Of a stretch of DNA of 64,000 nt, positions 1 through 64,000 are shown piece by piece (positions within the stretch are counted from its first letter, which is position 1; each line of letters begins with the position of its first letter). The DNA is taken from IMG/VR virus record IMGVR_UViG_3300015050_001523, positions 258,519 through 322,518 of that record. The stretch is one strand, 5' to 3'. Source of the DNA: a virus. Taxonomy: Duplodnaviria > Caudoviricetes. The notes beneath the pieces were generated by a model. That model was given only the letters and a program-made list of their open reading frames with translations, was not told the DNA's origin and did not search any database. A program made the translations under genes and the position numbers.

Positions 1-1
1 C

Positions 2-2191
2 AATGTTGAGTCTTTTTTTAGAGATATGTCTCTTGAAGAAATAAAAAAATGGGGGGATCTTCCATCAATAAAACAAGATAAAAGTTTAAATCAAAATACA
101 ATAACAAATTTAAATGATGCTCTTGCATTTTTAAATGCAAGCCCAGAAGACATTGAGAATCAAAATAATGATGATTTATCAAAATCTCTAACAACAGATT
201 CTATTACTGGTTATACAGTCCTTGCATTATTGGTTCAAACTATTATAAATAAAATGAAGCTAAAAGGAGATATCAATTTCTCAGGGAAACCTGTTATTCT
301 TAATATGTTATTTACTCATTTAATTTCAACTAAAAATTTAGTTTTCTTAAATAGAATAGTTGATTTTATTTCAAATATTGCTAAAACTTCACAAAACTTT
401 GTTGAAAATGGCAAAACAAGATTTAATAGATTGAGCTATACAACAATTGCAGCAATTTCTTTTGAAGCATTTTTTGCTTATTTAGAACCCTTGCTTGATG
501 GAATATCTTCCCCAAATGCGAATGATGAACTGGTAACATTTACAATTGATATTGATTCATTAAAAAATTCTAAAAATATTGTTGAAACAATATTGAGCAA
601 TTTTAATTTGGCATCAAAGCCTTCTAATTCGAAACAAGTATCGCAATTTAAGTCCTTGAAGCAGGGAAATGCTTTAAATTCTCCAATTAATAATTTAGGT
701 TCAAAACTTCGAAAGGAAGAAGAAATAGTAAATCAAATTATATTAAGATTAAAAAGAACATTTAATTTGGTTGAAAATGCAACATCTGATGCTGTTGATT
801 ATTTTAGAACTGATAGTAAAAATTATGAATCTTTAAAGAAACTTGTTGAAGAACAAGGAGGAAAAGAAAGAATTGCCCTTATAGACGAAGCTCAATTTAT
901 TTTATCAAGAAAGGCACAATCTGATTTTTATGATGGTGATGGAATAAATCTTGCAACAAAGGGAACATTAACATTTAGAGGTGGTGCTGATTCGAAAAAA
1001 CGGGCCGATAATACTACAATTAAAAGAACAAGGATGAAAAAGATCCAATCTCCTATTTTTATAGATGGCTCTATTATTTCATCAAATGAAAAAAAATTAA
1101 TGGAAATTATTTTAAATAATCCAAAATTTAAAGGAAGTAGATCAGAGAATTTAAAAATTCTAACTGTAGGAATCCCGGCTGGCTTTAGCAATTCATTTTC
1201 TTCTGAAGTCTCTATAACAGAAGAAAATGCAAATAAAATATTAAATAAACAATCAGATGTAATTTCAATTAATGTTTATAAAAGAAGTATAGAATTTGAA
1301 GATATTGTTTTTAAACCGCAATCTTTTATTTTTGAACTTTCAAGATTTGTTACAAGGCCAAAAATAAATAAAAATAAAATAGTTTCAACAAATTATGTTG
1401 AATTTTTAAATAATCAAAGTATTTCATTGACAAGAGATTTTTCTGCATTTGGAGAAGATGAAAATCAAAATAAAGAAGACTTTTTTGAAAACAAAGAATA
1501 TAGTTTTTTGACAAAGTCTCAAAAAGAAAATTTGGCAATTAATCATGTAGAAAGTTTTATTCTTGGAATGTATTTACGTTTATTGATTGGTATTTCTACA
1601 GATGAGAACGACTTTTTGGTAAATGATGAATTATTTGAAGGAATGATAGATCCTGACTCTAAGTCAAAATTTAATGATTTGATTTTAACGTATGTAAAAG
1701 GAGTAACTCAACAACCAATTACTTTAGAACAATTAAAGCAATCATCTCCACAAATTAGCGCACTTTTAGGAAAAATTGAAACACTTTCATTAAATACATC
1801 ATTTGCAGAACAAGTAAATCCACCAATATTACCAGGGGTTTCAATATCAAAAAGAATTGAATTAACAGAAGATATAATTAATTTTGTAAAATTGTATAGT
1901 CCAAAATCTTTATTGACAGGCGGAAAAACTCATGCATTAAGAATAACTTCTCCAAAAATATTTGAAAGAATATATAATATTGCTGTAGATCCTGATGATT
2001 TTGAAATTGATTTTGATAAAACTCTTGAAACAGTATCTGGAAAGGCTATGTATGTGGTTCTTGAAAAAAAGGGAATGCTTATAAAATCAAAAGATGGAAA
2101 AATTAAAATTAAAGAAAGAAATAAAAATAATACGATTTCATTAGATCAATTTTTTATTAATATATCAACTATGCAATCTGTAGAGGAGTAA
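2..2191 (+). CDS. Large hypothetical virion/baseplate-region protein, 5'-truncated by the window edge
   Basis: The frame is open from position 2 (AAT GTT GAG TCT TTT TTT AGA GAT) into the ATG at 26, so the true start is probably upstream. It is tightly coupled to the downstream structural genes. No diagnostic motif. Confidence 0.6.
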   Translation, partial: NVESFFRDMSLEEIKKWGDLPSIKQDKSLNQNTITNLNDALAFLNASPEDIENQNNDDLSKSLTTDSITGYTVLALLVQTIINKMKLKGDINFSGKPVILNMLFTHLISTKNLVFLNRIVDFISNIAKTSQNFVENGKTRFNRLSYTTIAAISFEAFFAYLEPLLDGISSPNANDELVTFTIDIDSLKNSKNIVETILSNFNLASKPSNSKQVSQFKSLKQGNALNSPINNLGSKLRKEEEIVNQIILRLKRTFNLVENATSDAVDYFRTDSKNYESLKKLVEEQGGKERIALIDEAQFILSRKAQSDFYDGDGINLATKGTLTFRGGADSKKRADNTTIKRTRMKKIQSPIFIDGSIISSNEKKLMEIILNNPKFKGSRSENLKILTVGIPAGFSNSFSSEVSITEENANKILNKQSDVISINVYKRSIEFEDIVFKPQSFIFELSRFVTRPKINKNKIVSTNYVEFLNNQSISLTRDFSAFGEDENQNKEDFFENKEYSFLTKSQKENLAINHVESFILGMYLRLLIGISTDENDFLVNDELFEGMIDPDSKSKFNDLILTYVKGVTQQPITLEQLKQSSPQISALLGKIETLSLNTSFAEQVNPPILPGVSISKRIELTEDIINFVKLYSPKSLLTGGKTHALRITSPKIFERIYNIAVDPDDFEIDFDKTLETVSGKAMYVVLEKKGMLIKSKDGKIKIKERNKNNTISLDQFFINISTMQSVEE

Positions 2192-2194
2192 TAA

Positions 2195-4156
2195 ATGTCA
2201 TCAGTATCTTTTCCATCAAAACCATCTTTAGTGGCTGATACCCCTGAAGTACAAAAATTTTCTGGTGTCTTTGTTTATAATTTTTTCACTCCAGACGAAA
2301 GAATAAATGATCAAGGAACAACTCCTGATAACATCATTAAGAAAGGATCAAAATCCTTTGACAAAGGAACAACCAATACATTAAGTAAAGTACCTCGATT
2401 TGTTCGTTTATCTTGGGGACAAGTAAAAATAATAGAACCAGAATTTAATTTATCTCCATTAGTGAATATTGGATCTTCTGGGCTTTCTGTTGAAAATCAA
2501 AATTTTATTAAAAAGAATTATTCTAAAGTTCTTAGAGAGGAGAGCTTTGGGAATTATGGATTTTCAGGTATAGAATTTCAAGATACTGCAATTGATGGAA
2601 AATTGCATTTATTAGTAAGTGGTACAGTTGCAAAATTTATAAATTCAAACAATGTGCGACTTGCAAATACAGTCAATGATCAATTAGAATTTATTTCACA
2701 AAAAATTGATACAAATAATGTTTCTTTATTAGATGTTAGTAAATTTCTTTCAAAAGATCTAAGTAAAGAAAATCTTTCAAATCAATTAATTATTGATTCT
2801 TTAACAAACTTAAGATCGGCTGGTGCTCGTTTTTATACAGAAGATCAACAAAAAGAATTGATTGAGAAGAAATTTGAAGCACTTAAAAATGTAAAAACTC
2901 GTTCTAGAATTAATAATAAATTTATTAAAACATTTTTAACTTCTATTGCAAATGATTCTTTAGGGTTTTTTGCAGATGAAGTTGGTCCATTGCTTTTGGA
3001 TGCCGATGAAATTCAGACAGAAATGGTACAAAGCACTAATCCTGACTCTATTGAAGAAGCAGAATATGATATTTTTGTTGATCCAATTTCACTAAGGTCT
3101 GCTCCTAAAGATTCTACATTTTTACCAACAAGAAAGCATATTGGTTATATAATTGATAAATATCAAAAAAGTTCAAATGGTTCGATAACAGAACTTGAGC
3201 CGATTATTGTAGAAAATGCAGAAACAACATCTACATTAGATTCTCGTATAGCATATGGAACTTCATATATTTATCAAATTAGGGCAATATATTTATTAGA
3301 GTTTCAAAGCTTTTCTGACGATGATGACCAAATGGCCATATCTACTGTTTTAATTAGCTCTGCGGCATCACAAAGAGTCATTGTAAATGCCGAGGAAGTA
3401 GTCCCTCCTCCTCCTCCTGCTGATATAAATATCTTTTGGGACTATTCTGAGCAAAGTCCATGCATCTCTTGGAGCTTCCCAGTGAATCCACAAAGGGATA
3501 TTAAAAGATGGCAAGTTTTTAGAAGAAAGACTGTTGATGAGGCTTTTGAATTATTGGTAGAAATCGATTTTGATGATAGTGCAGTAATAACTCAAAATTT
3601 TGAAAAAGTAAATATTAATTTAAAAACTAGACTAACAAGTCCTCAAAATTTTTGGATTGATGAAGACTTTAAAAAAGATGATAAATTTATTTATACTGTT
3701 GGAAGTGTAGATGCTCATGGAATGAGTTCTAATTATGGAATGCAATTTGAAATAAAATTCAATAGATATAATAATAATATTGAAAAAAAGCTTATATCCG
3801 GTTCTGGTGCTCCAAAGCCTTATCCTAATATGTTTTTAAATACTGATACATTTGTTGATGTAATGAAGGATAGTAATCATAAAAAAATGAAAATTTATTT
3901 TGATCCTGAATATTTAGAAGTAGTTAAGAATGGCTCAAAGTCTGAATCTGTAATCAAGGTTTCAAATAACGGTGCAAGTTATAAAATGCAAATGATAAAT
4001 GTAGACTTCCAGCAATCTCAAATACTTGATATCGGTATAGATGATTTTAGAACTATAAAAAAAGACTCTGATTCACCAGGTGGAATTGGAGATTCTAAAA
4101 TTTTAGGATATAAGGTATATATTGAAAACGATTCTAATGATATAGTTAAAGGATAA
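2195..4156 (+). CDS. Putative virion structural protein with fibronectin type III-like repeats
   Basis: 653 aa. FN3-like patterns: YIYQIRAIY, PPPPPADINIFW..SPCISWSFP..IKRWQVFRR, FIYTVGSVDAHG. Lies within the structural cluster. Confidence 0.55.
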   Translation: MSSVSFPSKPSLVADTPEVQKFSGVFVYNFFTPDERINDQGTTPDNIIKKGSKSFDKGTTNTLSKVPRFVRLSWGQVKIIEPEFNLSPLVNIGSSGLSVENQNFIKKNYSKVLREESFGNYGFSGIEFQDTAIDGKLHLLVSGTVAKFINSNNVRLANTVNDQLEFISQKIDTNNVSLLDVSKFLSKDLSKENLSNQLIIDSLTNLRSAGARFYTEDQQKELIEKKFEALKNVKTRSRINNKFIKTFLTSIANDSLGFFADEVGPLLLDADEIQTEMVQSTNPDSIEEAEYDIFVDPISLRSAPKDSTFLPTRKHIGYIIDKYQKSSNGSITELEPIIVENAETTSTLDSRIAYGTSYIYQIRAIYLLEFQSFSDDDDQMAISTVLISSAASQRVIVNAEEVVPPPPPADINIFWDYSEQSPCISWSFPVNPQRDIKRWQVFRRKTVDEAFELLVEIDFDDSAVITQNFEKVNINLKTRLTSPQNFWIDEDFKKDDKFIYTVGSVDAHGMSSNYGMQFEIKFNRYNNNIEKKLISGSGAPKPYPNMFLNTDTFVDVMKDSNHKKMKIYFDPEYLEVVKNGSKSESVIKVSNNGASYKMQMINVDFQQSQILDIGIDDFRTIKKDSDSPGGIGDSKILGYKVYIENDSNDIVKG

Positions 4157-4160
4157 TAAT

Positions 4161-4868
4161 ATGGGTTTTTTAGATCATACAACAAATAATATCATACTTG
4201 ATGCGGTGCTAACCGATAGTGGCCGGCAAGCACTGGCCAGAAATGATGGCTCATTTTCATTTGTAAAATTTGCTTTTGGCGATGATGAAGTCGATTATTC
4301 AATTATTCCAAAGTTTGGAAGAGTTGTTGGAAAAGAAAAAATTGAAAAAAATACTCCTGTATTTGAAGGACTTACAAACCAAAATTTTTCTCAAAAAGCT
4401 AGAATGGTCAGCATCTCCAATCCAAATTTGGTTAGATTACCAACTCTTGGAATAACAGGAGAAAATTTGGCTAATGATATTGTTTCTCTTGGTGCAACTC
4501 TTACAAAATCTTCAACCATAACAGTTTCTCAAACAATCCAAAATGAAGATAATATTGATGCTGAATTGAGGGATCAGGGATTTGAGGTTTCATTAAATAA
4601 TGAATTTTTGCAAATTCAAGGGCAAGTTCCTGACATTATAGATGGAACAAGAACTGCGACTTATATATTAAGACGAGATCCAACAGAAACTTCTGTTGGA
4701 GGTTCTAGACTAACTCTAACGCTTGTTGTTAGCTCAATCTCAAATGCAGAATTTACAGTGTTCGGAACTGCAAATAATAAAAATCTAATTAGAACATTTA
4801 TTAAAATAAAAGGTGTTCAAAGTGGAGCAGTAAAAGAAATTGAAGTTCAAATCAATAAAACAACATAA
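4161..4868 (+). CDS. Baseplate/tail-fibre attachment protein (N-terminus like tail-collar fibre domain)
   Basis: ILDAVLTDSGRQALARNDGSFSFVKFAFGDD resembles the LTxxGxxxLA...FAxGDG start of phage tail-collar/fibre-attachment domains. Confidence 0.55.
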   Translation: MGFLDHTTNNIILDAVLTDSGRQALARNDGSFSFVKFAFGDDEVDYSIIPKFGRVVGKEKIEKNTPVFEGLTNQNFSQKARMVSISNPNLVRLPTLGITGENLANDIVSLGATLTKSSTITVSQTIQNEDNIDAELRDQGFEVSLNNEFLQIQGQVPDIIDGTRTATYILRRDPTETSVGGSRLTLTLVVSSISNAEFTVFGTANNKNLIRTFIKIKGVQSGAVKEIEVQINKTT

Positions 4869-4879
4869 GGAAACGATAA

Positions 4880-6118
4880 ATGGCAGTTTTTAAAGAATTA
4901 ACACCTAACGACATTAAAACGGCTAGATCGTTTTTGAATCAGCTTATTGACATTACTCAAGAAGACATAAGTGGAAGCATAACAAGGCAGAGATATGAGG
5001 CATTTGTAACCGGCGGAGTAGGTCCTGGGGTTACATCTTCCTTATTTCAAACGGTCCACGATCAAGATCTGTCTCTTTCTACGGCAAATGAAGTCTTAGA
5101 TATGACAATTGGTCTATATTTTTCTGGCTCGACTGTTCAAAATATAAAAACAGGAGAAGATTCTGCTGGCAAGCTTTTATTCCCATCTACATCATTGATG
5201 ATGAGAGAAAAGATAGATATTTACAAACAACATGCCTTGGTTTTGCTTGGTAACGTAAATGGACAATTTGCATCACCATTTGGCCAAACTGGAAATAGTT
5301 TAATCGATGAAGCACTATTTCTTGATTTTAAAAGATTGTTTTTCCGCGATGGAATAAAGCGTGAAACATTTGCAATGCAATTCTATGTAACATCTTCAAA
5401 TAATGGAGCTGTTGCATCTGCTAGCATGGCTCCAAATCTTAAAAGGACTTCTGAATATGGAATAAAGATATTTACAGATGCAGGAGCCGCCGCCAATCAA
5501 GAAGTTTCTTTTGGAGGAAAGGTCTCTAATATTGTAGATTCTACAGATACTACAAATAATGTTGGACTTCTTTTTAATGACCAAGGAATTGTTGTTTTAG
5601 ATCTTTCAAAAGTAATTGCTGGAGGAGAATTTGTTACTGGAGTTATTTCTGCAATGAGCCCAGCAGCAATCCCTGGGAATACTGATACTGCTGCCGGAAC
5701 TACTCTAATTGGAGATTTAACAAAGAGTGGAAATCCAAATGCAACTTTTATCCCAGATTTTATGACATCTGGTTCAATTGATAATATTATTGACCATATT
5801 GCATCTACAAGATTTAGCTCTGGTTCTTTGACTTCGGTAACATTTCAAAATCAAACAATTATTAATTCAACTCTTGTATTTGCTCGGGCAACAGCAGATG
5901 AGTTTAATTACAGTTCAAATTCTACATTTGTAGATAGCGATAATAGAATTGTGGTAATTGATGAAGGACAAGAAGATGTTCAGCAAACATTTACATTTAT
6001 AACTTCTGTTGGATTGTATGATTCAAATAATAAGTTATTGGCCGTTGCAAAATTGTCACGTCCAGTTGAAAAAAATCCTGAAAAAGATATTAGCTTTAGA
6101 ATTAGATTAGATTTCTAA
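4880..6118 (+). CDS. Baseplate/tail-fibre attachment protein
   Basis: C-terminus TFITSVGLYDSNNKLLAVAKLSRPVEK..ISFRIRLDF resembles the GLxDxxxxLxAxAxxP end of tail-collar-type domains. SD-like AGGA upstream. Confidence 0.6.
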   Translation: MAVFKELTPNDIKTARSFLNQLIDITQEDISGSITRQRYEAFVTGGVGPGVTSSLFQTVHDQDLSLSTANEVLDMTIGLYFSGSTVQNIKTGEDSAGKLLFPSTSLMMREKIDIYKQHALVLLGNVNGQFASPFGQTGNSLIDEALFLDFKRLFFRDGIKRETFAMQFYVTSSNNGAVASASMAPNLKRTSEYGIKIFTDAGAAANQEVSFGGKVSNIVDSTDTTNNVGLLFNDQGIVVLDLSKVIAGGEFVTGVISAMSPAAIPGNTDTAAGTTLIGDLTKSGNPNATFIPDFMTSGSIDNIIDHIASTRFSSGSLTSVTFQNQTIINSTLVFARATADEFNYSSNSTFVDSDNRIVVIDEGQEDVQQTFTFITSVGLYDSNNKLLAVAKLSRPVEKNPEKDISFRIRLDF

Positions 6119-6128
6119 TGAGGAATAA

Positions 6129-6563
6129 ATGAATCTAAATAATATACTTAATAAAATAAAAAAAACAATTAATGATGAAAAATTAGATAATTGTTATAAA
6201 ACATGGAAGCCGTCTTCGTCGTCATCTTCATTAGTTCATTCTATAGCAAGAAATTCGTATTCTAATGAAATTGAATTGCATTTTGGTTATTTTTCTATTT
6301 TTGTGAATAATATAAGTTACAATTATGAATACGATGATTTTGGAAATTTTTCTCGATGTAAAATTGTAGCAACTGGAAAACATACTAACATATTAGATAT
6401 TTCTAGTCATATTGGAGAGTTTTGCAATATAGCCATAAGAAAACATAATACAATATTGAAAAATGCAGCAATTATATCTTATTCTGATAGATCTTGTACT
6501 GACGAATCTTTTCTTACCGAATTTGAGATTGAACTATTTGCTGAAGAGATAATACGATTGTAA
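6129..6563 (+). CDS. Hypothetical protein
   Basis: 144-aa ORF with GAGGA upstream, filling the gap between two structural genes. No motif recognised. Confidence 0.55.
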   Translation: MNLNNILNKIKKTINDEKLDNCYKTWKPSSSSSSLVHSIARNSYSNEIELHFGYFSIFVNNISYNYEYDDFGNFSRCKIVATGKHTNILDISSHIGEFCNIAIRKHNTILKNAAIISYSDRSCTDESFLTEFEIELFAEEIIRL

Positions 6564-6567
6564 TAAA

Positions 6568-8949
6568 ATGTCACTTATTAAAATAACTGAAGACGATGTT
6601 GAAACATTTACAATCGTTACAAATCCGAAAAAGACTTATTCAAGTAGTTCAATTGATGGGATTAATGGAGAAATAAGTCTTTTTGCGCGTCGTTCTTCAA
6701 TTGAAAAAGAGGCAAGGCCACTTTTACAGTCTGGTGTTCAAGTATTTAATGAAGAAAGTATTGAATCACTTCGTTTGAAGATTGTTGAAAAGGCGAAGAA
6801 TTCTACAAACGTTTCTTCTGAAGTTAGCTATTATATTGCTGGTGTAAACTCAGAATTATCTTCTTCTAAAAAACATAAAAAACTTAATATTTTTAGATTT
6901 GAGCCATCATTTGAATTTACTGATGACACTTTAAAAAAGAGAGCCATTCAAGAACTTTATCCATATTATAGAAATCAGTACCCCGATGCTCAATGGGCAT
7001 ATACAAATTACCATTGCTTAAATTTTTTCACAGCTTCAGGAATACCGGAAGATTCTGTTCTTCTTTATCCAAATTCTTCATCTATTGCATCTTTATCTTC
7101 TGTTTCTGGAAGTTATTCCTTGTCTGATGCCTTTACATTTGAATTTTATATAAATCCAAAATATACAACAGATGGACCTACAAATCACTTTAAGGCTGGA
7201 ACAATATTCCATCTTTCTTCTTCTTATGCCATTTCTCTTGTAAGTGGTTCTTCAAAAGACTCAAAAGGATTTGTTGATAAATATAAAATATTACTTCAGC
7301 TAAGCCATTCCGCAGACATTTCTCCGTCTTTGGCAACCGCAGGTACTTATCCAAGAGATCTGATTTTCGAAACAAATGACAATGTTTTAAATAGAAATAA
7401 TTGGCATCATGTAGCTATTAGGTGGGGAACAAATAAAATAAATCAAGGTAGTGGTTCATTTTTTGTTGATGGGGTAGAAGCTGGTACTTTTGTGGTTCCG
7501 TCTTCATCTATCGCGCCTGCTCCTTATTCGCTTCCAAAAGGGAATCCTGATGTTCTTTGTATCGGAAATTTTTACGAAGGAATAAATACTGGTTCTGCTG
7601 CACAGTCTATATTTTTTAATACTGAACCTGCCACGCGTGATGGACTAGTCAACTTAGCCCCAGGATTCAATCAGCATCAACCTTCTCAATTTTCATTTAC
7701 GCATCCCCTAAATGCAGAAATTCATGATCTTAGAATTTATAATTCTTTTAGACTAACATCAAATATAGACTATGATCGAACTAATGGCCCATCAAGTCTT
7801 TCAGGATTAGTATTTTATCTTGGCCCTTTTTTTACACGAGAAAGCCCAATAAGGACAGTACTAAATCAACAAGGTGGAGTTTTGCAGACTCCATTTTTTG
7901 GAATTGACGGAACAACAGATGATCCATTTAATGTTGCAATGAGTTTTGGTGTTGGTGGCCATTATATGAATCTCGAAAACTTTCTTCGAGATTTAGTAAC
8001 AGAAAATTATCCAAGACAATATCAGTTAACAGGTTCTCAAATTTTAGACACTATAAGCCCTGTCCCTGCTAATGAATCATTGTATTTGACAGGCTCTATT
8101 AAAAAAAGAAATGTAACAATTCTTCCTTGTGACAATGGGCTTTTTATTCCAAATTTTGATCTATTAAAAAGTGGCACAATATCAAATGTCCCATCAAATG
8201 GCTCTGCAATGGATAAATTTGTAAATGATCTTGGACATCTTGATCTTACTTTAATATCTTTGAGAAATCTTGTTTCAACATCAAGTTTGCGACTTGGATT
8301 TGTTCCGCAATCAGGTTCTATGTTTGATGCAATCGCCGGAGCAACACCTGAAGATCCTGGAGTTGATCCAGGAGAAGTTTTGACAATTTACCAAAGAACA
8401 AGAGACAATTCTTCAAATGAAGTTTCATTTTTTGAAATAAGTAATATTTTCTTTGGAAATAGAATAAACCCAGAAAGCTTTAAGATAACTGATTCTAAAA
8501 TTTCAGGAAGTGGAGATAAAGTTTCGATTACTTTAAGAGATAATGGGTATGGAAGCATTTATCGTGCAGACTCAATAACGGAACATGCAAAGTGGAATAG
8601 TGTTGGAAATATATTCTATAATGAAGGGATTGCTGTAATTAAATCTCCAAATATTCCATTTTTTGGAAAAGAACAGTTTTCTATGGAATTTCAAGGAGAA
8701 CAAACAATTCATGTTCTTATGCTTTCTGCCGAAGCTGCTTCTGGACTTGTTAATTCTTCTAGTCATCCAAATTTCATTCCAGTTTCTGCATCTTTAAATG
8801 TAAATGAGAATGATACTAGTTTTGTATACATTACAAATATTGATTGGCTTGATGATAATTTAAATGTAGTTATGAAAACAAATCTTGCCCAACCCATAAA
8901 AAAAAGAAATTCAGATAAGCTTTTAGTAAAGGCAAAGATGGATTGGTAA
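6568..8949 (+). CDS. LamG/concanavalin A-like domain virion protein (baseplate/receptor-binding)
   Basis: LamG motifs FTFEFYINP, NNWHHVAIRW, FFVDGVE, AEIHDLRIYN. C-terminus (VYITNIDWLDDNLNVVMKTNLAQPIKK..KMDW) is paralogous to that of 4880-6118. Confidence 0.7.
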   Translation: MSLIKITEDDVETFTIVTNPKKTYSSSSIDGINGEISLFARRSSIEKEARPLLQSGVQVFNEESIESLRLKIVEKAKNSTNVSSEVSYYIAGVNSELSSSKKHKKLNIFRFEPSFEFTDDTLKKRAIQELYPYYRNQYPDAQWAYTNYHCLNFFTASGIPEDSVLLYPNSSSIASLSSVSGSYSLSDAFTFEFYINPKYTTDGPTNHFKAGTIFHLSSSYAISLVSGSSKDSKGFVDKYKILLQLSHSADISPSLATAGTYPRDLIFETNDNVLNRNNWHHVAIRWGTNKINQGSGSFFVDGVEAGTFVVPSSSIAPAPYSLPKGNPDVLCIGNFYEGINTGSAAQSIFFNTEPATRDGLVNLAPGFNQHQPSQFSFTHPLNAEIHDLRIYNSFRLTSNIDYDRTNGPSSLSGLVFYLGPFFTRESPIRTVLNQQGGVLQTPFFGIDGTTDDPFNVAMSFGVGGHYMNLENFLRDLVTENYPRQYQLTGSQILDTISPVPANESLYLTGSIKKRNVTILPCDNGLFIPNFDLLKSGTISNVPSNGSAMDKFVNDLGHLDLTLISLRNLVSTSSLRLGFVPQSGSMFDAIAGATPEDPGVDPGEVLTIYQRTRDNSSNEVSFFEISNIFFGNRINPESFKITDSKISGSGDKVSITLRDNGYGSIYRADSITEHAKWNSVGNIFYNEGIAVIKSPNIPFFGKEQFSMEFQGEQTIHVLMLSAEAASGLVNSSSHPNFIPVSASLNVNENDTSFVYITNIDWLDDNLNVVMKTNLAQPIKKRNSDKLLVKAKMDW

Positions 8950-8991
8950 ATTTTATATTTATTCTTATTTGTTCCACTAATTAAGTACATA

Positions 8992-9810
8992 ATGAATGAT
9001 CAATGGCTAAAAACTCTTTTAAATGAAGAGAAAGAAGAAATAGAAAATAAAACTGAAGATCAAGATTCTTTAGAAAACTATGCCCTTTATATTGATGCAG
9101 GGCGGCATAGTTCTGATTATATTTTGTATAAGCCAAAATATTATGCACAAAAAATGAAAGAAGAAATTGATAACGCAAAAAAAGAATTTGAAAAAATTAG
9201 ATTTAAAGGAAATCAATTTAGTAAATTTAAAGATTTTTATGCATTTTCAAATGTAAAAGACATTTTTAAGGATCCGAATGGAGTTTATGGGTTTGTCTCT
9301 GTAAACAATGGTAGAATTATTGGACTAAGAGGAAGTTGTAATCGCGCAAATGAGATTCGCTCTATTTCTGCAAGAGAAGGCTTTGGGCGACTAATGTTCA
9401 TGATTGCACTTGCAAAAGAAAGCCCGATTATGTCAAATAGAGAAGATGTTTCTGTAAATGCTTATGATTATTTGACAAAGTTTACAAATAATCAAAATAT
9501 AACAATAGAACCATTTGAAAATGAAAAAAGACTTGCAAAAAAAGATAATGAAGATTGCAAAGTTTTTGGAAGCAAAATTCTTGACCAAAGCTACAAAAGC
9601 GCTGCTGATATTGATATAGAGGCCCAGCCTCTTTTAAATCGTCATAAAGTTTTTCTTCATCAAATGAAAAATTATTTTACAAATAATGGAGTTGATTTTA
9701 TTTTATCAAGAATAAAGCAATATATTTCAGATGCTGGAACTTATTTTTTTGATGAACAACGTGGAGAGCCTGGATGGTATGAGAGCTATACTCATGACGA
9801 GGAAGAATAA
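8992..9810 (+). CDS. Hypothetical protein, possible GNAT-like fold
   Basis: EIRSISAREGFGRLMFMIAL..MSNREDVSVNAYDY resembles GNAT motif A (xxGxGxxL) and the following strand. N-terminal LLNE leader. Confidence 0.4.
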   Translation: MNDQWLKTLLNEEKEEIENKTEDQDSLENYALYIDAGRHSSDYILYKPKYYAQKMKEEIDNAKKEFEKIRFKGNQFSKFKDFYAFSNVKDIFKDPNGVYGFVSVNNGRIIGLRGSCNRANEIRSISAREGFGRLMFMIALAKESPIMSNREDVSVNAYDYLTKFTNNQNITIEPFENEKRLAKKDNEDCKVFGSKILDQSYKSAADIDIEAQPLLNRHKVFLHQMKNYFTNNGVDFILSRIKQYISDAGTYFFDEQRGEPGWYESYTHDEEE

Positions 9811-10392
9811 ATGTCTTTATCAGTTATTTTAGGTTTAGACATTTCTACATCTATTACTGGTTTTTCAGTTATGAATGAAATAGATGGTTCTTTAGTTGAA
9901 CTTGGTCATTTTGACCTTTATAAAAATAAAGGCACAATGTGGGACAAGGTTGATGAAATGAAAAGACATATAATTGATCTTGGTAAAAAGTATACAATAA
10001 AACATGTTTTCATTGAAGAGCCTTTGTCAAAATTTTCAAGAGGAAGATCGTCATCAAATACAATCTCATTATTGATGAGATTTAATGGAATTTTGTCTTA
10101 TATTGTTCATGAATATCTAGGAATCACTCCTGCTTATTTTAGTCCATCTCAAGCTCGAAAGCTATGTGGGCTAAAAATGAGGAGCAAGGCCGCTTGTAAA
10201 AGAGACAAGGTACCCTGGAAGCCTCAAAAAGAACAAGCATTTGATCAGATGAATGCAAGAGCGCCATTTAATAAAACATATAATTGGCCATTAAAAAGAA
10301 CTGGAAGACTAAAGGACCATTGTTATGATGAAATGGACAGTTTTGTGGTTTGTATGGCTGGATATAAATCTCTTGTAAAAACAAAGATTTGA
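9811..10392 (+). CDS. ruvC: RuvC-like Holliday junction resolvase
   Basis: RNase H-fold catalytic motifs ILGLDISTSITG, VFIEEP and DEMDSFVV. Confidence 0.85.
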   Translation: MSLSVILGLDISTSITGFSVMNEIDGSLVELGHFDLYKNKGTMWDKVDEMKRHIIDLGKKYTIKHVFIEEPLSKFSRGRSSSNTISLLMRFNGILSYIVHEYLGITPAYFSPSQARKLCGLKMRSKAACKRDKVPWKPQKEQAFDQMNARAPFNKTYNWPLKRTGRLKDHCYDEMDSFVVCMAGYKSLVKTKI

Positions 10393-10422
10393 GTTTGTTA
10401 AATTCATAGGATATTTAACAGA

Positions 10423-11001
10423 ATGGACGAATGGGATAAGACAGTAAAATATGCAAAATCTAATATTGATGGATTTAGTGTAGAATATAAAGCAAGTTCA
10501 AGTTTTCAAAAATTAATTGCAAAATTTTTGTTTTGGATTAATTGGCTTGGCGTTTGGACGGCAATATATCCAAAAGTATGGATGCCAAAAGAATTAAGAA
10601 ATTATGCTATATTGCAACATGAAATTGTTCATTTAAAAGATGCAGAATCATTTTATGGATTACTTCCGATTAAAACAAAATGGTTAAATGTTTCATTGTT
10701 TTATTTTTCTTATTTCTCTCCTCAAATATTTTCACTTTTAGCATTTTTAGCATTTGTTAATTTGTGGTGGTTGTTATGTTTGATATTTTTGCTGCCCATA
10801 CCATCCCCAGGAAGAATGATTTCTGAAATTAGAGCATATAGAAGATCCAGAGAACTTGGAGATACATCTCAAAAAATTGCATCAGTATTTAAAGGGCCAA
10901 TGTATTTTTATATGTGGCCCTTTAAGAAACATATAAAGAATATGTTATTGAAAAAATCTCCATATAAAGAAGAAATGGATCTTATTTTGAGGGAAAACTA
11001 A
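10423..11001 (+). CDS. Membrane-associated HExxH (zincin-like) protein
   Basis: LQHEIVH plus downstream EIRAY. Hydrophobic segment FSLLAFLAFVNLWWLLCLIFLLP. Confidence 0.6.
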   Translation: MDEWDKTVKYAKSNIDGFSVEYKASSSFQKLIAKFLFWINWLGVWTAIYPKVWMPKELRNYAILQHEIVHLKDAESFYGLLPIKTKWLNVSLFYFSYFSPQIFSLLAFLAFVNLWWLLCLIFLLPIPSPGRMISEIRAYRRSRELGDTSQKIASVFKGPMYFYMWPFKKHIKNMLLKKSPYKEEMDLILREN

Positions 11002-11399
11002 TGTCATATATTCTTTCTGAAGTATTTGGAGATGCTTCAACATATATGATGGGAATTGCATTTGAAACAATTTCTTATGATCAAGAAAAAAATTCATCTG
11101 TAAAAAGAAAAGGATGGGAAATTCCTTATTTAGAAGCAGATGTTAATGATATTGATGCTTATGCTACAAAATATCAAATAGAAGCAAGAAAGACTGGCGA
11201 TGCTCATCGAACATGGGATAGTTTAGAACCATTTAAAGATGGAATGACAGGAGATGAAACATTTTATATTCTTGTTGTTAAAAATTTAGATTGGTCTGAT
11301 ATTTCAAGTGATGAGTTTCGAGAAATAAATGAAAAAATTAAAGACAATGAATCTTGGGGACTAACAGTAAATCCAAGACCATTAACTATGAATCATTAA
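11001..11399 (+). CDS. Hypothetical protein
   Basis: 132 aa, translationally coupled to the previous ORF (TAATG overlap at 10999-11003). Confidence 0.6.
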   Translation: MSYILSEVFGDASTYMMGIAFETISYDQEKNSSVKRKGWEIPYLEADVNDIDAYATKYQIEARKTGDAHRTWDSLEPFKDGMTGDETFYILVVKNLDWSDISSDEFREINEKIKDNESWGLTVNPRPLTMNH

Positions 11400-11438
11400 A
11401 AATGATATAAAATAGATTGTGAATTGTATGATGTAGAC

Positions 11439-12437
11439 ATGGGTGAAGTCCATGCCTCGTCTGAAAAAATAGAATTTATAGAAAGGGCATTTGGAACGTC
11501 TGAAATCTATACAAAAGGAAATATTCAAGTTAGATGTCCAAAATGCCAAGAATTAGCAATTAAAATTGGGATTCCTCTTCGAAAAAGAAAATTAGCAATA
11601 AATATTCTAAAAGGGGATGTTTTTCATTGTTGGGTTTGCCCTTATAAGGGCAGACTAACAAGGATGCTAAAGGAATATTCGTCACCATATCTTCTTATAG
11701 AATATTTAAAGCGTTTTGCTGACCAAAAAACCTTATCGGCTGGGCTTGATGACAAACCAAATAAAAAAGAAGCTAAACTGCCAGCCGACTTCAAATTATT
11801 GGCCTTAAATCAAAAAAGCAATGATGTTTTAATTCAAAAGGCTTTATCTTATGCAAAAAGTAGAGGTTTGTCAGAAAGGGATCTTTGGTATTTTAAAATT
11901 GGAATATCTAATGAATGGCCTTGGAACAATAGAATTTTGTTTCCGTCTTTTAATTCAGAAGGGGCTTTCAACTATATGGTTGGAAGATCTTGGCTAGAAA
12001 AACCCAATTATCCATACTGGGATACTCCAATCGACGCTACATCAATTATTTTTAATGAAATAAATATAAATTGGAACGAAGAAATAACAATAACTGAGGG
12101 ATTGTTGGATTTAGTAAAATGCAATGATAATGCTGTGCCATTGTTAGGTTCTGATTTAAAAGCGTATAGTAAATTATTTGGAATGATTATTAAAAACAAA
12201 ACTCCTGTTTTATTAGCGATGGATAAAGATATGGCTTATAAAAAAATGCCATCAATTGTAGAACTTTTTTTAAAGGCTGGAATTCAAATACGCGTTTTAG
12301 AAATGGGAGAATACGGAGATGTTGGAGAAATGACAAAAGAGGAGTTTTTACGTCGAAGAAGCGAAGCAAAAATTTGGGATCATTTTTCTCTAATAACTCA
12401 TAAAATAAATTCAATAGAAAGTAGTTCAATTCTTTAA
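11439..12437 (+). CDS. DNA primase (DnaG/gp61-like)
   Basis: Zinc finger CPKC...CWVC; TOPRIM motifs ITEGLLD, AMDKD, DVGEM. In-frame ATG at 11439 preferred over TTG at 11424. Confidence 0.85.
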   Translation: MGEVHASSEKIEFIERAFGTSEIYTKGNIQVRCPKCQELAIKIGIPLRKRKLAINILKGDVFHCWVCPYKGRLTRMLKEYSSPYLLIEYLKRFADQKTLSAGLDDKPNKKEAKLPADFKLLALNQKSNDVLIQKALSYAKSRGLSERDLWYFKIGISNEWPWNNRILFPSFNSEGAFNYMVGRSWLEKPNYPYWDTPIDATSIIFNEININWNEEITITEGLLDLVKCNDNAVPLLGSDLKAYSKLFGMIIKNKTPVLLAMDKDMAYKKMPSIVELFLKAGIQIRVLEMGEYGDVGEMTKEEFLRRRSEAKIWDHFSLITHKINSIESSSIL

Positions 12438-12445
12438 AGAAAATT

Positions 12446-15400
12446 ATGAAAATTTTACATTTCGGAGATCAACACTGGAGGCCATTAGAAAGGCATGAAG
12501 AATATAAACAATGCTTTGAGTCTATGTTTGCTATTGCAAAAAAAGAAAATATAGATGCATTTGTTCTTTGTGGAGATTTAGTGCATGAAAAAACTCAGCG
12601 AATAACCCCAGAAGTAATAGATTGCCTTATTTGGTTTTTCAATGAGATGATAAAAATAGCTCCTGTTCATATGATTTTAGGAAACCATGATGGAAATCTT
12701 AAAAACATGAAAAGAAAAGATGCTATCTCTCCAATTGTTAATGCAATTAATAGTCCAAGAATAAAACTATATTCTAAATCAGGAATTTATCCTCTTAATG
12801 AAAATATAAATTTCTATGTTTATTCTATATTTGATCAAGAAGGGTGGAGCGAGATAGAACCTGATCCAATAAAGACAAATATTTGTCTTTATCATGGATG
12901 CGTCCAAGGAAGCAAGACCGACTATGATTATGAACTTGAAGGAGAGATTGAAGTTTCATTTTTTGAAAAGTATGATTTTACATTTTTATCAGATATTCAT
13001 CGATTCCAATTTTTAGATGATAAAAATAGAATTGCCTATCCTGGATCAACTCTTCAGCAAAATTTTGGCGAATCAATTAAGAATCATGGATTTTTACTTT
13101 GGGACATTAGAGGAAAAGACGATTTTGATGTTAGGCATGTTGAAATTGAAAATAAAAAACCGTTTGTTACATTAAATTGGAAAAGTGATATAGAAGAACC
13201 AGATGGAGGGAAAAAACTTGCTAGAATTATGTTTGAAGCAAGCAAATATCCTAACAATTCTCGTTTTAGAATCTATAGTGAAGCAAAAATTCCTCAACAA
13301 GACAAAAAAATAATCGAATATGAATTAAAAAATAAGAAAAAAGCTTCATTAATAGTTTATAAAAATGAAAAAATTAGAACGCCTGTTGCCGATGAAGAAA
13401 CGAACAAACAACTAAGACGAGACTTAAGAGATCCAACAACTGTATATCAATTATTTCAATCCTTTATTGGAAAGGACAAATTGAATCAAATTCAGTGGAA
13501 GTATGTTGAAGATATTATTCAAAAATATTCTGAAGAGTTAAAGGATGATGAAAATGTAGTTGTTCGTGGCAGAACATGGATCCCTCGCCGTATTGAATTT
13601 GACAATATAATGCAATATGGAGAAGGTAATATGATCAATTTTGATTCTTGTGAAGGAATTGTTGGAATATTTGCTCCAAATATGAGTGGAAAAAGTACAA
13701 TTATTGCAGCAATGGTATATGCTTTATTTGGAAGACTGGATCGTGAAATTCTTCAAAATCATTATCACGGAATGGTAAATAATAGAAAGGATTCATGTTT
13801 CGCAAAATTTGACTTTACAGTTTCAGGAGAAAATTATCGAATTCATAGAGCCACTGAAAGAGTGGAAAAGCAAGATGGGCGCTATGGGGCAAAAACGAAA
13901 ATATTTCTTTATAAAATGACTGATGACTGGGAGGAGCTTGAAGAGCTTCATCGAGAAAAACCGCAGGATACTGAAAAAGAAATAAGAAATATTGTAGGGA
14001 CTCTTGAAGACTTTAAACTAACAGCATTAGCGAACCAAAGAAATGTAGAAGCTTTTATGCGAGAAAGGGTCACTGTTAGAAAGCAACATTTGGCAAGATT
14101 TAGAGACTTACAGCCTTTAGAGATTTTATACACTAAAGCAAATGCTGACTATTCTGTCCAAAAAGGAATGTTGAAGGCATTAACTGCATTAGACTGGGAT
14201 TCTGAAATATCAAGACTTAATATAGAAAGTGAAGATCTTTCTAAAAGTATAGAGAATCATGAGTCAATGTTAGAAATTCTTCGGGATGGTCTCTCAAAAA
14301 TAAAAGAAGAAATTATAAAAAAGGGAGGAGAAAACGTTGTAGATCAAAAAGATATTGATAATCAGAATTTAATTATATCAAACCTTGACAGAGAAAAAGA
14401 AACAATAAAAATTCAAATTGATGCAGTTATTGAAAGAAAAAAAGATCTTCAATCTCAAATTGATGAAATCAATAATAAGAAAAAATATATTGATGTAGAT
14501 AAAGTTAGAGAAAAGCTTGAAAAAAAGAATGAGCTTGAAAAAAAGATAACAATTCTAAAAGAAAAGCTTAGTTCTTCAATTAAGACATTAGAAGTCAAAG
14601 AAAGAACAGTTAGTAAATTAAGCACAGTTCCTTGTGGCGACAAATTTCCAACTTGCAAATATATAAAAGATGCCCATATTGAAAAAGATAATATTGGACC
14701 ATATAAAAATATTATTAAAGAAATTGAAACCGATATTCAAAAATGTGAAATATTGATTGTTGATGATGATTATTCTAATAAACTAAAAGAACATGCAGAA
14801 CTTGAAAAGAAAGAAATTGCATTAATTAAGAAAATTTCTTCTGTTTCTGTTGAGGCTTTAAATTTAAAGCTTGAAAATATTTTAGAGAAAATATTTTTTG
14901 AAAATAAAAAACTCAAAGAAATGGAAATTAACTTTACTGATGACGATTCAGTAAAATTGTTAAAAGAAAAAATTGAAAAAATAAAAATTGAAATAAAAGA
15001 GATTGATACCAAGAGAATACTTTCTGCAACAAGAATTGGAAAAATTGAAAGTGAAATTACTTCTCTTTATTCTGATAAAAGCAAGTTTGAAGAAATAAAT
15101 GACAAATGTAAAATCTTTGAACAATTAGTATTCGCCTTTGGAAAAAAAGGAATTCCAAACCAGATACTTCGCATGGACCTGCCTGCGATCAATGCAGAAA
15201 TAAAGAGTGTTCTTGAAGATATTGACGATGTTGATTCTGTAGAATTTGAACTTGAAGAAGAAAGTGACAAATTGGATATTTATGTAGAAAGTAATGACAC
15301 AAGGATTCCAATAGAGCTATGCTCAGGAGCCCAGCTAGCAATTGCGTCTATAGCATTACGTGTTGGGCTAATGAGAATATCAAACTTGCCAAAACCAGAC

Positions 15401-15595
15401 ATGTTTATTTTAGATGAGCCTTTTGAGAATACAGATAGTTCTAGAGTTGATTCTGTAATAAAAATGACTCAATCATTAAAGAAATGGTTTAAAAAAGTAT
15501 TTTTAATATCTCATATGGAAATAATAAAAGAAACTGCCGATGTTTTGATAGAAATAAATGTTAGTGGAAAGAACTCTTATGTCTATCATGAATAG
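12446..15595 (+). CDS. sbcCD: Fused Mre11/SbcD nuclease - Rad50/SbcC ATPase (gp47-gp46-like)
   Basis: Phosphoesterase motifs GDQH, GDLVH, GNHD, HG, SDIH, YPGS. Then Walker A APNMSGKS, coiled coil with central CGDKFPTC, signature LCSGAQ, Walker B FILDEPF and H-loop LISH, all in one 1049-aa ORF. Confidence 0.9.
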   Translation: MKILHFGDQHWRPLERHEEYKQCFESMFAIAKKENIDAFVLCGDLVHEKTQRITPEVIDCLIWFFNEMIKIAPVHMILGNHDGNLKNMKRKDAISPIVNAINSPRIKLYSKSGIYPLNENINFYVYSIFDQEGWSEIEPDPIKTNICLYHGCVQGSKTDYDYELEGEIEVSFFEKYDFTFLSDIHRFQFLDDKNRIAYPGSTLQQNFGESIKNHGFLLWDIRGKDDFDVRHVEIENKKPFVTLNWKSDIEEPDGGKKLARIMFEASKYPNNSRFRIYSEAKIPQQDKKIIEYELKNKKKASLIVYKNEKIRTPVADEETNKQLRRDLRDPTTVYQLFQSFIGKDKLNQIQWKYVEDIIQKYSEELKDDENVVVRGRTWIPRRIEFDNIMQYGEGNMINFDSCEGIVGIFAPNMSGKSTIIAAMVYALFGRLDREILQNHYHGMVNNRKDSCFAKFDFTVSGENYRIHRATERVEKQDGRYGAKTKIFLYKMTDDWEELEELHREKPQDTEKEIRNIVGTLEDFKLTALANQRNVEAFMRERVTVRKQHLARFRDLQPLEILYTKANADYSVQKGMLKALTALDWDSEISRLNIESEDLSKSIENHESMLEILRDGLSKIKEEIIKKGGENVVDQKDIDNQNLIISNLDREKETIKIQIDAVIERKKDLQSQIDEINNKKKYIDVDKVREKLEKKNELEKKITILKEKLSSSIKTLEVKERTVSKLSTVPCGDKFPTCKYIKDAHIEKDNIGPYKNIIKEIETDIQKCEILIVDDDYSNKLKEHAELEKKEIALIKKISSVSVEALNLKLENILEKIFFENKKLKEMEINFTDDDSVKLLKEKIEKIKIEIKEIDTKRILSATRIGKIESEITSLYSDKSKFEEINDKCKIFEQLVFAFGKKGIPNQILRMDLPAINAEIKSVLEDIDDVDSVEFELEEESDKLDIYVESNDTRIPIELCSGAQLAIASIALRVGLMRISNLPKPDMFILDEPFENTDSSRVDSVIKMTQSLKKWFKKVFLISHMEIIKETADVLIEINVSGKNSYVYHE

Positions 15596-15606
15596 TTATT
15601 ATTACT

Positions 15607-15894
15607 GTGAATAAAGAAGAAGCACTAAGAAAAATCATCCGAGAATCTATTATAGATGAAGGATTTATTGATTGGATAAGATCAAAATGGAAAGGGGATT
15701 CTGGAAATCTTGAATCTGCCCAAAGAGAACTAAAGCAAATCTATTCTTCAATAGATCCATTAAGAAAGGATTTTCCACGAGCGACAAAAAGAATTAGAGA
15801 AAATATTCGCCGTGCAATCTTAGATTTAGAGCATATTAATACATTGATGTCAAAAGGTATTGATGAAAAAAGTTTCCTTGATGGAGATTTATAA
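15607..15894 (+). CDS. Hypothetical protein with IIRE leader
   Basis: 95 aa, GTG start, TAGTTA at 15593-15598 upstream. Confidence 0.55.
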   Translation: MNKEEALRKIIRESIIDEGFIDWIRSKWKGDSGNLESAQRELKQIYSSIDPLRKDFPRATKRIRENIRRAILDLEHINTLMSKGIDEKSFLDGDL

Positions 15895-15906
15895 TAAAAT
15901 GTTCTT

Positions 15907-16155
15907 ATGAGTTGGGAGAAAATATCAAAAAACAGAATCCAGCGAGAAATCGCTGGATTTTTTATTATAAAGCCAGAAGGAGAAAATCTTTCAATCCCTT
16001 TATTCTGTCCTCTTTGTAAAAATGCAATGAGAAACATTCAAGATTCACAATATTATAGAAAATATTGTGTATGTTATGATTGTTCTACCATGTATGCTGA
16101 GCCAAATCGCAAAAAATGGAAAGAAGGATGGAGACCAGATGTTTTTGACGCATAG
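15907..16155 (+). CDS. Small zinc-finger protein
   Basis: CPLC...CYDC pairs in 82 aa. Confidence 0.65.
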   Translation: MSWEKISKNRIQREIAGFFIIKPEGENLSIPLFCPLCKNAMRNIQDSQYYRKYCVCYDCSTMYAEPNRKKWKEGWRPDVFDA

Positions 16156-16179
16156 TTATAACTATAGATAGGTTATCAT

Positions 16180-16566
16180 ATGAATTTTGAAGAATATAAT
16201 ATATTGGGTAATATAATCAATACAACTTGGGGAGTTGGTTCTACCAACAACTCAAAAAGTGGCACAATGTCAATTAAGGGACAAATGATTGATGAAGATC
16301 GATTGGTTCTTAATTTTACAACAATAATAACTTTTGGAGAGCCACATGAGCGAAAAAGAGAGCTTGAAAAAGCTTCATTGGAATCTGGATCAATTCTTGA
16401 AAACTGTATTAAAAATATCAAGTCTGAGTTTAAAAAAGAGACTGGAAGGACATTGAAAACAAAAAATATAGCAGATGAAGAAGATTGGGAACTTTTATCT
16501 TTAGGACAGTATAGCGGTAGAAGGGATGCATATTATCGTCGAAAAATTGTTTTAGAGCTAAACTAA
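16180..16566 (+). CDS. Hypothetical protein directly upstream of the terminase large subunit
   Basis: 128 aa, ends 1 nt before the terL ATG. Function not recognised. Confidence 0.6.
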   Translation: MNFEEYNILGNIINTTWGVGSTNNSKSGTMSIKGQMIDEDRLVLNFTTIITFGEPHERKRELEKASLESGSILENCIKNIKSEFKKETGRTLKTKNIADEEDWELLSLGQYSGRRDAYYRRKIVLELN

Positions 16567-16567
16567 A

Positions 16568-18217
16568 ATGGCCGCCCCAAATACCACTATAAAAGGAGCG
16601 CAAGCAAAAGAAATTCTGAAGTGTGGGCGAGACCCAATATACTTTTTTAATACATATATAAAGATTCAACATCCAACAAAAGGCGCTCTTCCATTTGGAA
16701 CATTCCCATTTCAGGATGATTGTGTTCATGATTTCTTAAAACATAGATTTACAGTTGTCTTAAAGGCCAGACAGTTAGGACTTTCTACAGTTACTGCTGC
16801 TTATGCCTTATGGATAATTTTATTTCAAGAAAATGCAAATGTTTTAGTTATTGCAACAAAGCTAACAACTGCAAAAAACTTTATTGCAAAATGTAAGTAC
16901 ATGTTAAAGAATCTTCCTCCTTGGTTGGTTCTTTGCGATATTACAAGTGATACAGTTCAAACAATTGAAACTTCTCGTGGTTCAATTTTAAAAGCCGTTC
17001 CAACATCCCCCGATGCTGGCCGTTCTGAAGCCCTTTCTCTTTTGATTGTTGACGAGGCTGCCTTTATTGAAAATTTTGACACTCTTTGGACTGGATTATA
17101 TCCTTGTGTATCTACTGGTGGTCGTACAATTCTTTTATCTTCTCCTAATGGTACAGGAAATAAATTTTTTGATATCTATGATAAAGCGGCGAAAGGCGAT
17201 AATGAATTCTACCCAATAAAATTGCCATGGAGTGTACACCCAGAGCGTGATGAAAAATGGTTTAAGCAACAAACCATGAATATGACACCAAAAGAAATTG
17301 CACAGGAACATGAATGCGACTTTGCAGCTTCTGGTGACACATTTCTTGATGCTTCAATTATTGAAAAACTAAGAACTATGGTTAAGAATCCTTTGAAAAA
17401 GGTTGGAGAGGATAGAAATGTTTGGATTTGGGAAGATCCTGAACCTGAAGATCATTACATTTTATCTGCCGATACTGCCAGGGGAGATGGAAAGGATTAT
17501 TCTGCCTTTCACATTATTAATGCAACAACATCAAGAGTTGTTGTTGAATACAAAGGAAAAATGCCTCCAGATCGCTTTGCAGAACTTATTAATGAATTTG
17601 GACTTTTATACAATAAAGCATTAGTCTGCCCAGAAAACAATAATATTGGATATGCAACAATTCAAAGATTGTGTTATCTGCAATATCCAAATATTTATAA
17701 TGGAAAAGAAAAGTCTTTAGATCTTTGGAAATCTATGGCTGGAAATGACGGAAATCTCCAAAGACCATCAGGAGACCTTGGAATTTTTACAACAGGTCAG
17801 AAAAAAAATGTTCTTCTTACAAAAATGGAAGAAATGTTAAGAAATGATAAGGTTCAGATTTTTTCTGAAAGGTTCTATGAAGAATTAAAAACATTTGTTT
17901 GGATAAACAACCATAAAGTTGGAGCAGAAAAAGGCAAAAATGATGATCTTGTGATGAGTGCTGCAATTGGCCTTTGGCTTTTGGATACTGCTGATTTTTC
18001 ATTATATTCAGAAGATCAAAGTAAGGCATTGATTGATGCAATGACAAAATCAGCTTCAAGTATTGATGATATTATCAATAATCAAACTGGAAGAAATAAA
18101 GATGATTATAGTGTAATGGTTCCAGTAGCAGGTAATTCTGGAGGCTTTTCAAATTCAAATCGAAAAGCAAATAGAGTTCAAGTAATTAATAAAAAATGGA
18201 ATTGGTTAATGCAGTAA
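16568..18217 (+). CDS. terL: Terminase large subunit (T4 gp17-like)
   Basis: KARQLGLST (Walker A region), LLIVDEAAF (Walker B), ILLSSPNG (motif III), nuclease motifs ILSADTARGDGKDYS and DDLVMS. Confidence 0.93.
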   Translation: MAAPNTTIKGAQAKEILKCGRDPIYFFNTYIKIQHPTKGALPFGTFPFQDDCVHDFLKHRFTVVLKARQLGLSTVTAAYALWIILFQENANVLVIATKLTTAKNFIAKCKYMLKNLPPWLVLCDITSDTVQTIETSRGSILKAVPTSPDAGRSEALSLLIVDEAAFIENFDTLWTGLYPCVSTGGRTILLSSPNGTGNKFFDIYDKAAKGDNEFYPIKLPWSVHPERDEKWFKQQTMNMTPKEIAQEHECDFAASGDTFLDASIIEKLRTMVKNPLKKVGEDRNVWIWEDPEPEDHYILSADTARGDGKDYSAFHIINATTSRVVVEYKGKMPPDRFAELINEFGLLYNKALVCPENNNIGYATIQRLCYLQYPNIYNGKEKSLDLWKSMAGNDGNLQRPSGDLGIFTTGQKKNVLLTKMEEMLRNDKVQIFSERFYEELKTFVWINNHKVGAEKGKNDDLVMSAAIGLWLLDTADFSLYSEDQSKALIDAMTKSASSIDDIINNQTGRNKDDYSVMVPVAGNSGGFSNSNRKANRVQVINKKWNWLMQ

Positions 18218-18693
18218 ATAAAACAAATATGACTTACGAAAAAAAAAGAAAGGTAAAACAACTTTCAGAGATAATGCAGAAAAATAAATATTTTGATTCT
18301 GCTATTGAGTCATATATTGAACAATTGAAAACAAAAAGAGACTGGCAAAACCTTGAAAAGAAATTAATTCAATATAAAAATTCTGGATGGGAAAAAGAAA
18401 AATTGAATAAAATTTTTCAATGGGAAAGGAAAGGATGCGAAATTCATAATAAGTCTTTAGACAAGTCTATGATTATAATTAAAAAAATGGGCTCGGAAAT
18501 AACCGAAGAACAATTTTTTGATTTAAAATATTGGATTCAGAATAGTTCGCATTCTAAAGAGGCATGGAATAAAAACATTGTACAACTTGAAGATTCTTTA
18601 CATATTATAAAGGCAAAGATTGTACATTTGGCTTTTATGAGCCGATCTCCAACTCCTGTCAATATTGGTCAAATAATAAAAAATAAAGATTAG
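18217..18693 (+). CDS. Hypothetical protein
   Basis: ORF overlapping the terL end. The start is uncertain: track gives 18196; a frame-compatible ATG lies at 18229. Confidence 0.45.
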   Translation, partial: NKTNMTYEKKRKVKQLSEIMQKNKYFDSAIESYIEQLKTKRDWQNLEKKLIQYKNSGWEKEKLNKIFQWERKGCEIHNKSLDKSMIIIKKMGSEITEEQFFDLKYWIQNSSHSKEAWNKNIVQLEDSLHIIKAKIVHLAFMSRSPTPVNIGQIIKNKD

Positions 18694-18717
18694 ACAATCA
18701 AATATATATTTATCTGT

Positions 18718-19128
18718 ATGATTTCAATGCAAAAAAGCCAACTTCAAGATTTGATAAGAGAATCATATCTTTATTCAATAATTAAAGAAGGTAAAGATCA
18801 TAATAGAGAGATTGTTTCAACTATTCTTTCTCTCAAAGACTCTTTATTAAAAAGAAATTTTATTTGTAATACCCAATATGCTCCTCCAAATCCACAAAAA
18901 AAACATCGTGACTTTGGATATTGTACTGTAAAAATTGATACAACAATTGGAAGAGGAAAAGAAATGAGTCAAAAAGCCATTATGAAACAAATAATAAGAA
19001 TGGCACAACAAATGGGACTTAACAAATATTTTTCAATAGTGGATCATGGATATGATGGGAGATATTGTAATTGCAATTTTCGCCTAAATCCTAAATTTGT
19101 TGACAAGTATATGCAACAACAAATTTAG
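18718..19128 (+). CDS. Hypothetical protein with LIRE/IIKE leader
   Basis: 136 aa. TATTTA at 18707-18712. Confidence 0.6.
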   Translation: MISMQKSQLQDLIRESYLYSIIKEGKDHNREIVSTILSLKDSLLKRNFICNTQYAPPNPQKKHRDFGYCTVKIDTTIGRGKEMSQKAIMKQIIRMAQQMGLNKYFSIVDHGYDGRYCNCNFRLNPKFVDKYMQQQI

Positions 19129-19176
19129 GAAAACAAATAGAGCAACCTTTAAATTTTTAATAATAGGGGAGCAAGA

Positions 19177-21255
19177 ATGGCAACAAAAAGACAAAATTTA
19201 TTTTCAAGACTAACAAGGCTTTTTAAGTCTGGACCTGTTGTAAAAAGGCAAATTAAAGGACTCGATAACTCAGCGGTCAAATCATCTGCTTTCGATGTTT
19301 TTCGGAAAAGCACAGCTACTGTTTATGGAAACAGTATGAATGCTTATGGGCAATACGATAGACTTTCTCGTTATTCAGATTTTTCGGAGATGGAATCCAC
19401 GCCTGAAATAAATACAGCTCTTGACATTTATGCAGATGAAACTGTTGCAAAGGATGAGAAAGGAAAGTGTCTTCATGTTTATTCGGAAAATCCAAAAATT
19501 CAAAGATTGCTTGAAGAATTATTTTATGACACATTAAATTTTGAATTTGTTTCAAGATCTTGGGTTCGTAATATTTGCAAATATGGAGATATGTTTCTTT
19601 TGAATGATGTATCTCCTACCCATGGAGTGATCAATGCCCATCCAATACCAGTAAATGAAGTTGAAAGAGAAGAAGGATTTGATCCTGAAAATCCTTTTGC
19701 TATTAGATTTAGATTGGTAACTCAAGGAAATCAGGTATTGGAGCCTTGGCAGATTACACACTTTAGATTGATGGGAAATGATAGTTTTACCCCATATGGT
19801 TCAAGCGTAATCGAAGGAGCAAGAAGGGTTTGGAGATCTCTTGTCATGGCTGAAGATGCCATGTTAACTTATAGAATTATTAGATCACCAGAGCGAAGAG
19901 TGTTTTATATTGACGTTGCAAATGCTCCACCAAATGATGTTCCTAATATTATTGAGAATGCAAGATCTACATTAAAGTCTCAAGAGGTTGTTGACAATAC
20001 GGCTGGAAGAGTTGATCAAAGATATAATCCATGGGCTGTAGATATTGATTATTTTATTCCTGTTCGTGGCCAAGATGGAGGAACAAGGATTGAAACACTT
20101 CCAGGAGGAGCGAATACTACAGCAATTGAAGATGTTGAATACATTCAGCGCAAGCTTTTTTCTGCACTTAAGGTTCCAAAGGCATATTTGGGATATGATG
20201 AATCTTTGGGAGGAAAAGCCAATCTTGCTGCTGAAGATGTTAGATTTGCAAGAACTATTCAACAAATTCAAGCAGTCATTATTACAGAATTAAATAAAAT
20301 AGCAGCAATTCATTTGGCAGCACATGGATATGATGGAGAGGATTTAGTAAATTTCAATCTACAATTAAGTAATCCTTCTGCTATGGCTCAACAACAAAAA
20401 CTTGAGCTTATAAGGACAAGATTTGAAATAGCTGGGACCCGCCCAGAAGGGCTATTGTCTGATAAATATTTATATAAAGAAGTTTTCCAAATGACTGATG
20501 ACACCATTGAAGAAATGGAAAAAGATCAAATTAAAGAACTTATTAGAAAAGCTCAAATGGAGCAAATGGGTGCTGCGGCTGCTGAAGGCGGAGCCGGAGG
20601 TGGAGGCGGAGGCGGAGGCGGCCTTGGTGGTCTTGGCGGTCCTGATGATGGTCTTGGTGGAATCGAAATGCCTGCGGGTGAAGAAGGTGGCGGAGAAGGA
20701 ACAGAAACACCGTCCGAAGATGGTGGAGAAACAGAGCCGCCTACAACTGATGATGATTTATTTGCAGAATCTGAGAATGATGATGAAAGTTTCCTTCTTA
20801 TGTCAAATGATGATGACAATATCATTGAGTTTGAAATTGATGAAGGAGATGAATATAAACCTGTCCATCAACAAAATCAGGCATCTAGATATAGACATAA
20901 TAACTTAAGGCCAAGCCGCAAAAAAATGATTGGTTCAAATGGAATGAGAGCAACAGATCCTGGAAAAGCGCTAGATCACAAAGATCCTCATTTTCATGAT
21001 GTTTCATTAAAGAGAAATTGGAGTGCTGCAACATCTATTGCAAAGGATGGTTCATTCAAATTAGCAGATTCTGTTCAACGACAAATGGGAATTATAGAGA
21101 ATTCAGAAAATAAAAGAACAAGATTGTCTAGTGAAATGAAATATGCTTTAGATTCTCTTCCAAAAGGAGTATTTATAAAAGGAAATACTTTAAAGAAAAA
21201 TGAAAATTTTAAATCTTCAAATCTTATTATTGAATCCGATGGAGATGACGTGTAA
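19177..21255 (+). CDS. Portal protein (T4 gp20-like) with Gly/acidic C-terminal extension
   Basis: EDAMLTYRIIRSPERRVFYIDV, DYFIPVRG...IETLPGG, DVEYIQRKLFSALKVP, EDVRFARTI are gp20-family motifs. Follows terL. SD GGGGAG. Confidence 0.92.
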   Translation: MATKRQNLFSRLTRLFKSGPVVKRQIKGLDNSAVKSSAFDVFRKSTATVYGNSMNAYGQYDRLSRYSDFSEMESTPEINTALDIYADETVAKDEKGKCLHVYSENPKIQRLLEELFYDTLNFEFVSRSWVRNICKYGDMFLLNDVSPTHGVINAHPIPVNEVEREEGFDPENPFAIRFRLVTQGNQVLEPWQITHFRLMGNDSFTPYGSSVIEGARRVWRSLVMAEDAMLTYRIIRSPERRVFYIDVANAPPNDVPNIIENARSTLKSQEVVDNTAGRVDQRYNPWAVDIDYFIPVRGQDGGTRIETLPGGANTTAIEDVEYIQRKLFSALKVPKAYLGYDESLGGKANLAAEDVRFARTIQQIQAVIITELNKIAAIHLAAHGYDGEDLVNFNLQLSNPSAMAQQQKLELIRTRFEIAGTRPEGLLSDKYLYKEVFQMTDDTIEEMEKDQIKELIRKAQMEQMGAAAAEGGAGGGGGGGGGLGGLGGPDDGLGGIEMPAGEEGGGEGTETPSEDGGETEPPTTDDDLFAESENDDESFLLMSNDDDNIIEFEIDEGDEYKPVHQQNQASRYRHNNLRPSRKKMIGSNGMRATDPGKALDHKDPHFHDVSLKRNWSAATSIAKDGSFKLADSVQRQMGIIENSENKRTRLSSEMKYALDSLPKGVFIKGNTLKKNENFKSSNLIIESDGDDV

Positions 21256-22103
21256 TGACAAGACATAATAAAAAAAGAAATACTGGGCTTCTATACGAAT
21301 TTCTTGTTAGATCTATTTCTGATTCAGTGATTGAAGGAGATGAAAAAAGAAGGAATACAGCCTTATCTATTATAAAAAAACACTTTACAGCAGGAAGTGA
21401 ATTATATAAAGAATTTAGATTATTCCATTCCTTAGCCGCATCTACTGTGAAAAGTTCATCTGTGGCAGATACTATTTTAGAAACAGCGAAAAAAGCTTCA
21501 TCAATGTGTGATATTGAAAAGCTTGATTATGAAAAATCATTACTTATCAGAAGCATTAATCATGGATTGGGAGATGGTAATTTTTATGATAGAAAAATTT
21601 CTGAATATAAAATTTATGCCACTATTCAAACATTATTAAATGAATGGAGAAGTGGTCAATATAATAATATTGTTGAATTAGCTCAATTTGAAGAACAGCT
21701 AAAAGAATGGCTATTGAAAGAAAAAAAAGTAAATGCATTAAATGAAGAAACAAATTTTTCTGTCAGGGATCCTTTAGTTGAAAAACTCATGATTAAAAAA
21801 ATAAATGAAAAATATAATGAAAGCCTAAATGAAGAACAGGCAAACATTATTCGTTCTTATATTTTTGCCAAGGATGAAGTTACTAAAAACAAATTGATTG
21901 AAAATTTAGAATTGATCAAAACTAAAACTCTTAATGAAATTGATTCATATTTCGCAGTCAGTCAAGGAAAAGATAAATTTTTTGATGAAAAATTAAAAAA
22001 AGCAAAATCATTGATTTTGAAAGAAAACATTGATTCAATTGATGATGAGAAAATTGAAAAATTCTTAGATATTTCAAAGCTTGGGCAGGAGATTAGGAAT
22101 TAG
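21255..22103 (+). CDS. Head-morphogenesis-associated hypothetical protein
   Basis: 282 aa (MTRHNKKRNTGLLYEFLVR), coupled between portal and protease, with several LNEE motifs. Confidence 0.55.
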   Translation: MTRHNKKRNTGLLYEFLVRSISDSVIEGDEKRRNTALSIIKKHFTAGSELYKEFRLFHSLAASTVKSSSVADTILETAKKASSMCDIEKLDYEKSLLIRSINHGLGDGNFYDRKISEYKIYATIQTLLNEWRSGQYNNIVELAQFEEQLKEWLLKEKKVNALNEETNFSVRDPLVEKLMIKKINEKYNESLNEEQANIIRSYIFAKDEVTKNKLIENLELIKTKTLNEIDSYFAVSQGKDKFFDEKLKKAKSLILKENIDSIDDEKIEKFLDISKLGQEIRN

Positions 22104-22104
22104 T

Positions 22105-22725
22105 ATGCAAAAAGTTTTAACAGAATGGACAAAATTTGAAGGAGAAATTATTAAAGAAGAAAAAACTTCTTATAATAATGGAAAGCCCAAATTGACAATG
22201 AAGGGTATATTGCAAAGAGCAGATACTTTAAATCAAAATGGAAGAATTTATCCAAAAAGAATACTGGAAAAAGAGTTAAGAAATTATCAAAAATTGATTC
22301 GAGAAAGACGTGCAACCGGTTCTCTTGACCATACAGATAGTTCAATTATTGAATTAACGACAGTTTCTCATCTTGTAACAGAAGCCTGGATGGATGGAGA
22401 CATTATTTATGGAAAAGTAGAAATACTTCCAACTCCACATGGAGATACTTTAAGAAATCTTGTTGAGGCAAATGTAACTGTTGGAATTTCTTCTCGTGGA
22501 GTTGGAACTACAAAATCTGATGCGAATGGTCATCAGATTGTTCAAGAAGATTTTCAATTAATTTGTTGGGATTTCGTATCTGAGCCTTCAACCCCAGGTG
22601 GCTTCATGATGAAAGAAGGCAGAGATTTGACAAATGTAGATCTTAAAGAATTAAAGAAATTTTTTGATAAAAGCGATAGAATTGACAGAGTAGTTAATGA
22701 CATCCTTGAATGGGGGACCAAATAA
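22105..22725 (+). CDS. Prohead core protease (T4 gp21-like)
   Basis: GILQRADTLNQNGRIYP, GSLDH (His), VGISSRGVG (Ser), WDFVSEPSTPG. ATG at 22105 follows AGGA. Confidence 0.92.
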   Translation: MQKVLTEWTKFEGEIIKEEKTSYNNGKPKLTMKGILQRADTLNQNGRIYPKRILEKELRNYQKLIRERRATGSLDHTDSSIIELTTVSHLVTEAWMDGDIIYGKVEILPTPHGDTLRNLVEANVTVGISSRGVGTTKSDANGHQIVQEDFQLICWDFVSEPSTPGGFMMKEGRDLTNVDLKELKKFFDKSDRIDRVVNDILEWGTK

Positions 22726-23117
22726 TGGGAGCAGGAAGACCAGGAGTAAATCATACAGCAGAATACCAGGCATCAGCGATTCCTTGGGTGACGAGTTCTT
22801 TAAGTGTAACAAATGCTAGAAGTATTGAGTTTCCTAGCGTTACAAGATTTGTAAAAGTTTCAAATACTGGAACTGGATCTATTTTTGTTGGATTTACACA
22901 ATCTGGAGTTCAAGGAAAAAAATCATTTCGAGTCCTTCAGGGAGCAACGGAACATTTTGAAATAAGAATTAGAGATCTTTGGCTTTCAGGGTCCCATGCA
23001 AGTGGTGCTGTTGATGTTTTTGGCGGTTTAACAGCAATTTCAAGAGATCTTTATAATCCAATAACAGGTACAAGTCCACCACCTGAAGGATATTGGTATG
23101 TTCCTGGAGTTGAATAA
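22725..23117 (+). CDS. Putative small virion structural protein
   Basis: TAATG coupling to the protease stop. Beta-strand-rich sequence in the head cluster. Confidence 0.5.
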   Translation: MGAGRPGVNHTAEYQASAIPWVTSSLSVTNARSIEFPSVTRFVKVSNTGTGSIFVGFTQSGVQGKKSFRVLQGATEHFEIRIRDLWLSGSHASGAVDVFGGLTAISRDLYNPITGTSPPPEGYWYVPGVE

Positions 23118-23120
23118 AAT

Positions 23121-23843
23121 ATGAAAAAAACTGAATTTAAAGAATTTGTAAAAGAAATGTTTTTGGAGCTAATCGAAAATGATGATGAAGTTCGAGAAGT
23201 GATTCTAGAATTTGCACAAAAAAATTTAGGAGCAATTTCTGAGTCCAAAGTCGTCAAAGAACCTTCAGATCCTGAGCTTTATGACAAATTAATGCTAATT
23301 GCTTCTGGAAAAGAAAGCAAAATGATTTATGAAGGGAAAACAATAAAGACTCCAAATTATGGAAATGGATTTAAATCTGGAAAACATATTAAAGAATGGG
23401 CAAATGGAATATATTCCAAGATTGGTGGAAAATGGAGCACTTCCCAAACTTCTCAACAAAATGGAGTAAGTAATGATACTTTATCTTTTCTTTCTGCAAT
23501 GGGAGGAGCTGAAGGTGGAGGAGATATAAGAAATGTTGGCTCATCAGGAAATGATAGACTAATAATGGAAACTATTAGAAGGGCTGGACATGGAACAACA
23601 ATCGGCGTAGATGAAAATGGAAATATTGATTCTGGAAGTGCTATCGATATTACAAGTATTTTGGCAGATACTGCAAAAACAACATCTCAAAATTTTCCTT
23701 CTTCGCATGAAGGGGGAGCACAAGCCGCATCTAGAATGGCAGGCGGGCAAGAATCATTTCAAGGAGCCCCAGAAAAGGTTTTTGCAGAATCGGCAGGAAA
23801 TTGGGCTGCATTAGCTTTCCATGGAATGGGTTCTGGAAAATAA
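23121..23843 (+). CDS. Hypothetical head-cluster protein
   Basis: 240 aa with FVKE/FLE/LIE leader and Gly/Ser-rich C-terminal half. Confidence 0.55.
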   Translation: MKKTEFKEFVKEMFLELIENDDEVREVILEFAQKNLGAISESKVVKEPSDPELYDKLMLIASGKESKMIYEGKTIKTPNYGNGFKSGKHIKEWANGIYSKIGGKWSTSQTSQQNGVSNDTLSFLSAMGGAEGGGDIRNVGSSGNDRLIMETIRRAGHGTTIGVDENGNIDSGSAIDITSILADTAKTTSQNFPSSHEGGAQAASRMAGGQESFQGAPEKVFAESAGNWAALAFHGMGSGK

Positions 23844-23898
23844 GAATTAACAGTATATTTATTGATAAGGCATTTCGCTAAAAGGAGATTTTAAAATT

Positions 23899-24246
23899 AT
23901 GGCTAGAGAAATTGACAAAAATGAACTTGTAAGTCTTGTAATGGAAGTTGTATCCGAAGTTGAAAAGGATTTAAAAAAAGTACAAGCAAAAGAAGTAACA
24001 CCTGACGAGTATGCAGATACTCTTGAGAAACCAATCGATTGGGAATCAAAACTTGGACTTAAACCAAGTGTTTCTGGAAAGGAAATGCTTGAAGCACTTA
24101 AAATTAAAGAAGCTAAGGCTATTAGAATTGCTAAACAACTTCGCTCTCAAAGAGAGGCTTTAATGGAAACTATGAGAGCAGAAGAAATGCTTGCAGAAAA
24201 TAAACGTCTTAGAAAGGCGATTCAAAGAGCAAAAGCATCAAGATAA
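23899..24246 (+). CDS. Hypothetical head-cluster protein
   Basis: 115 aa, AAAGGAG SD, TATTTA at 23856-23861. Confidence 0.6.
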   Translation: MAREIDKNELVSLVMEVVSEVEKDLKKVQAKEVTPDEYADTLEKPIDWESKLGLKPSVSGKEMLEALKIKEAKAIRIAKQLRSQREALMETMRAEEMLAENKRLRKAIQRAKASR

Positions 24247-24286
24247 ATATTTCTAGATGGACATATTTATAATCTAGGAGATTTAT
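24243..24286 (+). promoter_or_regulatory. RBS-occluding hairpin with TATTTA in its loop
   Basis: ATAAAT(A)TTTCTAGAT pairs with ATCTAGGAGATTTAT (15 bp, 2 G-U, 1 bulge). Loop GGACATATTTATA. Confidence 0.65.
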
Positions 24287-24706
24287 ATGGCAACAAATAA
24301 AGTAGAGAATCCAACACAAAGAGATTTAGGAAGTTCTGATACTGCCTCATTGGCTGAACAATTCCCGGCAACACCAGTTGACTTCGAGCCAGATATATTT
24401 ACAAAAAGTCTTTTGGATGGAGTTGTTACAGAAAATCCTATTCTTGGAGAATTCTCAATGGATTATAAAAATGCTCCAAATATCTTGGATGATTTAATTC
24501 AAGACGATCCGGGTGTTGTTGGATTTGTTCCCAACCCAACACCGCCAGGACCAGGAGATACAAATCCGGCGAATAAAGGACCCGCACCTGAAACTAATTT
24601 CCCACCACCAAGCTCTGGATTCGGCTCTTCAACTTCTCCAATTGAAACTGCTCCAAAAATTGCTGACCAAAAATTTGACACTTTAATTTTTGGTAAATCA
24701 TTCTAA
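24287..24706 (+). CDS. Pro-rich hypothetical head-cluster protein
   Basis: 139 aa, AGGAG SD, followed by a terminator. Confidence 0.6.
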   Translation: MATNKVENPTQRDLGSSDTASLAEQFPATPVDFEPDIFTKSLLDGVVTENPILGEFSMDYKNAPNILDDLIQDDPGVVGFVPNPTPPGPGDTNPANKGPAPETNFPPPSSGFGSSTSPIETAPKIADQKFDTLIFGKSF

Positions 24707-24728
24707 TAAGCAATATTAGAATGAAATT

Positions 24729-24756
24729 AAAAGCCCGCATTTATGCGGGCTTTTTT
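24729..24756 (+). terminator. Rho-independent terminator
   Basis: AAAAGCCCGCA-TTTA-TGCGGGCTTTT followed by a T tract. Confidence 0.85.
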
Positions 24757-24814
24757 ATTATTTTTAAACCTAGTTATAAGCAACGTGGTAAAAAAAATAA
24801 AAGAATATTATTCC

Positions 24815-25390
24815 ATGATGCCTGATTCAAATCAGAATAAAGGGTATGGAAAATTAAGTGGAGATGCCAAAAATAGAATAATTTCATCAAATTTTTTTCC
24901 TTATGATCCTTATGAACCATCAAGTCCAGAAGATTCAGAATTTGAAGATCCTTTATTACAAAATAAATTTTCTAATATGATGGGAAATCAGCCTGCAACA
25001 AAATCAGATTATGTTTCAAGAAGATCTGATCCATTTACATATTTTGATGATTCGACTGTTGGGTTATCTGAAGAAAAATTGATTAGAGAATATATACATT
25101 TATTATTTGAAACCTATATCTCAAATAAGTCAAGAACAAGCGATACAGATGGGGCGATGACTCAATGGGGGAATAAAGTACCAGGAGGTACTCAATTTGG
25201 ATGGAGTTCTGCCTATTTATTCCCTCAAAAAAAAACTCAATATGAACCAGTATTTTCTTTGAAAGATCTAATGACAAAACATGAAGATGAAATTGGACTT
25301 AGTGGAAATCTTGAACGAGAAGAAGATGAAGAATGGAAAAAAGAATATGGCCAGGAACAATATGACAACATTTTTCCTCTTTTTTGGTAA
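24815..25390 (+). CDS. Hypothetical head-cluster protein
   Basis: The track start at 24743 lies inside the terminator stem, so the in-frame ATG at 24815 is preferred. Internal LIREYI motif. Confidence 0.5.
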   Translation: MMPDSNQNKGYGKLSGDAKNRIISSNFFPYDPYEPSSPEDSEFEDPLLQNKFSNMMGNQPATKSDYVSRRSDPFTYFDDSTVGLSEEKLIREYIHLLFETYISNKSRTSDTDGAMTQWGNKVPGGTQFGWSSAYLFPQKKTQYEPVFSLKDLMTKHEDEIGLSGNLEREEDEEWKKEYGQEQYDNIFPLFW

Positions 25391-25461
25391 GAAAATATAA
25401 TCATTTGGTTTTTTGGATATAGACGTTATATTTATTCTCAGGATTATAAAGGATTATAATA

Positions 25462-27447
25462 ATGACAGCCATTCATAAAGAAGCATTGGCAGATGCTAAA
25501 AGATTGCGAGAAGTTGCAGAAGAAAATGCAAAACAAGCAATTATAGAACAAATAACTCCAACAATTAAAAATATGATTGAAAGGGAATTGCTTGGTGAAT
25601 CTTATGATGGAGTTGAAGAAGACATTCTTATTTCTCCAAATAAAGAAGAAAAAGAAAAAAAAGAAGAGGAAGATGAGCGAGTAGATGAAGTGACATTGAC
25701 AAATGAGTCTGTTGCTGCCTTGGCCCAAATGAAAATGAACAGTGCAAAATCTGAACATTATGGCGTCCGCACATTAAGAATCTCTGAGAAGATTGATAGG
25801 CTTCATGAAGCTAAAGTAAATGAAAATACTTATGGCGAAAAACTTCGACAAATAAAAAATGAAGTTGAGAAGACTTTCATAGAGCTTCAAGAAGATAAGA
25901 AAAAAAATATCGTACCAGACAATTCAGCTAACCTTATCGAAGGAAAGCTTGAAGAGTTGTGGGAAGTCACAAATAATTTGATGATTCCTGTAAAGGTTCG
26001 ACAAATCAATGAAAGCAATAAAGAAATTTCTAATAAATTTAGTAAATTTAAAATTATTGCTGAAGAGTATTCCCTTACAAACGGGGCAAAACAAAGATTC
26101 GGACAAGAGTGTATTAAGTTAGTAAAAGAAACTAAAGCACTCTTCAATTCTATAGCCGAATTAAAGGAAGTAACTAAGGATAGTTCGGTTGAGAAAGTCC
26201 ACAATGAAACAAGTGGATTATTTAAGGAGATTTACAAAATGGCTAAAAAATTTGGTTCACTAAACGAAGAAGAACTTAAGATTGTTATAAGTGGATTAAA
26301 CACTGACGATCTTGAGGGGTCACCACTATCAGCAATGGTTGAGCCCGCAGACGAAGACATGGATGACGACATGGACATGGATGACATGGGCATGGATGAC
26401 GATATGGGCGATGACATGGGTGGAGACGAAATGGACGATATTGGAATGGATGACATGGATGACGAAGAAAAGATTGACGAATATACATATTCAGCATCTG
26501 GAGGTCGTGGTCGTGGCGTTCGTAGTATGTCACAAAAAGTTCAGGCAGATCCAGATAAAAAGTCAACTATTGGAGGTTCGGCTAAGACCGGCAGAGATTG
26601 GAGCGAAGATAGCGGCAGAGATTGGAGTGACGAAGAAAGAAAAGCTGCTGGTCTTCCACGTAAAAAACAACAAGAAGGCGATGAAATGCTTGAAATCAGC
26701 GAAGTTATGCTTAAACAAGAACTTTTAAGATTAAAGAAAAGAAGAGCCGCAATGAGCGAAGCTATGAAAGCGATGAAAGGCCCTGGCTCATTTGATAATT
26801 TTGGAGGAGCAGGAAGATCAGGTGGAGGAGTTGAAGGCGATGTATTCGAAGACTTCAATGATCTCAATGGACTTGATCCTGTTGGAGAAGCTGGTTCTGT
26901 AAATGAGAGCGAAGAAGAAATGGACGAATATACTTATAAAGCATCTGGCGGCAGTGGCCGTGGTGTTCGTAGTATGTCCAAAAAAATTCAAGCTGACCCA
27001 AAGAAAGTTTATCAAGGGGATAAAAAAGAAGAAAAATCTGATGAACCTTTGAAAAAAGAAGTTAGAGCATATAAGAAAGCAATTCTTAATATGCAGGAAA
27101 ATTACGAAAAAATACAACAACAACTCCGCGAAAGTAACCTTTCAAATGCGAAGTTAGTATATGCAACAAAACTCATGCAGAATGAGAATCTTTCCAAAAA
27201 ACAACGACTTATAGTGGTCGAGCAATTGGATCAAGCACAATCTGTACGGGAAGTCAAGAAATTATTTACTGCTCTTAAAGAAGCCCTTGAAAAAGGTAAC
27301 ACAAAGAGCAAGCTCACTGAAAGTGCAGAGAGAAAGGTCATTGGAGGATCAAGCCGAGCAACTGGCTCTGGCTCAACCACTCTCACTGAATCAGAAAACA
27401 AAGAATTTGCTCGCTGGGGACAGTTGGCAGGATTTTTGAAAGGATAA
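25462..27447 (+). CDS. Prohead core scaffold protein (gp22-like)
   Basis: Directly upstream of MCP, highly charged. ALADAKRLREVAEENAK start, LRESNLSNAKLVYATKL...LDQAQSVREVK and RWGQLAG end. Many LxE sites. Confidence 0.8.
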   Translation: MTAIHKEALADAKRLREVAEENAKQAIIEQITPTIKNMIERELLGESYDGVEEDILISPNKEEKEKKEEEDERVDEVTLTNESVAALAQMKMNSAKSEHYGVRTLRISEKIDRLHEAKVNENTYGEKLRQIKNEVEKTFIELQEDKKKNIVPDNSANLIEGKLEELWEVTNNLMIPVKVRQINESNKEISNKFSKFKIIAEEYSLTNGAKQRFGQECIKLVKETKALFNSIAELKEVTKDSSVEKVHNETSGLFKEIYKMAKKFGSLNEEELKIVISGLNTDDLEGSPLSAMVEPADEDMDDDMDMDDMGMDDDMGDDMGGDEMDDIGMDDMDDEEKIDEYTYSASGGRGRGVRSMSQKVQADPDKKSTIGGSAKTGRDWSEDSGRDWSDEERKAAGLPRKKQQEGDEMLEISEVMLKQELLRLKKRRAAMSEAMKAMKGPGSFDNFGGAGRSGGGVEGDVFEDFNDLNGLDPVGEAGSVNESEEEMDEYTYKASGGSGRGVRSMSKKIQADPKKVYQGDKKEEKSDEPLKKEVRAYKKAILNMQENYEKIQQQLRESNLSNAKLVYATKLMQNENLSKKQRLIVVEQLDQAQSVREVKKLFTALKEALEKGNTKSKLTESAERKVIGGSSRATGSGSTTLTESENKEFARWGQLAGFLKG

Positions 27448-27451
27448 AGAA

Positions 27452-27457
27452 TATTTA
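27452..27457 (+). promoter_or_regulatory. Putative late promoter (TATTTA) of the major capsid gene
   Basis: Same motif as found before most virion genes; 22 nt upstream of the ATG, followed by AGGAG. Confidence 0.5.
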
Positions 27458-27479
27458 GAAATAGGATAGGAGTTTTAAT

Positions 27480-29354
27480 ATGAGTTTTAATCTTGATATA
27501 TTAACAGAAGGCGTTCGCGGACGTCACGTTGGACAAGAGGCACAACGCCTTACAGAAAAATGGAATAAAACTGGTCTTCTTAGAGGATTGACCGGATACG
27601 ACAAAGAGAACATGGCAAGATTGCTTGAAAGTCAGGCTGCCGAAGTTCTTCGTGAATCGTCAAGCCTTTCAACCGGTGGTGCTGCACTTACAAGCTCAGG
27701 ACAAGTTCGAGGCTTTTCAAATGTTGCATTCCCAATCGTTCGTCGAGTATTCGGCGGATTGGTTTCAAATGAATTGGTAAGTATGCAGCCTATGAGTTTG
27801 CCAGCCGGATTGCTTTTCTACCTCGATTATACCTATGGTAATAACGTTGGTGGAGAAGGTTCAGCTACCGATACAGTGTATCGTGCTGGCGATTCACTAT
27901 ATAACAACCCAACTGGTGCTGGAGTTCGTTCAGGTTCTCTTGCAGCTGGTGGTCAATATGACCTTGTTGGTAGCGGATTTACAAAAGTCCACTCAGGTTC
28001 ATTAACTGTATCAGGTTCCAACGTAAATGTTGGTGCATTTACTGGTGCAGCTAATGCTTGGGCTGCTGCCGGCACTGTAAGAACAACAAGTGACTTCACA
28101 GGATCAAATGCAAGACTTGTCTCTTTCGATCCACAAATTGAAGAAGCTTTGGATCTTGGAACAAAAGACTACTGTTTCGCATTCATTTCCGTTGCTGCAT
28201 TGGCCTCTGCAATCCCAACTGGCGATGTAAATCATGTAAAACAAATTGCTATTACCGATATGGGAACAGCAAATGGAGTTACTACATGGGGTGAAACATT
28301 CCAAGGTGGTCGTGGAATTCTAAACCTTCGTCGTTGGAATGAACGAGGAGATTGGAACGGCACAACATTCACACCTAAGCCAATGGGCGGAGACCATATC
28401 AAAATGGTTCTTGCATTAACAAATGCCGGTTCTGTTCCAACAATCGGTTCAGCAAACGTCCGTGTATCGATGGCAGTTTCTGATACTCTAAATGTTGGAA
28501 GTACAGATGGAGACACTCTTACCATTCCTTCATTCGAAACTGATTTTGCCGTTGATGCAAACCCAGCTATTCCTGAAATCGATATTAAGATCGAACAGAT
28601 TAGCGTAGTTGCCACAACTCGTAAATTGAGAGCACGTTGGTCACCAGAACTTGCTCAGGATCTTAATGCTTTCCACAGCCTTGATGCTGAAGTCGAGCTT
28701 ACAAAGATTCTATCCGAGCAAATCGCTATCGATATCGATCGAGAAATCTTGAACGATCTCCTTACCGAAGGAAATGGTGCGAACTACTACTGGAGCAGAG
28801 CCCCAGGTAGATTCGTAAACAAACGAACTGGAACAGAAGTTCAAATGAGCTCAACACTTGCAACTGGTCCTCAGTTTACTGGAACCGTTCGTGAATGGTA
28901 TGAAACACTTGTTGAAACTATCATCGACGTTGCAAATGAAATCCATAAGAAAACCCTTCGCGGTTCTGCCAACTTTATTGTTGTTGGACCTGATGTAGCT
29001 ACAATTTTGGAGCAAAGCGCTCTTTACAAAAATAGCTACAAGATCGATGGAAATGGACAAGTTTCAAATCCTCATACTATCGGTGCCGAAAACATTGGTA
29101 GTGTTGGAAATAGATTCACCGTCTACAAAGATCCAAGCTTCCCACGTCCGAAAATCCTTGTTGGATTCAAAGGTGGAAACTACCTTGAAACCGGTTATGT
29201 GTACGCACCTTATGTGCCACTTATCGTAACTCCAACAATCTTCGCACAGGAAGATTTCTCACCAAGAAAAGGTGTTATGACCAGATATGGTAAGAAAATG
29301 GTCAGAAGTGACTTCTACGGAACAGTAACTGTTCTTGATCTCAACATCATCTAA
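27480..29354 (+). CDS. Major capsid protein (T4 gp23-like)
   Basis: FPIVRRVF, VSMQPMSLPAGLLFY, TRKLRARWSPELAQDLNAFHSLDAEVEL, YAPYVPL, PRKGVMTRYG. Strong SD and a terminator downstream. Confidence 0.95.
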   Translation: MSFNLDILTEGVRGRHVGQEAQRLTEKWNKTGLLRGLTGYDKENMARLLESQAAEVLRESSSLSTGGAALTSSGQVRGFSNVAFPIVRRVFGGLVSNELVSMQPMSLPAGLLFYLDYTYGNNVGGEGSATDTVYRAGDSLYNNPTGAGVRSGSLAAGGQYDLVGSGFTKVHSGSLTVSGSNVNVGAFTGAANAWAAAGTVRTTSDFTGSNARLVSFDPQIEEALDLGTKDYCFAFISVAALASAIPTGDVNHVKQIAITDMGTANGVTTWGETFQGGRGILNLRRWNERGDWNGTTFTPKPMGGDHIKMVLALTNAGSVPTIGSANVRVSMAVSDTLNVGSTDGDTLTIPSFETDFAVDANPAIPEIDIKIEQISVVATTRKLRARWSPELAQDLNAFHSLDAEVELTKILSEQIAIDIDREILNDLLTEGNGANYYWSRAPGRFVNKRTGTEVQMSSTLATGPQFTGTVREWYETLVETIIDVANEIHKKTLRGSANFIVVGPDVATILEQSALYKNSYKIDGNGQVSNPHTIGAENIGSVGNRFTVYKDPSFPRPKILVGFKGGNYLETGYVYAPYVPLIVTPTIFAQEDFSPRKGVMTRYGKKMVRSDFYGTVTVLDLNII

Positions 29355-29374
29355 CACTTAGGTGTTACTGATTC

Positions 29375-29400
29375 AAAAGGACCCGAAAGGGTCCTTTTTT
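29375..29400 (+). terminator. Rho-independent terminator after MCP
   Basis: AAAAGGACCC-GAAA-GGGTCCTTTTTT, a GNRA-loop stem with a T tract. A second small hairpin TAACAC-TTAG-GTGTTA (29352-29367) overlaps the MCP stop. Confidence 0.9.
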
Positions 29401-29458
29401 GTTTAAGTTAATTCCTTTCTTTATAAATTAGACATTTATATATGGTAAGATAAACCAT

Positions 29459-30091
29459 ATGAAATTAAATACAATAACAGACAAATTAAAAGACGTAATA
29501 GATTTCAATGATTGGATGGCAAAACAATTTAAATGGAGTTGGATTTGTAATAGTCCAGAAGGAATAACCAGTTATGCAACATTGGCTGAAGACTATAAAA
29601 AGCTTGCTTATTATTATCTTGGAGTTGGCCCTGATGACATATCTCAAAAGATGGTCATTAATATCTATAAAAAAAGAATAGTTGGAATGAGCGTATTTAA
29701 TTCTTATTTCGCTTCTTATTTTGCAATGAGAAAGTCAAATATGCAAATTTTATATCTTGTGCATAATCAGGCTTTGGCCAGACATTTTTGTTCGCTTGTT
29801 GGTTCTTTATATAATAAAGAGATAAAGAGCATTAATGTGTCAAATTCAATAATTTACTTTAAGAATGGATCAGAAATACATTTTAAAGCAAAATGTAATA
29901 TAAGGAATACCGCTTGCGGAAGACATTTGGACCTGTTGATTGTTGATGAATGTGAGTTAAATGAAGAAGAAATGAACGCAATCTTGCCATGTACTGTTTT
30001 TGGAAAAACTATTTTTATTTCTGAACTTACAGATGATTTAATTAAAAAAATTGAGCCAACAAAAATAAACAAAGGAATTTATGTTTGTTAG
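29459..30091 (+). CDS. Terminase-like ATPase domain only (truncated TerL paralogue)
   Basis: KKRIVGMS, LDLLIVDECE and ILPCTVFGKTIFIS align by eye to terL KARQLGLS, LSLLIVDEAA and LYPCVSTGGRTILLS. No nuclease domain. Confidence 0.7.
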   Translation: MKLNTITDKLKDVIDFNDWMAKQFKWSWICNSPEGITSYATLAEDYKKLAYYYLGVGPDDISQKMVINIYKKRIVGMSVFNSYFASYFAMRKSNMQILYLVHNQALARHFCSLVGSLYNKEIKSINVSNSIIYFKNGSEIHFKAKCNIRNTACGRHLDLLIVDECELNEEEMNAILPCTVFGKTIFISELTDDLIKKIEPTKINKGIYVC

Positions 30092-30103
30092 GAGAAATGA
30101 AAA

Positions 30104-30736
30104 ATGACATCACAAATACCTGATCAATGCTTTTATAATGGAAAGATTTATTATCCATTTTATTTAGCCTCAAGAGAATGGAGTTCGTCTCCTGTTTTGG
30201 CTCATTTAACTGATGATTATAAAAATCCAATGATGGGAAATTTTGATATACCAACAAGCAAATATGAATGGTCATGTTTGCATAGGGGAAGAGTTGGATA
30301 TTTTGAACTTCAAAATGATTTACAATTGAGATTGCATGCATTAACATGGTGCGAAAATGCTTTAGATAATAATCAATTTTTTGAATATAAAAATAGACAA
30401 GAAATTTCTGAGGATATAATAAGGTTATTTCCTGAATTGGAATGTGGGCATGGCCTTGAGGACCCCGGGAGTATGCCAAATATTTCTAAATATCCAATAT
30501 ATATAAAATATGATAAAATTTATTTATATGATAACCCTTTAATGGGTTATGGAAGGCTCAGTCAAATAAAAAATGTTATTGAAGTAACTCCAACATCTGT
30601 AAAAGAAATTATCAATCCTTTTTATATTGAAGAAGATAATGTTAAAATAAATGATTCTTATTTAATTGAAGAGTATAGCCATATCAAATATTTTTTAAAT
30701 GAAATAAAGGCTTGGTTCAGAGGCAAAAGTAAGTGA
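30104..30736 (+). CDS. Hypothetical protein
   Basis: 210 aa, AGGAG upstream. No motif recognised. Confidence 0.55.
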   Translation: MTSQIPDQCFYNGKIYYPFYLASREWSSSPVLAHLTDDYKNPMMGNFDIPTSKYEWSCLHRGRVGYFELQNDLQLRLHALTWCENALDNNQFFEYKNRQEISEDIIRLFPELECGHGLEDPGSMPNISKYPIYIKYDKIYLYDNPLMGYGRLSQIKNVIEVTPTSVKEIINPFYIEEDNVKINDSYLIEEYSHIKYFLNEIKAWFRGKSK

Positions 30737-30840
30737 TACTAATCGTTAACCTATATTAAAATTAAAATCAATAATTATTATTCTTATTAGATGGCAAATG
30801 ATATTTGTGCTCAATATTTAATTGAGAGGATTTTATTATC

Positions 30841-31266
30841 ATGGCCGTAAAAACTAGAATTACAGACAAAGGAATTATTTCATATCAGGCAACATCTGAC
30901 GATGTTTCTGCAAACGTCGGACTTGGAATGGCTGGCGAGGAGATTTCGACACTCAGCACGAGCGCAGTCCTAACCCCAGCTCATGCCGGAAAACCTTATA
31001 TTATTTCAGGTTCTTCTGCCCTAACCCCACTAATGCCGGCTGCTTCATTGGTCCCAGGAAGTCAATGGGTTTTCAAAGTTGGTTCAGTACATGCCCATGG
31101 AGTTATTTCAGGCTCTGCCGAAACAACAGGAAAACCATTTACTAACGGTACATCATCTGGCGGAAAAGTTGCGATGGCAAATATTGTTGGTTCTTCAATG
31201 GTTTTGGTTTCGGATGGAACAAATTATATTGTTGTAGGAAATTCAGGTTCATTGACTTTTACATAG
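30841..31266 (+). CDS. Putative virion structural protein (decoration/fibre-like beta domain)
   Basis: Small-residue-rich, ends GSSMVLVSDGTNYIVVG, a pattern seen in fibre beta-sandwich domains. TATTTA and GAGAGGA upstream. Confidence 0.5.
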   Translation: MAVKTRITDKGIISYQATSDDVSANVGLGMAGEEISTLSTSAVLTPAHAGKPYIISGSSALTPLMPAASLVPGSQWVFKVGSVHAHGVISGSAETTGKPFTNGTSSGGKVAMANIVGSSMVLVSDGTNYIVVGNSGSLTFT

Positions 31267-31274
31267 GAAAAAAT

Positions 31275-31457
31275 ATGAGACTACAAGAAATTTGTGAAAG
31301 CCTTATATTAAAATATAAATTTCCTAATATCATAACCTCTATTGAAGAAACAAATAAGAGACTTTTTGAAGTAGAAAAAAATATTATATTACTTCCAATG
31401 TTTGAATATGAATGGCCAGAAACAATTTATAATTATTATAATTATATAGTCGAATAA
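31275..31457 (+). CDS. Small hypothetical protein
   Basis: 60 aa, AGGA SD, MRLQE leader. Confidence 0.4.
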   Translation: MRLQEICESLILKYKFPNIITSIEETNKRLFEVEKNIILLPMFEYEWPETIYNYYNYIVE

Positions 31458-31530
31458 TAATTTAGATTTAAATTGTTTTAAAGAGCCCATAATGGGCTCT
31501 TTAATTTTAAGTAAATATTTATAATCATAT

Positions 31531-33030
31531 ATGACAAGTCCAATTAAGACATATTTGAATGAATTATTTTCCTTAATGGAGGGAAAGCTAGATTTATTAA
31601 AAAAGAAATATAATAATATTTCTTCTGATGACATAGAAGAGATTTATAGTCTTGATCCAAGTAAAACAAAAAAATATTCTAATTGGATGGTTCGACAATT
31701 TGCAAATGGGTATTCTCTTAAAGATATTCATTCAATTATTATTGATTTTGAAAAAAAGCAGAAATTACTTTCAAAACAGGATATAGAGCAATATAAAACA
31801 TTAGACACATTAAAGTCGGCTCTATCTGATGTCTCATCAAAGTCTGAAGAGAAAAGAAAAACAAAAAAAGAAGGCTCTAAAAAGATATACGAAGATGATG
31901 AAGTTCTTGTTATTCGTCTTGATTCAAAAGAGGCTTGCGTCATTTATGGCAAAGGATCAAAGTGGTGCATCGCGCAAAAAGAAGAAGAATATTATGAGAG
32001 ATATAAATCAAATAATGTAATCTTTTATTTTTTATTGAGTAAAATTTATAATGATTCAATTAATTCAAAGATAGCAATATCTGTTGAAAGAGATACTGAA
32101 AATAATGTTGTTGCTGTCAACTTTTGGGATGCACAAGACGGCACTATCAAGCCTGAAGAATTGGCAGGGCTATATAAAAATGGAGAAAAAATAATATCGA
32201 TTTGTATAGATAATGCAAAAAAGCAAGAATCATCAATTTTGTCAAAAATTATTAATGGAACATATTCAAGAGAAGAATTAGATGAATATATAAAATTTGC
32301 CGATATAAATAGTGAATTTTTTAGAAGAAAAATTTTTCCTAAAATTAGAGAAGAAGATGACGATATTATTATTAATTATCTTACATTAGACAATGTAACT
32401 TTGGAAGTTTTAAAATCTATACTTCCTGGTATTTCAAATGTAAATATGATAAGGCTTTTAGATAAAGGATTTTTAAGTAAGATTATTCAAGCTTATGAGT
32501 TTTTAGAAGTTTATGATTGGGGCGTACTCCCAGAGTCTCTACTAAATAAAATTATTGAATCAAGAAATGTAAAAGGGTTTTTTATTTTATTTTATTCAAT
32601 GGCCGGAAGAAAACTATTGTATAAAAATTATATCTTACCAATTGAAAATATTCATTCTAATGTTTTGAAAGAATTAGAAGAGCTTATGGTTGGATTATTG
32701 AATATTATTGAGTTATCAGAGAAAGACGAAAGTGAAGAAAAAAGCAAAAAGGTAACAGAAGTAATGACAAATATTTTGTCAAATTATCTTGATTCAATAA
32801 AACGTTGGAATTTAAAAAATATTCTACTTCCACAACAGGAGTATTATAGAATAGCAATAAATATAAAAGATTTTTTATCTAAAATATCAGTATTAGAATC
32901 TTTGACAGAAGATAGAGCTTGGGAAAACTCTATAATAGATAATAAATTAAAAAATAAAATGAAAATTGTAAATTCTAATTTGGGAAATCTTATTGAATTA
33001 ATAAATGGATATTTATCAAAAAATTTATAA
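31531..33030 (+). CDS. PcfJ-like 'YG..WC' domain protein
   Basis: LDPSKTKKYSNWM, IYEDDEVLVIRLDSKEACVIYGKGSKWCIA, YERY..NNVIFYF. This pattern recurs in large-phage proteins. TATTTA at 31516-31521. Confidence 0.55.
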   Translation: MTSPIKTYLNELFSLMEGKLDLLKKKYNNISSDDIEEIYSLDPSKTKKYSNWMVRQFANGYSLKDIHSIIIDFEKKQKLLSKQDIEQYKTLDTLKSALSDVSSKSEEKRKTKKEGSKKIYEDDEVLVIRLDSKEACVIYGKGSKWCIAQKEEEYYERYKSNNVIFYFLLSKIYNDSINSKIAISVERDTENNVVAVNFWDAQDGTIKPEELAGLYKNGEKIISICIDNAKKQESSILSKIINGTYSREELDEYIKFADINSEFFRRKIFPKIREEDDDIIINYLTLDNVTLEVLKSILPGISNVNMIRLLDKGFLSKIIQAYEFLEVYDWGVLPESLLNKIIESRNVKGFFILFYSMAGRKLLYKNYILPIENIHSNVLKELEELMVGLLNIIELSEKDESEEKSKKVTEVMTNILSNYLDSIKRWNLKNILLPQQEYYRIAINIKDFLSKISVLESLTEDRAWENSIIDNKLKNKMKIVNSNLGNLIELINGYLSKNL

Positions 33031-33040
33031 TAAATAAAAA

Positions 33041-33460
33041 TTAATAAATTTTATAAATTTTAGGATTTTTTATCCCATAAGATTTTACAAGTTGGCCAGC
33101 AACTGAATTGGCTTCATCTTCAATGTGACCGCCTACACCATCCTGATTTATTATTTTAATACGTTCTTGTTCATTTTGTTGGTGATGTACCAATTCATGA
33201 GCAAGGCTTCGTAAAATATCTGACAAGCACCTTCCTCGACCAACAATTTTGATTGTTCTTTTGTCTGGCCAGTAAGCGCCATGACTACCACCTGGGTTCT
33301 CCTCGACAATTGAGATTGTTGGGGATTTTTTAATTTCTAATTTTTCTATGCAAAAAGCAAGAAAATCTTGAATATCTGATTCAATATTGTTCTTGTCTTC
33401 AAGTTGCATTTTTACTATATTTTCTTTTAAAAGTTCTTGAATAAAGTCTTTTAGAATCAT
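33041..33460 (-). CDS. Zincin-like HExxH metallopeptidase; only minus-strand gene
   Basis: RSLAHELVHHQQ plus IEDEANSVAG. It fills the gap between two + strand genes without overlapping either. Confidence 0.75.
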   Translation of the reverse strand: MILKDFIQELLKENIVKMQLEDKNNIESDIQDFLAFCIEKLEIKKSPTISIVEENPGGSHGAYWPDKRTIKIVGRGRCLSDILRSLAHELVHHQQNEQERIKIINQDGVGGHIEDEANSVAGQLVKSYGIKNPKIYKIY

Positions 33461-33511
33461 CTTACATATAAGTATTTATCTTTCGGCTTTGTTTCCATAT
33501 TTATCATTATT

Positions 33512-34690
33512 ATGGCTTTCGCAAATGTAACAAATCCAACAAATTTTGGAATATTCGATTCAGAAGTACCATTTCAAACATTTGCTGATAATATGGTCAC
33601 ATTTGTCAAGCGAAAACTTGGAGATGACGTTTTATCAGTAGAACTAACAAGTAAGGCAATCTATGGATGTTTAGAAGAGTCAGTTTTGACTTGGAATGCT
33701 TATATTCTTGAATTTCAAGCTAAATCAAACTTGGCAAATATAATGGGGCAGCCTACTGGCTCAAATGTTCAAGGATTGTATCCGCGAGAAACATTAGAGT
33801 TCTTATTGAGGCAAGCAGCGCCTTATTCTATGGCTGCTTCTTATGCCGGATACCAAAATGAGATGTCAGGTTCAATCACTCTTGAATATGGACGGCAAGA
33901 TTATGATTTGCCTACAGAGCTTGTTAATGCTGCGGGAGTTCCTTTAATAAATTTACAACCATCTGGATCTGTTCAGCCATTTAGAGTAACTGAAGTTTTT
34001 CACTTTAGCCCAGCTGTTGCATTTAGATTTTTTGATAGCACTTCAGCACTAAACTTTTTAAATAATGAATTCAACTTTGAAAGCTTTACTCCTGAAACTA
34101 TTTTTTATGTTCTTCCAGTATTTGAAGATCTTTTAAGGCAAGGACAACTTCAACTTTCTCAAAGAGTGAGAAGATCTAATTATAGTTACAAAATTGTTGG
34201 AAGCAAACTAAGAGTTTTTCCTACACCAAACAGAGTAAGAGATAATCCAAGAAAATTATTTGTAAGAGTTCAATTTGTTGCAGATGCATTTAATACAAAT
34301 AGTGGATCTTATGGTTCTCCACAAGATGACAGTATATTTGGAATCTCAAATATAGGAAATATTCCTTATAATGATGTTCCATTTAGTTCAATTAATGCTG
34401 TTGGTCGTCAATGGATTCGAGAATACTGTCTTGCTCTTTGCATGATTGTATTAGGGTTTATTCGTGGAAAAGTAAGAAATATACCTGTTCCAAATTCAGA
34501 TGTTCAACTTAATTATGATGACTTGTTGGAAAGAGGATATGCAGACAAAGAAAGACTGATTACTCAAATTCGAGAACAATTAAATGAACTTACTTATTCT
34601 GCTCTTGTAGAGCGAGAGGCCGACAAGTCTGAAAATCTCATGAGGCAACTTCGCGGTATTCCCATGCCTAAAATGATTATTAGCGGATAG
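33512..34690 (+). CDS. Neck/head-tail adaptor protein (gp13-like)
   Basis: FVKRKLGDDVLSVELT, QWIREYCLALCMIVLGFIRGK..IPVPNSDVQLNYDDLL. Position precedes the head-closure gene. Confidence 0.75.
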   Translation: MAFANVTNPTNFGIFDSEVPFQTFADNMVTFVKRKLGDDVLSVELTSKAIYGCLEESVLTWNAYILEFQAKSNLANIMGQPTGSNVQGLYPRETLEFLLRQAAPYSMAASYAGYQNEMSGSITLEYGRQDYDLPTELVNAAGVPLINLQPSGSVQPFRVTEVFHFSPAVAFRFFDSTSALNFLNNEFNFESFTPETIFYVLPVFEDLLRQGQLQLSQRVRRSNYSYKIVGSKLRVFPTPNRVRDNPRKLFVRVQFVADAFNTNSGSYGSPQDDSIFGISNIGNIPYNDVPFSSINAVGRQWIREYCLALCMIVLGFIRGKVRNIPVPNSDVQLNYDDLLERGYADKERLITQIREQLNELTYSALVEREADKSENLMRQLRGIPMPKMIISG

Positions 34691-34695
34691 ATAAT

Positions 34696-35991
34696 ATGAA
34701 AAAAAATATTATATTAAAAGAAATATTTGATGATCTTTATGATGATTATCACCAAGAGACCAAACAAGGAGAATTTGATCAAAAAGAAGATCCTTTTTTA
34801 TATGGGGCAAATCCTTTAGAAAAGGATCCAATGTATGATATGGACAATTCTTTTGAAGAAAAAGAAGTGCCTAGCAATTGGGATCAGGCTTATGATGCTG
34901 TATTGAATTGGGCTACAAAATCAGGAATTAAAGCGACAGAAGAAGATATTATTAATGCCGCAGATTATTGGGATGTTGGAGTTGAAGATTTGACTCCTGG
35001 TTCTATAGAAAAATCAATGAATGCCTCTCCAAGAGAAAAATTTAATAAAAAACAAGTTAGAGGCCAAAGAATAAAAAGATGGGACGCAGGATATCGGTCA
35101 AGGCCAAGAAATAGGGAAGACGTCAGAATTGATAATGAAGAACTTCAAGAAGCCCCTATTCGAGACTTTGAAACAATTGGAACTCCAATAAATAAGCCTG
35201 GTGGAGCTTTCTCCTCTCAAGATCGGAAACTTTTATCTAATCCAAAAGCGATTCAAAAAATCATAAAAAAATGGGAAAAAACTGAACATACTTTTGATAT
35301 TTATCTTTTAAAAGTTCCTCAATTGAATAAGCCAGAATATAGAGAATATGGTGTTGTTCAGCCTGGTTCTAAATTTAGTACAGAATATATAAAATATGTT
35401 GGAGAGCCTGTTCCTAATAGTCCATCTGGTATAACAATTCTTTTTAATGGAAATATGGGAGATGAAAAGGTTCCAATGACTGCCTGGATTATGGCTCATA
35501 GATTTGGACATTCGGTAAGAAGAGATATTCCTGAATGGAAAGATTTTGTTGCAGAGGTTGTTGAACTAACAAAAAGAATTACTGAAGAAGTTTATGACAA
35601 AACTTTAGAGTCTTTAAAAAGTGATGGATTTTTTAAAAATATAAGATTTTGGGAAAATGAAAATAACGAAAGACAGGAAGAACTTTTATCTCTTTTCTTT
35701 AACCAAATTGGAAATTTTAAGTCTGCTAGAGAAAATAATATAAGAAATTATTATGAATTTTTTTATGAATTATTTGCACAATATATAATAACTGGCTCCG
35801 TTCAATTTAGAGAATTGCCAGAATCTCTAATTATTAAAAATCTTCCATTTGGTAGAAAACAGTCAGTTGCTGCATTAGATCCTGATTTGGTTGGAATGTG
35901 GAACAGAGATTTAGAATATTATGCAAAACAAATTGATTCAAGAATAGAAAATCTATTAGATTCTTGTGTCGGAAAAACATTTTTAATGTAG
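34696..35991 (+). CDS. Hypothetical protein with zincin-like HRxGH motif
   Basis: WIMAHRFGH and ELFAQY. Acidic N-terminal region ending LQE-AP. Confidence 0.5.
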   Translation: MKKNIILKEIFDDLYDDYHQETKQGEFDQKEDPFLYGANPLEKDPMYDMDNSFEEKEVPSNWDQAYDAVLNWATKSGIKATEEDIINAADYWDVGVEDLTPGSIEKSMNASPREKFNKKQVRGQRIKRWDAGYRSRPRNREDVRIDNEELQEAPIRDFETIGTPINKPGGAFSSQDRKLLSNPKAIQKIIKKWEKTEHTFDIYLLKVPQLNKPEYREYGVVQPGSKFSTEYIKYVGEPVPNSPSGITILFNGNMGDEKVPMTAWIMAHRFGHSVRRDIPEWKDFVAEVVELTKRITEEVYDKTLESLKSDGFFKNIRFWENENNERQEELLSLFFNQIGNFKSARENNIRNYYEFFYELFAQYIITGSVQFRELPESLIIKNLPFGRKQSVAALDPDLVGMWNRDLEYYAKQIDSRIENLLDSCVGKTFLM

Positions 35992-36013
35992 TTTATTTAG
36001 AGTAGTTATTTGT

Positions 36014-36682
36014 ATGCCTAGATTATTTATAACTCCAAGAGAAATTGACTTTATTAATGACATTTCAAAGGAAGTCACTAAAGACATAATTGGGCATAAA
36101 ATATATTATTTTCCAATTTCTTTTGACAAAACAAAGATTCATGCAATTTATGAAGAGTCTCCTGAAAAAATTGTAGAACAGGCAATTGAAATAAATTGTA
36201 TTGTAAATTGGGAGCCAGCCGAAGTAAAAACAACAAAATTTGGACAAGATTCAATTTTATCAATTAAGGTTTATATCCAATCAAGAGATATGATTCAAAA
36301 AGAAATTGCTCTTAAAGATGGAGATTTTTTTAGTTTCGGTGCTGACATTTATGAAATTACAACAATAAAAACACATAGAAATATTTATGGGCAAATAGAA
36401 TATACAGATGGAATTGAGCTTACAGCTCGACAAGCTCGTAAAGATAACTTTGCGATTAAGCCTCCTGGTCCTACAAATGAATTTTATAATGATGATGATG
36501 CTGTTCAGGGTAGATTTGTTCAGCAAAGAGGATTCTCTGAAAATAAAGAAGGAGAAACTGGAGATAGGCATGATCTTGTCGATAAGGGCGTTCTCGATCC
36601 TCCTATTTCACAACCAGCAGAAATTTCAAATCTTGGAACAACACAAAGAGCTGGCAATGCATTTTATGGAGAAGATGAATAA
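36014..36682 (+). CDS. Head closure/neck protein (gp14-like)
   Basis: REIDFINDISKEVTKDIIGHKIYYFPI...IYEES, DGDFFSFG..IYEIT. Neck-cluster position. Confidence 0.65.
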   Translation: MPRLFITPREIDFINDISKEVTKDIIGHKIYYFPISFDKTKIHAIYEESPEKIVEQAIEINCIVNWEPAEVKTTKFGQDSILSIKVYIQSRDMIQKEIALKDGDFFSFGADIYEITTIKTHRNIYGQIEYTDGIELTARQARKDNFAIKPPGPTNEFYNDDDAVQGRFVQQRGFSENKEGETGDRHDLVDKGVLDPPISQPAEISNLGTTQRAGNAFYGEDE

Positions 36683-36727
36683 ATTAAAATTTATTTCATG
36701 TTGATTGAATAGATATAGTTATAAGAA

Positions 36728-37936
36728 ATGACTACGCAAAAAGAAATGACCAATCAACCGATTGGAAATAGAATTCTGTCTGGATATGAAGGAGCCAATG
36801 TCCCTGAAGATTTTAAAATTCCATCTTTAGGAATTGAAGATGTAGACGGAGCAATGTTTAATCTTTTTGATAAAGACAATCAAATCTATATTGTCTCACG
36901 TGACGATGAAAGCATTAATCAATTTGAAAAAAAGGTTCCTGTTGTTTTTGCAACTGGAGAACGATTTGCATTAAGAGAAAGAAGGAATCCAATTAGAGAC
37001 AAGAGCGGAGCACTTGTTCTTCCAATTATCTCAATAAGAAGAACCGGAATTAACCAAGCAAAAGAAAATATGGGAAGTGCTATTGGTCAAGATACTGGTG
37101 ATTTTGTAATTAAAAAAAGACTTTCTTCAAGAGATCCAAAATATCAAAATGCAATAAATAAACTTGGATTAAAAAACCAAGAGAATGTTTCATCTAGAAA
37201 TAATTTTCTAGACAATGCAAATCAAATAGGGGCACTACCGGGAACTCTTGCCTCAAGAAGACAATCATTTAATAAGACATCGGACGGATTGCTTCAAAAT
37301 GCAAAAACAACACAAAATATAACTGAAATTATTACAATACCCTTTCCTATTCGATATTCTGTTAAATATGAAGTAACTTTTTGGACAAGTTTTCAAACCC
37401 ATATGAATCAAATGATTGAAAAAGTTATGACAAATTATGATGGGCAAGGAAGAACATATAAATTAACAACGGCTAAAGGTTATTATTTTGTTGCATATTT
37501 TGGAGACGAAATAGAAACACAAGATAATTTTGAAGAATTTACAGATGACGAAAGGGTCCATAAATATGTTTTTAATGTAGAAGTAACTGCTTATATGTTG
37601 GCAAATTTGAATGGTGGAGATATGGTTCCTTTTCGTCGTTATTTATCGGCTCCTCAAGTTTCTTTTGGAATACTTGAAGGTGACTTAGAACAATTAAGAG
37701 ATCAGGGGACAGCCCCAACAGGGAAACCTGACAATTTTTTATTAGATAATATTGAGAATTTAGATAATAGAGGTAGGCCAATTAAAAGACTAGAAGACGT
37801 ATTTGAAAGAACTGTTATTGTAGATCCATTTTCTGGAAAAGATGAAAGAGCTTTTGTGAGAATTCAAAGAAGAAACGCAAGAGCGGGAGAAACTACAATA
37901 AGCTCGCGGAGGCTATTGGATATTGAAATTCCATAA
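36728..37936 (+). CDS. Tail sheath stabiliser/completion protein (gp15-like)
   Basis: KVPVVFATGERF, LVLPIISIRRTG, PIRYSVKYEVTFWT..QTHMNQMIE. Directly precedes the sheaths. Confidence 0.7.
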   Translation: MTTQKEMTNQPIGNRILSGYEGANVPEDFKIPSLGIEDVDGAMFNLFDKDNQIYIVSRDDESINQFEKKVPVVFATGERFALRERRNPIRDKSGALVLPIISIRRTGINQAKENMGSAIGQDTGDFVIKKRLSSRDPKYQNAINKLGLKNQENVSSRNNFLDNANQIGALPGTLASRRQSFNKTSDGLLQNAKTTQNITEIITIPFPIRYSVKYEVTFWTSFQTHMNQMIEKVMTNYDGQGRTYKLTTAKGYYFVAYFGDEIETQDNFEEFTDDERVHKYVFNVEVTAYMLANLNGGDMVPFRRYLSAPQVSFGILEGDLEQLRDQGTAPTGKPDNFLLDNIENLDNRGRPIKRLEDVFERTVIVDPFSGKDERAFVRIQRRNARAGETTISSRRLLDIEIP

Positions 37937-37979
37937 AAGAGCCTTTGTAGTAAAAATATGTTTTTGATTATATGGTCAC

Positions 37980-37995
37980 TACTTATTTATAGTTA
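37980..37995 (+). promoter_or_regulatory. Cluster of three TAnTTA putative late-promoter motifs before sheath 1
   Basis: TACTTA 37980-37985, TATTTA 37984-37989, TAGTTA 37990-37995. Confidence 0.55.
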
Positions 37996-38032
37996 ATCAC
38001 CCCTTTTATTGTAGGCAAGGAGAACAAACAGA

Positions 38033-41000
38033 ATGGTCAAGGCTAAAGAGCAAACATTCAGAAGTGCAGGATTTTTTGATCGAGAAATCGATTTAACAGC
38101 GCGTCAAGAAGGCCCAACGGGGGTGCCAGCAGGCATCATTGGTACAGCCCTAAAAGGACCCGCATTCGTACCAGTGACATTAGGATCTTTCGCAGATTTT
38201 GAGTCACGGCTTGGAACATTAGATTCCAAACACCCAGGAACATATGCTGCCCAAAGGTGGCTTGATAATCGATCTGCTTTATCATATATTCGTGTTCTTG
38301 GAGCTGGAGCCAATGATACAACAGATGACATTGAAAAAACTCGTTTAACTGACCAAGTTAAGAGTGCAGGATTTGTTGTAACTGGAACTGTAGCAGCTGG
38401 AACAAATAAAAAAGTTGGCTCTGTTCAATTTTTAGTTGCGAAACATGAAGTGCAAACAAATGAAGCAATAGGAATGCCTGTTTTCACCGATAACGATAGT
38501 TATTTGGCAACAGCAGCTTCTGACAACGCATTTGTTGTTCGAGCAATGATATTTAATACAAGTGGTTCTAGATTTATGGTTCTAAATGGAGACGAAGCTG
38601 CTCCATCAACTTGGAACGACATTGACGATCTTGCGACCATAAACGCACAGAGTAATTTTAAACTTGTTTTAAGTAGTACTCTTGGAGCAACTGTATTTAC
38701 AGCATCTTTCAATCCAAGTTCTGAAAATTATATTGGAAAGATTTTAAATAAAAATCCTGAAAGATTTCCTGAGAAACAACATCTTCTTTATCTTGATTTT
38801 GCTGTTGACGATGAGATTGCCACAATCTCAACGGATGCAGGTTCTGTTGCAATTTTGTCTGGTTCTCACTTGACTTCAAATGATTCAGGTGATGCCGCTA
38901 TGACATTCTCTGACGCTTTTGGTCATTTTGATACAAGATTCTCATCTGCAAAAACAACTAGCTTTATTTCGCAACCATTTGGTGCGACAGAATTTGATTT
39001 GTTCCATTTTGAAGCATTAGATGATGGAGCTTATCCAAATGAGAAGTTTAAGATTTCTATTGCAGATATTCGCGCAAGCACAGACCCAGGAAATCCATTT
39101 GGATCATTTACTGTACAAGTAAGAAATTGGGAAGACACAGATCAAGATCCTCAAATTATTGAAAGATTTCCTGGATGTAGTTTAGACCCTCGTTCAGATG
39201 AATATGTTGCTCGTCGTATTGGCGATCGAAAAATAAAATACATGTTTGATGCAGACTCTGATGATGAGCGTCGACTTGTTGATGAAGGCCGCTATAATAA
39301 TCGTTCTTCAGTAGTAAGAATTGTTATGAATGAAGCAGTTGAAAGACGGCTCATTCCTGCCAAATCTTTGCCATTTGGATTCAGAGGATTTGGAGGATTA
39401 AAAACAAATGATCTTCTTACTGATGCAACACCAGCAATAACTCAAGCAAGAATTGGAGGTTCAGGTTCAATTGCTCCTCTTTCTGGTTCAATTATTCCTC
39501 CTCTTCCATATCGATTCAAGGTTACTCGTGGAAGCATTTCTACAACAGGTTTCGCAGGAAATCCTGGGGTTTCAGAAGAAGTAGATGGTAGATTGTATTG
39601 GGGTGCAAAACTTGAAAGAAATACATCTCCATTGAATAGTAATACAACACAAGCAAAAAATAATCTTGCTGTTGCATATTCTAAATTCCACGGACTTCGC
39701 GGATTGGACATGTTAGTAACTGGTTCTGAAGCTGATTCTTTCAATGAAGGAAAATTCACATTGGCCCGTGTTGCATTTAGCAACACAAGCACAGCCCACC
39801 TTACTGGTACTGCTGCTGAGCACATGCGAGAAGCGGCCTATATTAGAAATGCAAATCCTGATGCAACACAATATAAAGTTTCTGATGGAGTTTTAAGTGG
39901 AAGAATTACTCTTGGAACATTAGTAAGTCTTACTTCTTCTGTTGATTTCAATAGATTCCAAACATTCAATAAATTCACAAATATTTTGATGGGAGGATTT
40001 GACGGAACAAACATTCTTGACAAAAACTCTTCAAGATTTAGCGATAAGGCATCGTCAAGTGATACTGGCGGGGCTGCCGAAGAATCATATTTAGCTCCTG
40101 GATTGGCATACAATCCAGCAGGTTCTGGAAAAGAAAATAATGCAGTATTCTCTTATAAAACAGCTGCTAGAATATTTACAGATCCATTTACATTGTCTGC
40201 AAATGGAGCACAAGTTCCTTCTGTAAATATTTTAGCAATCCCAGGGATTAAGGATAGTTTCATTACGGACTATGTTGCTACAAAGACCAAAGAATTTGCA
40301 TTGGCACTTTATGTCATGGACATTCCAAGCTATGACGATACAGGTGTTCGTTTATTCGGAGACGAAGAAGGAACACGCCCAGATGTTCGAAAAACAGCAG
40401 AAAATTTTGATAGTCGAGCAATTGACAACAATTATTCAGCAGTTTACTTCCCAGATATTTTTGTAGAAGATGAAATAAATAATAAAGTTGTAAAATGTGC
40501 TGCTTCTGTTGCTGCCATTGCTGCCCTTGGATTCAACGATCGAGTTGGATTCCCATGGTTTGCACCCGCTGGATTTAATAGAGGTTCATTAAGCTTTGTT
40601 AGAAATCTAGATGTTAGATTAACAACATCGGATCGTGATGCCCTTTATGACGCAAGAATAAATCCTATTGCAAACTTTCCAAATAGCGGATTTGTTATTT
40701 TTGGACAAAAGAGTTTGCAGCTTGCAAGAACAGCGCTTGACCGCGTAAACATTCGTCGACTTCTTATTGAAATCAAAAGAATTGTTTCTAGAATTGCAAG
40801 AAATCTTGTATTTGAACAAAATACTCCAGACACAAGAGCAAGATTTGTAAATCAAGTTGTTCCTCAACTTGGGTTGATTCAAACCCAGGCTGGAATTGAA
40901 AGATTTGATGTTATTATGGATAATAGAAATAATAGCCAAGAAGATGTTGAGCAAAATAAATTAAATGGTCGAATTGTCATTGTTCCAACAAGAACAGTCG

Positions 41001-41050
41001 AATTTATTGCGGTTGACTTCGTAATTACTAATGCTGGAGTAATATTCTAA
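38033..41050 (+). CDS. Tail sheath protein 1 (gp18-like)
   Basis: FRSAGFFDREIDL, GPAFVP, VNILAIPG, PWFAPAGFNRG, RINPIANFP, IFGQKSLQ..TALDRVNIRRLL, IVPTRTVEFI. Confidence 0.93.
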   Translation: MVKAKEQTFRSAGFFDREIDLTARQEGPTGVPAGIIGTALKGPAFVPVTLGSFADFESRLGTLDSKHPGTYAAQRWLDNRSALSYIRVLGAGANDTTDDIEKTRLTDQVKSAGFVVTGTVAAGTNKKVGSVQFLVAKHEVQTNEAIGMPVFTDNDSYLATAASDNAFVVRAMIFNTSGSRFMVLNGDEAAPSTWNDIDDLATINAQSNFKLVLSSTLGATVFTASFNPSSENYIGKILNKNPERFPEKQHLLYLDFAVDDEIATISTDAGSVAILSGSHLTSNDSGDAAMTFSDAFGHFDTRFSSAKTTSFISQPFGATEFDLFHFEALDDGAYPNEKFKISIADIRASTDPGNPFGSFTVQVRNWEDTDQDPQIIERFPGCSLDPRSDEYVARRIGDRKIKYMFDADSDDERRLVDEGRYNNRSSVVRIVMNEAVERRLIPAKSLPFGFRGFGGLKTNDLLTDATPAITQARIGGSGSIAPLSGSIIPPLPYRFKVTRGSISTTGFAGNPGVSEEVDGRLYWGAKLERNTSPLNSNTTQAKNNLAVAYSKFHGLRGLDMLVTGSEADSFNEGKFTLARVAFSNTSTAHLTGTAAEHMREAAYIRNANPDATQYKVSDGVLSGRITLGTLVSLTSSVDFNRFQTFNKFTNILMGGFDGTNILDKNSSRFSDKASSSDTGGAAEESYLAPGLAYNPAGSGKENNAVFSYKTAARIFTDPFTLSANGAQVPSVNILAIPGIKDSFITDYVATKTKEFALALYVMDIPSYDDTGVRLFGDEEGTRPDVRKTAENFDSRAIDNNYSAVYFPDIFVEDEINNKVVKCAASVAAIAALGFNDRVGFPWFAPAGFNRGSLSFVRNLDVRLTTSDRDALYDARINPIANFPNSGFVIFGQKSLQLARTALDRVNIRRLLIEIKRIVSRIARNLVFEQNTPDTRARFVNQVVPQLGLIQTQAGIERFDVIMDNRNNSQEDVEQNKLNGRIVIVPTRTVEFIAVDFVITNAGVIF

Positions 41051-41096
41051 TAACGCGTTTTCTACATTTGATGAGTATTTACATTAGGAGAATATA

Positions 41097-44000
41097 ATGA
41101 CAGAATTGACATTCAAAAGCGCTGGCGTTAGTGCAACCGAGATAGACTTATCAGGGCCATCAGTTAGTGGGCCTACTGGCACACCTGCTGGTATTATTGG
41201 CACATCTACACGTGGACCTGCCTTTGTTCCAATTACTGTTGGAAATATTCAAAATTACCAAGCAATGTTCGGAGCATCTGATGGGGAAAAATTTGGTCCA
41301 TTAGCTGCTGGGGAATGGTTGGCAAATGCAACTTCATTAACATATCTTAGAGTTCTTGGGGTTGGAAGAGGAGAAAAAAGACTTACAACAGGAGATAATG
41401 CAGGAAGCGTTGCTTCTGCTGGATTTGTAGTCGGAGAGCAACAACCAAGAGATAATGGAAATTTTGGAGATAATTCATATGCAGTTTCAAATGGATCTCC
41501 TGGACGACTTTATTTTCTAGGTTGTTTCATGTCAGAATCTGCTGGCTCGGACGTATTTTCTGCTGCGGGAATTCAAGGTGGAACAAAGTCCCATCCAATG
41601 ATTCGTGGAATCATTATGGCGGCTTCTGGGGTTATTCCTCGCCTGTCATCTTCGATGAGCGCTTCAGCTGCTCCAAGCACAAGCCTTTCGGCAATTGCTG
41701 GCGCCCACAACTTACAAGGAAATATGACAGGTTCTGTTGTTCTTCTTGACGGAGCAACAGCAAAACAAGAATTCGTAATTCTTCTAAATGGACATAAAGA
41801 AGAAGACCCAGGATTTCCAAATGTAATTACAGCATCCTTTGATCAAAGTGCTCCAAATTATTTTGCAAATATCTTAAATCAAGATCCTTTCAATCTTGAA
41901 AAGGCAGGCTATTTCCTTCATAGCGATTATGGAATTCATTCTTCTATCGCTGCTGTTACAGGAGTTGGCCTTATTGTTGCTGCATCAGGTGCTGGTGCAG
42001 GTGGCGCAGGCAAAGAGGAAATTGCATTCCTTTCAACCTCTTCATTAGCAAGAAATCTTGGCTCTGCAACTGTTCCAAATTATGAAAACTGGGAAGACAG
42101 ATTTAGTGCTCCAAAGAGCCCATATGTAATTTCTCAAAAGTTTGGAGGTTCTCCAAAAGACTTATTTAGAATTTATGGATTATCTGATGGAGAATCAGAT
42201 GCTCAGCGTTACAAGATCTCAATTGAAAATATAGCTCCTTCTTCTTCCGAAGAAAATTTATTTGGAACATTCGATCTTATTATTCGAGATATCGATGATA
42301 CAGATGATGAAAAAATTGTTCTTGAAAGCTATCGTGGAGTTTCATTAAATCCATCTGCTGAAAGATTTATTGCAAGAGCTGTTGGAGATCAAAGAATATA
42401 CTTTGATTTTGACAAAACAACTTCTTCGCAAAAAATTGTTGTTGAAGGAAATTACCCAAATATTTCTTCAAGAATTAGAGTAGAAGTAACAAATGAAGTG
42501 CTTAATGGAGACATTGAGCCAGAAGCATTACCTACAGGATTTAGAGGAAAATACCATCTTGTTACTTCTGGAACTGCACCATTGGCAGCAATAACAGCTC
42601 CTTATTTATCTGATGCAGATGCATTAAAACGAGCGGTTGAAATTCCTGTTCCATTCAGAAAAAATCTTGCAATAGGAGTTGACCCTAAAAAAGTTGCAAA
42701 TCGTAATCTTTATTGGGGAGTTCAATTTGAAAAGAATGTTTCTGCTACAGAGCCAAACAAAAGCAACGAACAAGAAACAACTGTAAGAAGCTTTACAAAA
42801 TATATTCCTGGATTTATGACCGTAAATCAAAATATGGTTGTTGGAGACAATGCAGGAGTTTCTGACACTACTGCAAATGGAATTCTTGATGCAGATAGAT
42901 TCAATAACAATCAATTCTCTCTTGAGAAGATTCAGGTTGTTACAGGTTCAAATGGAAAAGCAGACTTAAAAACAATTGAACAATGGTCATATGTTCGACA
43001 AGGAAATATTGTTGCGAATGAAACAAATAAAACAAGAGCGTTTAGTTTGTCAACTGACTTAAGTGTTCTTGGAGTTAGATCATTGGCCAAATTCTCATTC
43101 TTCTTACAGGGAGGATTTGATGGAACAAATATTTTCAATAGAAATGAAAAAGACCTCAACAATCGTGCTATTGTTGAAGAAATGAACTTTGTTGCTCGTG
43201 GTCAAGATAATGGACCAACTGTCAAAACTTATCGTAAAGCACTAGATTTGATGGGAATAACATCTGAAGTAGATATTAATGTTCTTGCAATTCCTGGAAT
43301 TAGACATTCAATAATTACTGATGCTGCAATAAATACTGTTGAATCAAGATTTGATGCCATTTATATTATGGATATTGAAGAAAGAGATACAGTTAACACT
43401 GTGGTTACTTCTTCACTTCAAAGTATAAATGTTCAAAATACTGTAAACTCATTTGCTTCAAGGGCACTTAATTCAAGTTTTGCGGCTGCATACTTCCCAG
43501 ATCTTGTAATCTTGGATCCTGCAACAAATACCAAAGTCAAGGTTCCACCTTCAGTTGGTGTTATTGGCGCTTATGCATTGAATGATGCTATTGCATTCCC
43601 ATGGTTCGCTCCTGCTGGTTTTACTCGTGGAGTAATGGCACGAGTAAGTGCTTCAGCAGTTGCACTAAATAGAGCAAATATTGATGACCTCTATGAAGTA
43701 GATGTCAATCCTATCACAGCTTTTCCAGGAGGTCCTGGTGTTGTTGTTTGGGGACAAAAAACATTACTTGCTACACAAAGTGCCCTTGACAGAATCAATG
43801 TACGTCGACTTCTTTTGGAGCTTCGTCGCCGAATCCGTCGTGTAGCTGATGGGTTCTTATTTGAACCGAATCGTGAAGATACTTTGAATAGATTTGCTTC
43901 AAGAGTAAATCCAATTCTAAATAGAGTACAGGAACAATCAGGACTTGATCGATTCAAAGTAAAAATTGATACAACAACAACAACACAAGCAGATGTTGAA

Positions 44001-44099
44001 AATAACACAATTCGTGGAATTATTTACGTTCAACCTACAAGAACTGTAGAGTTTGTAGGACTTGACTTCGTTGTTTCAAATAATGGAGTTCAGATTTAA
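41097..44099 (+). CDS. Tail sheath protein 2 (gp18-like paralogue)
   Basis: FKSAGVSATEIDL, GPAFVP, INVLAIPG, PWFAPAGFTRG, VNPITAFP, WGQKTL..SALDRINVRRLL, VQPTRTVEFV. Confidence 0.93.
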   Translation: MTELTFKSAGVSATEIDLSGPSVSGPTGTPAGIIGTSTRGPAFVPITVGNIQNYQAMFGASDGEKFGPLAAGEWLANATSLTYLRVLGVGRGEKRLTTGDNAGSVASAGFVVGEQQPRDNGNFGDNSYAVSNGSPGRLYFLGCFMSESAGSDVFSAAGIQGGTKSHPMIRGIIMAASGVIPRLSSSMSASAAPSTSLSAIAGAHNLQGNMTGSVVLLDGATAKQEFVILLNGHKEEDPGFPNVITASFDQSAPNYFANILNQDPFNLEKAGYFLHSDYGIHSSIAAVTGVGLIVAASGAGAGGAGKEEIAFLSTSSLARNLGSATVPNYENWEDRFSAPKSPYVISQKFGGSPKDLFRIYGLSDGESDAQRYKISIENIAPSSSEENLFGTFDLIIRDIDDTDDEKIVLESYRGVSLNPSAERFIARAVGDQRIYFDFDKTTSSQKIVVEGNYPNISSRIRVEVTNEVLNGDIEPEALPTGFRGKYHLVTSGTAPLAAITAPYLSDADALKRAVEIPVPFRKNLAIGVDPKKVANRNLYWGVQFEKNVSATEPNKSNEQETTVRSFTKYIPGFMTVNQNMVVGDNAGVSDTTANGILDADRFNNNQFSLEKIQVVTGSNGKADLKTIEQWSYVRQGNIVANETNKTRAFSLSTDLSVLGVRSLAKFSFFLQGGFDGTNIFNRNEKDLNNRAIVEEMNFVARGQDNGPTVKTYRKALDLMGITSEVDINVLAIPGIRHSIITDAAINTVESRFDAIYIMDIEERDTVNTVVTSSLQSINVQNTVNSFASRALNSSFAAAYFPDLVILDPATNTKVKVPPSVGVIGAYALNDAIAFPWFAPAGFTRGVMARVSASAVALNRANIDDLYEVDVNPITAFPGGPGVVVWGQKTLLATQSALDRINVRRLLLELRRRIRRVADGFLFEPNREDTLNRFASRVNPILNRVQEQSGLDRFKVKIDTTTTTQADVENNTIRGIIYVQPTRTVEFVGLDFVVSNNGVQI

Positions 44100-44149
44100 A
44101 GTAGATAGTTTTTTGAGCTAAGAGATATATAGAATTATAGGAGATTATT

Positions 44150-44638
44150 ATGGCAGAAATTTTAGAAGTCCAAGACATGTTGGCAAACACATTTGAGCCA
44201 AAACGAAAATTTCGTTGGTTTTTGGCTATCGAGGGTATAGATGCCTTTCTTCTTAAAAGCGCAGCTCGACCAAAATTCGCAACTGAACCAATTGAAATGC
44301 ACTATATCAATGCAACAAGATATCTTGCTTCAAAATATAAATTTGAATCAATGGAAATAGCACTTCATGATGCTATTGCTCCATCCGGCGCCCAACAGGT
44401 TATGGAATGGATTCGATTGGGCCATGAACACGTTACTCAACGTGGTGGTTATGCAGATTTCTATAAAAGAGACATTCAGTTAAAAATGCTTGATCCTCTT
44501 GGTGCTGTTGTTGAATTATGGGATATCAAAGGCGCCTTCATTGAATCCGCCGACTTTGGTGAGCTTGGATACGATAATATGGAAAGTGCAGACATTACAA
44601 TTTCAATTAAATTTGACTTAGCAGTTTTGCAATACTAA
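44150..44638 (+). CDS. Tail tube protein (gp19-like)
   Basis: FEPKRKFRW, LHDAIAPSGAQQVMEW, YKRDIQLKMLDPLGAVVELWDIKGAF..ADFGELGY. Confidence 0.9.
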   Translation: MAEILEVQDMLANTFEPKRKFRWFLAIEGIDAFLLKSAARPKFATEPIEMHYINATRYLASKYKFESMEIALHDAIAPSGAQQVMEWIRLGHEHVTQRGGYADFYKRDIQLKMLDPLGAVVELWDIKGAFIESADFGELGYDNMESADITISIKFDLAVLQY

Positions 44639-44665
44639 CGCTCGTCTTCGTTCTTGCCTCTTTAC

Positions 44666-44699
44666 AATGGCCTCTTTTTTAGAAAGAGGCCATTTATTT
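44666..44699 (+). terminator. Terminator-like hairpin after the tube gene
   Basis: 12-bp perfect stem AATGGCCTCTTT (44666-44677) / AAAGAGGCCATT (44683-44694), followed by an AT-rich tail. Confidence 0.7.
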
Positions 44700-44831
44700 A
44701 TAACAAGTTTATAAACATTTCCAATAAATTGAGATAGCATATATTTACTCTTTGCTAAATGCACTTTAACAAAGCGCGTAGCTTGTTCTATTATAAAGAA
44801 GACAAGTTATTTAGCAGGACTCAAAATTAAT

Positions 44832-45680
44832 ATGTCAGATATTCAATATACACAAAATATACAAGACGCAACAAGAGAACAAAGAAATGCTGTTTTTGGA
44901 CAACCAGCAACAGGTGGACAGATGTTTATTGATGATGTTCCAAATGAAACTGTTCCATTGCCATCAAATGGAAAAATTTATTCAGATAAATCAAGTTTAT
45001 ATAATCGAGAAACAGTTGATATTCGAGTAATGACAGCACGAGAAGAAGATATCTTGACTTCTCGTGCCCTAATAAAGAAAGGCACAGTTATTACAGAGCT
45101 TATTAAAAGCTGTCTAATGGACAAATCAATTGATGTCCAAGATATGGTTTCTGGTGACCGAAATGCAATCATGGTAGCTTTGAGAATCACAGGTTATGGT
45201 GCAAAGTATTCAGCAGAGATTCAATGCTCTTCCTGTGAGCACACTTACGAAAATGATTTTAATCTTGGTGCTCTTCCTGTTAAAAGATTGACAATTGAGC
45301 CAGTCAGACCAGGTGAAAACCTTTTTGAATTTAAATTACCAATAACAGGACATACTGTTTTGTTTAAATTTTTGACAGGCCGAGATGAAGAGAATATTAA
45401 TGTTATTCAAGAAAAAATGAAGAAACTTGGTTCAATTCAAGATTCTTATGTAACTACAAGATTAAAACACTGCATTGTTCAAGTTGGAGATATTACTTCA
45501 AAACCAGATATTACAAGATTTGTTGAAAGAATGCGAGCAGGAGACTCCAAGGCGTTGAGAAGCTATATTGATAAACATGAGCCAGGAATGATAATGAAAC
45601 AAGAATCTTCATGCCCAGCCTGTGGAAATGAAGAGGAGGTGAGTATGCCCCTTGGTGCGGGCTTTTTTTGGCCTGAGTGA
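44832..45680 (+). CDS. Baseplate hub assembly / tail assembly chaperone (gp26-like)
   Basis: VPLPSNG, MTAREEDIL, GDRNAIMVALRITGYG, two CxxC pairs, ends FFWPE. Lies between tube and tape measure. Confidence 0.8.
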   Translation: MSDIQYTQNIQDATREQRNAVFGQPATGGQMFIDDVPNETVPLPSNGKIYSDKSSLYNRETVDIRVMTAREEDILTSRALIKKGTVITELIKSCLMDKSIDVQDMVSGDRNAIMVALRITGYGAKYSAEIQCSSCEHTYENDFNLGALPVKRLTIEPVRPGENLFEFKLPITGHTVLFKFLTGRDEENINVIQEKMKKLGSIQDSYVTTRLKHCIVQVGDITSKPDITRFVERMRAGDSKALRSYIDKHEPGMIMKQESSCPACGNEEEVSMPLGAGFFWPE

Positions 45681-46029
45681 TAAAACAATATATAATAAAG
45701 AAATTTTTCTTTTAATGTATTATGGTGGATTTACTTATCATGAAGCAAGATTTTTGCCAATTAATTTAAGAAGATTTTTTATTAATGAAATTTCAAAAGA
45801 ATTAAAACGTCAAAATGGAAAATCTGACGATGAAGATAATAAACAATTATCTAAACAAGATAAAGAATTCTTAAAGGGAAGACTGAAGGCAGCAAATCCT
45901 GAAGCTTATAAGTCACCTGAAATAAGAGAATCAAAGGCTCCTCATCATAATACACCAGAGATAAGAGCTGCACAAAACAAAGAAAGAACAAATGTTCCAA
46001 CGCGTTTATTAAGATTCGGTGGACCGTAA
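45652..46029 (+). CDS. Second tail assembly chaperone ORF (gp51/T-like), possibly expressed by frameshift
   Basis: EIFLLMYYGGFTYHEARFLPINLRRFFINEI. Overlaps the upstream ORF at a T7 run. No SD before its first ATG (45715). Confidence 0.65.
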   Translation: MVRAFFGLSDKTIYNKEIFLLMYYGGFTYHEARFLPINLRRFFINEISKELKRQNGKSDDEDNKQLSKQDKEFLKGRLKAANPEAYKSPEIRESKAPHHNTPEIRAAQNKERTNVPTRLLRFGGP

Positions 46030-46031
46030 CA

Positions 46032-46083
46032 TAAAGCTCCTGCCATTTTCTTGATTTAGAAGATATTTATGGCAGGAGCTTTA
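46032..46083 (+). promoter_or_regulatory. 15-bp perfect inverted repeat before the tape measure gene
   Basis: TAAAGCTCCTGCCAT (46032-46046) / ATGGCAGGAGCTTTA (46069-46083). TATTTA at 46064-46069 and AGGAG in the 3' arm. Confidence 0.7.
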
Positions 46084-46096
46084 ACTTTAACTCATT

Positions 46097-49000
46097 ATGG
46101 CCGATGCAAACAATGTTGATGTTCAGCAACAATTAAATAAGTTGCTTTCTGAGCAAAAAAGAATAATGAATGCGAACACTCGTAGTTTGCGCGAGCAAGT
46201 CGATCTAACTAAAGAAATGGTTGAATCGCTTTCTAAGGCATCAATGAATGATTCGGCTGTCAATAAGGCAAAGAATCTTCAAAATTCATTAAAGTTGGCT
46301 GCTGACCAAGCTAAGAGTTTTGGAAAGCAAAGTCAAGATATGTCTTCTGTTACTTCTGGAGCTTTAGACGAAACTAATGAAGGATTTGATGGTTTAATTG
46401 GAAAATATGGAGAATCTGCAAAAAAAGTCTCAGTAGTTGGAGCTGCTTTTGGCGGTATGGCAGATGGAATTGGAAAAACATTTTCAATTATTTCTACTGG
46501 ACTATCTGGAATTTTAGGTCTTGCCGGTGCTGTAACTCAAGGTATTTTTTCTATTGGAAAATCAATTTTATCAATTCCATTTAAAATCTTTAATGAATTT
46601 GTAAAAGAAGCAAATCGCGGTGGCGGCGGAAATGAATTGGCAAGAGCTTTTGAAGAAACTCGTGATGCATTTGGTGATTTTGACGAAGATTTGTCTAAGC
46701 ATGTCATTCAGGGTTATAAAAGTCTAAGAGGAGAGTTGGCAGAAACAGGACTCTCTACATATAGAGTTCTTGGGACAATGGCCGAACGCTTAATATTTGT
46801 TAAAGAACAATTTGAAGCTCTCGGTCCGGTTGCTCATGCTTTTGGTTTAGAAATCGCCCAGCAAGCAGAGCACTTCGCAGCATATCAAAAGGGATTGGGA
46901 CTTTCAGGAGACCATATGAAAGGACTCGCTCAGCTAACTCAAGGGACTGGTGAGTCATTTGAATTAACATTAAGATCTGCTACAAATTTTACAACGTCGC
47001 TTGGAAAACAATTTGGAATATCTCAAAAGGTCATTGGTCGTGATATTGGAGAAATGTCAAAAGACCTTAAGACATTTGGAGCGGTTGGTGTTCGAGAAAT
47101 GGCTCAGTTGTCTGTTTACTCTAGAAAACTTGGAGCAGACTTTAAAGATCTTTTAGGTGTTGTTGATAGATTTGATAACTTTGAAGATGCAGCAGAAAGT
47201 GCAGCAAAATTGGCACAAGCATTTGGCATCAACATTGATGCCATGGAAATGATCAAAGAGCAAGACCCAGCCAAGAGAGTGGATGCTCTTAGAAAGGCGT
47301 TTTATCAAACTGGAAAAGATATTACCAAACTAACAAGGCAAGAAAGAAATTATCTTGCAACAACTGCTGGGATTGAAGATCAGGCACTTAATGCTGTTTT
47401 TGCCTTAGACAAACAAGGAACATCTTATGAAGACATAGCAACAGCAGGACAAAATGCTGAACAAGCCCAGATTACGCAAGTCGAAGCAATGGAAAAGCTT
47501 TCTGATAGCATTAAAAGACTTATTAAAGATGGCCAGAAAACTGGTGGATTCTTTGATCGTTTTGCAGAAGGATTTAAGAAAGGAATGCGTCGAGCAGGTG
47601 AGTTTAGGGGAGTAATGAGAAATATCAGAAAGGCTCTTTGGCAGGCAGAATTTGCTGGTCGCCGAGTTGGTCAAGCATTTGTTAAGATGTTTCCAGGAGT
47701 CAAAAAAATGCTTCAGGGAATTAAAGAATTTTTTGATCCTGCAAAATTTGCAAGATTAGGAGGAAAAGTTTCTTCAGCTTTTACTGAATTCTTTAAAGAT
47801 TTGTCAGACCCACAAAAGGCGAAACAAGCAGTTTCAAAATTATTTAATGCATTAAGAGAAGCATTCTTTGGGATGGTTGGAGATCAAGAGACTGCGATGT
47901 CAAAAATAATTGACGGCTTTAAATCTGCATTTAAAGCTGTTGGACAGATTATTTTGTCTGGCTTGGTTATTGCTATAGACAGCATGACCAAATTTATAAC
48001 CGGTCTTGTAAAGTGGATTGGCGGAGATACTTCTTTCACAGATGCAATGAGTGAAGCTTTTGGTAAGGGCGCTGAAGGAGGAACAAACGCCCTTATGGAT
48101 GGATTGGCAATGGCAGCAGAGCAGTTGGGCGGACCAATGAAATTGCTTGGAGATGCCTTTATGAAACTTCTTGATTTGTTGTGGGAGAAGGTTAAGGTAT
48201 GGTGGGATAATATTGATTGGTGGGATGTATTTAAAACTGTTGCAAAGAGTGATGCAGGAAAGCTCCTGGCTGCTGCCATTTTGGGCCCTGCCTTTATTAA
48301 GGGAATAGTTGGTGGTCTTGGAGCGATGGTTACAAATAATTTCGGAGCAGCAGGCGCTAAGGCTGGTGGATTGTTTGGTAATGCATTGAAGGCTGCTGCT
48401 GCAAATCCTATGGCTGCTCTTGGTGTTGCTGCGGTTGCTCTTGCTGCATACATTGGTTATGCCGTAATAAAAGAATTTAAAAACTTAAATCAAGAAATAA
48501 AAAATACTCAAATTGAAATTGATAAAGTGGGAGAAATAACAAATGCAAGGTTGGCAGGATATAACCAAGAATTAAAAAAGCGCGGTGTTACTGAAGAAAT
48601 GATCGCAGGCATTTATGATGCTAGTGGCAATCTTGATCAGGATAAAATTAAAAATGCTATACAGCTTAATAAGTTGGGATGGGAAGAAATTGATATTCTT
48701 AAAAAGTCAACAACAATTAAGCAACAGCAACAATTAGACGAATTAGCACTTGAGCAAAAATTGCTCGAACAGAAAAAATTAAAAGCAGGATATAGTGACA
48801 ATGTCGATATTCAAGCTAAAGTAGGAATCAATGCAGCAAAACAAAAAGTGCTAATGGATCAAATGCACAAACAACAAGAGTTGTTTGAAAAGGCAGGAAT
48901 AGATATTCAAAAAAATGGAGAAAGAATTGGCACAAAAATGGGCCAAGGAACATGGAAAGGAGGAATGCAAGTTAAACCAGAAGACAAAAAACCTCTATCA

Positions 49001-49756
49001 GCTTCAGAAATGTTTGGTCAATTTGAACAAGCAAAACAATTAAATCCTGGCCAAATGAAAATGATGAAGAGTAATTTAGAAAAAGCAAAGGAATTAATTG
49101 CAGGACCAGGCGGAATTAAGGACCAAATGACAGAAATAGGAAATGCTTTTATAGGATTTGATTCTACATCATTTAGTACAAGCGCAGAAGCCATTCATAA
49201 CTTAGGCGGTATTACTGCTGCATTACAGCAAACAGGAAGAACAAAAATCAATCAAAAAGGAATTGAGGCATCAATAACTGCTTCAAAAGCTGGAATTATG
49301 TCTCTTGTTGGATTGGCGAATGATTCATCATTAAATTTAGGAGCTTCAGCCAAAAAGGCGGAATCATTAGGCGAAGAAGTTATTAAATTGGGATCTATTC
49401 CTGCTGCTGCATTAAATGTAGCTCAAGGATTTACAGAATTAAAGGCCGAAGTATCACAATTTGCAAAAGCAAAAAATGCCTCAAGTGTTCCAATAGTAAA
49501 GGCCATTATGAACATGGTTGAGACTTCAAATATAATTAATACAGCTTTATCAAATATTGATACCAAAACTATAAAGCCAAAACTTGAAAATCTTGGAAAG
49601 GCTCTTGGTCTAAAAGGAGCTGACGAAATAAGAATTGGTCATGAAAACTTTAATATTCATATTAATGTAGAAGTAGAACTAAATCCATCTAAACTTGCTG
49701 ATGCAATTGCAGATACTGGAAAGATGGTTACATCAACTAAAACCAAAAGTAAATAA
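46097..49756 (+). CDS. Tape measure protein
   Basis: 1219 aa, helical and Ala/Gly-rich, located after the chaperones. FDNFEDAAESAAKLAQAFG is a typical TMP segment. Confidence 0.85.
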   Translation: MADANNVDVQQQLNKLLSEQKRIMNANTRSLREQVDLTKEMVESLSKASMNDSAVNKAKNLQNSLKLAADQAKSFGKQSQDMSSVTSGALDETNEGFDGLIGKYGESAKKVSVVGAAFGGMADGIGKTFSIISTGLSGILGLAGAVTQGIFSIGKSILSIPFKIFNEFVKEANRGGGGNELARAFEETRDAFGDFDEDLSKHVIQGYKSLRGELAETGLSTYRVLGTMAERLIFVKEQFEALGPVAHAFGLEIAQQAEHFAAYQKGLGLSGDHMKGLAQLTQGTGESFELTLRSATNFTTSLGKQFGISQKVIGRDIGEMSKDLKTFGAVGVREMAQLSVYSRKLGADFKDLLGVVDRFDNFEDAAESAAKLAQAFGINIDAMEMIKEQDPAKRVDALRKAFYQTGKDITKLTRQERNYLATTAGIEDQALNAVFALDKQGTSYEDIATAGQNAEQAQITQVEAMEKLSDSIKRLIKDGQKTGGFFDRFAEGFKKGMRRAGEFRGVMRNIRKALWQAEFAGRRVGQAFVKMFPGVKKMLQGIKEFFDPAKFARLGGKVSSAFTEFFKDLSDPQKAKQAVSKLFNALREAFFGMVGDQETAMSKIIDGFKSAFKAVGQIILSGLVIAIDSMTKFITGLVKWIGGDTSFTDAMSEAFGKGAEGGTNALMDGLAMAAEQLGGPMKLLGDAFMKLLDLLWEKVKVWWDNIDWWDVFKTVAKSDAGKLLAAAILGPAFIKGIVGGLGAMVTNNFGAAGAKAGGLFGNALKAAAANPMAALGVAAVALAAYIGYAVIKEFKNLNQEIKNTQIEIDKVGEITNARLAGYNQELKKRGVTEEMIAGIYDASGNLDQDKIKNAIQLNKLGWEEIDILKKSTTIKQQQQLDELALEQKLLEQKKLKAGYSDNVDIQAKVGINAAKQKVLMDQMHKQQELFEKAGIDIQKNGERIGTKMGQGTWKGGMQVKPEDKKPLSASEMFGQFEQAKQLNPGQMKMMKSNLEKAKELIAGPGGIKDQMTEIGNAFIGFDSTSFSTSAEAIHNLGGITAALQQTGRTKINQKGIEASITASKAGIMSLVGLANDSSLNLGASAKKAESLGEEVIKLGSIPAAALNVAQGFTELKAEVSQFAKAKNASSVPIVKAIMNMVETSNIINTALSNIDTKTIKPKLENLGKALGLKGADEIRIGHENFNIHINVEVELNPSKLADAIADTGKMVTSTKTKSK

Positions 49757-49759
49757 ATT

Positions 49760-50014
49760 ATGAATATTGAAGAAATGCATAAAGATGTTCACAAGGCGTT
49801 AATTGAAGATGAAAAATATCAACAATTTATGTCAACAATACAAAGCGAGCAAGAGAAAAAATTATTATCTGACTTTATGAAAAGATTTATGACATATTTT
49901 CAAGAAAAAGTATTTGATCCATTGGCTGAAAAAATGGAAAATGATAAAGATTTTAAAGATGCTGTTTGCAAAAATTTAGAAGACATAATACCTAATAAAG
50001 ACAAGGAGATTTAA
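49760..50014 (+). CDS. Hypothetical protein
   Basis: 84 aa, coupled on both sides. Confidence 0.55.
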   Translation: MNIEEMHKDVHKALIEDEKYQQFMSTIQSEQEKKLLSDFMKRFMTYFQEKVFDPLAEKMENDKDFKDAVCKNLEDIIPNKDKEI

Positions 50015-53000
50015 TGCCACCAATTGACAAAAATGAAGAAATCATCTACGTTATTGACGGAAGTGATGTAGATGGAAAATATAAGAGAGGAGATGATTTA
50101 AAAGAAGAAATCATTGAAACTCTTGCTACTTTTTTACATTGTTTGTCAAAAGAAGAAAAAAATAAATTTACAATATCTCCTGGAGTAGAAATGAAATCTA
50201 CCAGGACTCCATCTGGAGATCCTGCTCCACTTGATGATAATTTAAATGGATCTGAAAATCCATATGCTCCAACATCTCAGAATCCTCAATTAAGAGCACT
50301 TTCAGATAGTGGTCATATATTTACTCCAACAATTGGTTCATTTCTAACAAAAGGAAAGGCCGATACATTTCTTAGAGATATTGAAGATGGACTAACAGAA
50401 ACATCTGGACAAACCGGAACTGCCCAAGGAGAAGGACCAGTATTCGATGCTATTCGAAGCGCTTTGGATAATAATAGATTTTCTCCTGGGGCAAATGGAG
50501 CTTTTGTTAATAAGGGCGCAGCCCCTAATGTTCTTGGAAAAACGCAAGCAGAATTTGGCCGACACAATAAAGATGGAAAAGATATTGTTCTTGAGGATTT
50601 ACAAAAGATAGGATTTTCTTTAATGTTCCGGGCGGCTCGTGAAATCAAGGCAGTTCAAGAAGGAGACCCTATAGAACCACCTGACAGTTTTGCAGTGGGC
50701 TTGGGAGCACTAATCCCAGGTGCCGCACAGATTTCTCTCTTGAAAGCAGATACAAATAATTTGAGAGCAAGTGTGGTAATGGAAGAAAATTTTGGATTAC
50801 CACAAAAACCAAGAACAGATTCAGAGCCACAAATTAATGTAAATAATAAATCATGGGGACATTTAAATACTCCATTAGAGCCTTATAGTGGATTTTTACC
50901 GATTGGAATGACAGGACTTGCTCTTGTCATGACAGTTGCTATTCGAGTTATTGCATTTGCATTTATTGGATTTTTGGCATTAATTGTAAAAGAAAAAACT
51001 AGCAAAATTCCAAATAGAGGCCCATTTGTTCTTGGCCAGTATGGAAAGCCAAATCCTTCTAATAACAAATTATTTAATCTTGCTGCTATTGGAATTATTA
51101 CAACAGAAAGAGATTTCTTAACTGTTGTAAATGAAGGACTTGATGTGTTCTTTTCTTTTGATGGGGCAAGCTTTAGACGAGTCATAAAAGAGCCTCAATT
51201 CTTTGCAGTTTTTGTAAGAAATATAATTAGAAGTGGAAATACTATTGTTAATAGTGTTGCTGATGTTTTTAGTTCGGGCCAAAATCCTTTAGCTGCCGCA
51301 CAATCATTTTTAGGGCTTATTGATGTTTTAAAGTCTTCAAAAATTGTTGCATTCTTAAATATAATGGCACAAATAGGAGATCGTGCCGCAGAAGCCAGAG
51401 AACAAGGATTTGATCCTCAAGATTCAAAAAAATCATCTTTAGAAAATTTGAAAATTAATCCGGCAACAAATATTATGCGGATTAGAAATGGACGAAGCGA
51501 TTTAAAGTCTGGAATTAGTGTAGGTTCAACAATGTCCATGTTTTTATTTCCGCCAGAAATAATTCGAGCAGCAGATATTTCAGGAGGAGCCACAAATGCC
51601 AAGAAAGCTTTGGCTGCACTTCCAGGAAAGCAAATCGCAAGCTCTAAAGATGTAGATTCAAATGGAAGAATTACAGCAGAAAAAGTTGCAGAAATAGAAG
51701 CAGAACTAGATTCTGAATATGTTCCATTTTATTTTCATGACTTAAGAACAAATGAAATAATTTCTTTTCATGCGTTTCTTGATAGCCTTGATGACAATTA
51801 TGCCCCTCAATATGAGTCTGCTACGGCTTATGGAAGAATTGACAATGTTAGAACATATATTTCAACAGAAAGAACATTAAATTTAAGTTTTAAAATTGTA
51901 GCAATGTCAAAAGAAGATTTTGACTTTATGTGGTGGAAAATTAATAAACTTACAACTTTGGTTTATCCGTCTTGGACACAAGGAAGACAAGTAGCATCTG
52001 GTGCTGATAAATTTATTCAGCCATTCTCTCAAGTTCCCGCAAGCACTCCTGTAATTCGTCTTAGAATTGGAGACTTGGTTCGATCAAATTTCTCTAAGGC
52101 CGGATTGTCTCGATTATTTGGGGCAGGACTTGGAGAAGATCAATTTAATTTAATTGAATCAAAATATAAAGATAGTGATATTGATACAATTAAGTCTTTA
52201 ATTAAGGCTGAACGAGATCGGATGAATTCAAATCCCGCCATAACAAATGGAACTGGTGATGGATATCGAATTGGAGAAACTGCAATTCTGTTACCTAAAA
52301 GAACAGGATACCCTCTAATGCCTAATAAGTTGCCTGCGGGGCAGCGAGTAAAGGAATTATTCCAACAACAACAAAAGAAAAAATTGGTAGTTACTGCAAG
52401 TACAAAAGTAAAAATTGTTGGCAATGCCGAAATAGAAGATTATGGAGAGCATTCTGTAGCTTATTATCCTATAGAAGTAGAAAATGCGGCAGATAATGAA
52501 TCCAAAGGAAAATTTCTTGTATCATTTGATGATTTAGTTATAGACCCAGATCAAGTACAAAAAAACTCCACTAGATTTTTGCCTCAATTGACAGATATTG
52601 ATCTTGGTGTCTATGGTGTAACAGACATATTTAGCTCAAATGAAAACGCAATTGTTCGATCATTTGAGACAACGCAAGGAAAAGGACTTGGTGGAGTAAT
52701 TACTTCATTAGCTTTTACAGATTTGGCTGCGCCAACAACTCTTTGGGAGACTTCTGAATTTGGTTCACGAGCACCAAAAATGATTACATGTAATATTTCA
52801 TTTGCGGTAATCCATGACATAGCCCCAGGTATTGACGATAAAGGATTCAATCGAGGATTTCAATATTCTGTTGGAAATGCAACAAGACATCTTATGGGAG
52901 ATAATGTTGTTTCTGATTTTGCCCAAAGCGAAGATACATTCAATAAAAATCATAGAGATGCAGCAAATAGCTTAATAAGGAATCCTAAAGATCCTAAAGG

Positions 53001-53019
53001 ATTCCCTGGTGGATTATAA
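50014..53019 (+). CDS. Baseplate/tail-tube initiator-like protein
   Basis: C-half YVPFYFHDLRTNEIISFHAFLDSL..YGRIDNV..TERTLNLSF..KINKLTTLVYP..PVIRLRIGD resembles tube-initiator (gp48/54 or CIS tube-like) proteins. Confidence 0.6.
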   Translation: MPPIDKNEEIIYVIDGSDVDGKYKRGDDLKEEIIETLATFLHCLSKEEKNKFTISPGVEMKSTRTPSGDPAPLDDNLNGSENPYAPTSQNPQLRALSDSGHIFTPTIGSFLTKGKADTFLRDIEDGLTETSGQTGTAQGEGPVFDAIRSALDNNRFSPGANGAFVNKGAAPNVLGKTQAEFGRHNKDGKDIVLEDLQKIGFSLMFRAAREIKAVQEGDPIEPPDSFAVGLGALIPGAAQISLLKADTNNLRASVVMEENFGLPQKPRTDSEPQINVNNKSWGHLNTPLEPYSGFLPIGMTGLALVMTVAIRVIAFAFIGFLALIVKEKTSKIPNRGPFVLGQYGKPNPSNNKLFNLAAIGIITTERDFLTVVNEGLDVFFSFDGASFRRVIKEPQFFAVFVRNIIRSGNTIVNSVADVFSSGQNPLAAAQSFLGLIDVLKSSKIVAFLNIMAQIGDRAAEAREQGFDPQDSKKSSLENLKINPATNIMRIRNGRSDLKSGISVGSTMSMFLFPPEIIRAADISGGATNAKKALAALPGKQIASSKDVDSNGRITAEKVAEIEAELDSEYVPFYFHDLRTNEIISFHAFLDSLDDNYAPQYESATAYGRIDNVRTYISTERTLNLSFKIVAMSKEDFDFMWWKINKLTTLVYPSWTQGRQVASGADKFIQPFSQVPASTPVIRLRIGDLVRSNFSKAGLSRLFGAGLGEDQFNLIESKYKDSDIDTIKSLIKAERDRMNSNPAITNGTGDGYRIGETAILLPKRTGYPLMPNKLPAGQRVKELFQQQQKKKLVVTASTKVKIVGNAEIEDYGEHSVAYYPIEVENAADNESKGKFLVSFDDLVIDPDQVQKNSTRFLPQLTDIDLGVYGVTDIFSSNENAIVRSFETTQGKGLGGVITSLAFTDLAAPTTLWETSEFGSRAPKMITCNISFAVIHDIAPGIDDKGFNRGFQYSVGNATRHLMGDNVVSDFAQSEDTFNKNHRDAANSLIRNPKDPKGFPGGL

Positions 53020-53035
53020 ACAAGAGAAAATATAA

Positions 53036-53326
53036 ATGCTTAGAAGATATTCAAGAACAAATATAATTGGTGCAAATAAGCACTACGGAACTTCTCAGGC
53101 AATTCAAGTCATCCGTGAAGGGATTCAGAATGGGACAATTAGGTTTACGACTAGAAAAGTTCTTCAAGAACAACGATTGGATAGTATTGCTGGTGAAGTA
53201 TATAATGAGGGAAGGCATTGGTGGGCAATTGCCGCAGCTTCTGAAATAGGTTGGGGATTGCAAGTTCCTGCCGAAACAATTATTAGAATTCCAAATATTT
53301 CAGATATTGCAAGCTTAATAGGATAA
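53036..53326 (+). CDS. LysM-like baseplate protein (gp53/gpX-like)
   Basis: RLDSIAGEVYNEGRHWWAIAAASEI...VPAETIIRIP. Confidence 0.8.
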   Translation: MLRRYSRTNIIGANKHYGTSQAIQVIREGIQNGTIRFTTRKVLQEQRLDSIAGEVYNEGRHWWAIAAASEIGWGLQVPAETIIRIPNISDIASLIG

Positions 53327-53328
53327 AA

Positions 53329-56238
53329 ATGCCGAAAACAACATTAGATGATGCCGTAGATCAAATAAGGAAATGGTTTTTACTTTTTTCAACAGACGAA
53401 TTCGTTTCTGGGGATCTTATAAGAAAGCTTTCTCCGATTTCAAGTCTTAATGAACAAGAAATTTCTTCAATTCAAAATGGAGAAATTCCCGGTCCAATTA
53501 AAATAATCTCTGATATTATAGTAAACACACAAAAAGGAAGCTACACATCGCATATTATTATGCAAAAACTTGTAGATCTTTCTAATCAATTTAAAGAAGC
53601 GGGAATCACAGCGCCTGAGCATGCTACTGCAAATGCGGAATTTGTTTTAAGTAATATTATTTCTCCATTTTATGAAACTGAAGTTTTTGGAACAGAACTT
53701 GGAATAAATACTTCAATAAAAGAAGTCCTAGGTCCGCTTGCTTCTCAGGAAGGAGAAGGAATCAATAGTAATCCACAATTTCCAACAAAAAATAGTCCAA
53801 CAGTATCAATGATATTTAATAGGACAACTCAAATAGCATTATCTAACAAAAATGGAAATGCTATTTCTATATTTCTTAATGCGATTCCAACAATGGAATG
53901 GAGTCGCGCTATTCCATTTATTAGTATAAAATTTCAATTTCAAAGACCGGCTATTTCAACGGACAATAGACCAATTACACCATCAACATTAAAATTTCTT
54001 CAAGGATCAGGAGAATTAAAAAGAGACAATGATCAAATAATTAATAATCAAAATAGTTTTGATTTTAAATTACAAACAGCTGTATCTATTGATAATGATT
54101 TTGCATTGAATGGAGATTCGGCACCTGAAGGAATTGGAGAGTCTGGAACCGAGCTTTTTTTGCTTCCACAAACCTTGATAAATGCCAATCAAAACAATTC
54201 CGAAGAAAATAGAGTAACTCCAATTATTGATCGATTTCGGCCTTTAGCTTCTTTGAAAAAGTTTGAAGTTGATGTATCGCAGGCAGCTGGAACGATTTCT
54301 TATCGTACAGCTAAACTTTCTTTTACACTTCATGATCGTTCAAGGCTTAGTGAAATTGCTGATTTTATTAAGGCAGGATTATATAATAAAACAGAAATGT
54401 TAATTGAGTGGGGCTGGGAGCATCCTGATAAATCTGGAAATAATATATTTGCTGATTTTATAAATGGGTTGAAAGTAAAAGAAAAATATCAGATTAGCAA
54501 TTATGATTTGGATATGAAAACAAATGGAGAAATGGATATAGATCTATCTATTTTCACAAAAGGAGGAGTTGATTTATATACTAGTAAAATTGCTGATTCA
54601 GATACTTCTGCCGAGTCTCAAGAACTTGTAAGACAACTTCAGGAAAAAATATCTCAATTAAGACAAAGAATTTATAAACAAGATCAAAAATTTGTTGAAG
54701 AAATTCGTGGAGAACAAATTTTAAGTACAGCAAGTGACAATAATTCAAATATTCAATTATCAAAAGAATTAAGGGCCGAATTAAAAAAGACATTATCCCA
54801 GCTAGGAGGAACCCCATCAGATTCTGCGAAAGAGCTAAAAAAGGCGTTAGAAGAACTTTACGGAACTGATGGAACTGATGGGGCGGCCAAAGCTTTAGAA
54901 AATAGTATTTCCAATATTATTGCAACAAAAATTGGGCTAATGAAAGGCGATGCCAAAACACCTGATCCGTTCTTAGATCCTTTAAACTTTACTGATGGGT
55001 TGAAGGCCGGAGAAAAACAAGAACAATTTGTAAGTTTGGCAAAAATATTATTATTGTTTGTCATACAACCTTTAGCTATTACTAAAAAATTTGATGACAT
55101 TCAGGTTATTTTTTATAACCTAAATGGAAATGCTGGCTTTGGTGCAAATAAAAATCTTGGAGAATTTCCAATTGATATTGCAAGCTTCCAAGATAATTTT
55201 AAAAAACTTGGAGCAAAAAGAAGAACTTCTAATCTTGCATTACAAGAATTTGTAAGATGGATTGGGAATAGATACTTGGAAGACATTTCCAATCCATTAT
55301 ATGGGTTGAGAGATCTTTATAAGTATGAAGCGGATGAAGCAACTGGAGGAACAAATGTTCCTATCGGCAAAAATAAAAACAATCCAACAGCTTTAAATAG
55401 CGAAATTGAAATGCGCATGAAAGAGGCTGGTATTCAAGATGGAGTATTTAAACTTCCTATAATTGATATATATGTTGAATGCCTTCCGGCATCGCCTTCT
55501 GGAGAGGGAGAGGCAGTAAATATATTTGATGGATTGACTGTTTTAAGAATTCATATTTTTGATCAGCGTACAACTTCTTATGAAGGGCAACAAGCATTCT
55601 TATCTGCCCAAAGAAGAGATTCAATCAGATCTCTTGGAACAGTTCCTCACGATAGAAAAAATGAAGACGAATTTAAATTTTCTGTTGAGAAAATTGTAGA
55701 TCAGGCAAAAAAATCAAATCTTGTTGATGTTGTTGAGCCTTTGGGTGGAGGAAAATCAATTGTTAAATTTAAAGGTGGACCAACAGAAATCAAAAATTTC
55801 ATTGCAAAAACCATGCCAACAATGTTTTATGGAGTAAATAATACTTCTGTTCTCGATGCTGGCCTTAAAACAATGCAGGATCCAAAATTAACAACAATAA
55901 ATATGAATAATGCTGGGGATAAGGGAGACCTAACTCCAAATGGTGGGGCAACAAATGGTTTACCAATAAGACTATTTCCAGCACAAATGAATATGAGATT
56001 ATTTGGATGTCCAATTATGGAGTTTACTCAAACAATTTTTTGTGATTTTGGGACAGGAACTTCTTTTGATAATATTTATGCCGCAACCAAAATTCAACAT
56101 AGCTTGGAGCCTGGGAAGTTTTATACAAGTGTGACAATGACTCCTCTTGATGCTTATGGTCAATACCAAAGCGCAATTGAAAGTGTTGGAAATGCTATTT
56201 CAATTATTTCAGAATTAAGCGAACAAGATGGAGAATAA
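53329..56238 (+). CDS. Baseplate hub protein (gp27/gpD-like)
   Basis: Follows the LysM gene. TAKLSFTLHD, MLIEWGW and the C-terminus FGCPIME..DFGTGTSFDNIYAATKIQHSLEPGKFYTSV are typical of hubs. Confidence 0.6.
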   Translation: MPKTTLDDAVDQIRKWFLLFSTDEFVSGDLIRKLSPISSLNEQEISSIQNGEIPGPIKIISDIIVNTQKGSYTSHIIMQKLVDLSNQFKEAGITAPEHATANAEFVLSNIISPFYETEVFGTELGINTSIKEVLGPLASQEGEGINSNPQFPTKNSPTVSMIFNRTTQIALSNKNGNAISIFLNAIPTMEWSRAIPFISIKFQFQRPAISTDNRPITPSTLKFLQGSGELKRDNDQIINNQNSFDFKLQTAVSIDNDFALNGDSAPEGIGESGTELFLLPQTLINANQNNSEENRVTPIIDRFRPLASLKKFEVDVSQAAGTISYRTAKLSFTLHDRSRLSEIADFIKAGLYNKTEMLIEWGWEHPDKSGNNIFADFINGLKVKEKYQISNYDLDMKTNGEMDIDLSIFTKGGVDLYTSKIADSDTSAESQELVRQLQEKISQLRQRIYKQDQKFVEEIRGEQILSTASDNNSNIQLSKELRAELKKTLSQLGGTPSDSAKELKKALEELYGTDGTDGAAKALENSISNIIATKIGLMKGDAKTPDPFLDPLNFTDGLKAGEKQEQFVSLAKILLLFVIQPLAITKKFDDIQVIFYNLNGNAGFGANKNLGEFPIDIASFQDNFKKLGAKRRTSNLALQEFVRWIGNRYLEDISNPLYGLRDLYKYEADEATGGTNVPIGKNKNNPTALNSEIEMRMKEAGIQDGVFKLPIIDIYVECLPASPSGEGEAVNIFDGLTVLRIHIFDQRTTSYEGQQAFLSAQRRDSIRSLGTVPHDRKNEDEFKFSVEKIVDQAKKSNLVDVVEPLGGGKSIVKFKGGPTEIKNFIAKTMPTMFYGVNNTSVLDAGLKTMQDPKLTTINMNNAGDKGDLTPNGGATNGLPIRLFPAQMNMRLFGCPIMEFTQTIFCDFGTGTSFDNIYAATKIQHSLEPGKFYTSVTMTPLDAYGQYQSAIESVGNAISIISELSEQDGE

Positions 56239-56267
56239 ACTTGCTTTTCATTGTAATATGATTTAGA

Positions 56268-57476
56268 ATGGATTTTGTTCTTCATAGAGACTTAATTGGA
56301 TCAAAATGCCACAGAATGTCAAATGGTTCTTGGGTCAATGAAATTCCTGAGAATTGTTGGATTGTTCAAAAAACTTCAAATCCAAAAAATAATTTATTAA
56401 TGGCATTAATGCTTTGTGGAGAGAAGATTGAAATCGAGCCTCCAAAATTGCATTCAAATATTTTTAGAAACTTTACATCAAAAAATGATATTCCATGGGA
56501 GAAAGTCATGTCCGAAGACTCCTTTCTTGAATGGGTGAAAGGGCTATCAGATAAAATTTCTATGGCCTTGGAGAGTTGCGACCTAACTTACTACGAAAAA
56601 ATCTTTAGCTGCTCATATAACGTTTTGAATAGCTTGAAGCCAATGAAAATTCATAAAAAGAAATGGATTTTTTTAGAAGAGCATGAAATTGAAGGAATAA
56701 GTTATGATGTTATTAGCAGTTTTGAGCCAAACGAAGAAGGATTTGCAAATAAAATAAATTATAATTTAACTGATACAGTATCTGGAAGATTGAAGGTTAT
56801 TTCAGGTCCTGAAATATTAAGATTGAATAAAGAACTAAAATCTATTATAAGAAGCAGATTTAAGAATGGAAAAATTGTTCAATTTGATTATGTCGCATTA
56901 GAGCCAAGGCTTGCTCTTATTTTGGCTGGGCACAAGGTATCAAATGACATTTACTCAGATATAAATTTTATGTTGTTTGATGGGAAGCTTTCAAGAGAAA
57001 TTGTTAAGGTTTCTACACTTTCTGTAATGTATGGTGCTGGCGCCCAAAGCCTTGAGGAAAAAACAGGATTACCAATAAATGATTGCAAATCTATAATCAA
57101 ACAATTGAAAGAATTTTTTGGAATTCATAAAATAACAAAAAAACTAATTGAAGATTATAAAAGTAAAAAAATTATAAAAAACCATTTTGGAAGAGCAATT
57201 TATCCTGAATCTTGTGAAGGTCATAAGCTTTATAGCAACTTCATTCAAAGTTCTGCTGTTGATGCTGTAATGATTGGATTCTCAAATATTATTAATTTTA
57301 TTTTAACTTTTGAAGAAAAAGATATGGCAATTCCAATTTTTGTAATTCATGATAATCTTGGAATCGACTTTCATCCAAGCATCTTTTCTGATTTTAATCT
57401 TCAGAAAATAAAAGATGCCGGCGGAGAAATTTTGGGACTTGAAGATAAACTTCTGCTTGGCTCTGATATTATTTGA
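56268..57476 (+). CDS. polA: Minimal family A DNA polymerase domain (no exonuclease domains)
   Basis: TVSGRL, motif A FDYVALEPR, motif B REIVKVSTLSVMYG, NFIQSSAVD, motif C VIHDNL. Confidence 0.8.
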   Translation: MDFVLHRDLIGSKCHRMSNGSWVNEIPENCWIVQKTSNPKNNLLMALMLCGEKIEIEPPKLHSNIFRNFTSKNDIPWEKVMSEDSFLEWVKGLSDKISMALESCDLTYYEKIFSCSYNVLNSLKPMKIHKKKWIFLEEHEIEGISYDVISSFEPNEEGFANKINYNLTDTVSGRLKVISGPEILRLNKELKSIIRSRFKNGKIVQFDYVALEPRLALILAGHKVSNDIYSDINFMLFDGKLSREIVKVSTLSVMYGAGAQSLEEKTGLPINDCKSIIKQLKEFFGIHKITKKLIEDYKSKKIIKNHFGRAIYPESCEGHKLYSNFIQSSAVDAVMIGFSNIINFILTFEEKDMAIPIFVIHDNLGIDFHPSIFSDFNLQKIKDAGGEILGLEDKLLLGSDII

Positions 57477-57480
57477 GACG

Positions 57481-58161
57481 ATGACTTGCTTTTACTTTTT
57501 CATAATCGATACAGATCAATATGCTGGTAACTTCGAACGGGAGATGTGTGCTTATATAACAGGACAAATAGGCGAGTGTGAAGTTGGAGACGATATGGCA
57601 GCTCTTGCGTTGCAGGAGGCTCCTAGCGAATTTATTGAATGGTGTGAATATAATATTGGAAGTCGACCAGATGAATATGGAAATTATCGACCAGTATCGA
57701 TTTATGCAACACCAGGTTGGTTCAATACAGGGCTAGGTTTGTCATATCCAGATTCTGAATGGGGAAAGCAATATGTAATAGATGAATATAAAAAGGCTTG
57801 TAAGGATTATGCTGAAAAAAATAATCCAAGCTTTAACGGCCCTGGTCCTGGTAGGTATCCAGTATTTAACTCAGTAGCCATCTACTTTGACGAGCTTCCA
57901 TCGACTAATCAGATAGCGATTATAAAAGAGCGCGCTTATAAGTTTGCACAATTTCGTCCTGATGGAGACAAGAGCATGATTTCTATTTCTGGATTTCGCA
58001 TTCTTCAAGAAACTGTTACTTTGAGAGACATAACACCACACGATAATATATGCAATCGTCATGATGATTGTTGTTTAGCCGATCAAAAGGCACGAGAATC
58101 TGGTTTGATTTCTGCAAATCATTGCCATGATGATTGTTGTGAGGATTGTTACGGAACATGA
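57481..58161 (+). CDS. Hypothetical protein with Cys/His-rich tail
   Basis: IIDTDQYAGNFEREMCAYITG start. C-terminal HDDCC occurs twice. ATG at 57481 preferred over the overlapping start at 57415. Confidence 0.6.
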   Translation: MTCFYFFIIDTDQYAGNFEREMCAYITGQIGECEVGDDMAALALQEAPSEFIEWCEYNIGSRPDEYGNYRPVSIYATPGWFNTGLGLSYPDSEWGKQYVIDEYKKACKDYAEKNNPSFNGPGPGRYPVFNSVAIYFDELPSTNQIAIIKERAYKFAQFRPDGDKSMISISGFRILQETVTLRDITPHDNICNRHDDCCLADQKARESGLISANHCHDDCCEDCYGT

Positions 58162-58203
58162 GAGATATAGTGAAATAAAAAATATAAATTATAAGGATAA
58201 AAA

Positions 58204-58767
58204 ATGGAAGTACAACAAATACAAGAAAATTGGGAAACTTTCTGCAAGCTTGCAGAAAGTGGATGTAGAGACAGATCGAAAGAAATAGAAAATTTATTAG
58301 AGACTCTTGGCGAGAGATTAGCCATGTGTCCAGCAAATAACAAGTCATTGCATGGAACTCTTGTAGATCTTAATTTAAAAGTATTGAAAGCATGTGTTTT
58401 TATTAATAAAAAGTTTGAACTTGACTTGCCAAAAGAATCAATGGTTATTTGTTGTCTTTTTAGAAATCTTGGACTTGTAGGAGATTTGGAAAATGATCTT
58501 TTTATAAAGGAAGATAGAAAATGGCAGCGAGATCAAGGTTTAATATTTAAATTTAATTCAGATCTAAAATTTATGAAGCCATTTGATAGAACAATATGGA
58601 TTTTGTCTCAATTTGGAATAAAGCTAGACCAAGATGAATATTTGGCATTTCTTTCTGGGACCAACTCAAATGAAAATTATAAATTTGGAGAAGGTCCATT
58701 AGCTTTTGCCATCTATTCGGCAACTCGATTTATAGGATTTAAAGAATATGAAAAAGAAGAAATCTAA
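58204..58767 (+). CDS. Degenerate HD-domain-like protein
   Basis: LAMCPA..., CCLFRNLGLVG where HDLGK is expected, and DRTIWILSQFGIKL..DEYLA match my recollection of a phage HD family, but the metal ligands are missing. Confidence 0.5.
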   Translation: MEVQQIQENWETFCKLAESGCRDRSKEIENLLETLGERLAMCPANNKSLHGTLVDLNLKVLKACVFINKKFELDLPKESMVICCLFRNLGLVGDLENDLFIKEDRKWQRDQGLIFKFNSDLKFMKPFDRTIWILSQFGIKLDQDEYLAFLSGTNSNENYKFGEGPLAFAIYSATRFIGFKEYEKEEI

Positions 58768-59044
58768 AGCATTACTTGCCAAACTTTCACAACATAAAGA
58801 AGAGATTGGTACATATAGTCATTTAAATGACTATCCATTTGAAACAAGTGGACCAATTACTGACACTCTGTTTGATTATAAAATGGAAAAACATGAATTA
58901 GAGTCTCAGACATGGCCAATTTGGCTACTTCCTGAAGATTTTCGATCATGGTATATTCATGAACAAAATGTTAGAAAGAATTCTGGGAGGATGAGCCTCC
59001 CAGAACCTCCTATTGATGTAATCTTCAAAGTATTTAGAACATAG
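58748..59044 (+). CDS. Hypothetical protein
   Basis: 98 aa, overlapping the previous stop. Confidence 0.45.
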   Translation: MKKKKSKALLAKLSQHKEEIGTYSHLNDYPFETSGPITDTLFDYKMEKHELESQTWPIWLLPEDFRSWYIHEQNVRKNSGRMSLPEPPIDVIFKVFRT

Positions 59045-59059
59045 AACATATTTACTATT

Positions 59060-59938
59060 GTGATTCTTGATGACAGTAAGTATCTTTCTTTAAAATTCAT
59101 TTTTAATTTAAATGAGAGTGGAATTTTTGGAGGAACTCTTGATTCCACTCATTTACAATCCAAAATGCCTAAGCCATGGAATATAAGTGGTCAAAGCGGC
59201 AGAATGAATCAATCTCCAACAATGATGGCATCGAGATTGATGCAAAATACTTCAACTGAAGAAGATATCAAATATTGGATGGGAGATCCTGACGATCCAG
59301 AAAGCAAAGGAGCTACATTTGATCCTCCATATATGTTATCTTGGGACCGAGATCCATGGATAAAGGAAATTGATGAGTATTTATCTAATATGGAAAGCCT
59401 TCAAGAGTTATTTGGTTTTAAAAAAACTCCATCAAAAATATATTCATCTTTAATTGCTAATCGTGAAAAATATCAAATTTATGCACAAGAGACATTAAAA
59501 AAAGCTCTTGTGCATAAGAAGTTTAAAGAAAAAATAGTAAAGAAAGGAGAATTAACTCCTGAAAGGATTAGGCTCATTGAAAAAAATGAAGATATTGCGC
59601 TTAATTCTCTTATAAAACTTAAGAATGAAACAGAAAAAAATATTGAGTTTTTAAGAGTTTATAAAGATGAATTTGGAATAGATAATGATTTTCCTTTATT
59701 GGTTGCGGCTTATGGAAATATTCTAAATAAAGTTGATCAAATATTATTTGCCATAAGACAGGCTACAAGCATTCAAGGAATGCCATCGAATAGTGAACTT
59801 GATGAAATGTCTTCTATTGGAGGAGGCTCTATAGCTGGACATATCGGGCCATTAGGAACAGACAATAGAAGTCCATATTTAAAGGATAAAAAGAAGAAAG
59901 CTAATTCTTCTAAAGGATCATTTGGCGGAGCGCTATAA
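59060..59938 (+). CDS. Hypothetical protein with several LxE sites
   Basis: GTG start after TATTTA (59049-59054). LNE-S, LQE-L and LDE-MSSIGGGSIAG sites. Confidence 0.55.
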   Translation: MILDDSKYLSLKFIFNLNESGIFGGTLDSTHLQSKMPKPWNISGQSGRMNQSPTMMASRLMQNTSTEEDIKYWMGDPDDPESKGATFDPPYMLSWDRDPWIKEIDEYLSNMESLQELFGFKKTPSKIYSSLIANREKYQIYAQETLKKALVHKKFKEKIVKKGELTPERIRLIEKNEDIALNSLIKLKNETEKNIEFLRVYKDEFGIDNDFPLLVAAYGNILNKVDQILFAIRQATSIQGMPSNSELDEMSSIGGGSIAGHIGPLGTDNRSPYLKDKKKKANSSKGSFGGAL

Positions 59939-60318
59939 TGACAAATTTGCTTGAAAGTGTAATCTCCCAAATCATATATGAAATATATGATCCAAAAATG
60001 AAATGGATGGGATTTATTCTTGGAACGAAGAAAATAAAAGATAAGAATTCTGATGAAGTGATTGAAGACCCTGTTCTTTTAGATTTAAAAGATATGGGAT
60101 TTGAACCTTTTACAGTATTTTATTTTGGAAAAATTGGATATTTAATTCCAAACATTCCAAAACGAGACATTATTGAATTTGGAAAAAAGCATAAAAAAGG
60201 TATTGCTTGGGGAAGCAAAATGGAAGACAATATTTCTTTTCATTGGCAATATCTTGAAGATGGAAAGATTCGCGGCCAAAACACATCGCGTCATCCGTAT
60301 ATTGTTCCAAAATTTTAA
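59938..60318 (+). CDS. Hypothetical protein
   Basis: 126 aa, TAATG-coupled, LLE/IIYE leader. Confidence 0.55.
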   Translation: MTNLLESVISQIIYEIYDPKMKWMGFILGTKKIKDKNSDEVIEDPVLLDLKDMGFEPFTVFYFGKIGYLIPNIPKRDIIEFGKKHKKGIAWGSKMEDNISFHWQYLEDGKIRGQNTSRHPYIVPKF

Positions 60319-60334
60319 TCAATAAGATAGATTG

Positions 60335-60399
60335 CTAAGTGCTTGAAATTATTGATTAAAATTTATTTTAAAAATTTTCTAAGTGCTTGAAATCATTGA
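60335..60399. repeat. Two 21-bp direct repeats (1 mismatch), 44-bp period
   Basis: CTAAGTGCTTGAAATTATTGA at 60335-60355 and CTAAGTGCTTGAAATCATTGA at 60379-60399. Confidence 0.9.
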
Positions 60400-60546
60400 A
60401 GAAAATTATATATATCTTTTTCAACAAATATATGAATCTATGATATAAAGTAGATGTACTCAAAGGCCACAAAGAACGAAAGGCTAGGTACAATAAACAC
60501 ATTTGAGACTCAAAATCAGCACAATGGCTGAGAGGATATTAGAAAT

Positions 60547-61512
60547 ATGAAAAAATTAGATTTAAATAGATTAAAAAATAAAGTTGCACAATTAAAAGGT
60601 GAGAAACCTTCACAAACTTCTACAAGAAAATCAGTATTTTGGAGCGCTCCTCTCCCAAAGGGAGAAACAACTAAAGAATATAGCGTTTTTTTGCTTCCGT
60701 GGAGCCAGGATTGCGATTACCCATTTGAAGAAAGATGGTTTTACTACGCTCTTGGAAGTATGAAGGACGAAAAAGGATTTAGCCTTAAAAATGATAAAGG
60801 TGATTTTATTTCAGCTCCCTTAACATTAAAACAATTTGGAGAGCCTGATCCTATTGCAGAATTACTTAAAGAACTTTGGAGTAAAGAAGGAAAAGAAGAA
60901 GAAGAGGCCAAACAAGATATTGAAGATGCCAAAAAATTGTCTGCGCAGCAAACTGCTTACATCCCAGTGATTGTAAAAGGAGAAGAAAGTCTTGGCCCTC
61001 GATTATGGAAAATTTCTTCTAAGAAAATATATGAGAGATTGGTTGAGCTCTTCATGAAGCAAGCTGATTATGGAAATCTAATCGATCCAGAAAATCAGCG
61101 TTGGATTACGGTTACTGTTGTTGAGGAACCTAAAAAGAAATATCCAATGAATAAGTCAATTAAGTCAGTTGACCCTAAATTTTCAAAAGAACCTCTATCA
61201 GAAAGTCAAGAGCAAATTGAAGAATGGCTTAATAATATACCAAATCTTGAAGATGCATTAAGTTCAGTAAAATATGATTATAATGGACTTAAGAAGCTTC
61301 TTAAAATGTGGACTGAATCTGTTCAGCAAACATCGGTTGATGAAGGAGAAGGCACCGAAGGTGCAAGCTCTGTTCAAAAAGTAGAAAAGAAAGAAGATGA
61401 CAAAAAGAAAAGCAGCCGTCCAAAGAAAAAAGATGAAGAGCCAATGAAAAAAGAAGAAGCTCTTAAAGAGCTTGATTCGTTTTTCAATGATGACGATGAT
61501 GAGGATGAGTAA
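60547..61512 (+). CDS. ssb: Single-stranded DNA-binding protein (gp32-like)
   Basis: YPFEERWFYY, DPIAEL, YIPVIVKGEE..GPRLWK, DYGNLIDP, and an acidic tail ELDSFFNDDDDEDE. Upstream of RecA. Confidence 0.8.
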   Translation: MKKLDLNRLKNKVAQLKGEKPSQTSTRKSVFWSAPLPKGETTKEYSVFLLPWSQDCDYPFEERWFYYALGSMKDEKGFSLKNDKGDFISAPLTLKQFGEPDPIAELLKELWSKEGKEEEEAKQDIEDAKKLSAQQTAYIPVIVKGEESLGPRLWKISSKKIYERLVELFMKQADYGNLIDPENQRWITVTVVEEPKKKYPMNKSIKSVDPKFSKEPLSESQEQIEEWLNNIPNLEDALSSVKYDYNGLKKLLKMWTESVQQTSVDEGEGTEGASSVQKVEKKEDDKKKSSRPKKKDEEPMKKEEALKELDSFFNDDDDEDE

Positions 61513-61568
61513 AAAATCAAATTAAAGTATCTATAAACACAACAAGGTGCGAGTATAATATGTGTTAG

Positions 61569-61606
61569 AGAAAAAGGAAGGAAGGTAAAATATCCTTCCT
61601 TTTTCT
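61569..61606 (+). terminator. Terminator-like hairpin between ssb and recA
   Basis: 14-bp stem AGAAAAAGGAAGGA (61569-61582) / TCCTTCCTTTTTCT (61593-61606). Confidence 0.75.
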
Positions 61607-61627
61607 ATTAAAAAAGAGAACAAATAT

Positions 61628-62863
61628 ATGGCAAAAGAAAAAACAATGGACAACAAAGACATAAAAGCATTTTCAAACAAAATGATTGAAAATCTTAATG
61701 CAAAACTTGGCGGAAAAGGAAAAAAAATATTTTATAATCTTGGAGAAGATAAAGAAGATCCTGCTAAAATCAAGCGATGGTATAGTACTCATTCAATGTT
61801 ACTAGATTGGATTTGTGGAGCTGAAAATCAAGGAATGCCAGGCGGAAGACTTGTTGAAATATTTGGTGCTGAATCAATTGGAAAATCACATATCTGCTAT
61901 CAAATTGCAAGATGGATTCAAGAAAAAGGAGGAATTGTTCTGTATATAGATACAGAACTTGCAACTGATGTTGGAAATCTTCAAGATCTTGGAGTCGATG
62001 TTTCTGAAAGATTTATCTATTCAAAAGTTGATTCAATTGAAGGCGCTTTTGAAGCTGCTGAAGAATTTTTAAAGGAAGTTGCTCCTCTTGAACAGTCAAT
62101 CCCAATTGGAATATTCTGGGATTCTATTGGTGGAATAGGATCAAGAATTGAAAGAGAGATGGGATTTGATGATATTCAAAGACCTGGATTGAATGCGAAA
62201 CAAATCACATTTGGGATTAGAAAAATAATGCCAGCAGTAAATGAATCAGCGGCTTTGTTTGTTCTTGTAAATCAGGAATATGATATTCTAAATGCTCAAA
62301 AATTTGATACTAAAAAGAAAGAAACAAAAGGTGGAAAAATGATCAAGTATGGATCATCTGTTCGGCTTGGAATTTCTAAAGTAACCGATGTCTACCCCGA
62401 CGAAATTGACAAAAAAAAGGCATTTGCAGAGGGTATAATGCCTTGTGGGATCAAAGTTCGTGCCCGAACCCACAAAAACAAAGTTGCATCGCCATTTCGC
62501 TCAGCAGAAATTGATATTATTTTTGGAGTTGGAATAAAAGAACATAATACAATTTGGGATATGTTTATTGAGGCAAAAGAAATCACTACTGGCGGGAAGA
62601 TTTATCAATTTGCAAATGGTGCATGGAAAAAAATTGAGATTTGTGATGCAGTAACTGGCGAACAAATAAGCGAAATTAAATTTAGAAAAAATGAAACAGA
62701 AGAGATCTTGATGAATAAACATCAGGATATTACTAAAGAATGTTTTGATTTACTCATGAAGAAAAGAATGCAAAGAGGAAATAAAGATGCAAATGAGTAC
62801 AATCCAGAACTTGATGATTCTGTAGAGACAGAAGAAGACATTATAGAAGAGGAACTTGAATAA
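61628..62863 (+). CDS. recA: RecA/UvsX recombinase
   Basis: GRLVEIFGAESIGKS (Walker A), YIDTE, IFWDSIG (Walker B), GGKMIKYGSSVRL, NKVASPFRSAE. Confidence 0.92.
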   Translation: MAKEKTMDNKDIKAFSNKMIENLNAKLGGKGKKIFYNLGEDKEDPAKIKRWYSTHSMLLDWICGAENQGMPGGRLVEIFGAESIGKSHICYQIARWIQEKGGIVLYIDTELATDVGNLQDLGVDVSERFIYSKVDSIEGAFEAAEEFLKEVAPLEQSIPIGIFWDSIGGIGSRIEREMGFDDIQRPGLNAKQITFGIRKIMPAVNESAALFVLVNQEYDILNAQKFDTKKKETKGGKMIKYGSSVRLGISKVTDVYPDEIDKKKAFAEGIMPCGIKVRARTHKNKVASPFRSAEIDIIFGVGIKEHNTIWDMFIEAKEITTGGKIYQFANGAWKKIEICDAVTGEQISEIKFRKNETEEILMNKHQDITKECFDLLMKKRMQRGNKDANEYNPELDDSVETEEDIIEEELE

Positions 62864-63386
62864 TATGCTTGAAACAAAAATAGGAATATACAAAGCCCAT
62901 GAAGATGCAATTCTTCCAACTCAAAATATCAATGATATTGGATTTGATATTTATGCTATTGAAGACAAAGAAATAAACAGCTTGAGTGTTGGAAAGATTG
63001 ATACAGGATTAAAATTTTCTGAAATACCAAAAATTCCTTGCTCACTATCTGAGAAACAAATTTATAGCTCTGAATTTATGGCCACAAATGTAGTGGATAA
63101 TCGCTGGAGCTTAGAAACAAAGATTGAAGGAAGATCGGGAATGGCATCTAGAGGAATATTTCCAGTTGGTGGGATAATCGATCCCAGTTACACCGGACCA
63201 ATTATTGTTTGTCTTTTTAATTCAACGGCTGATTCATATTTTGTAAAAAAGGGAGATAAAATTGCCCAACTTGTTATTCGGCCAGTTCTTGCAAATACAA
63301 AAGAACATAAAGTAACTTTTGAATTTAGAGATTATCAAGAAAAAACAGAACGAGGAAATAATGGGTTCGGATCAAGTGGAAATTAA
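62856..63386 (+). CDS. dut: Trimeric dUTPase
   Basis: GFDIYA, GRSGMASRG, GIIDPSYTG, GDKIAQLVI, RGNNGFGSSG (motifs 1-5). Confidence 0.93.
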   Translation: MNNMLETKIGIYKAHEDAILPTQNINDIGFDIYAIEDKEINSLSVGKIDTGLKFSEIPKIPCSLSEKQIYSSEFMATNVVDNRWSLETKIEGRSGMASRGIFPVGGIIDPSYTGPIIVCLFNSTADSYFVKKGDKIAQLVIRPVLANTKEHKVTFEFRDYQEKTERGNNGFGSSGN

Positions 63387-63675
63387 AGAAATAAAAATGA
63401 GACATCTTGGAAGAAAAAAACCAAATTCAAATTTGTTTATAACAGAAATGACAAAAGAAGATTTTGCAAAACTTCCTGAATGGAAAGATGTAAGCCATTC
63501 ATTTTTAATGAATCAAATTAAGTTGATCAAATTAGGAAAAGAAAAAGTATGGTGGAGAAGTTGGTTTTATGATGGTCCAAGTCATCAAACTTATTGGACA
63601 TTAGAATATGCTTATTGGTGCCCAAAGTCATATCAAATAGAAGTTCAAAGGAGGGCGGTTGAATTTGTTCAGTAA
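63361..63675 (+). CDS. Hypothetical protein
   Basis: Trp-rich ORF. In-frame ATG at 63361 overlapping the dut end is preferred over TTG at 63319. Confidence 0.45.
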   Translation: MGSDQVEIKEIKMRHLGRKKPNSNLFITEMTKEDFAKLPEWKDVSHSFLMNQIKLIKLGKEKVWWRSWFYDGPSHQTYWTLEYAYWCPKSYQIEVQRRAVEFVQ

Positions 63676-64000
63676 AATTACAAGCATTTCAATAAATCCT
63701 AGTGGACTGATTCATGATTCTTTTGGGAATAAAGAATGGCTTAAAAATGGAAAACGCCATCGAGAAGACGGTCCTGCTATTGAATGGTCAGCAAACGGAG
63801 AAAAACAATGGTGGATTAATGGGAAACTTCACCGAGAAGATGGTCCTGCTATTGAATGGGCGGATGGAAGTAAGTGGTATTATGTAAATGGCCAACGCCA
63901 TCGAGAAGACGGTCCTGCTATTGAAGGGATTGATGGATTTAAATTTTATTACTTAAATAATATAAATTTTTCTGAAGAAGATTATTGGAAAGAAATTAAA
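63665..64000 (+). CDS. HREDGPAIE (MORN-variant/YwqK-like) repeat protein, running off the window edge
   Basis: My translation: FSKITSISINPSGLIHDSFGNKEWLKNGKRHREDGPAIEWSANGEKQWWINGKLHREDGPAIEWADGSKWYYVNGQRHREDGPAIEGIDGFKFYYLNN..., with no stop. TTG start after GGAGGG. Not in the ORF track. Confidence 0.8.
   Translation, partial: MFSKITSISINPSGLIHDSFGNKEWLKNGKRHREDGPAIEWSANGEKQWWINGKLHREDGPAIEWADGSKWYYVNGQRHREDGPAIEGIDGFKFYYLNNINFSEEDYWKEIK

Follow-up and report, generated by a model that had tools for sequence, protein, structure and literature searches.

A candidate capsid-targeting leader ending in hydrophobic-x-Glu on unrelated proteins of a T4-related jumbo phage

The prohead protease of bacteriophage T4, gp21, cuts at I/LxE sites. 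It strips short N-terminal propeptides, the capsid-targeting sequences (CTS), from the IPs, Alt and gp24, and it degrades gp22, gp67 and gp68 (PMC5694885, PMC12991175, PMC3012670). The CTS of IPI, IPII, IPIII and Alt goes back to Mullaney and Black (1996), as far as that work is relayed in PMC5694885, PMC3012670 and PMC12991175. In the giant phages phiKZ and SPN3US the motifs are A/S/G-x-E, and the propeptides, on head and ejection proteins, exceed 100 aa (PMC5694885, PMC10052503). Here we describe a leader, found in an uncultured T4-related jumbo phage and its relatives, that heads unrelated proteins and may be a sequence of the T4 kind.

The phage has a 322-kb genome that is 93% complete, and the window analysed is a 64-kb stretch of it. 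The window encodes a T4-type head module with a gp20-type portal, an S77 protease and a gp23-type major capsid protein (MCP). The protease (22105-22725, plus strand, with an alternative TTG start at 22081) belongs to the T4 gp21 family (PF03420, E = 2e-27; phrog_207). It matches PDB 5jbl (E = 4e-19) with the catalytic His and Ser aligned, its LDH falling on T4 LNH85 and its SSRG on ASRG140; the T4 catalytic residues were taken from PMC12991175. Since this protease adjoins the portal and the MCP (27480-29354, plus strand; PF07068, E = 9e-71), the premise of a T4-like protease in the first-pass annotation holds. Directly upstream of the MCP is a putative scaffold, the likely analogue of gp22 to judge from its position and composition (25462-27447, plus strand), and all 80 related loci have one. 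Between portal and protease lies a candidate conserved prohead-core protein (21255-22103, plus strand) present in 51 of the 80 loci; its relatives conserve L-x-Y-E and L-V-E close to the N-terminus. The order portal, small core proteins, protease, scaffold, MCP is that of T4, except for the leader proteins, of which two come after the protease and a third is found between TerL and portal. Neither gp67 nor gp68 has detectable homology to 21255, 23121, 23899 or 18718, and no gp24 paralogue was identified in this phage.

The head proteins are rich in the cleavage motif. Measured over whole proteins, the scaffold, 21255, the protease and 23121 are denser in [LIV]xE than any other protein of the genome. 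The scaffold has 30 sites and the top density (p = 7e-6; z = 5 against shuffled sequences), and 21255 (15 sites, z = 3.4), the protease (11 sites, z = 4.1) and 23121 (10 sites, z = 4.0) accompany it, much as T4 core proteins are dense in [LI]xE. An N-terminal site occurs in eight of the nine ORFs spanning 21255 to the MCP (p = 0.0014). An alignment of 81 MCPs shows conservation of A-q-v-L-[KR]-E around the position of T4 LTE65/A (the slash marks a cut or junction), and VLRE59/S at nt 27645-27656 is probably the MCP maturation site. Thus the earlier statement that the motif recurs in MCP, protease and scaffold stands for the density in scaffold and protease and for the conserved VLRE59, but the leader of the clade is absent from the N-termini of MCP and protease, and ILTE10 of the MCP is not conserved. 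The conserved VL[KR]E and the motif-dense core proteins fit a T4-like protease specificity.

The first-pass annotation had grouped twelve ORFs by an N-terminal [LIV]xE. All twelve, with their quoted N-terminal strings, are found at their coordinates (15607 and 59060 start with GTG), but the motif that was to define them is no commoner than chance. [LIV]xE occurs at 0.018 per residue, and 35% of the 456 crude ORFs of the genome contain it within their first 25 aa, against 33% of 3,138 internal 25-aa windows. Within the window, 26 of 57 ORFs have an N-terminal site, compared with 135 of 399 elsewhere in the genome (Fisher p = 0.057). The listed leaders also resemble each other no more than random N-termini do; in an all-against-all comparison of N-termini their best pair ranks 331st of 89,676. 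A three-residue motif is too loose for picking carriers, and about half of the list stands.

A more specific leader does exist in the clade. Its consensus, MK-[LIV]-[ST]-x-x-Q-L-[RK]-x-[IL]-[IV]-[RK]-E, heads many unrelated proteins among more than 600 relatives. A regular expression for it gave 38 matches in 1,550 non-redundant ORFs (434 kaa), 30 of them within the first 20 aa, where 8% would be expected (p about 3e-26). With a first-round matrix, 82 of the 88 matches of at least 16 bits were N-terminal; both seeding and iteration of the matrices relied on N-terminal matches, so part of this enrichment is circular. Apart from a cluster-specific Cys, Glu is the most conserved column, at the end of a terminal [IL]-[IV]-[RK]-E. 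The leader is helical and amphipathic, and shorter and Y-I-containing variants occur besides the commonest form. The carriers form 35 clusters that are unrelated to each other beyond the leader, two of which were judged false positives, and matrices trained on the remaining clusters recognise the leaders of an omitted one. The matrices also match the conserved N-termini of TerL and of the 36014 homologue, neither of which is expected cargo. Within families the leader is gained and lost at a fixed hydrophobic-x-Glu junction.

The same leader is found in the phage's own genome. When scored with a matrix built from relatives only, ten ORFs reach p <= 0.003 where 1.4 are expected, and in a six-frame test of 3,403 ATG/GTG starts, nine of ten matches are true gene starts (p = 1e-7). 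In one own-genome match, at genome position 97643 (DUF6900), the 'leader' falls inside the Pfam domain. Leader-bearing ORFs extend far beyond the window, with at least three further carriers elsewhere in the genome. ORF 18718 and the ORF at genome position 161389 share the leader, and the remainders of the two proteins are unrelated. The earlier claim of a shared leader on unrelated proteins is thus correct for the clade, but by these scores only four of the twelve listed ORFs (15607, 18718, 23121 and 23899) carry the canonical form.

Three of these four are syntenic. The 136-aa protein of 18718-19128 (plus strand) fills the position of 'leader protein C', flanked by TerL and portal. Its leader, residues 1-15 and 16-24 (nt 18718-18789), scores 19.4 bits with the first relatives-only matrix; the final matrix gives it 13.0 bits (p = 0.002). 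After the protease comes 'leader protein A', a 240-aa putative head-core or internal protein (23121-23843, plus strand; leader nt 23121-23177; 12.3 bits, p = 0.003), whose orthologues make up cluster A, with 43 members and leader scores up to 27-32 bits. The next gene encodes 'leader protein B', of 115 aa (23899-24246, plus strand; leader nt 23899-23964; 12.4 bits, p = 0.003), joined by tblastn to cluster B, whose 28 members of 75-113 aa occupy the same position. The fourth carrier is a 95-aa protein (15607-15894, plus strand) with the leader ALRKIIRE followed by SIIDE/G. It has no homologue in the 80 related loci, and its leader (19.4 bits, p = 0.0004) ranks second of the 3,403 six-frame candidate starts.

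Homologue families support three more ORFs as leader bearers: 8992, 33041 on the minus strand, and 34696. In each family variable leaders end in hydrophobic-x-Glu directly before the conserved domain, and the leader is sometimes canonical and sometimes absent. The 272-aa, weakly GNAT-like protein of 8992-9810 (plus strand) has a leader ending in LLNE12 (nt 8992-9027). Most of the 28 family representatives start with a leader of the type L-R-x-Y-I-R-x-h-h-x-E/AA, and one has a canonical leader of 18.8 bits. A fold search with 8992 gave mostly GNATs in the top rows (E = 0.1-0.8). The small zincin-like protein of 139 aa (33041-33460, minus strand; HELVH) begins with MILKDFIQELLKE (nt 33422-33460), a leader of borderline matrix score (p = 0.017). 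Its homologues have no leader, a leader of the MILKDFIQELLKE type or a canonical ITESQLK-x-LIL-x-E, and their invariant columns are H88, E89, H92, E114, A117 and N118, with an HExxH core.

The 431-aa protein of 34696-35991 (plus strand) has two parts: the leader MKKNIILKE, a 149-aa N-domain, the junction LQE152/APIRDF (nt 35143-35151) and a conserved 280-aa domain. The junction pattern x-x-E/[AMSTN]-P-[IVM] is present in 72 of 93 homologues, with a hydrophobic P3 (L/I/V/M/F) in 70 of the 72 and a free P2, and LQE152/A seems to be a second cut site. A leader of roughly 3 to 26 aa is seen in most homologues, and some of these leaders are canonical, scoring 25-29 bits. The 34696 model (AF2, pLDDT 90.6) has weak zincin-like matches only, and HRxxH. 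One phage that has a 34696 homologue with a T4-like leader has a ClpP-type protease gene nearby instead of an S77 one. The proposal that the cargo is enzyme-like draws weak support from the invariant HExxH of 33041, the weakly GNAT-like traits of 8992 and the weakly zincin-like traits of 34696.

ORFs 11001, 31531 and 59060 are weak leader candidates. The 132-aa ORF of 11001-11399 (plus strand), with a 7-aa leader, has a family of only three known sequences, all of which have M-x-x-h-L-x-E followed by a conserved [VM]FG. The 499-aa ORF of 31531-33030 (plus strand) has a leader ending in LME17/G and one homologue, in which the first 17 aa are nearly unchanged, yet the public gene call begins at Met16. 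The 292-aa ORF of 59060-59938 (plus strand) also has one homologue, in locus L089, with a conserved N-terminal LSLK..FNL[SN]E. Matrix scores for the leaders of 31531 and 59060 are not significant, and inside one genome the short variants (8992, 11001, 31531, the N-terminus of 34696, and 59060) are indistinguishable from chance. For the last two ORFs we found no evidence of a leader. The 60-aa ORF of 31275-31457 (plus strand; matrix p = 0.19) has no tblastn homologue in the 80 loci; at the equivalent position in locus L001 an ORF begins similarly, with MRLQEIC. The 126-aa ORF of 59938-60318 (plus strand) scores p = 0.025, not significant after correction, and has no relatives in IMG/VR.

Most of the listed ORFs were also said to have their own TAnTTA. 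Seven of the twelve do, compared with 37.5% of ORFs in the window and 9.7% of 60-nt windows drawn at random. Among 7-mers, the most enriched in front of window genes is ATATTTA (11 of 56, about 1 expected). It is common to late structural genes generally, including the scaffold, and also precedes leaderless genes; it lies 5 nt upstream of 59060 and 9 nt upstream of 31531. Three carriers start 5 nt after it, namely 18718 (ATATTTA at 18706-18712) and those at genome positions 161389 and 179986. In 18718 and 161389, ATATTTA-N5-ATG and the leader are in register with 59% DNA identity over 54 nt, and the L092 homologue of 18718 retains both. For other pairs, identity of the leader-coding DNA is at background. 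The promoter-like ATATTTA is a general late-gene element, not one reserved to a portable cassette of promoter and leader as had been proposed. Some carriers are far removed from the late region, surrounded by genes on the minus strand and lacking an upstream ATATTTA, and these may not be co-expressed late.

Accessory genes in this region are exchangeable. Relatives differ in what separates the MCP from the 33512 homologue: the interval measures anywhere from 171 bp to 9.7 kb, its content is unrelated, and in several of them it includes leader-bearing ORFs. The T-even phages reportedly have a similar arrangement, a hyperplastic internal-protein locus said to have been described by Repoila et al. 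in 1994, in which variable ORFs follow a conserved cassette of late promoter and CTS. Here too, a fixed site holds different ORFs in different relatives.

We think it rather probable that the leader is a capsid-targeting sequence and propeptide, by which proteins are loaded T4-style, and, jointly, that the window represents the late region of a phage with T4-like assembly and maturation of the prohead. The amphipathic N-terminal helix would dock the protein on the assembling scaffold core, and the head protease, a gp21-family serine protease cutting after Glu at hydrophobic-x-Glu sites, would then clip it off. The proteins would thereby be present in the virion and be ejected into the host. 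Bearers of the leader in the window would be small syntenic head-module proteins (18718 in the TerL-portal slot, 23121 and 23899 as the two genes after the protease) and exchangeable accessory proteins (15607, 33041 on the minus strand, 8992 and 34696). A real shared helix that stays uncleaved is an unlikely alternative, though one to be taken seriously. Such a helix could serve oligomerisation or scaffold-like assembly, or dock another phage or host machine. In its favour, the leader is an amphipathic helix, the small head-module proteins that bear it may be scaffold-like in their own right, and cleavage of the leader is a prediction. Against this, conservation is strongest at exactly the hydrophobic P3 and the P1 Glu, and P2 is free, matching the specificity of gp21; conserved domains start directly after this Glu. 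Leaders differ freely in length and sequence and are missing from some homologues, which suits a disposable tag better than a structural element.

Composition might also produce hydrophobic-x-Glu N-termini with no shared signal, as amphipathic N-terminal helices that contain [LIV]xE are common where an AT-rich genome encodes much I, L, K and E. The background rate of the loose motif, the unremarkable pairwise similarity of the listed leaders and the five of twelve ORFs that are weakly supported or unsupported all agree with this. They do not account for the specific leader, which shows an enrichment of about ten-fold at N-termini, both in relatives and in the phage's own genome, is common to non-homologous clusters, and is gained and lost at a fixed junction. 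For the canonical leader the chance explanation is largely refuted, and we regard it overall as improbable. Constraint at the nucleic-acid level is very improbable; here the first codons would be shaped not by protein function but by translation initiation and by late mRNAs with a short leader or none (ATATTTA-N5-ATG). Several carriers do start 5 nt after ATATTTA, and the L092 homologue keeps this arrangement, but in most (23121, 23899, 15607, clusters A and B) the spacing is ordinary or a Shine-Dalgarno sequence is present. What is conserved is an amino-acid pattern of 13-20 residues, and the corresponding DNA identity is close to background in all but one pair. There is only the slightest chance that the leader is a recognition tag for another modifying enzyme, such as one with a radical-SAM domain: no such domain was found in the 93%-complete genome, and the leader, which ends in the protease motif, occurs mainly in the head module.

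As a putative capsid-targeting sequence, the leader has parallels in the CTS of T4. Both are short, end in hydrophobic-x-Glu and head unrelated, fast-evolving proteins. Both are modular, present or absent within families, and occur in phages whose head genes are of the gp20/gp23 type and whose protease belongs to the gp21 family; T4 gp24 (MAKINELLRE) and gp22 (MLKEQLIAE) have N-termini in the same style. Compared with the T4 CTS, the leader of this clade is usually longer, at 13-21 aa, has its own consensus ending in Q-L-[RK]-x-[IL]-[IV]-[RK]-E, and is also found on three syntenic head-module proteins and on enzyme-like domains. The phiKZ and SPN3US phages likewise have a gp21-related protease, and their many processed inner-head proteins have multi-site propeptides, which the 149-aa part of 34696 before its conserved junction resembles. 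In contrast to theirs, and as in T4, the leaders described here mostly span 8-21 aa, with L/I/V at P3. In this phage and its relatives, unrelated small and enzyme-like proteins are thus probably tagged for loading into the capsid as in T4.

Judged from sequence comparison across related phages, the N-terminal leader of this clade is real, and it is narrower and otherwise defined than the first-pass annotation described. The twelve window ORFs which that annotation listed as prohead-packaged cargo (named here by their start coordinates) are present, as are the N-terminal strings quoted for them. The [LIV]xE motif used to group them cannot define a family, because its frequency is close to background and the pairs of leaders are unremarkable. 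With gene starts taken from a crude longest-ORF caller, [LIV]xE occurs at a density of 0.018 per residue in the proteome and is found in the first 25 residues of 35% of 456 ORFs, versus 33% of internal 25-residue windows. Positive N-termini number 26 of 57 ORFs in the window versus 135 of 399 elsewhere (Fisher p = 0.057), and in an all-against-all comparison of N-termini the best pair of listed leaders reached only rank 331 of 89,676. The motif is thus equally common at other N-termini, an outcome that the annotation itself had named as counting against its proposal. An eight-residue pattern (K-[TDES]-[FYW]-...) resembling the capsid targeting sequence of T4 internal proteins, chosen post hoc, had N-terminal matches only in 23121, 31531 and the minus-strand ORF at 33041-33460, and was dropped as evidence because unbiased pairwise scoring places its pairs at only the top 0.4-1.8%. 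The lesson for annotation is that [LIV]xE close to an N-terminus is uninformative alone; leader profiles and family-level conservation of the junction are required.

The all-against-all comparison was dominated by small proteins with MORN-like repeats, members of one large paralogous family encoded outside the window (for example at about 48,000-206,000 of the record), with N-termini of the form KNGLIID..G.K.YYLN..LHR and an internal HREDGPAIEW. Another recurring type of N-terminus, M-[KN]-L-[KN]-x-[IL]-[IL], was found at 5 of 456 starts versus 1 of 1,612 internal methionines, which are small numbers (window 6129 and 29459; genome 7429, 7791 and 150028).

The window is the final 64 kb of a single contig of 322,518 bp (33.6% G+C) in a virus record rated 93%-complete. 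Its late region is T4-type, with a large terminase (16568-18217), a gp20-type portal (19177-21255; PF07230, E = 6e-70), an S77 prohead protease of the gp21 family (22105-22725; PF03420, E = 2e-27; PDB 5jbl, E = 4e-19) and a gp23-type major capsid protein (MCP; 27480-29354; PF07068, E = 9e-71). The LDH and SSRG of the protease align to the catalytic His and Ser of T4 gp21, H85 and S140 (PMC12991175). By portal, the nearest cultured relatives are Microcystis phage Mel-JY01 (41% identity) and Flavobacterium phage vB_FspM_immuto (38%); a megablast of the phage collection with the head region gave no match. IMG/VR holds at least 600 capsid-protein relatives, and 80 related loci were analysed, each comprising the MCP gene and up to 10 kb per flank. 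Window 12446-15595 is one 1,049-aa ORF that looks like a fused SbcCD/gp46-gp47-type nuclease, since its PHROG profile matches are SbcD-like N-terminally and SbcC-like C-terminally.

Between the MCP gene and the homologue of the neck-like ORF 33512 (window 29354-33512) lies a gap that is hypervariable across the clade, from 171 bp to 9.7 kb. Its contents in the relatives include zinc-finger-like proteins, putative lipoproteins, tail-fibre-like ORFs and several ORFs that open with strikingly similar peptides. A regular expression for the core of this leader had 38 matches in 1,550 non-redundant ORFs (434,000 residues), 30 of them in the first 20 residues versus 8% expected. A position matrix seeded from these matches, and iterated on N-terminal ones, gave 88 matches of at least 16 bits in its first round, 82 of which were N-terminal. 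The consensus, [TS]-[RK]-x-Q-L-[RK]-x-[IL]-[IV]-[RK]-E-[CE]-[ILV], usually begins 2-6 residues past the Met.

The 134 leader carriers group into 35 clusters that resemble one another only in the leader. Three are large and syntenic, one lying between terminase and portal and two coming directly after the protease and a conserved 125-aa gene; about 30 are small clusters or singletons of accessory ORFs. The terminase cluster and that of the homologues of window ORF 36014 were judged false positives. When single clusters were left out of the matrix, 98%, 100%, 100% and 91% of the left-out leaders scored above the 99th percentile of internal windows, a check that is only partly independent because cluster membership was first set with the full matrix. 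Searches of Pfam and PHROGs with ten leader-bearing relatives and all listed ORFs returned no informative family. Two apparent homologues of about 175 aa in related loci (L004:11564-12115 and L002:5872-6384), which have …DQPSTMIA.YP… in common after the start, differ by a 13-aa leader (MSLLREYIQNLITE) that only one of them carries, and so illustrate how leaders are gained or lost.

Scanned with a matrix built from relatives only, against a null of internal windows, this genome has 10 ORFs at p ≤ 0.003 versus 1.4 expected. In six frames, 3,403 ATG or GTG starts with at least 40 open codons yielded 10 distinct starts of at least 12 bits, 9 of them genuine gene starts (Fisher p = 1e-7). Five of the nine lie elsewhere in the genome and four in the window: 15607, 18718, 23121 and 23899, all on the original list. 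One of the five, a DUF6900 protein (genome 97643), is probably a spurious carrier, because its "leader" falls within its domain. The list of twelve stood in part. The four window ORFs are canonical, but 8992, 11001, 31275, 31531, 34696, 59060 and 59938 are without the canonical leader, and 33041(-) is borderline (p = 0.017). In the same matrix scan, the MCP and protease N-termini showed no canonical leader.

Family-level sequence evidence supports 33041(-), 34696 and 8992 as leader carriers. The 139-aa 33041(-) protein has an invariant HExxH core, and its homologues take three forms: leaderless (120-128 aa), window-type (M-[IL]-L-x-x-x-I-x-E-h-h-x-E) and canonical (I-T-E-S-Q-L-K-x-L-I-L-x-E, 16-17 bits). 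Members of the 34696 family (n = 93) have in common a conserved 280-aa domain, which starts at residue 153 of the window protein. In 72 of the 93, x-x-E|[A/M/T/S/N]-P-[IVM] stands before this domain, with L, I, V, M or F at P3 in 70 of these 72 and no constraint at P2. Most members have N-terminal leaders of about 3 to 26 residues, from T4-like ones (MKTFKQFLQE) up to others with the complete canonical pattern (25-29 bits). In 34696 itself and some other members, the place of such a leader is taken by a long additional N-terminal domain, which in turn opens with a short leader-like peptide. Around two distant homologues, both in phage-like context, no S77 protease was seen within 10 kb. Most of the 28 representatives of the 8992 family start with a leader of the L-R-x-Y-I-R-x-h-h-x-E|A-A type, and one is canonical. 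The N-termini of 11001 (three known family members in all), 31531 and 59060 (one homologue each) are compatible with a short leader and prove little. No evidence was found for 31275 or 59938 as leader bearers, the latter having no relatives in IMG/VR. The public gene call for 31531 begins at Met16, and the longer form (window 31531-31578) is probably real, because the 15 upstream residues match at 13 of 15 positions in the only homologue versus 65% for the whole protein.

T4 gp21 cleaves after Glu in I/LxE, takes 10-20-residue N-terminal propeptides off internal proteins, Alt and gp24, and degrades gp22, gp67 and gp68 (PMC5694885, PMC12991175, PMC3012670). On balance the clade leader is probably a lineage-specific version of this capsid-targeting and propeptide principle. 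In 81 aligned clade capsid proteins A-q-v-L-[KR]-E is conserved (VLRE59 in the window), about 30 residues before the VRR motif and in the region of the T4 LTE65|A cut; this site and the leader core have the same hydrophobic-hydrophobic-basic-Glu shape. ILTE10, the other MCP site proposed earlier, is not conserved in that alignment. The four most significant excesses of [LIV]xE beyond composition are in the scaffold analogue (25462-27447; 30 sites, z = 5), 21255, the protease and 23121. The N-termini of T4 gp24 and gp22 (AF158101) resemble short versions of the clade leader. Complex prediction of the protease with residues 1-45 of 18718 scored 0.02, which gives no verdict for or against. The leader was also considered as a tag for a radical-SAM enzyme, and this was rejected, as no radical-SAM domain was found in this 93%-complete genome.

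A portable cassette of promoter and leader is suggested by a single case. Among 7-mers, ATATTTA shows the strongest enrichment ahead of window genes (11 of 56 versus about 1 expected), and it behaves as a general late-promoter element, because it stands in front of the capsid, scaffold and neck genes and of genes of tape-measure size, and not just in front of some leader genes. In one subclass of genes it lies 5 nt before the ATG. The case that looks like a cassette is that of 18718, its homologue in the related locus L092 and the ORF at genome 161389, which have ATATTTA-N5-ATG and the leader in the same register, with 11 of 18 residues identical; beyond the leader, 18718 and the 161389 ORF are unrelated (BLASTP E = 0.41). 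Many late genes begin 5-9 nt past ATATTTA and lack a Shine-Dalgarno sequence, an arrangement that points to late mRNAs with no leader or almost none (window 18706-18720, 10411-10425, 31515-31533, 33497-33514 and 59048-59062; genome 161389 and 179986). In other late genes ATATTTA lies 17-37 nt upstream and is accompanied by AGGAG or AGGAT.

As to what the carriers might do, a zincin-like assignment for 34696 and a GNAT-like one for 8992 are tentative. The AF2 model of the 34696 domain (pLDDT 90.6) returned weak zincin-like fold matches only (E about 0.4, Z 3.6); the domain has an invariant H-R-x-x-H in place of HExxH. For 8992 (pLDDT 81) the top matches were mostly GNAT acetyltransferases, also weak (E 0.1-0.8).

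T4 injects its internal proteins to counter host defences and take over the host, and their fast evolution makes them difficult to find. It is possible, though less likely than not, that the leader serves as a sequence-readable address label on swappable enzyme-like effectors in a T4-like clade of uncultured phages that is very large and comes mostly from freshwater and marine settings. The effectors would include a small HExxH zincin, a GNAT-like protein and the widespread 280-aa HRxxH domain family, in which a hydrophobic-x-Glu|Ala-Pro junction is retained in most of about 90 divergent homologues. Recombination would swap the leader on and off effector domains, sometimes with the minimal late promoter ATATTTA-N5-ATG. 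If the address-label reading is true, the set of proteins that each phage injects would be predictable from sequence alone. With a scorable lineage-specific leader, hundreds of uncultured jumbo phages could be screened for proteins that they may inject, and three protein families without Pfam annotation would also stand out as likely packaged effectors.

Follow-up and report, generated by a model that had tools for sequence, protein, structure and literature searches.

Among the proteins of tailed phages, the large terminase subunit (TerL) is the most highly conserved, and bacterial innate immune receptors recognise it, among other proteins, by its fold. The locus described here raises the question of why a T4-like jumbo phage with an intact TerL gene should carry, directly behind its major capsid gene, a second and shorter gene for part of the TerL ATPase, and of what the product of such a gene could do. 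The DNA analysed (the window, 64,000 nucleotides) is the final 64 kb of a 322,518 bp IMG/VR virus record that is 93% complete and has a GC content of 33.6%. Its content is the morphogenesis block of an uncultured T4-like jumbo phage, for which comparison at the DNA level found no close relative among cultured phages.

The gene and its surroundings

The morphogenesis block, of which a prohead protease gene is also part, contains the following features.

16180-16566: putative TerS
16568-18217, + strand: TerL, intact bona fide copy of 549 aa with ATPase and nuclease (Terminase_6N E 1.6e-12; PHROG 2 positions 262-596, a match that spans ATPase and nuclease)
19177-21255: portal
25462-27447: scaffold
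27480-29354: Gp23-type major capsid gene
29375-29398, + strand: intrinsic terminator hairpin after the capsid gene (10-bp stem with 5 GC pairs, then a T-run)
29459-30091, + strand: mini-TerL gene (P0001), a stand-alone TerL ATPase-core paralogue of 210 aa equivalent to T4 gp17 residues ~102-314 (N-terminal helices and RecA-like subdomain I)
30104-30736, + strand: downstream orphan gene (210 aa), preceded by a strong AGGAG ribosome-binding site; its frame is that of the mini-TerL ORF, behind TAG and TGA stops

As first annotated, the ORF follows directly after the capsid terminator: its 210 codons (stop codon at 30089-30091) lie behind the strong hairpin and start 60 nt past it. The chance of an open frame of 210 codons here was calculated at ~2e-9 from base composition (29% GC DNA), and open stretches in the remaining five frames of the region were of at most 82 codons. 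GC3 was 0.24, inside the range of the neighbouring genes, and no foreign composition was seen. The ORF is a real gene and a member of a selected family.

The first-pass annotation had described a nuclease-less TerL ATPase homologue distinct from terL, which agrees with the presence of the intact 549-aa TerL at 16568-18217; the C-terminal half of this TerL matched terminase PHROG 24361. By tblastn, terL-like loci in the whole 322-kb genome were two only, and mini-TerL sits 11 kb from the resident terL. An RNase H-like nuclease was found neither in the ORF nor in 30104-30736, and tblastn returned no further terL-like sequence in the genome. A split terL, or one interrupted by an intron or endonuclease with the ORF as its first exon, was rejected because the resident TerL is intact and no nuclease piece lies nearby. 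The downstream gene probably shares a transcript with the ORF. It had no relative among 5.8 billion proteins, and it was rejected as a missing lid, nuclease or partner: it resembles neither TerL, nor the zinc-finger protein of the related locus L024, nor the 177-aa neighbour in L009, nor any family.

Homology, motifs and predicted fold

The colinear similarity to TerL noticed at first pass, from Walker A to motif III, was recovered by BLASTP. Residues 69-188 of the ORF were aligned with residues 64-191 of the phage's own TerL (21% identity, E 2e-4), which paired KKRIVGMS with KARQLGLS, ILYLVHN with NVLVIAT, NGSEI with RGSIL, LLIVDE with LLIVDE and ILPC..GKTIFIS with LYPC..GRTILLS. The ORF alone reached 13.5 bits against Pfam Terminase_6N (PF03237), under the gathering score of 22 bits, and matched PHROG 5989 ('terminase large subunit') at E 4.8e-6. 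Nothing meaningful was returned by phmmer with the ORF alone against PDB sequences, a word-index homologue search with the ORF returned only the ORF itself, and no match was obtained by tblastn of the ORF and of its relative P0007 in 50,697 phage records.

When 1.8 billion cluster representatives were searched exhaustively with HMMER, eight relatives of 195-319 aa emerged (E 1.7e-7 to 7e-4). One of these, P0009 (319 aa), is an ordinary P0010-type TerL in truncated form and was left out of the family profile, so that the family alignment (A4) consisted of the remaining seven relatives and the ORF. When this profile was compared with a TerL profile (A5) using hhalign, a probability of 99.7% was obtained (E 4.5e-27, 219 columns). 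An earlier family profile had been matched to the phage's own TerL at 99% (E 8e-18), with residues 11-192 of the ORF aligned to residues 21-195 of TerL. Terminase PHROGs were matched by every family member, and P0007 cleared the Pfam Terminase_6N cut-off with 29.6 bits. Family patterns scanned against IMG/VR and the JGI metagenomes brought in nothing further except L012, an unrelated full-length TerL, and one contig that was already known. The family comprises ~10 members of 195-289 aa and is confined to close relatives of this T4-like jumbo phage. The ORF is homologous to the TerL ATPase domain, and this identity is secure.

The N-terminal ~60 aa had been taken as unique to the ORF. They are not, because the family profile aligns ORF 11-192 with TerL 21-195: the region is conserved family-wide and aligns with TerL residues ~21-63 and T4 gp17 residues ~102-160. 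From the first Met on, it carries the family motif MKLx...K.K.A..FLDWYKKQ ... HW[DE]LACYY. The N-terminal 60 residues are the counterpart of the TerL N-terminal helices.

The ATPase motifs of the ORF were located as follows.

29669-29692, + strand: Walker A variant K71-K72-R73-I-V-G76-M-S78, of the KxRxxGxS type
29933-29950, + strand: Walker B L-L-I-V-D163-E164, with the catalytic Glu present
30011-30028, + strand: degenerate motif III I-F-I-S188-E-L (S-[ST]-P in TerLs)

The KxRxxGxS type of Walker A is also that of the phage's own TerL (KARQLGLS), and the NGS strand is retained. Walker A and Walker B are intact in the ORF and in 6/8 aligned family members; both are altered in P0005, and the Asp is replaced by Glu in P0008. 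Other positions have changed. The Gln of the adenine motif, invariant in the aligned TerLs, is Tyr46 in the ORF and Trp in most of the family, the Gln that follows the Walker A Arg (RQ) is Ile74 (RI), and Cys153, in the loop before Walker B, replaces an Arg that is invariant in all aligned bona fide TerLs. The mapping of the trans-arginine finger of P74-26 (R139) onto the ORF was ambiguous.

The stop that had been read right after motif III lies 22 codons past its Ser188. The protein is closed by a last beta-strand, KGIYVC, at the boundary of subdomain I (~gp17 residue 314). The ~55 profile positions that follow in a complete ATPase domain, as far as its EY..E.F terminus, are absent; they make up the C-terminal half of the lid. 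The short forms of the family (the ORF, P0004, P0005/L019 and P0002) all end just past this closing strand of subdomain I, whereas the full ATPase domain, on to its EY..E.EALF end, is present in P0003, P0007, P0008 and L024, the long forms. Since several short forms end at one domain boundary, the truncation was not made at a random point. The ORF protein cannot serve as a packaging motor or as a terminase, because the C-terminal half of the lid and the entire nuclease are missing.

An AlphaFold model of the ORF, computed with an alignment of 18 sequences, reached a pLDDT of 86 and a pTM of 0.83; the model from the single sequence was unusable (pLDDT 35). Foldseek of the model against the PDB placed the ATPase of T4 gp17 first (E 1.3e-6), followed by P74-26, herpesvirus terminase, D6E, PhiV-1 TerL (in its Avs3 complex) and Sf6, and the top 12 matches were all terminases. 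The following scores were obtained with VIA-align.

PhiV-1 TerL (Avs3-complex chain 8dgc_E): Z 16.5
P74-26 residues 2-220: Z 15.4
T4 gp17 residues 102-314, with the whole model covered: Z 15.2
HK97 TerL: Z 15.1
SF2 helicase RecA domains: Z 11-14

Terminases (Z 15-16.5) therefore outrank the helicase domains, which at first pass had been named as the matches that would speak against a terminase origin. The fold match was partly built in, since the AlphaFold input alignment contained TerLs; the profile-profile result is independent of it. The product would fold as an autonomous domain. Its fold is like that of the T4-type TerL N-terminal ATPase domain (T4 gp17 N-subdomain I, PF03237, PDB 2o0h/3cpe; P74-26, HK97, D6E, Sf6, PhiV-1), with which it shares, in colinear order, the N-terminal helices, the KxRxxGxS Walker A, the NGS strand, the hhhhDE Walker B and the motif III strand. 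Unlike these proteins, it has 210 aa, lacks the C-terminal half of the lid (gp17 ~314-360) and the RNase H-like nuclease, has other residues in place of the Gln of the adenine motif, the Arg of the loop and the coupling motif S-T-P, and falls outside the TerL clade.

Divergence, selection and the post-capsid slot

Maximum-likelihood analysis placed the bona fide TerLs, that of the phage itself among them, in a clade (support 97/97) from which the short proteins were excluded. The latter were grouped with moderate support (83/69) and had terminal branches of 1.3-2.6. This position does not fit the suggestion of a duplicate of the resident terL, at least not of a recent one; the mini-TerL family is an old, fast-diverging lineage apart from the bona fide TerLs.

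In comparisons with phages that have capsid and gp13 proteins 84-88% identical to those of the window, mini-TerL identity was 27-34%. For the same phages, dN was 0.64-0.85 for mini-TerL versus 0.07-0.13 for the core genes, with saturated dS. In all 15 distant mini-TerL pairs dN was lower than dS, though dS was saturated. The window copy has ~30% identity to any relative, with saturated dS and no close orthologue, so selection on this allele was inferred from the family; identical contigs from different samples revealed no polymorphism in the ORF region. The sole close orthologous pair for measuring dN/dS was that of loci L019 and L004, with the following values.

mini-TerL, L019 versus L004: 72% aa identity, dN 0.18, dS 0.60 (NG86) to 0.95 (YN00), omega about 0.2-0.3
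capsid, L019 versus L004: dN 0.055, dS 0.71-0.86

These two mini-TerLs have ISE(N/S)xSGM in place of the KxRxxGM of Walker A and LLED/FLED in place of the DE of Walker B. The lineage, catalytically disabled as read from these motifs, is under purifying selection, which argues that the selected function of the family does not require ATP hydrolysis. The suggestion of a decaying duplicate is accordingly disfavoured: open frames have been kept at ~30% identity, the domain end is clean, and neutral decay is unlikely because this degenerate-Walker sister lineage has a dN/dS of about 0.2-0.3 (one pair). Between the window and L019, mini-TerL dN rises to ~0.77, from 0.18 for L019/L004, and capsid dN for the window and L019 is only 0.09. 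This jump beyond what the capsid predicts suggests that divergent alleles were swapped in a hotspot or that evolution was episodically accelerated.

The order capsid gene, variable ORFs, mini-TerL and neck gene gp13 was found in L002, L004, L009, L019 and L022-L024. In IMG/VR, the relatives whose downstream flank extends for at least 4 kb have mini-TerL in 4/6 loci with a capsid identity of at least 72% and in 0/39 at 68% or below; the related phages L020 and L021 are without it. The slot between the capsid gene and gp13 is a plasticity hotspot. An HNH homing endonuclease gene directly follows the capsid gene in L019 and L021, and in T4 segD follows gene 23, in the equivalent place.

In the relatives, mini-TerL is often adjoined by small ORFs that copy capsid residues ~77-124 (~T4 gp23 residues ~94-132), a range into which the Gol segment of gp23 presumably falls. 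These mini-capsid ORFs directly precede mini-TerL in L002 and L004, precede it across a short gap in L019, directly follow it in L003 and stand two genes off in L005. Within the first quarter of gp23, conservation is highest in the region that they copy. The Gol segment, of 29 residues, binds EF-Tu and activates Lit, and has been called the most conserved region of gp23 (review PMC3014915). In the genome of the window itself, a Gol-like segment was found at positions 235388-235549, outside the window, in the C-terminus of a repeat protein.

In L024, mini-TerL is followed by a 220-aa protein that contains two CxxCxGxG zinc-finger motifs (DnaJ-type) and a portal-like segment; in L022/L023 the two proteins are fused through a 1-nt difference in an A-run. 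The portal-like segment corresponds to portal residues 311-374, equivalent to T4 gp20 353-413 (BLASTP E 3e-5; PHROG 213 E 2.9e-4). In other relatives, the portal gene has an interruption near this segment. A defence system composed of a TerL-like ATPase and a SIR2 protein encoded near the long forms was considered and rejected: the SIR2 protein is a classical sirtuin (PF02146, PHROG 2162) and is absent from the window, and PADLOC gave no match.

Expression and possible roles

The following candidate signals were found upstream of the ORF.

29422-29451, + strand: upstream region of the ORF
29422-29428, + strand: TATAAAT, T4-late-like
29432-29438, + strand: ACATTTA, one mismatch from the ATATTTA late-type motif, 27 nt upstream of the ATG
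29443-29451, + strand: TGGTAAGAT, the extended -10 of the first-pass annotation, ending 7 nt before the ATG

ATATTTA occurs upstream of 11/54 genes in the window versus 13/373 in the rest of the genome and is plausible as a late-promoter element. An extended -10 rather than the late motif had been proposed for the ORF; TGGTAAGAT is present, but ACATTTA and TATAAAT also lie upstream. Since it ends 7 nt before the ATG, TGGTAAGAT acting as a -10 would yield a leaderless mRNA. A scan with the sigma-70 consensus upstream of the ORF found no -35/-10 pair. The gene is co-directional within the late structural block, and in the relatives mini-TerL lies inside operons, with start and stop codons that overlap those of its neighbours and no promoter region of its own. 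These features, with the near-matches to the late motif, lend no support to the early expression that had been supposed. The ORF has no clear Shine-Dalgarno sequence, GGTAAG being the sole candidate. With this weak ribosome-binding site and a strong terminator just upstream, expression of mini-TerL may be low.

The reading that we favour, at about even confidence, is that mini-TerL is an accessory mimic of the TerL ATPase domain that acts by binding in a conflict setting and not in routine packaging. Mini-TerL may still bind ATP, because the Lys and Arg of Walker A and the Asp-Glu of Walker B are kept. The selected activity of the family would need no ATP hydrolysis, and for such an activity stoichiometric binding would be the most likely mechanism. 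By mimicking the TerL ATPase domain, mini-TerL would occupy a factor that normally recognises this domain; candidates are a host sensor of the terminase fold or else a protein that takes part in packaging (portal, TerS or TerL), whether of its own or of a co-infecting phage, and the gene would so serve phage-host or phage-phage conflict. Its context is of the conflict type, with a patchy presence, ~30% identity and a slot common to homing endonucleases and mini-copies of hallmark proteins. A predicted complex of the ORF with residues 1-290 of TerL, its ATPase domain, scored 0.25, under the mark of 0.32, and counts neither for nor against binding.

An enzymatic role may be conceived too, since the ORF keeps the catalytic Lys, Arg, Asp and Glu. 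It could be an active stand-alone ATPase with a new job, for instance in assisting the packaging, head maturation or DNA-end handling that a 322-kb genome requires. The conservation of K71/R73/G76/S78 and D163-E164 in the ORF and in 6/8 aligned family members, the whole ATPase domain with its lid in the long members, and the position of the gene, beside the capsid gene, co-directional with the late morphogenesis genes and preceded by sequences close to the late promoter motif, are all in keeping with this. However, the window copy has lost the adenine-motif Gln, the loop Arg, motif III and the C-terminal half of the lid, the L019/L004 lineage is under purifying selection without Walker A and with ED for DE in Walker B, and the gene is absent from L020, L021 and all 39 more distant relatives with enough flank, so it is not a core packaging factor. 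An active ATPase is judged unlikely. The gene could also be a functionless relic, a foreign terL fragment brought to the hotspot by homing-endonuclease or recombination traffic and still open through recency or hitch-hiking. The slot is indeed a hotspot of mobile elements (the HNH endonuclease after the capsid gene in L019 and L021, segD after gene 23 in T4), the segment copied in the mini-portal is exactly where portal genes of relatives are interrupted, and the window copy is the most truncated one, with a weak ribosome-binding site, degenerate secondary motifs and no close orthologue. We nevertheless consider a relic quite improbable, given the ~2e-9 chance of the 210-codon frame, a GC3 like that of the neighbours, family-specific motifs conserved from the first Met, an exact domain-boundary end common to several short forms, the dN/dS of 0.2-0.3 in the one measurable pair, and dN below dS in the 15 distant pairs (with saturated dS).

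The original proposal was that of an early-expressed decoy for Avs-type terminase sensors or of a dominant-negative regulator, with an inhibitor of competing phages as a further candidate. Spelled out, such a decoy would titrate the sensors before the real TerL appears, or a dominant-negative subunit would disable the packaging motor. Avs1-3 recognise the TerL fold by direct binding (PMC13581612), and the model matched TerL structures including the chain from the Avs3 complex (8dgc_E, Z 16.5). Fast divergence, allele-like differences and patchy distribution would also suit such a role, as would its neighbours in relatives, the small copies from capsid (Gol region) and portal, which are parts of proteins known to be sensed. 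On the other side, there is no evidence of early transcription, and neither PADLOC nor the anti-defence families gave a match for mini-TerL. Monomeric TerL, portal and capsid proteins are bound by Avs receptors through their folds, and the receptors envelop the cores of these targets (PMC13581612). This makes a mimic conceivable; since Avs is activated by binding the target core, a copy of the fold could equally trigger the receptors, and it is as likely a trigger as a block. The early decoy or dominant-negative subunit is given a low probability. A broader version, which we hold to be improbable, is that a set of hallmark-protein mimics in the post-capsid hotspot (mini-TerL, the mini-capsid peptide, and the mini-portal segment with its DnaJ-type zinc finger) antagonises either the assembly line of a competitor or the pattern-recognition immunity of the host, with its Avs-type and Lit-type sensors for terminase, portal and capsid, by occupying the binding sites of the real proteins. 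If true, such a set would be previously undescribed. The fact that in relatives mini-TerL travels with the mini-capsid Gol region and the portal segment is a testable lead: pieces of their own hallmark proteins may be put to use by phages as regulators or mimics. A selected core-only copy of TerL that is kept in a sister lineage after the loss of catalytic residues points to a non-packaging use of the terminase fold, of which no published study was found.

A search of the literature on terminase decoys or paralogues found no account of such genes or of their function. Comparable genes do exist in cultured phages. The Agrobacterium jumbo phage Atu_ph07 has, like this phage, a full TerL and, in an accessory region remote from terL, a further short gene that resembles the TerL ATPase and lacks the nuclease: gp627 (YP_009612292, 244 aa), a 'hypothetical protein' that is entered as 'terminase large subunit' in UniProt (A0A2L0V0U8). 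Its relation to the mini-TerL family is distant (hhalign probability 77%, E 2e-5, 88 columns). Unlike the ORF, gp627 has lost the Walker A Lys, the DE of Walker B is not seen in the aligned region (VIIIN), and the gene is not beside the capsid gene; it is of independent origin or the result of a very old split. Short 'terminase' proteins in BFVD, from Pectobacterium phage CBB (235 aa) and Yersinia phage fHe-Yen9-04 (185 aa), were likened to mini-TerL by description; they are stand-alone TerL ATPase-like folds beside a normal terminase and belong to other terminase lineages and other genomic positions. As gp627 makes clear, this kind of gene is not unique to the window. The small size of the family and the shortness of its proteins make it amenable to direct biochemistry.

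Genes in and around the slot downstream of the capsid gene

The slot between the capsid gene and the neck gene gp13 and the surroundings of the mini-TerL genes were compared between the window and contigs of other phages (L numbers).

Accessory genes of the slot and of mini-TerL neighbourhoods
Window 30104-30736: orphan gene, 210 aa, strong AGGAG site
L019:2808-4229: large HNH homing endonuclease, PHROG 3339
L021:12086-13540: large HNH homing endonuclease, PHROG 3339
L003:2512-3225: classical sirtuin, PF02146
L005:3535-4290: classical sirtuin, PF02146
L009:9623-10339: classical sirtuin, PF02146

The orphan gene and the mini-TerL gene share a reading frame and are separated by TAG-GAG-AAA-TGA-AAA alone. 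No homologue of the orphan was found among 5.8 billion proteins, nor was it found in the syntenic slot of relatives. The HNH homing endonucleases (E 7e-82) directly follow the capsid gene; in T4, segD occupies the slot equivalent to theirs and to that of the mini-TerL of the window. The sirtuins (E 7e-47) lie one to five genes downstream of long-form mini-TerLs, which have the full ATPase domain, and are absent near the short forms ending at the subdomain I boundary and from the window.

Agrobacterium phage Atu_ph07 encodes gp627 (NC_042013.1 439917-440651; L018:4918-5652), a degenerate TerL-ATPase-like protein that stands alone and whose annotation reads hypothetical protein; its gene lies 360 kb from the real terL.

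Partial copies of capsid and portal genes

Partial capsid and portal paralogues
L002:3481-3633: capsid-segment mini-ORF
L004:7720-8004: capsid-segment mini-ORF
L019:5422-5631: capsid-segment mini-ORF
L005:2984-3211: capsid-segment mini-ORF
L003:2350-2505: capsid-segment mini-ORF
Genome containing the window, 235388-235549 (about 23 kb ahead of the window): capsid-like segment
L003:6813-7535: partial capsid paralogue, 240 aa
L024:13621-14283: mini-portal protein, separate gene
L022:12210-13631: mini-portal protein fused to mini-TerL
L023:4947-6368: mini-portal protein fused to mini-TerL

The mini-ORFs (50-94 aa), most of which directly adjoin the mini-TerL gene, duplicate only capsid residues ~77-124, a highly conserved region corresponding to T4 gp23 ~94-132, within which the EF-Tu-binding Gol segment presumably falls. 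The capsid-like segment in the window's genome is the C-terminal end of a MORN-like repeat protein of 217 aa. The 240-aa paralogue, on the same contig as the long-form mini-TerL P0007, matches the insertion domain (capsid residues 210-344; 31% identity, E 1e-15).

The 220-aa mini-portal protein combines two CxxCxGxG motifs of the DnaJ type with a segment resembling portal residues 311-374 (T4 gp20 353-413). Whether it is fused to mini-TerL or encoded by a separate gene depends on a single-nucleotide difference in an A-run. Near this segment, around portal residues 344-351, the portal coding sequence of L021, L039, L046 and L095 is broken by about 0.5-1.3 kb, probably a mobile intron, intein or endonuclease.

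Upstream motif of the structural genes

Many structural genes in the window (for example those at 18718, 23899, 24287, 25462, 27480, 30841, 31531, 33512 and 46097) have ATATTTA at a distance of 11-45 nt upstream; the motif precedes 11/54 genes there versus 13/373 elsewhere. It is a candidate late-promoter element, unlike the TATAAATA of T4.
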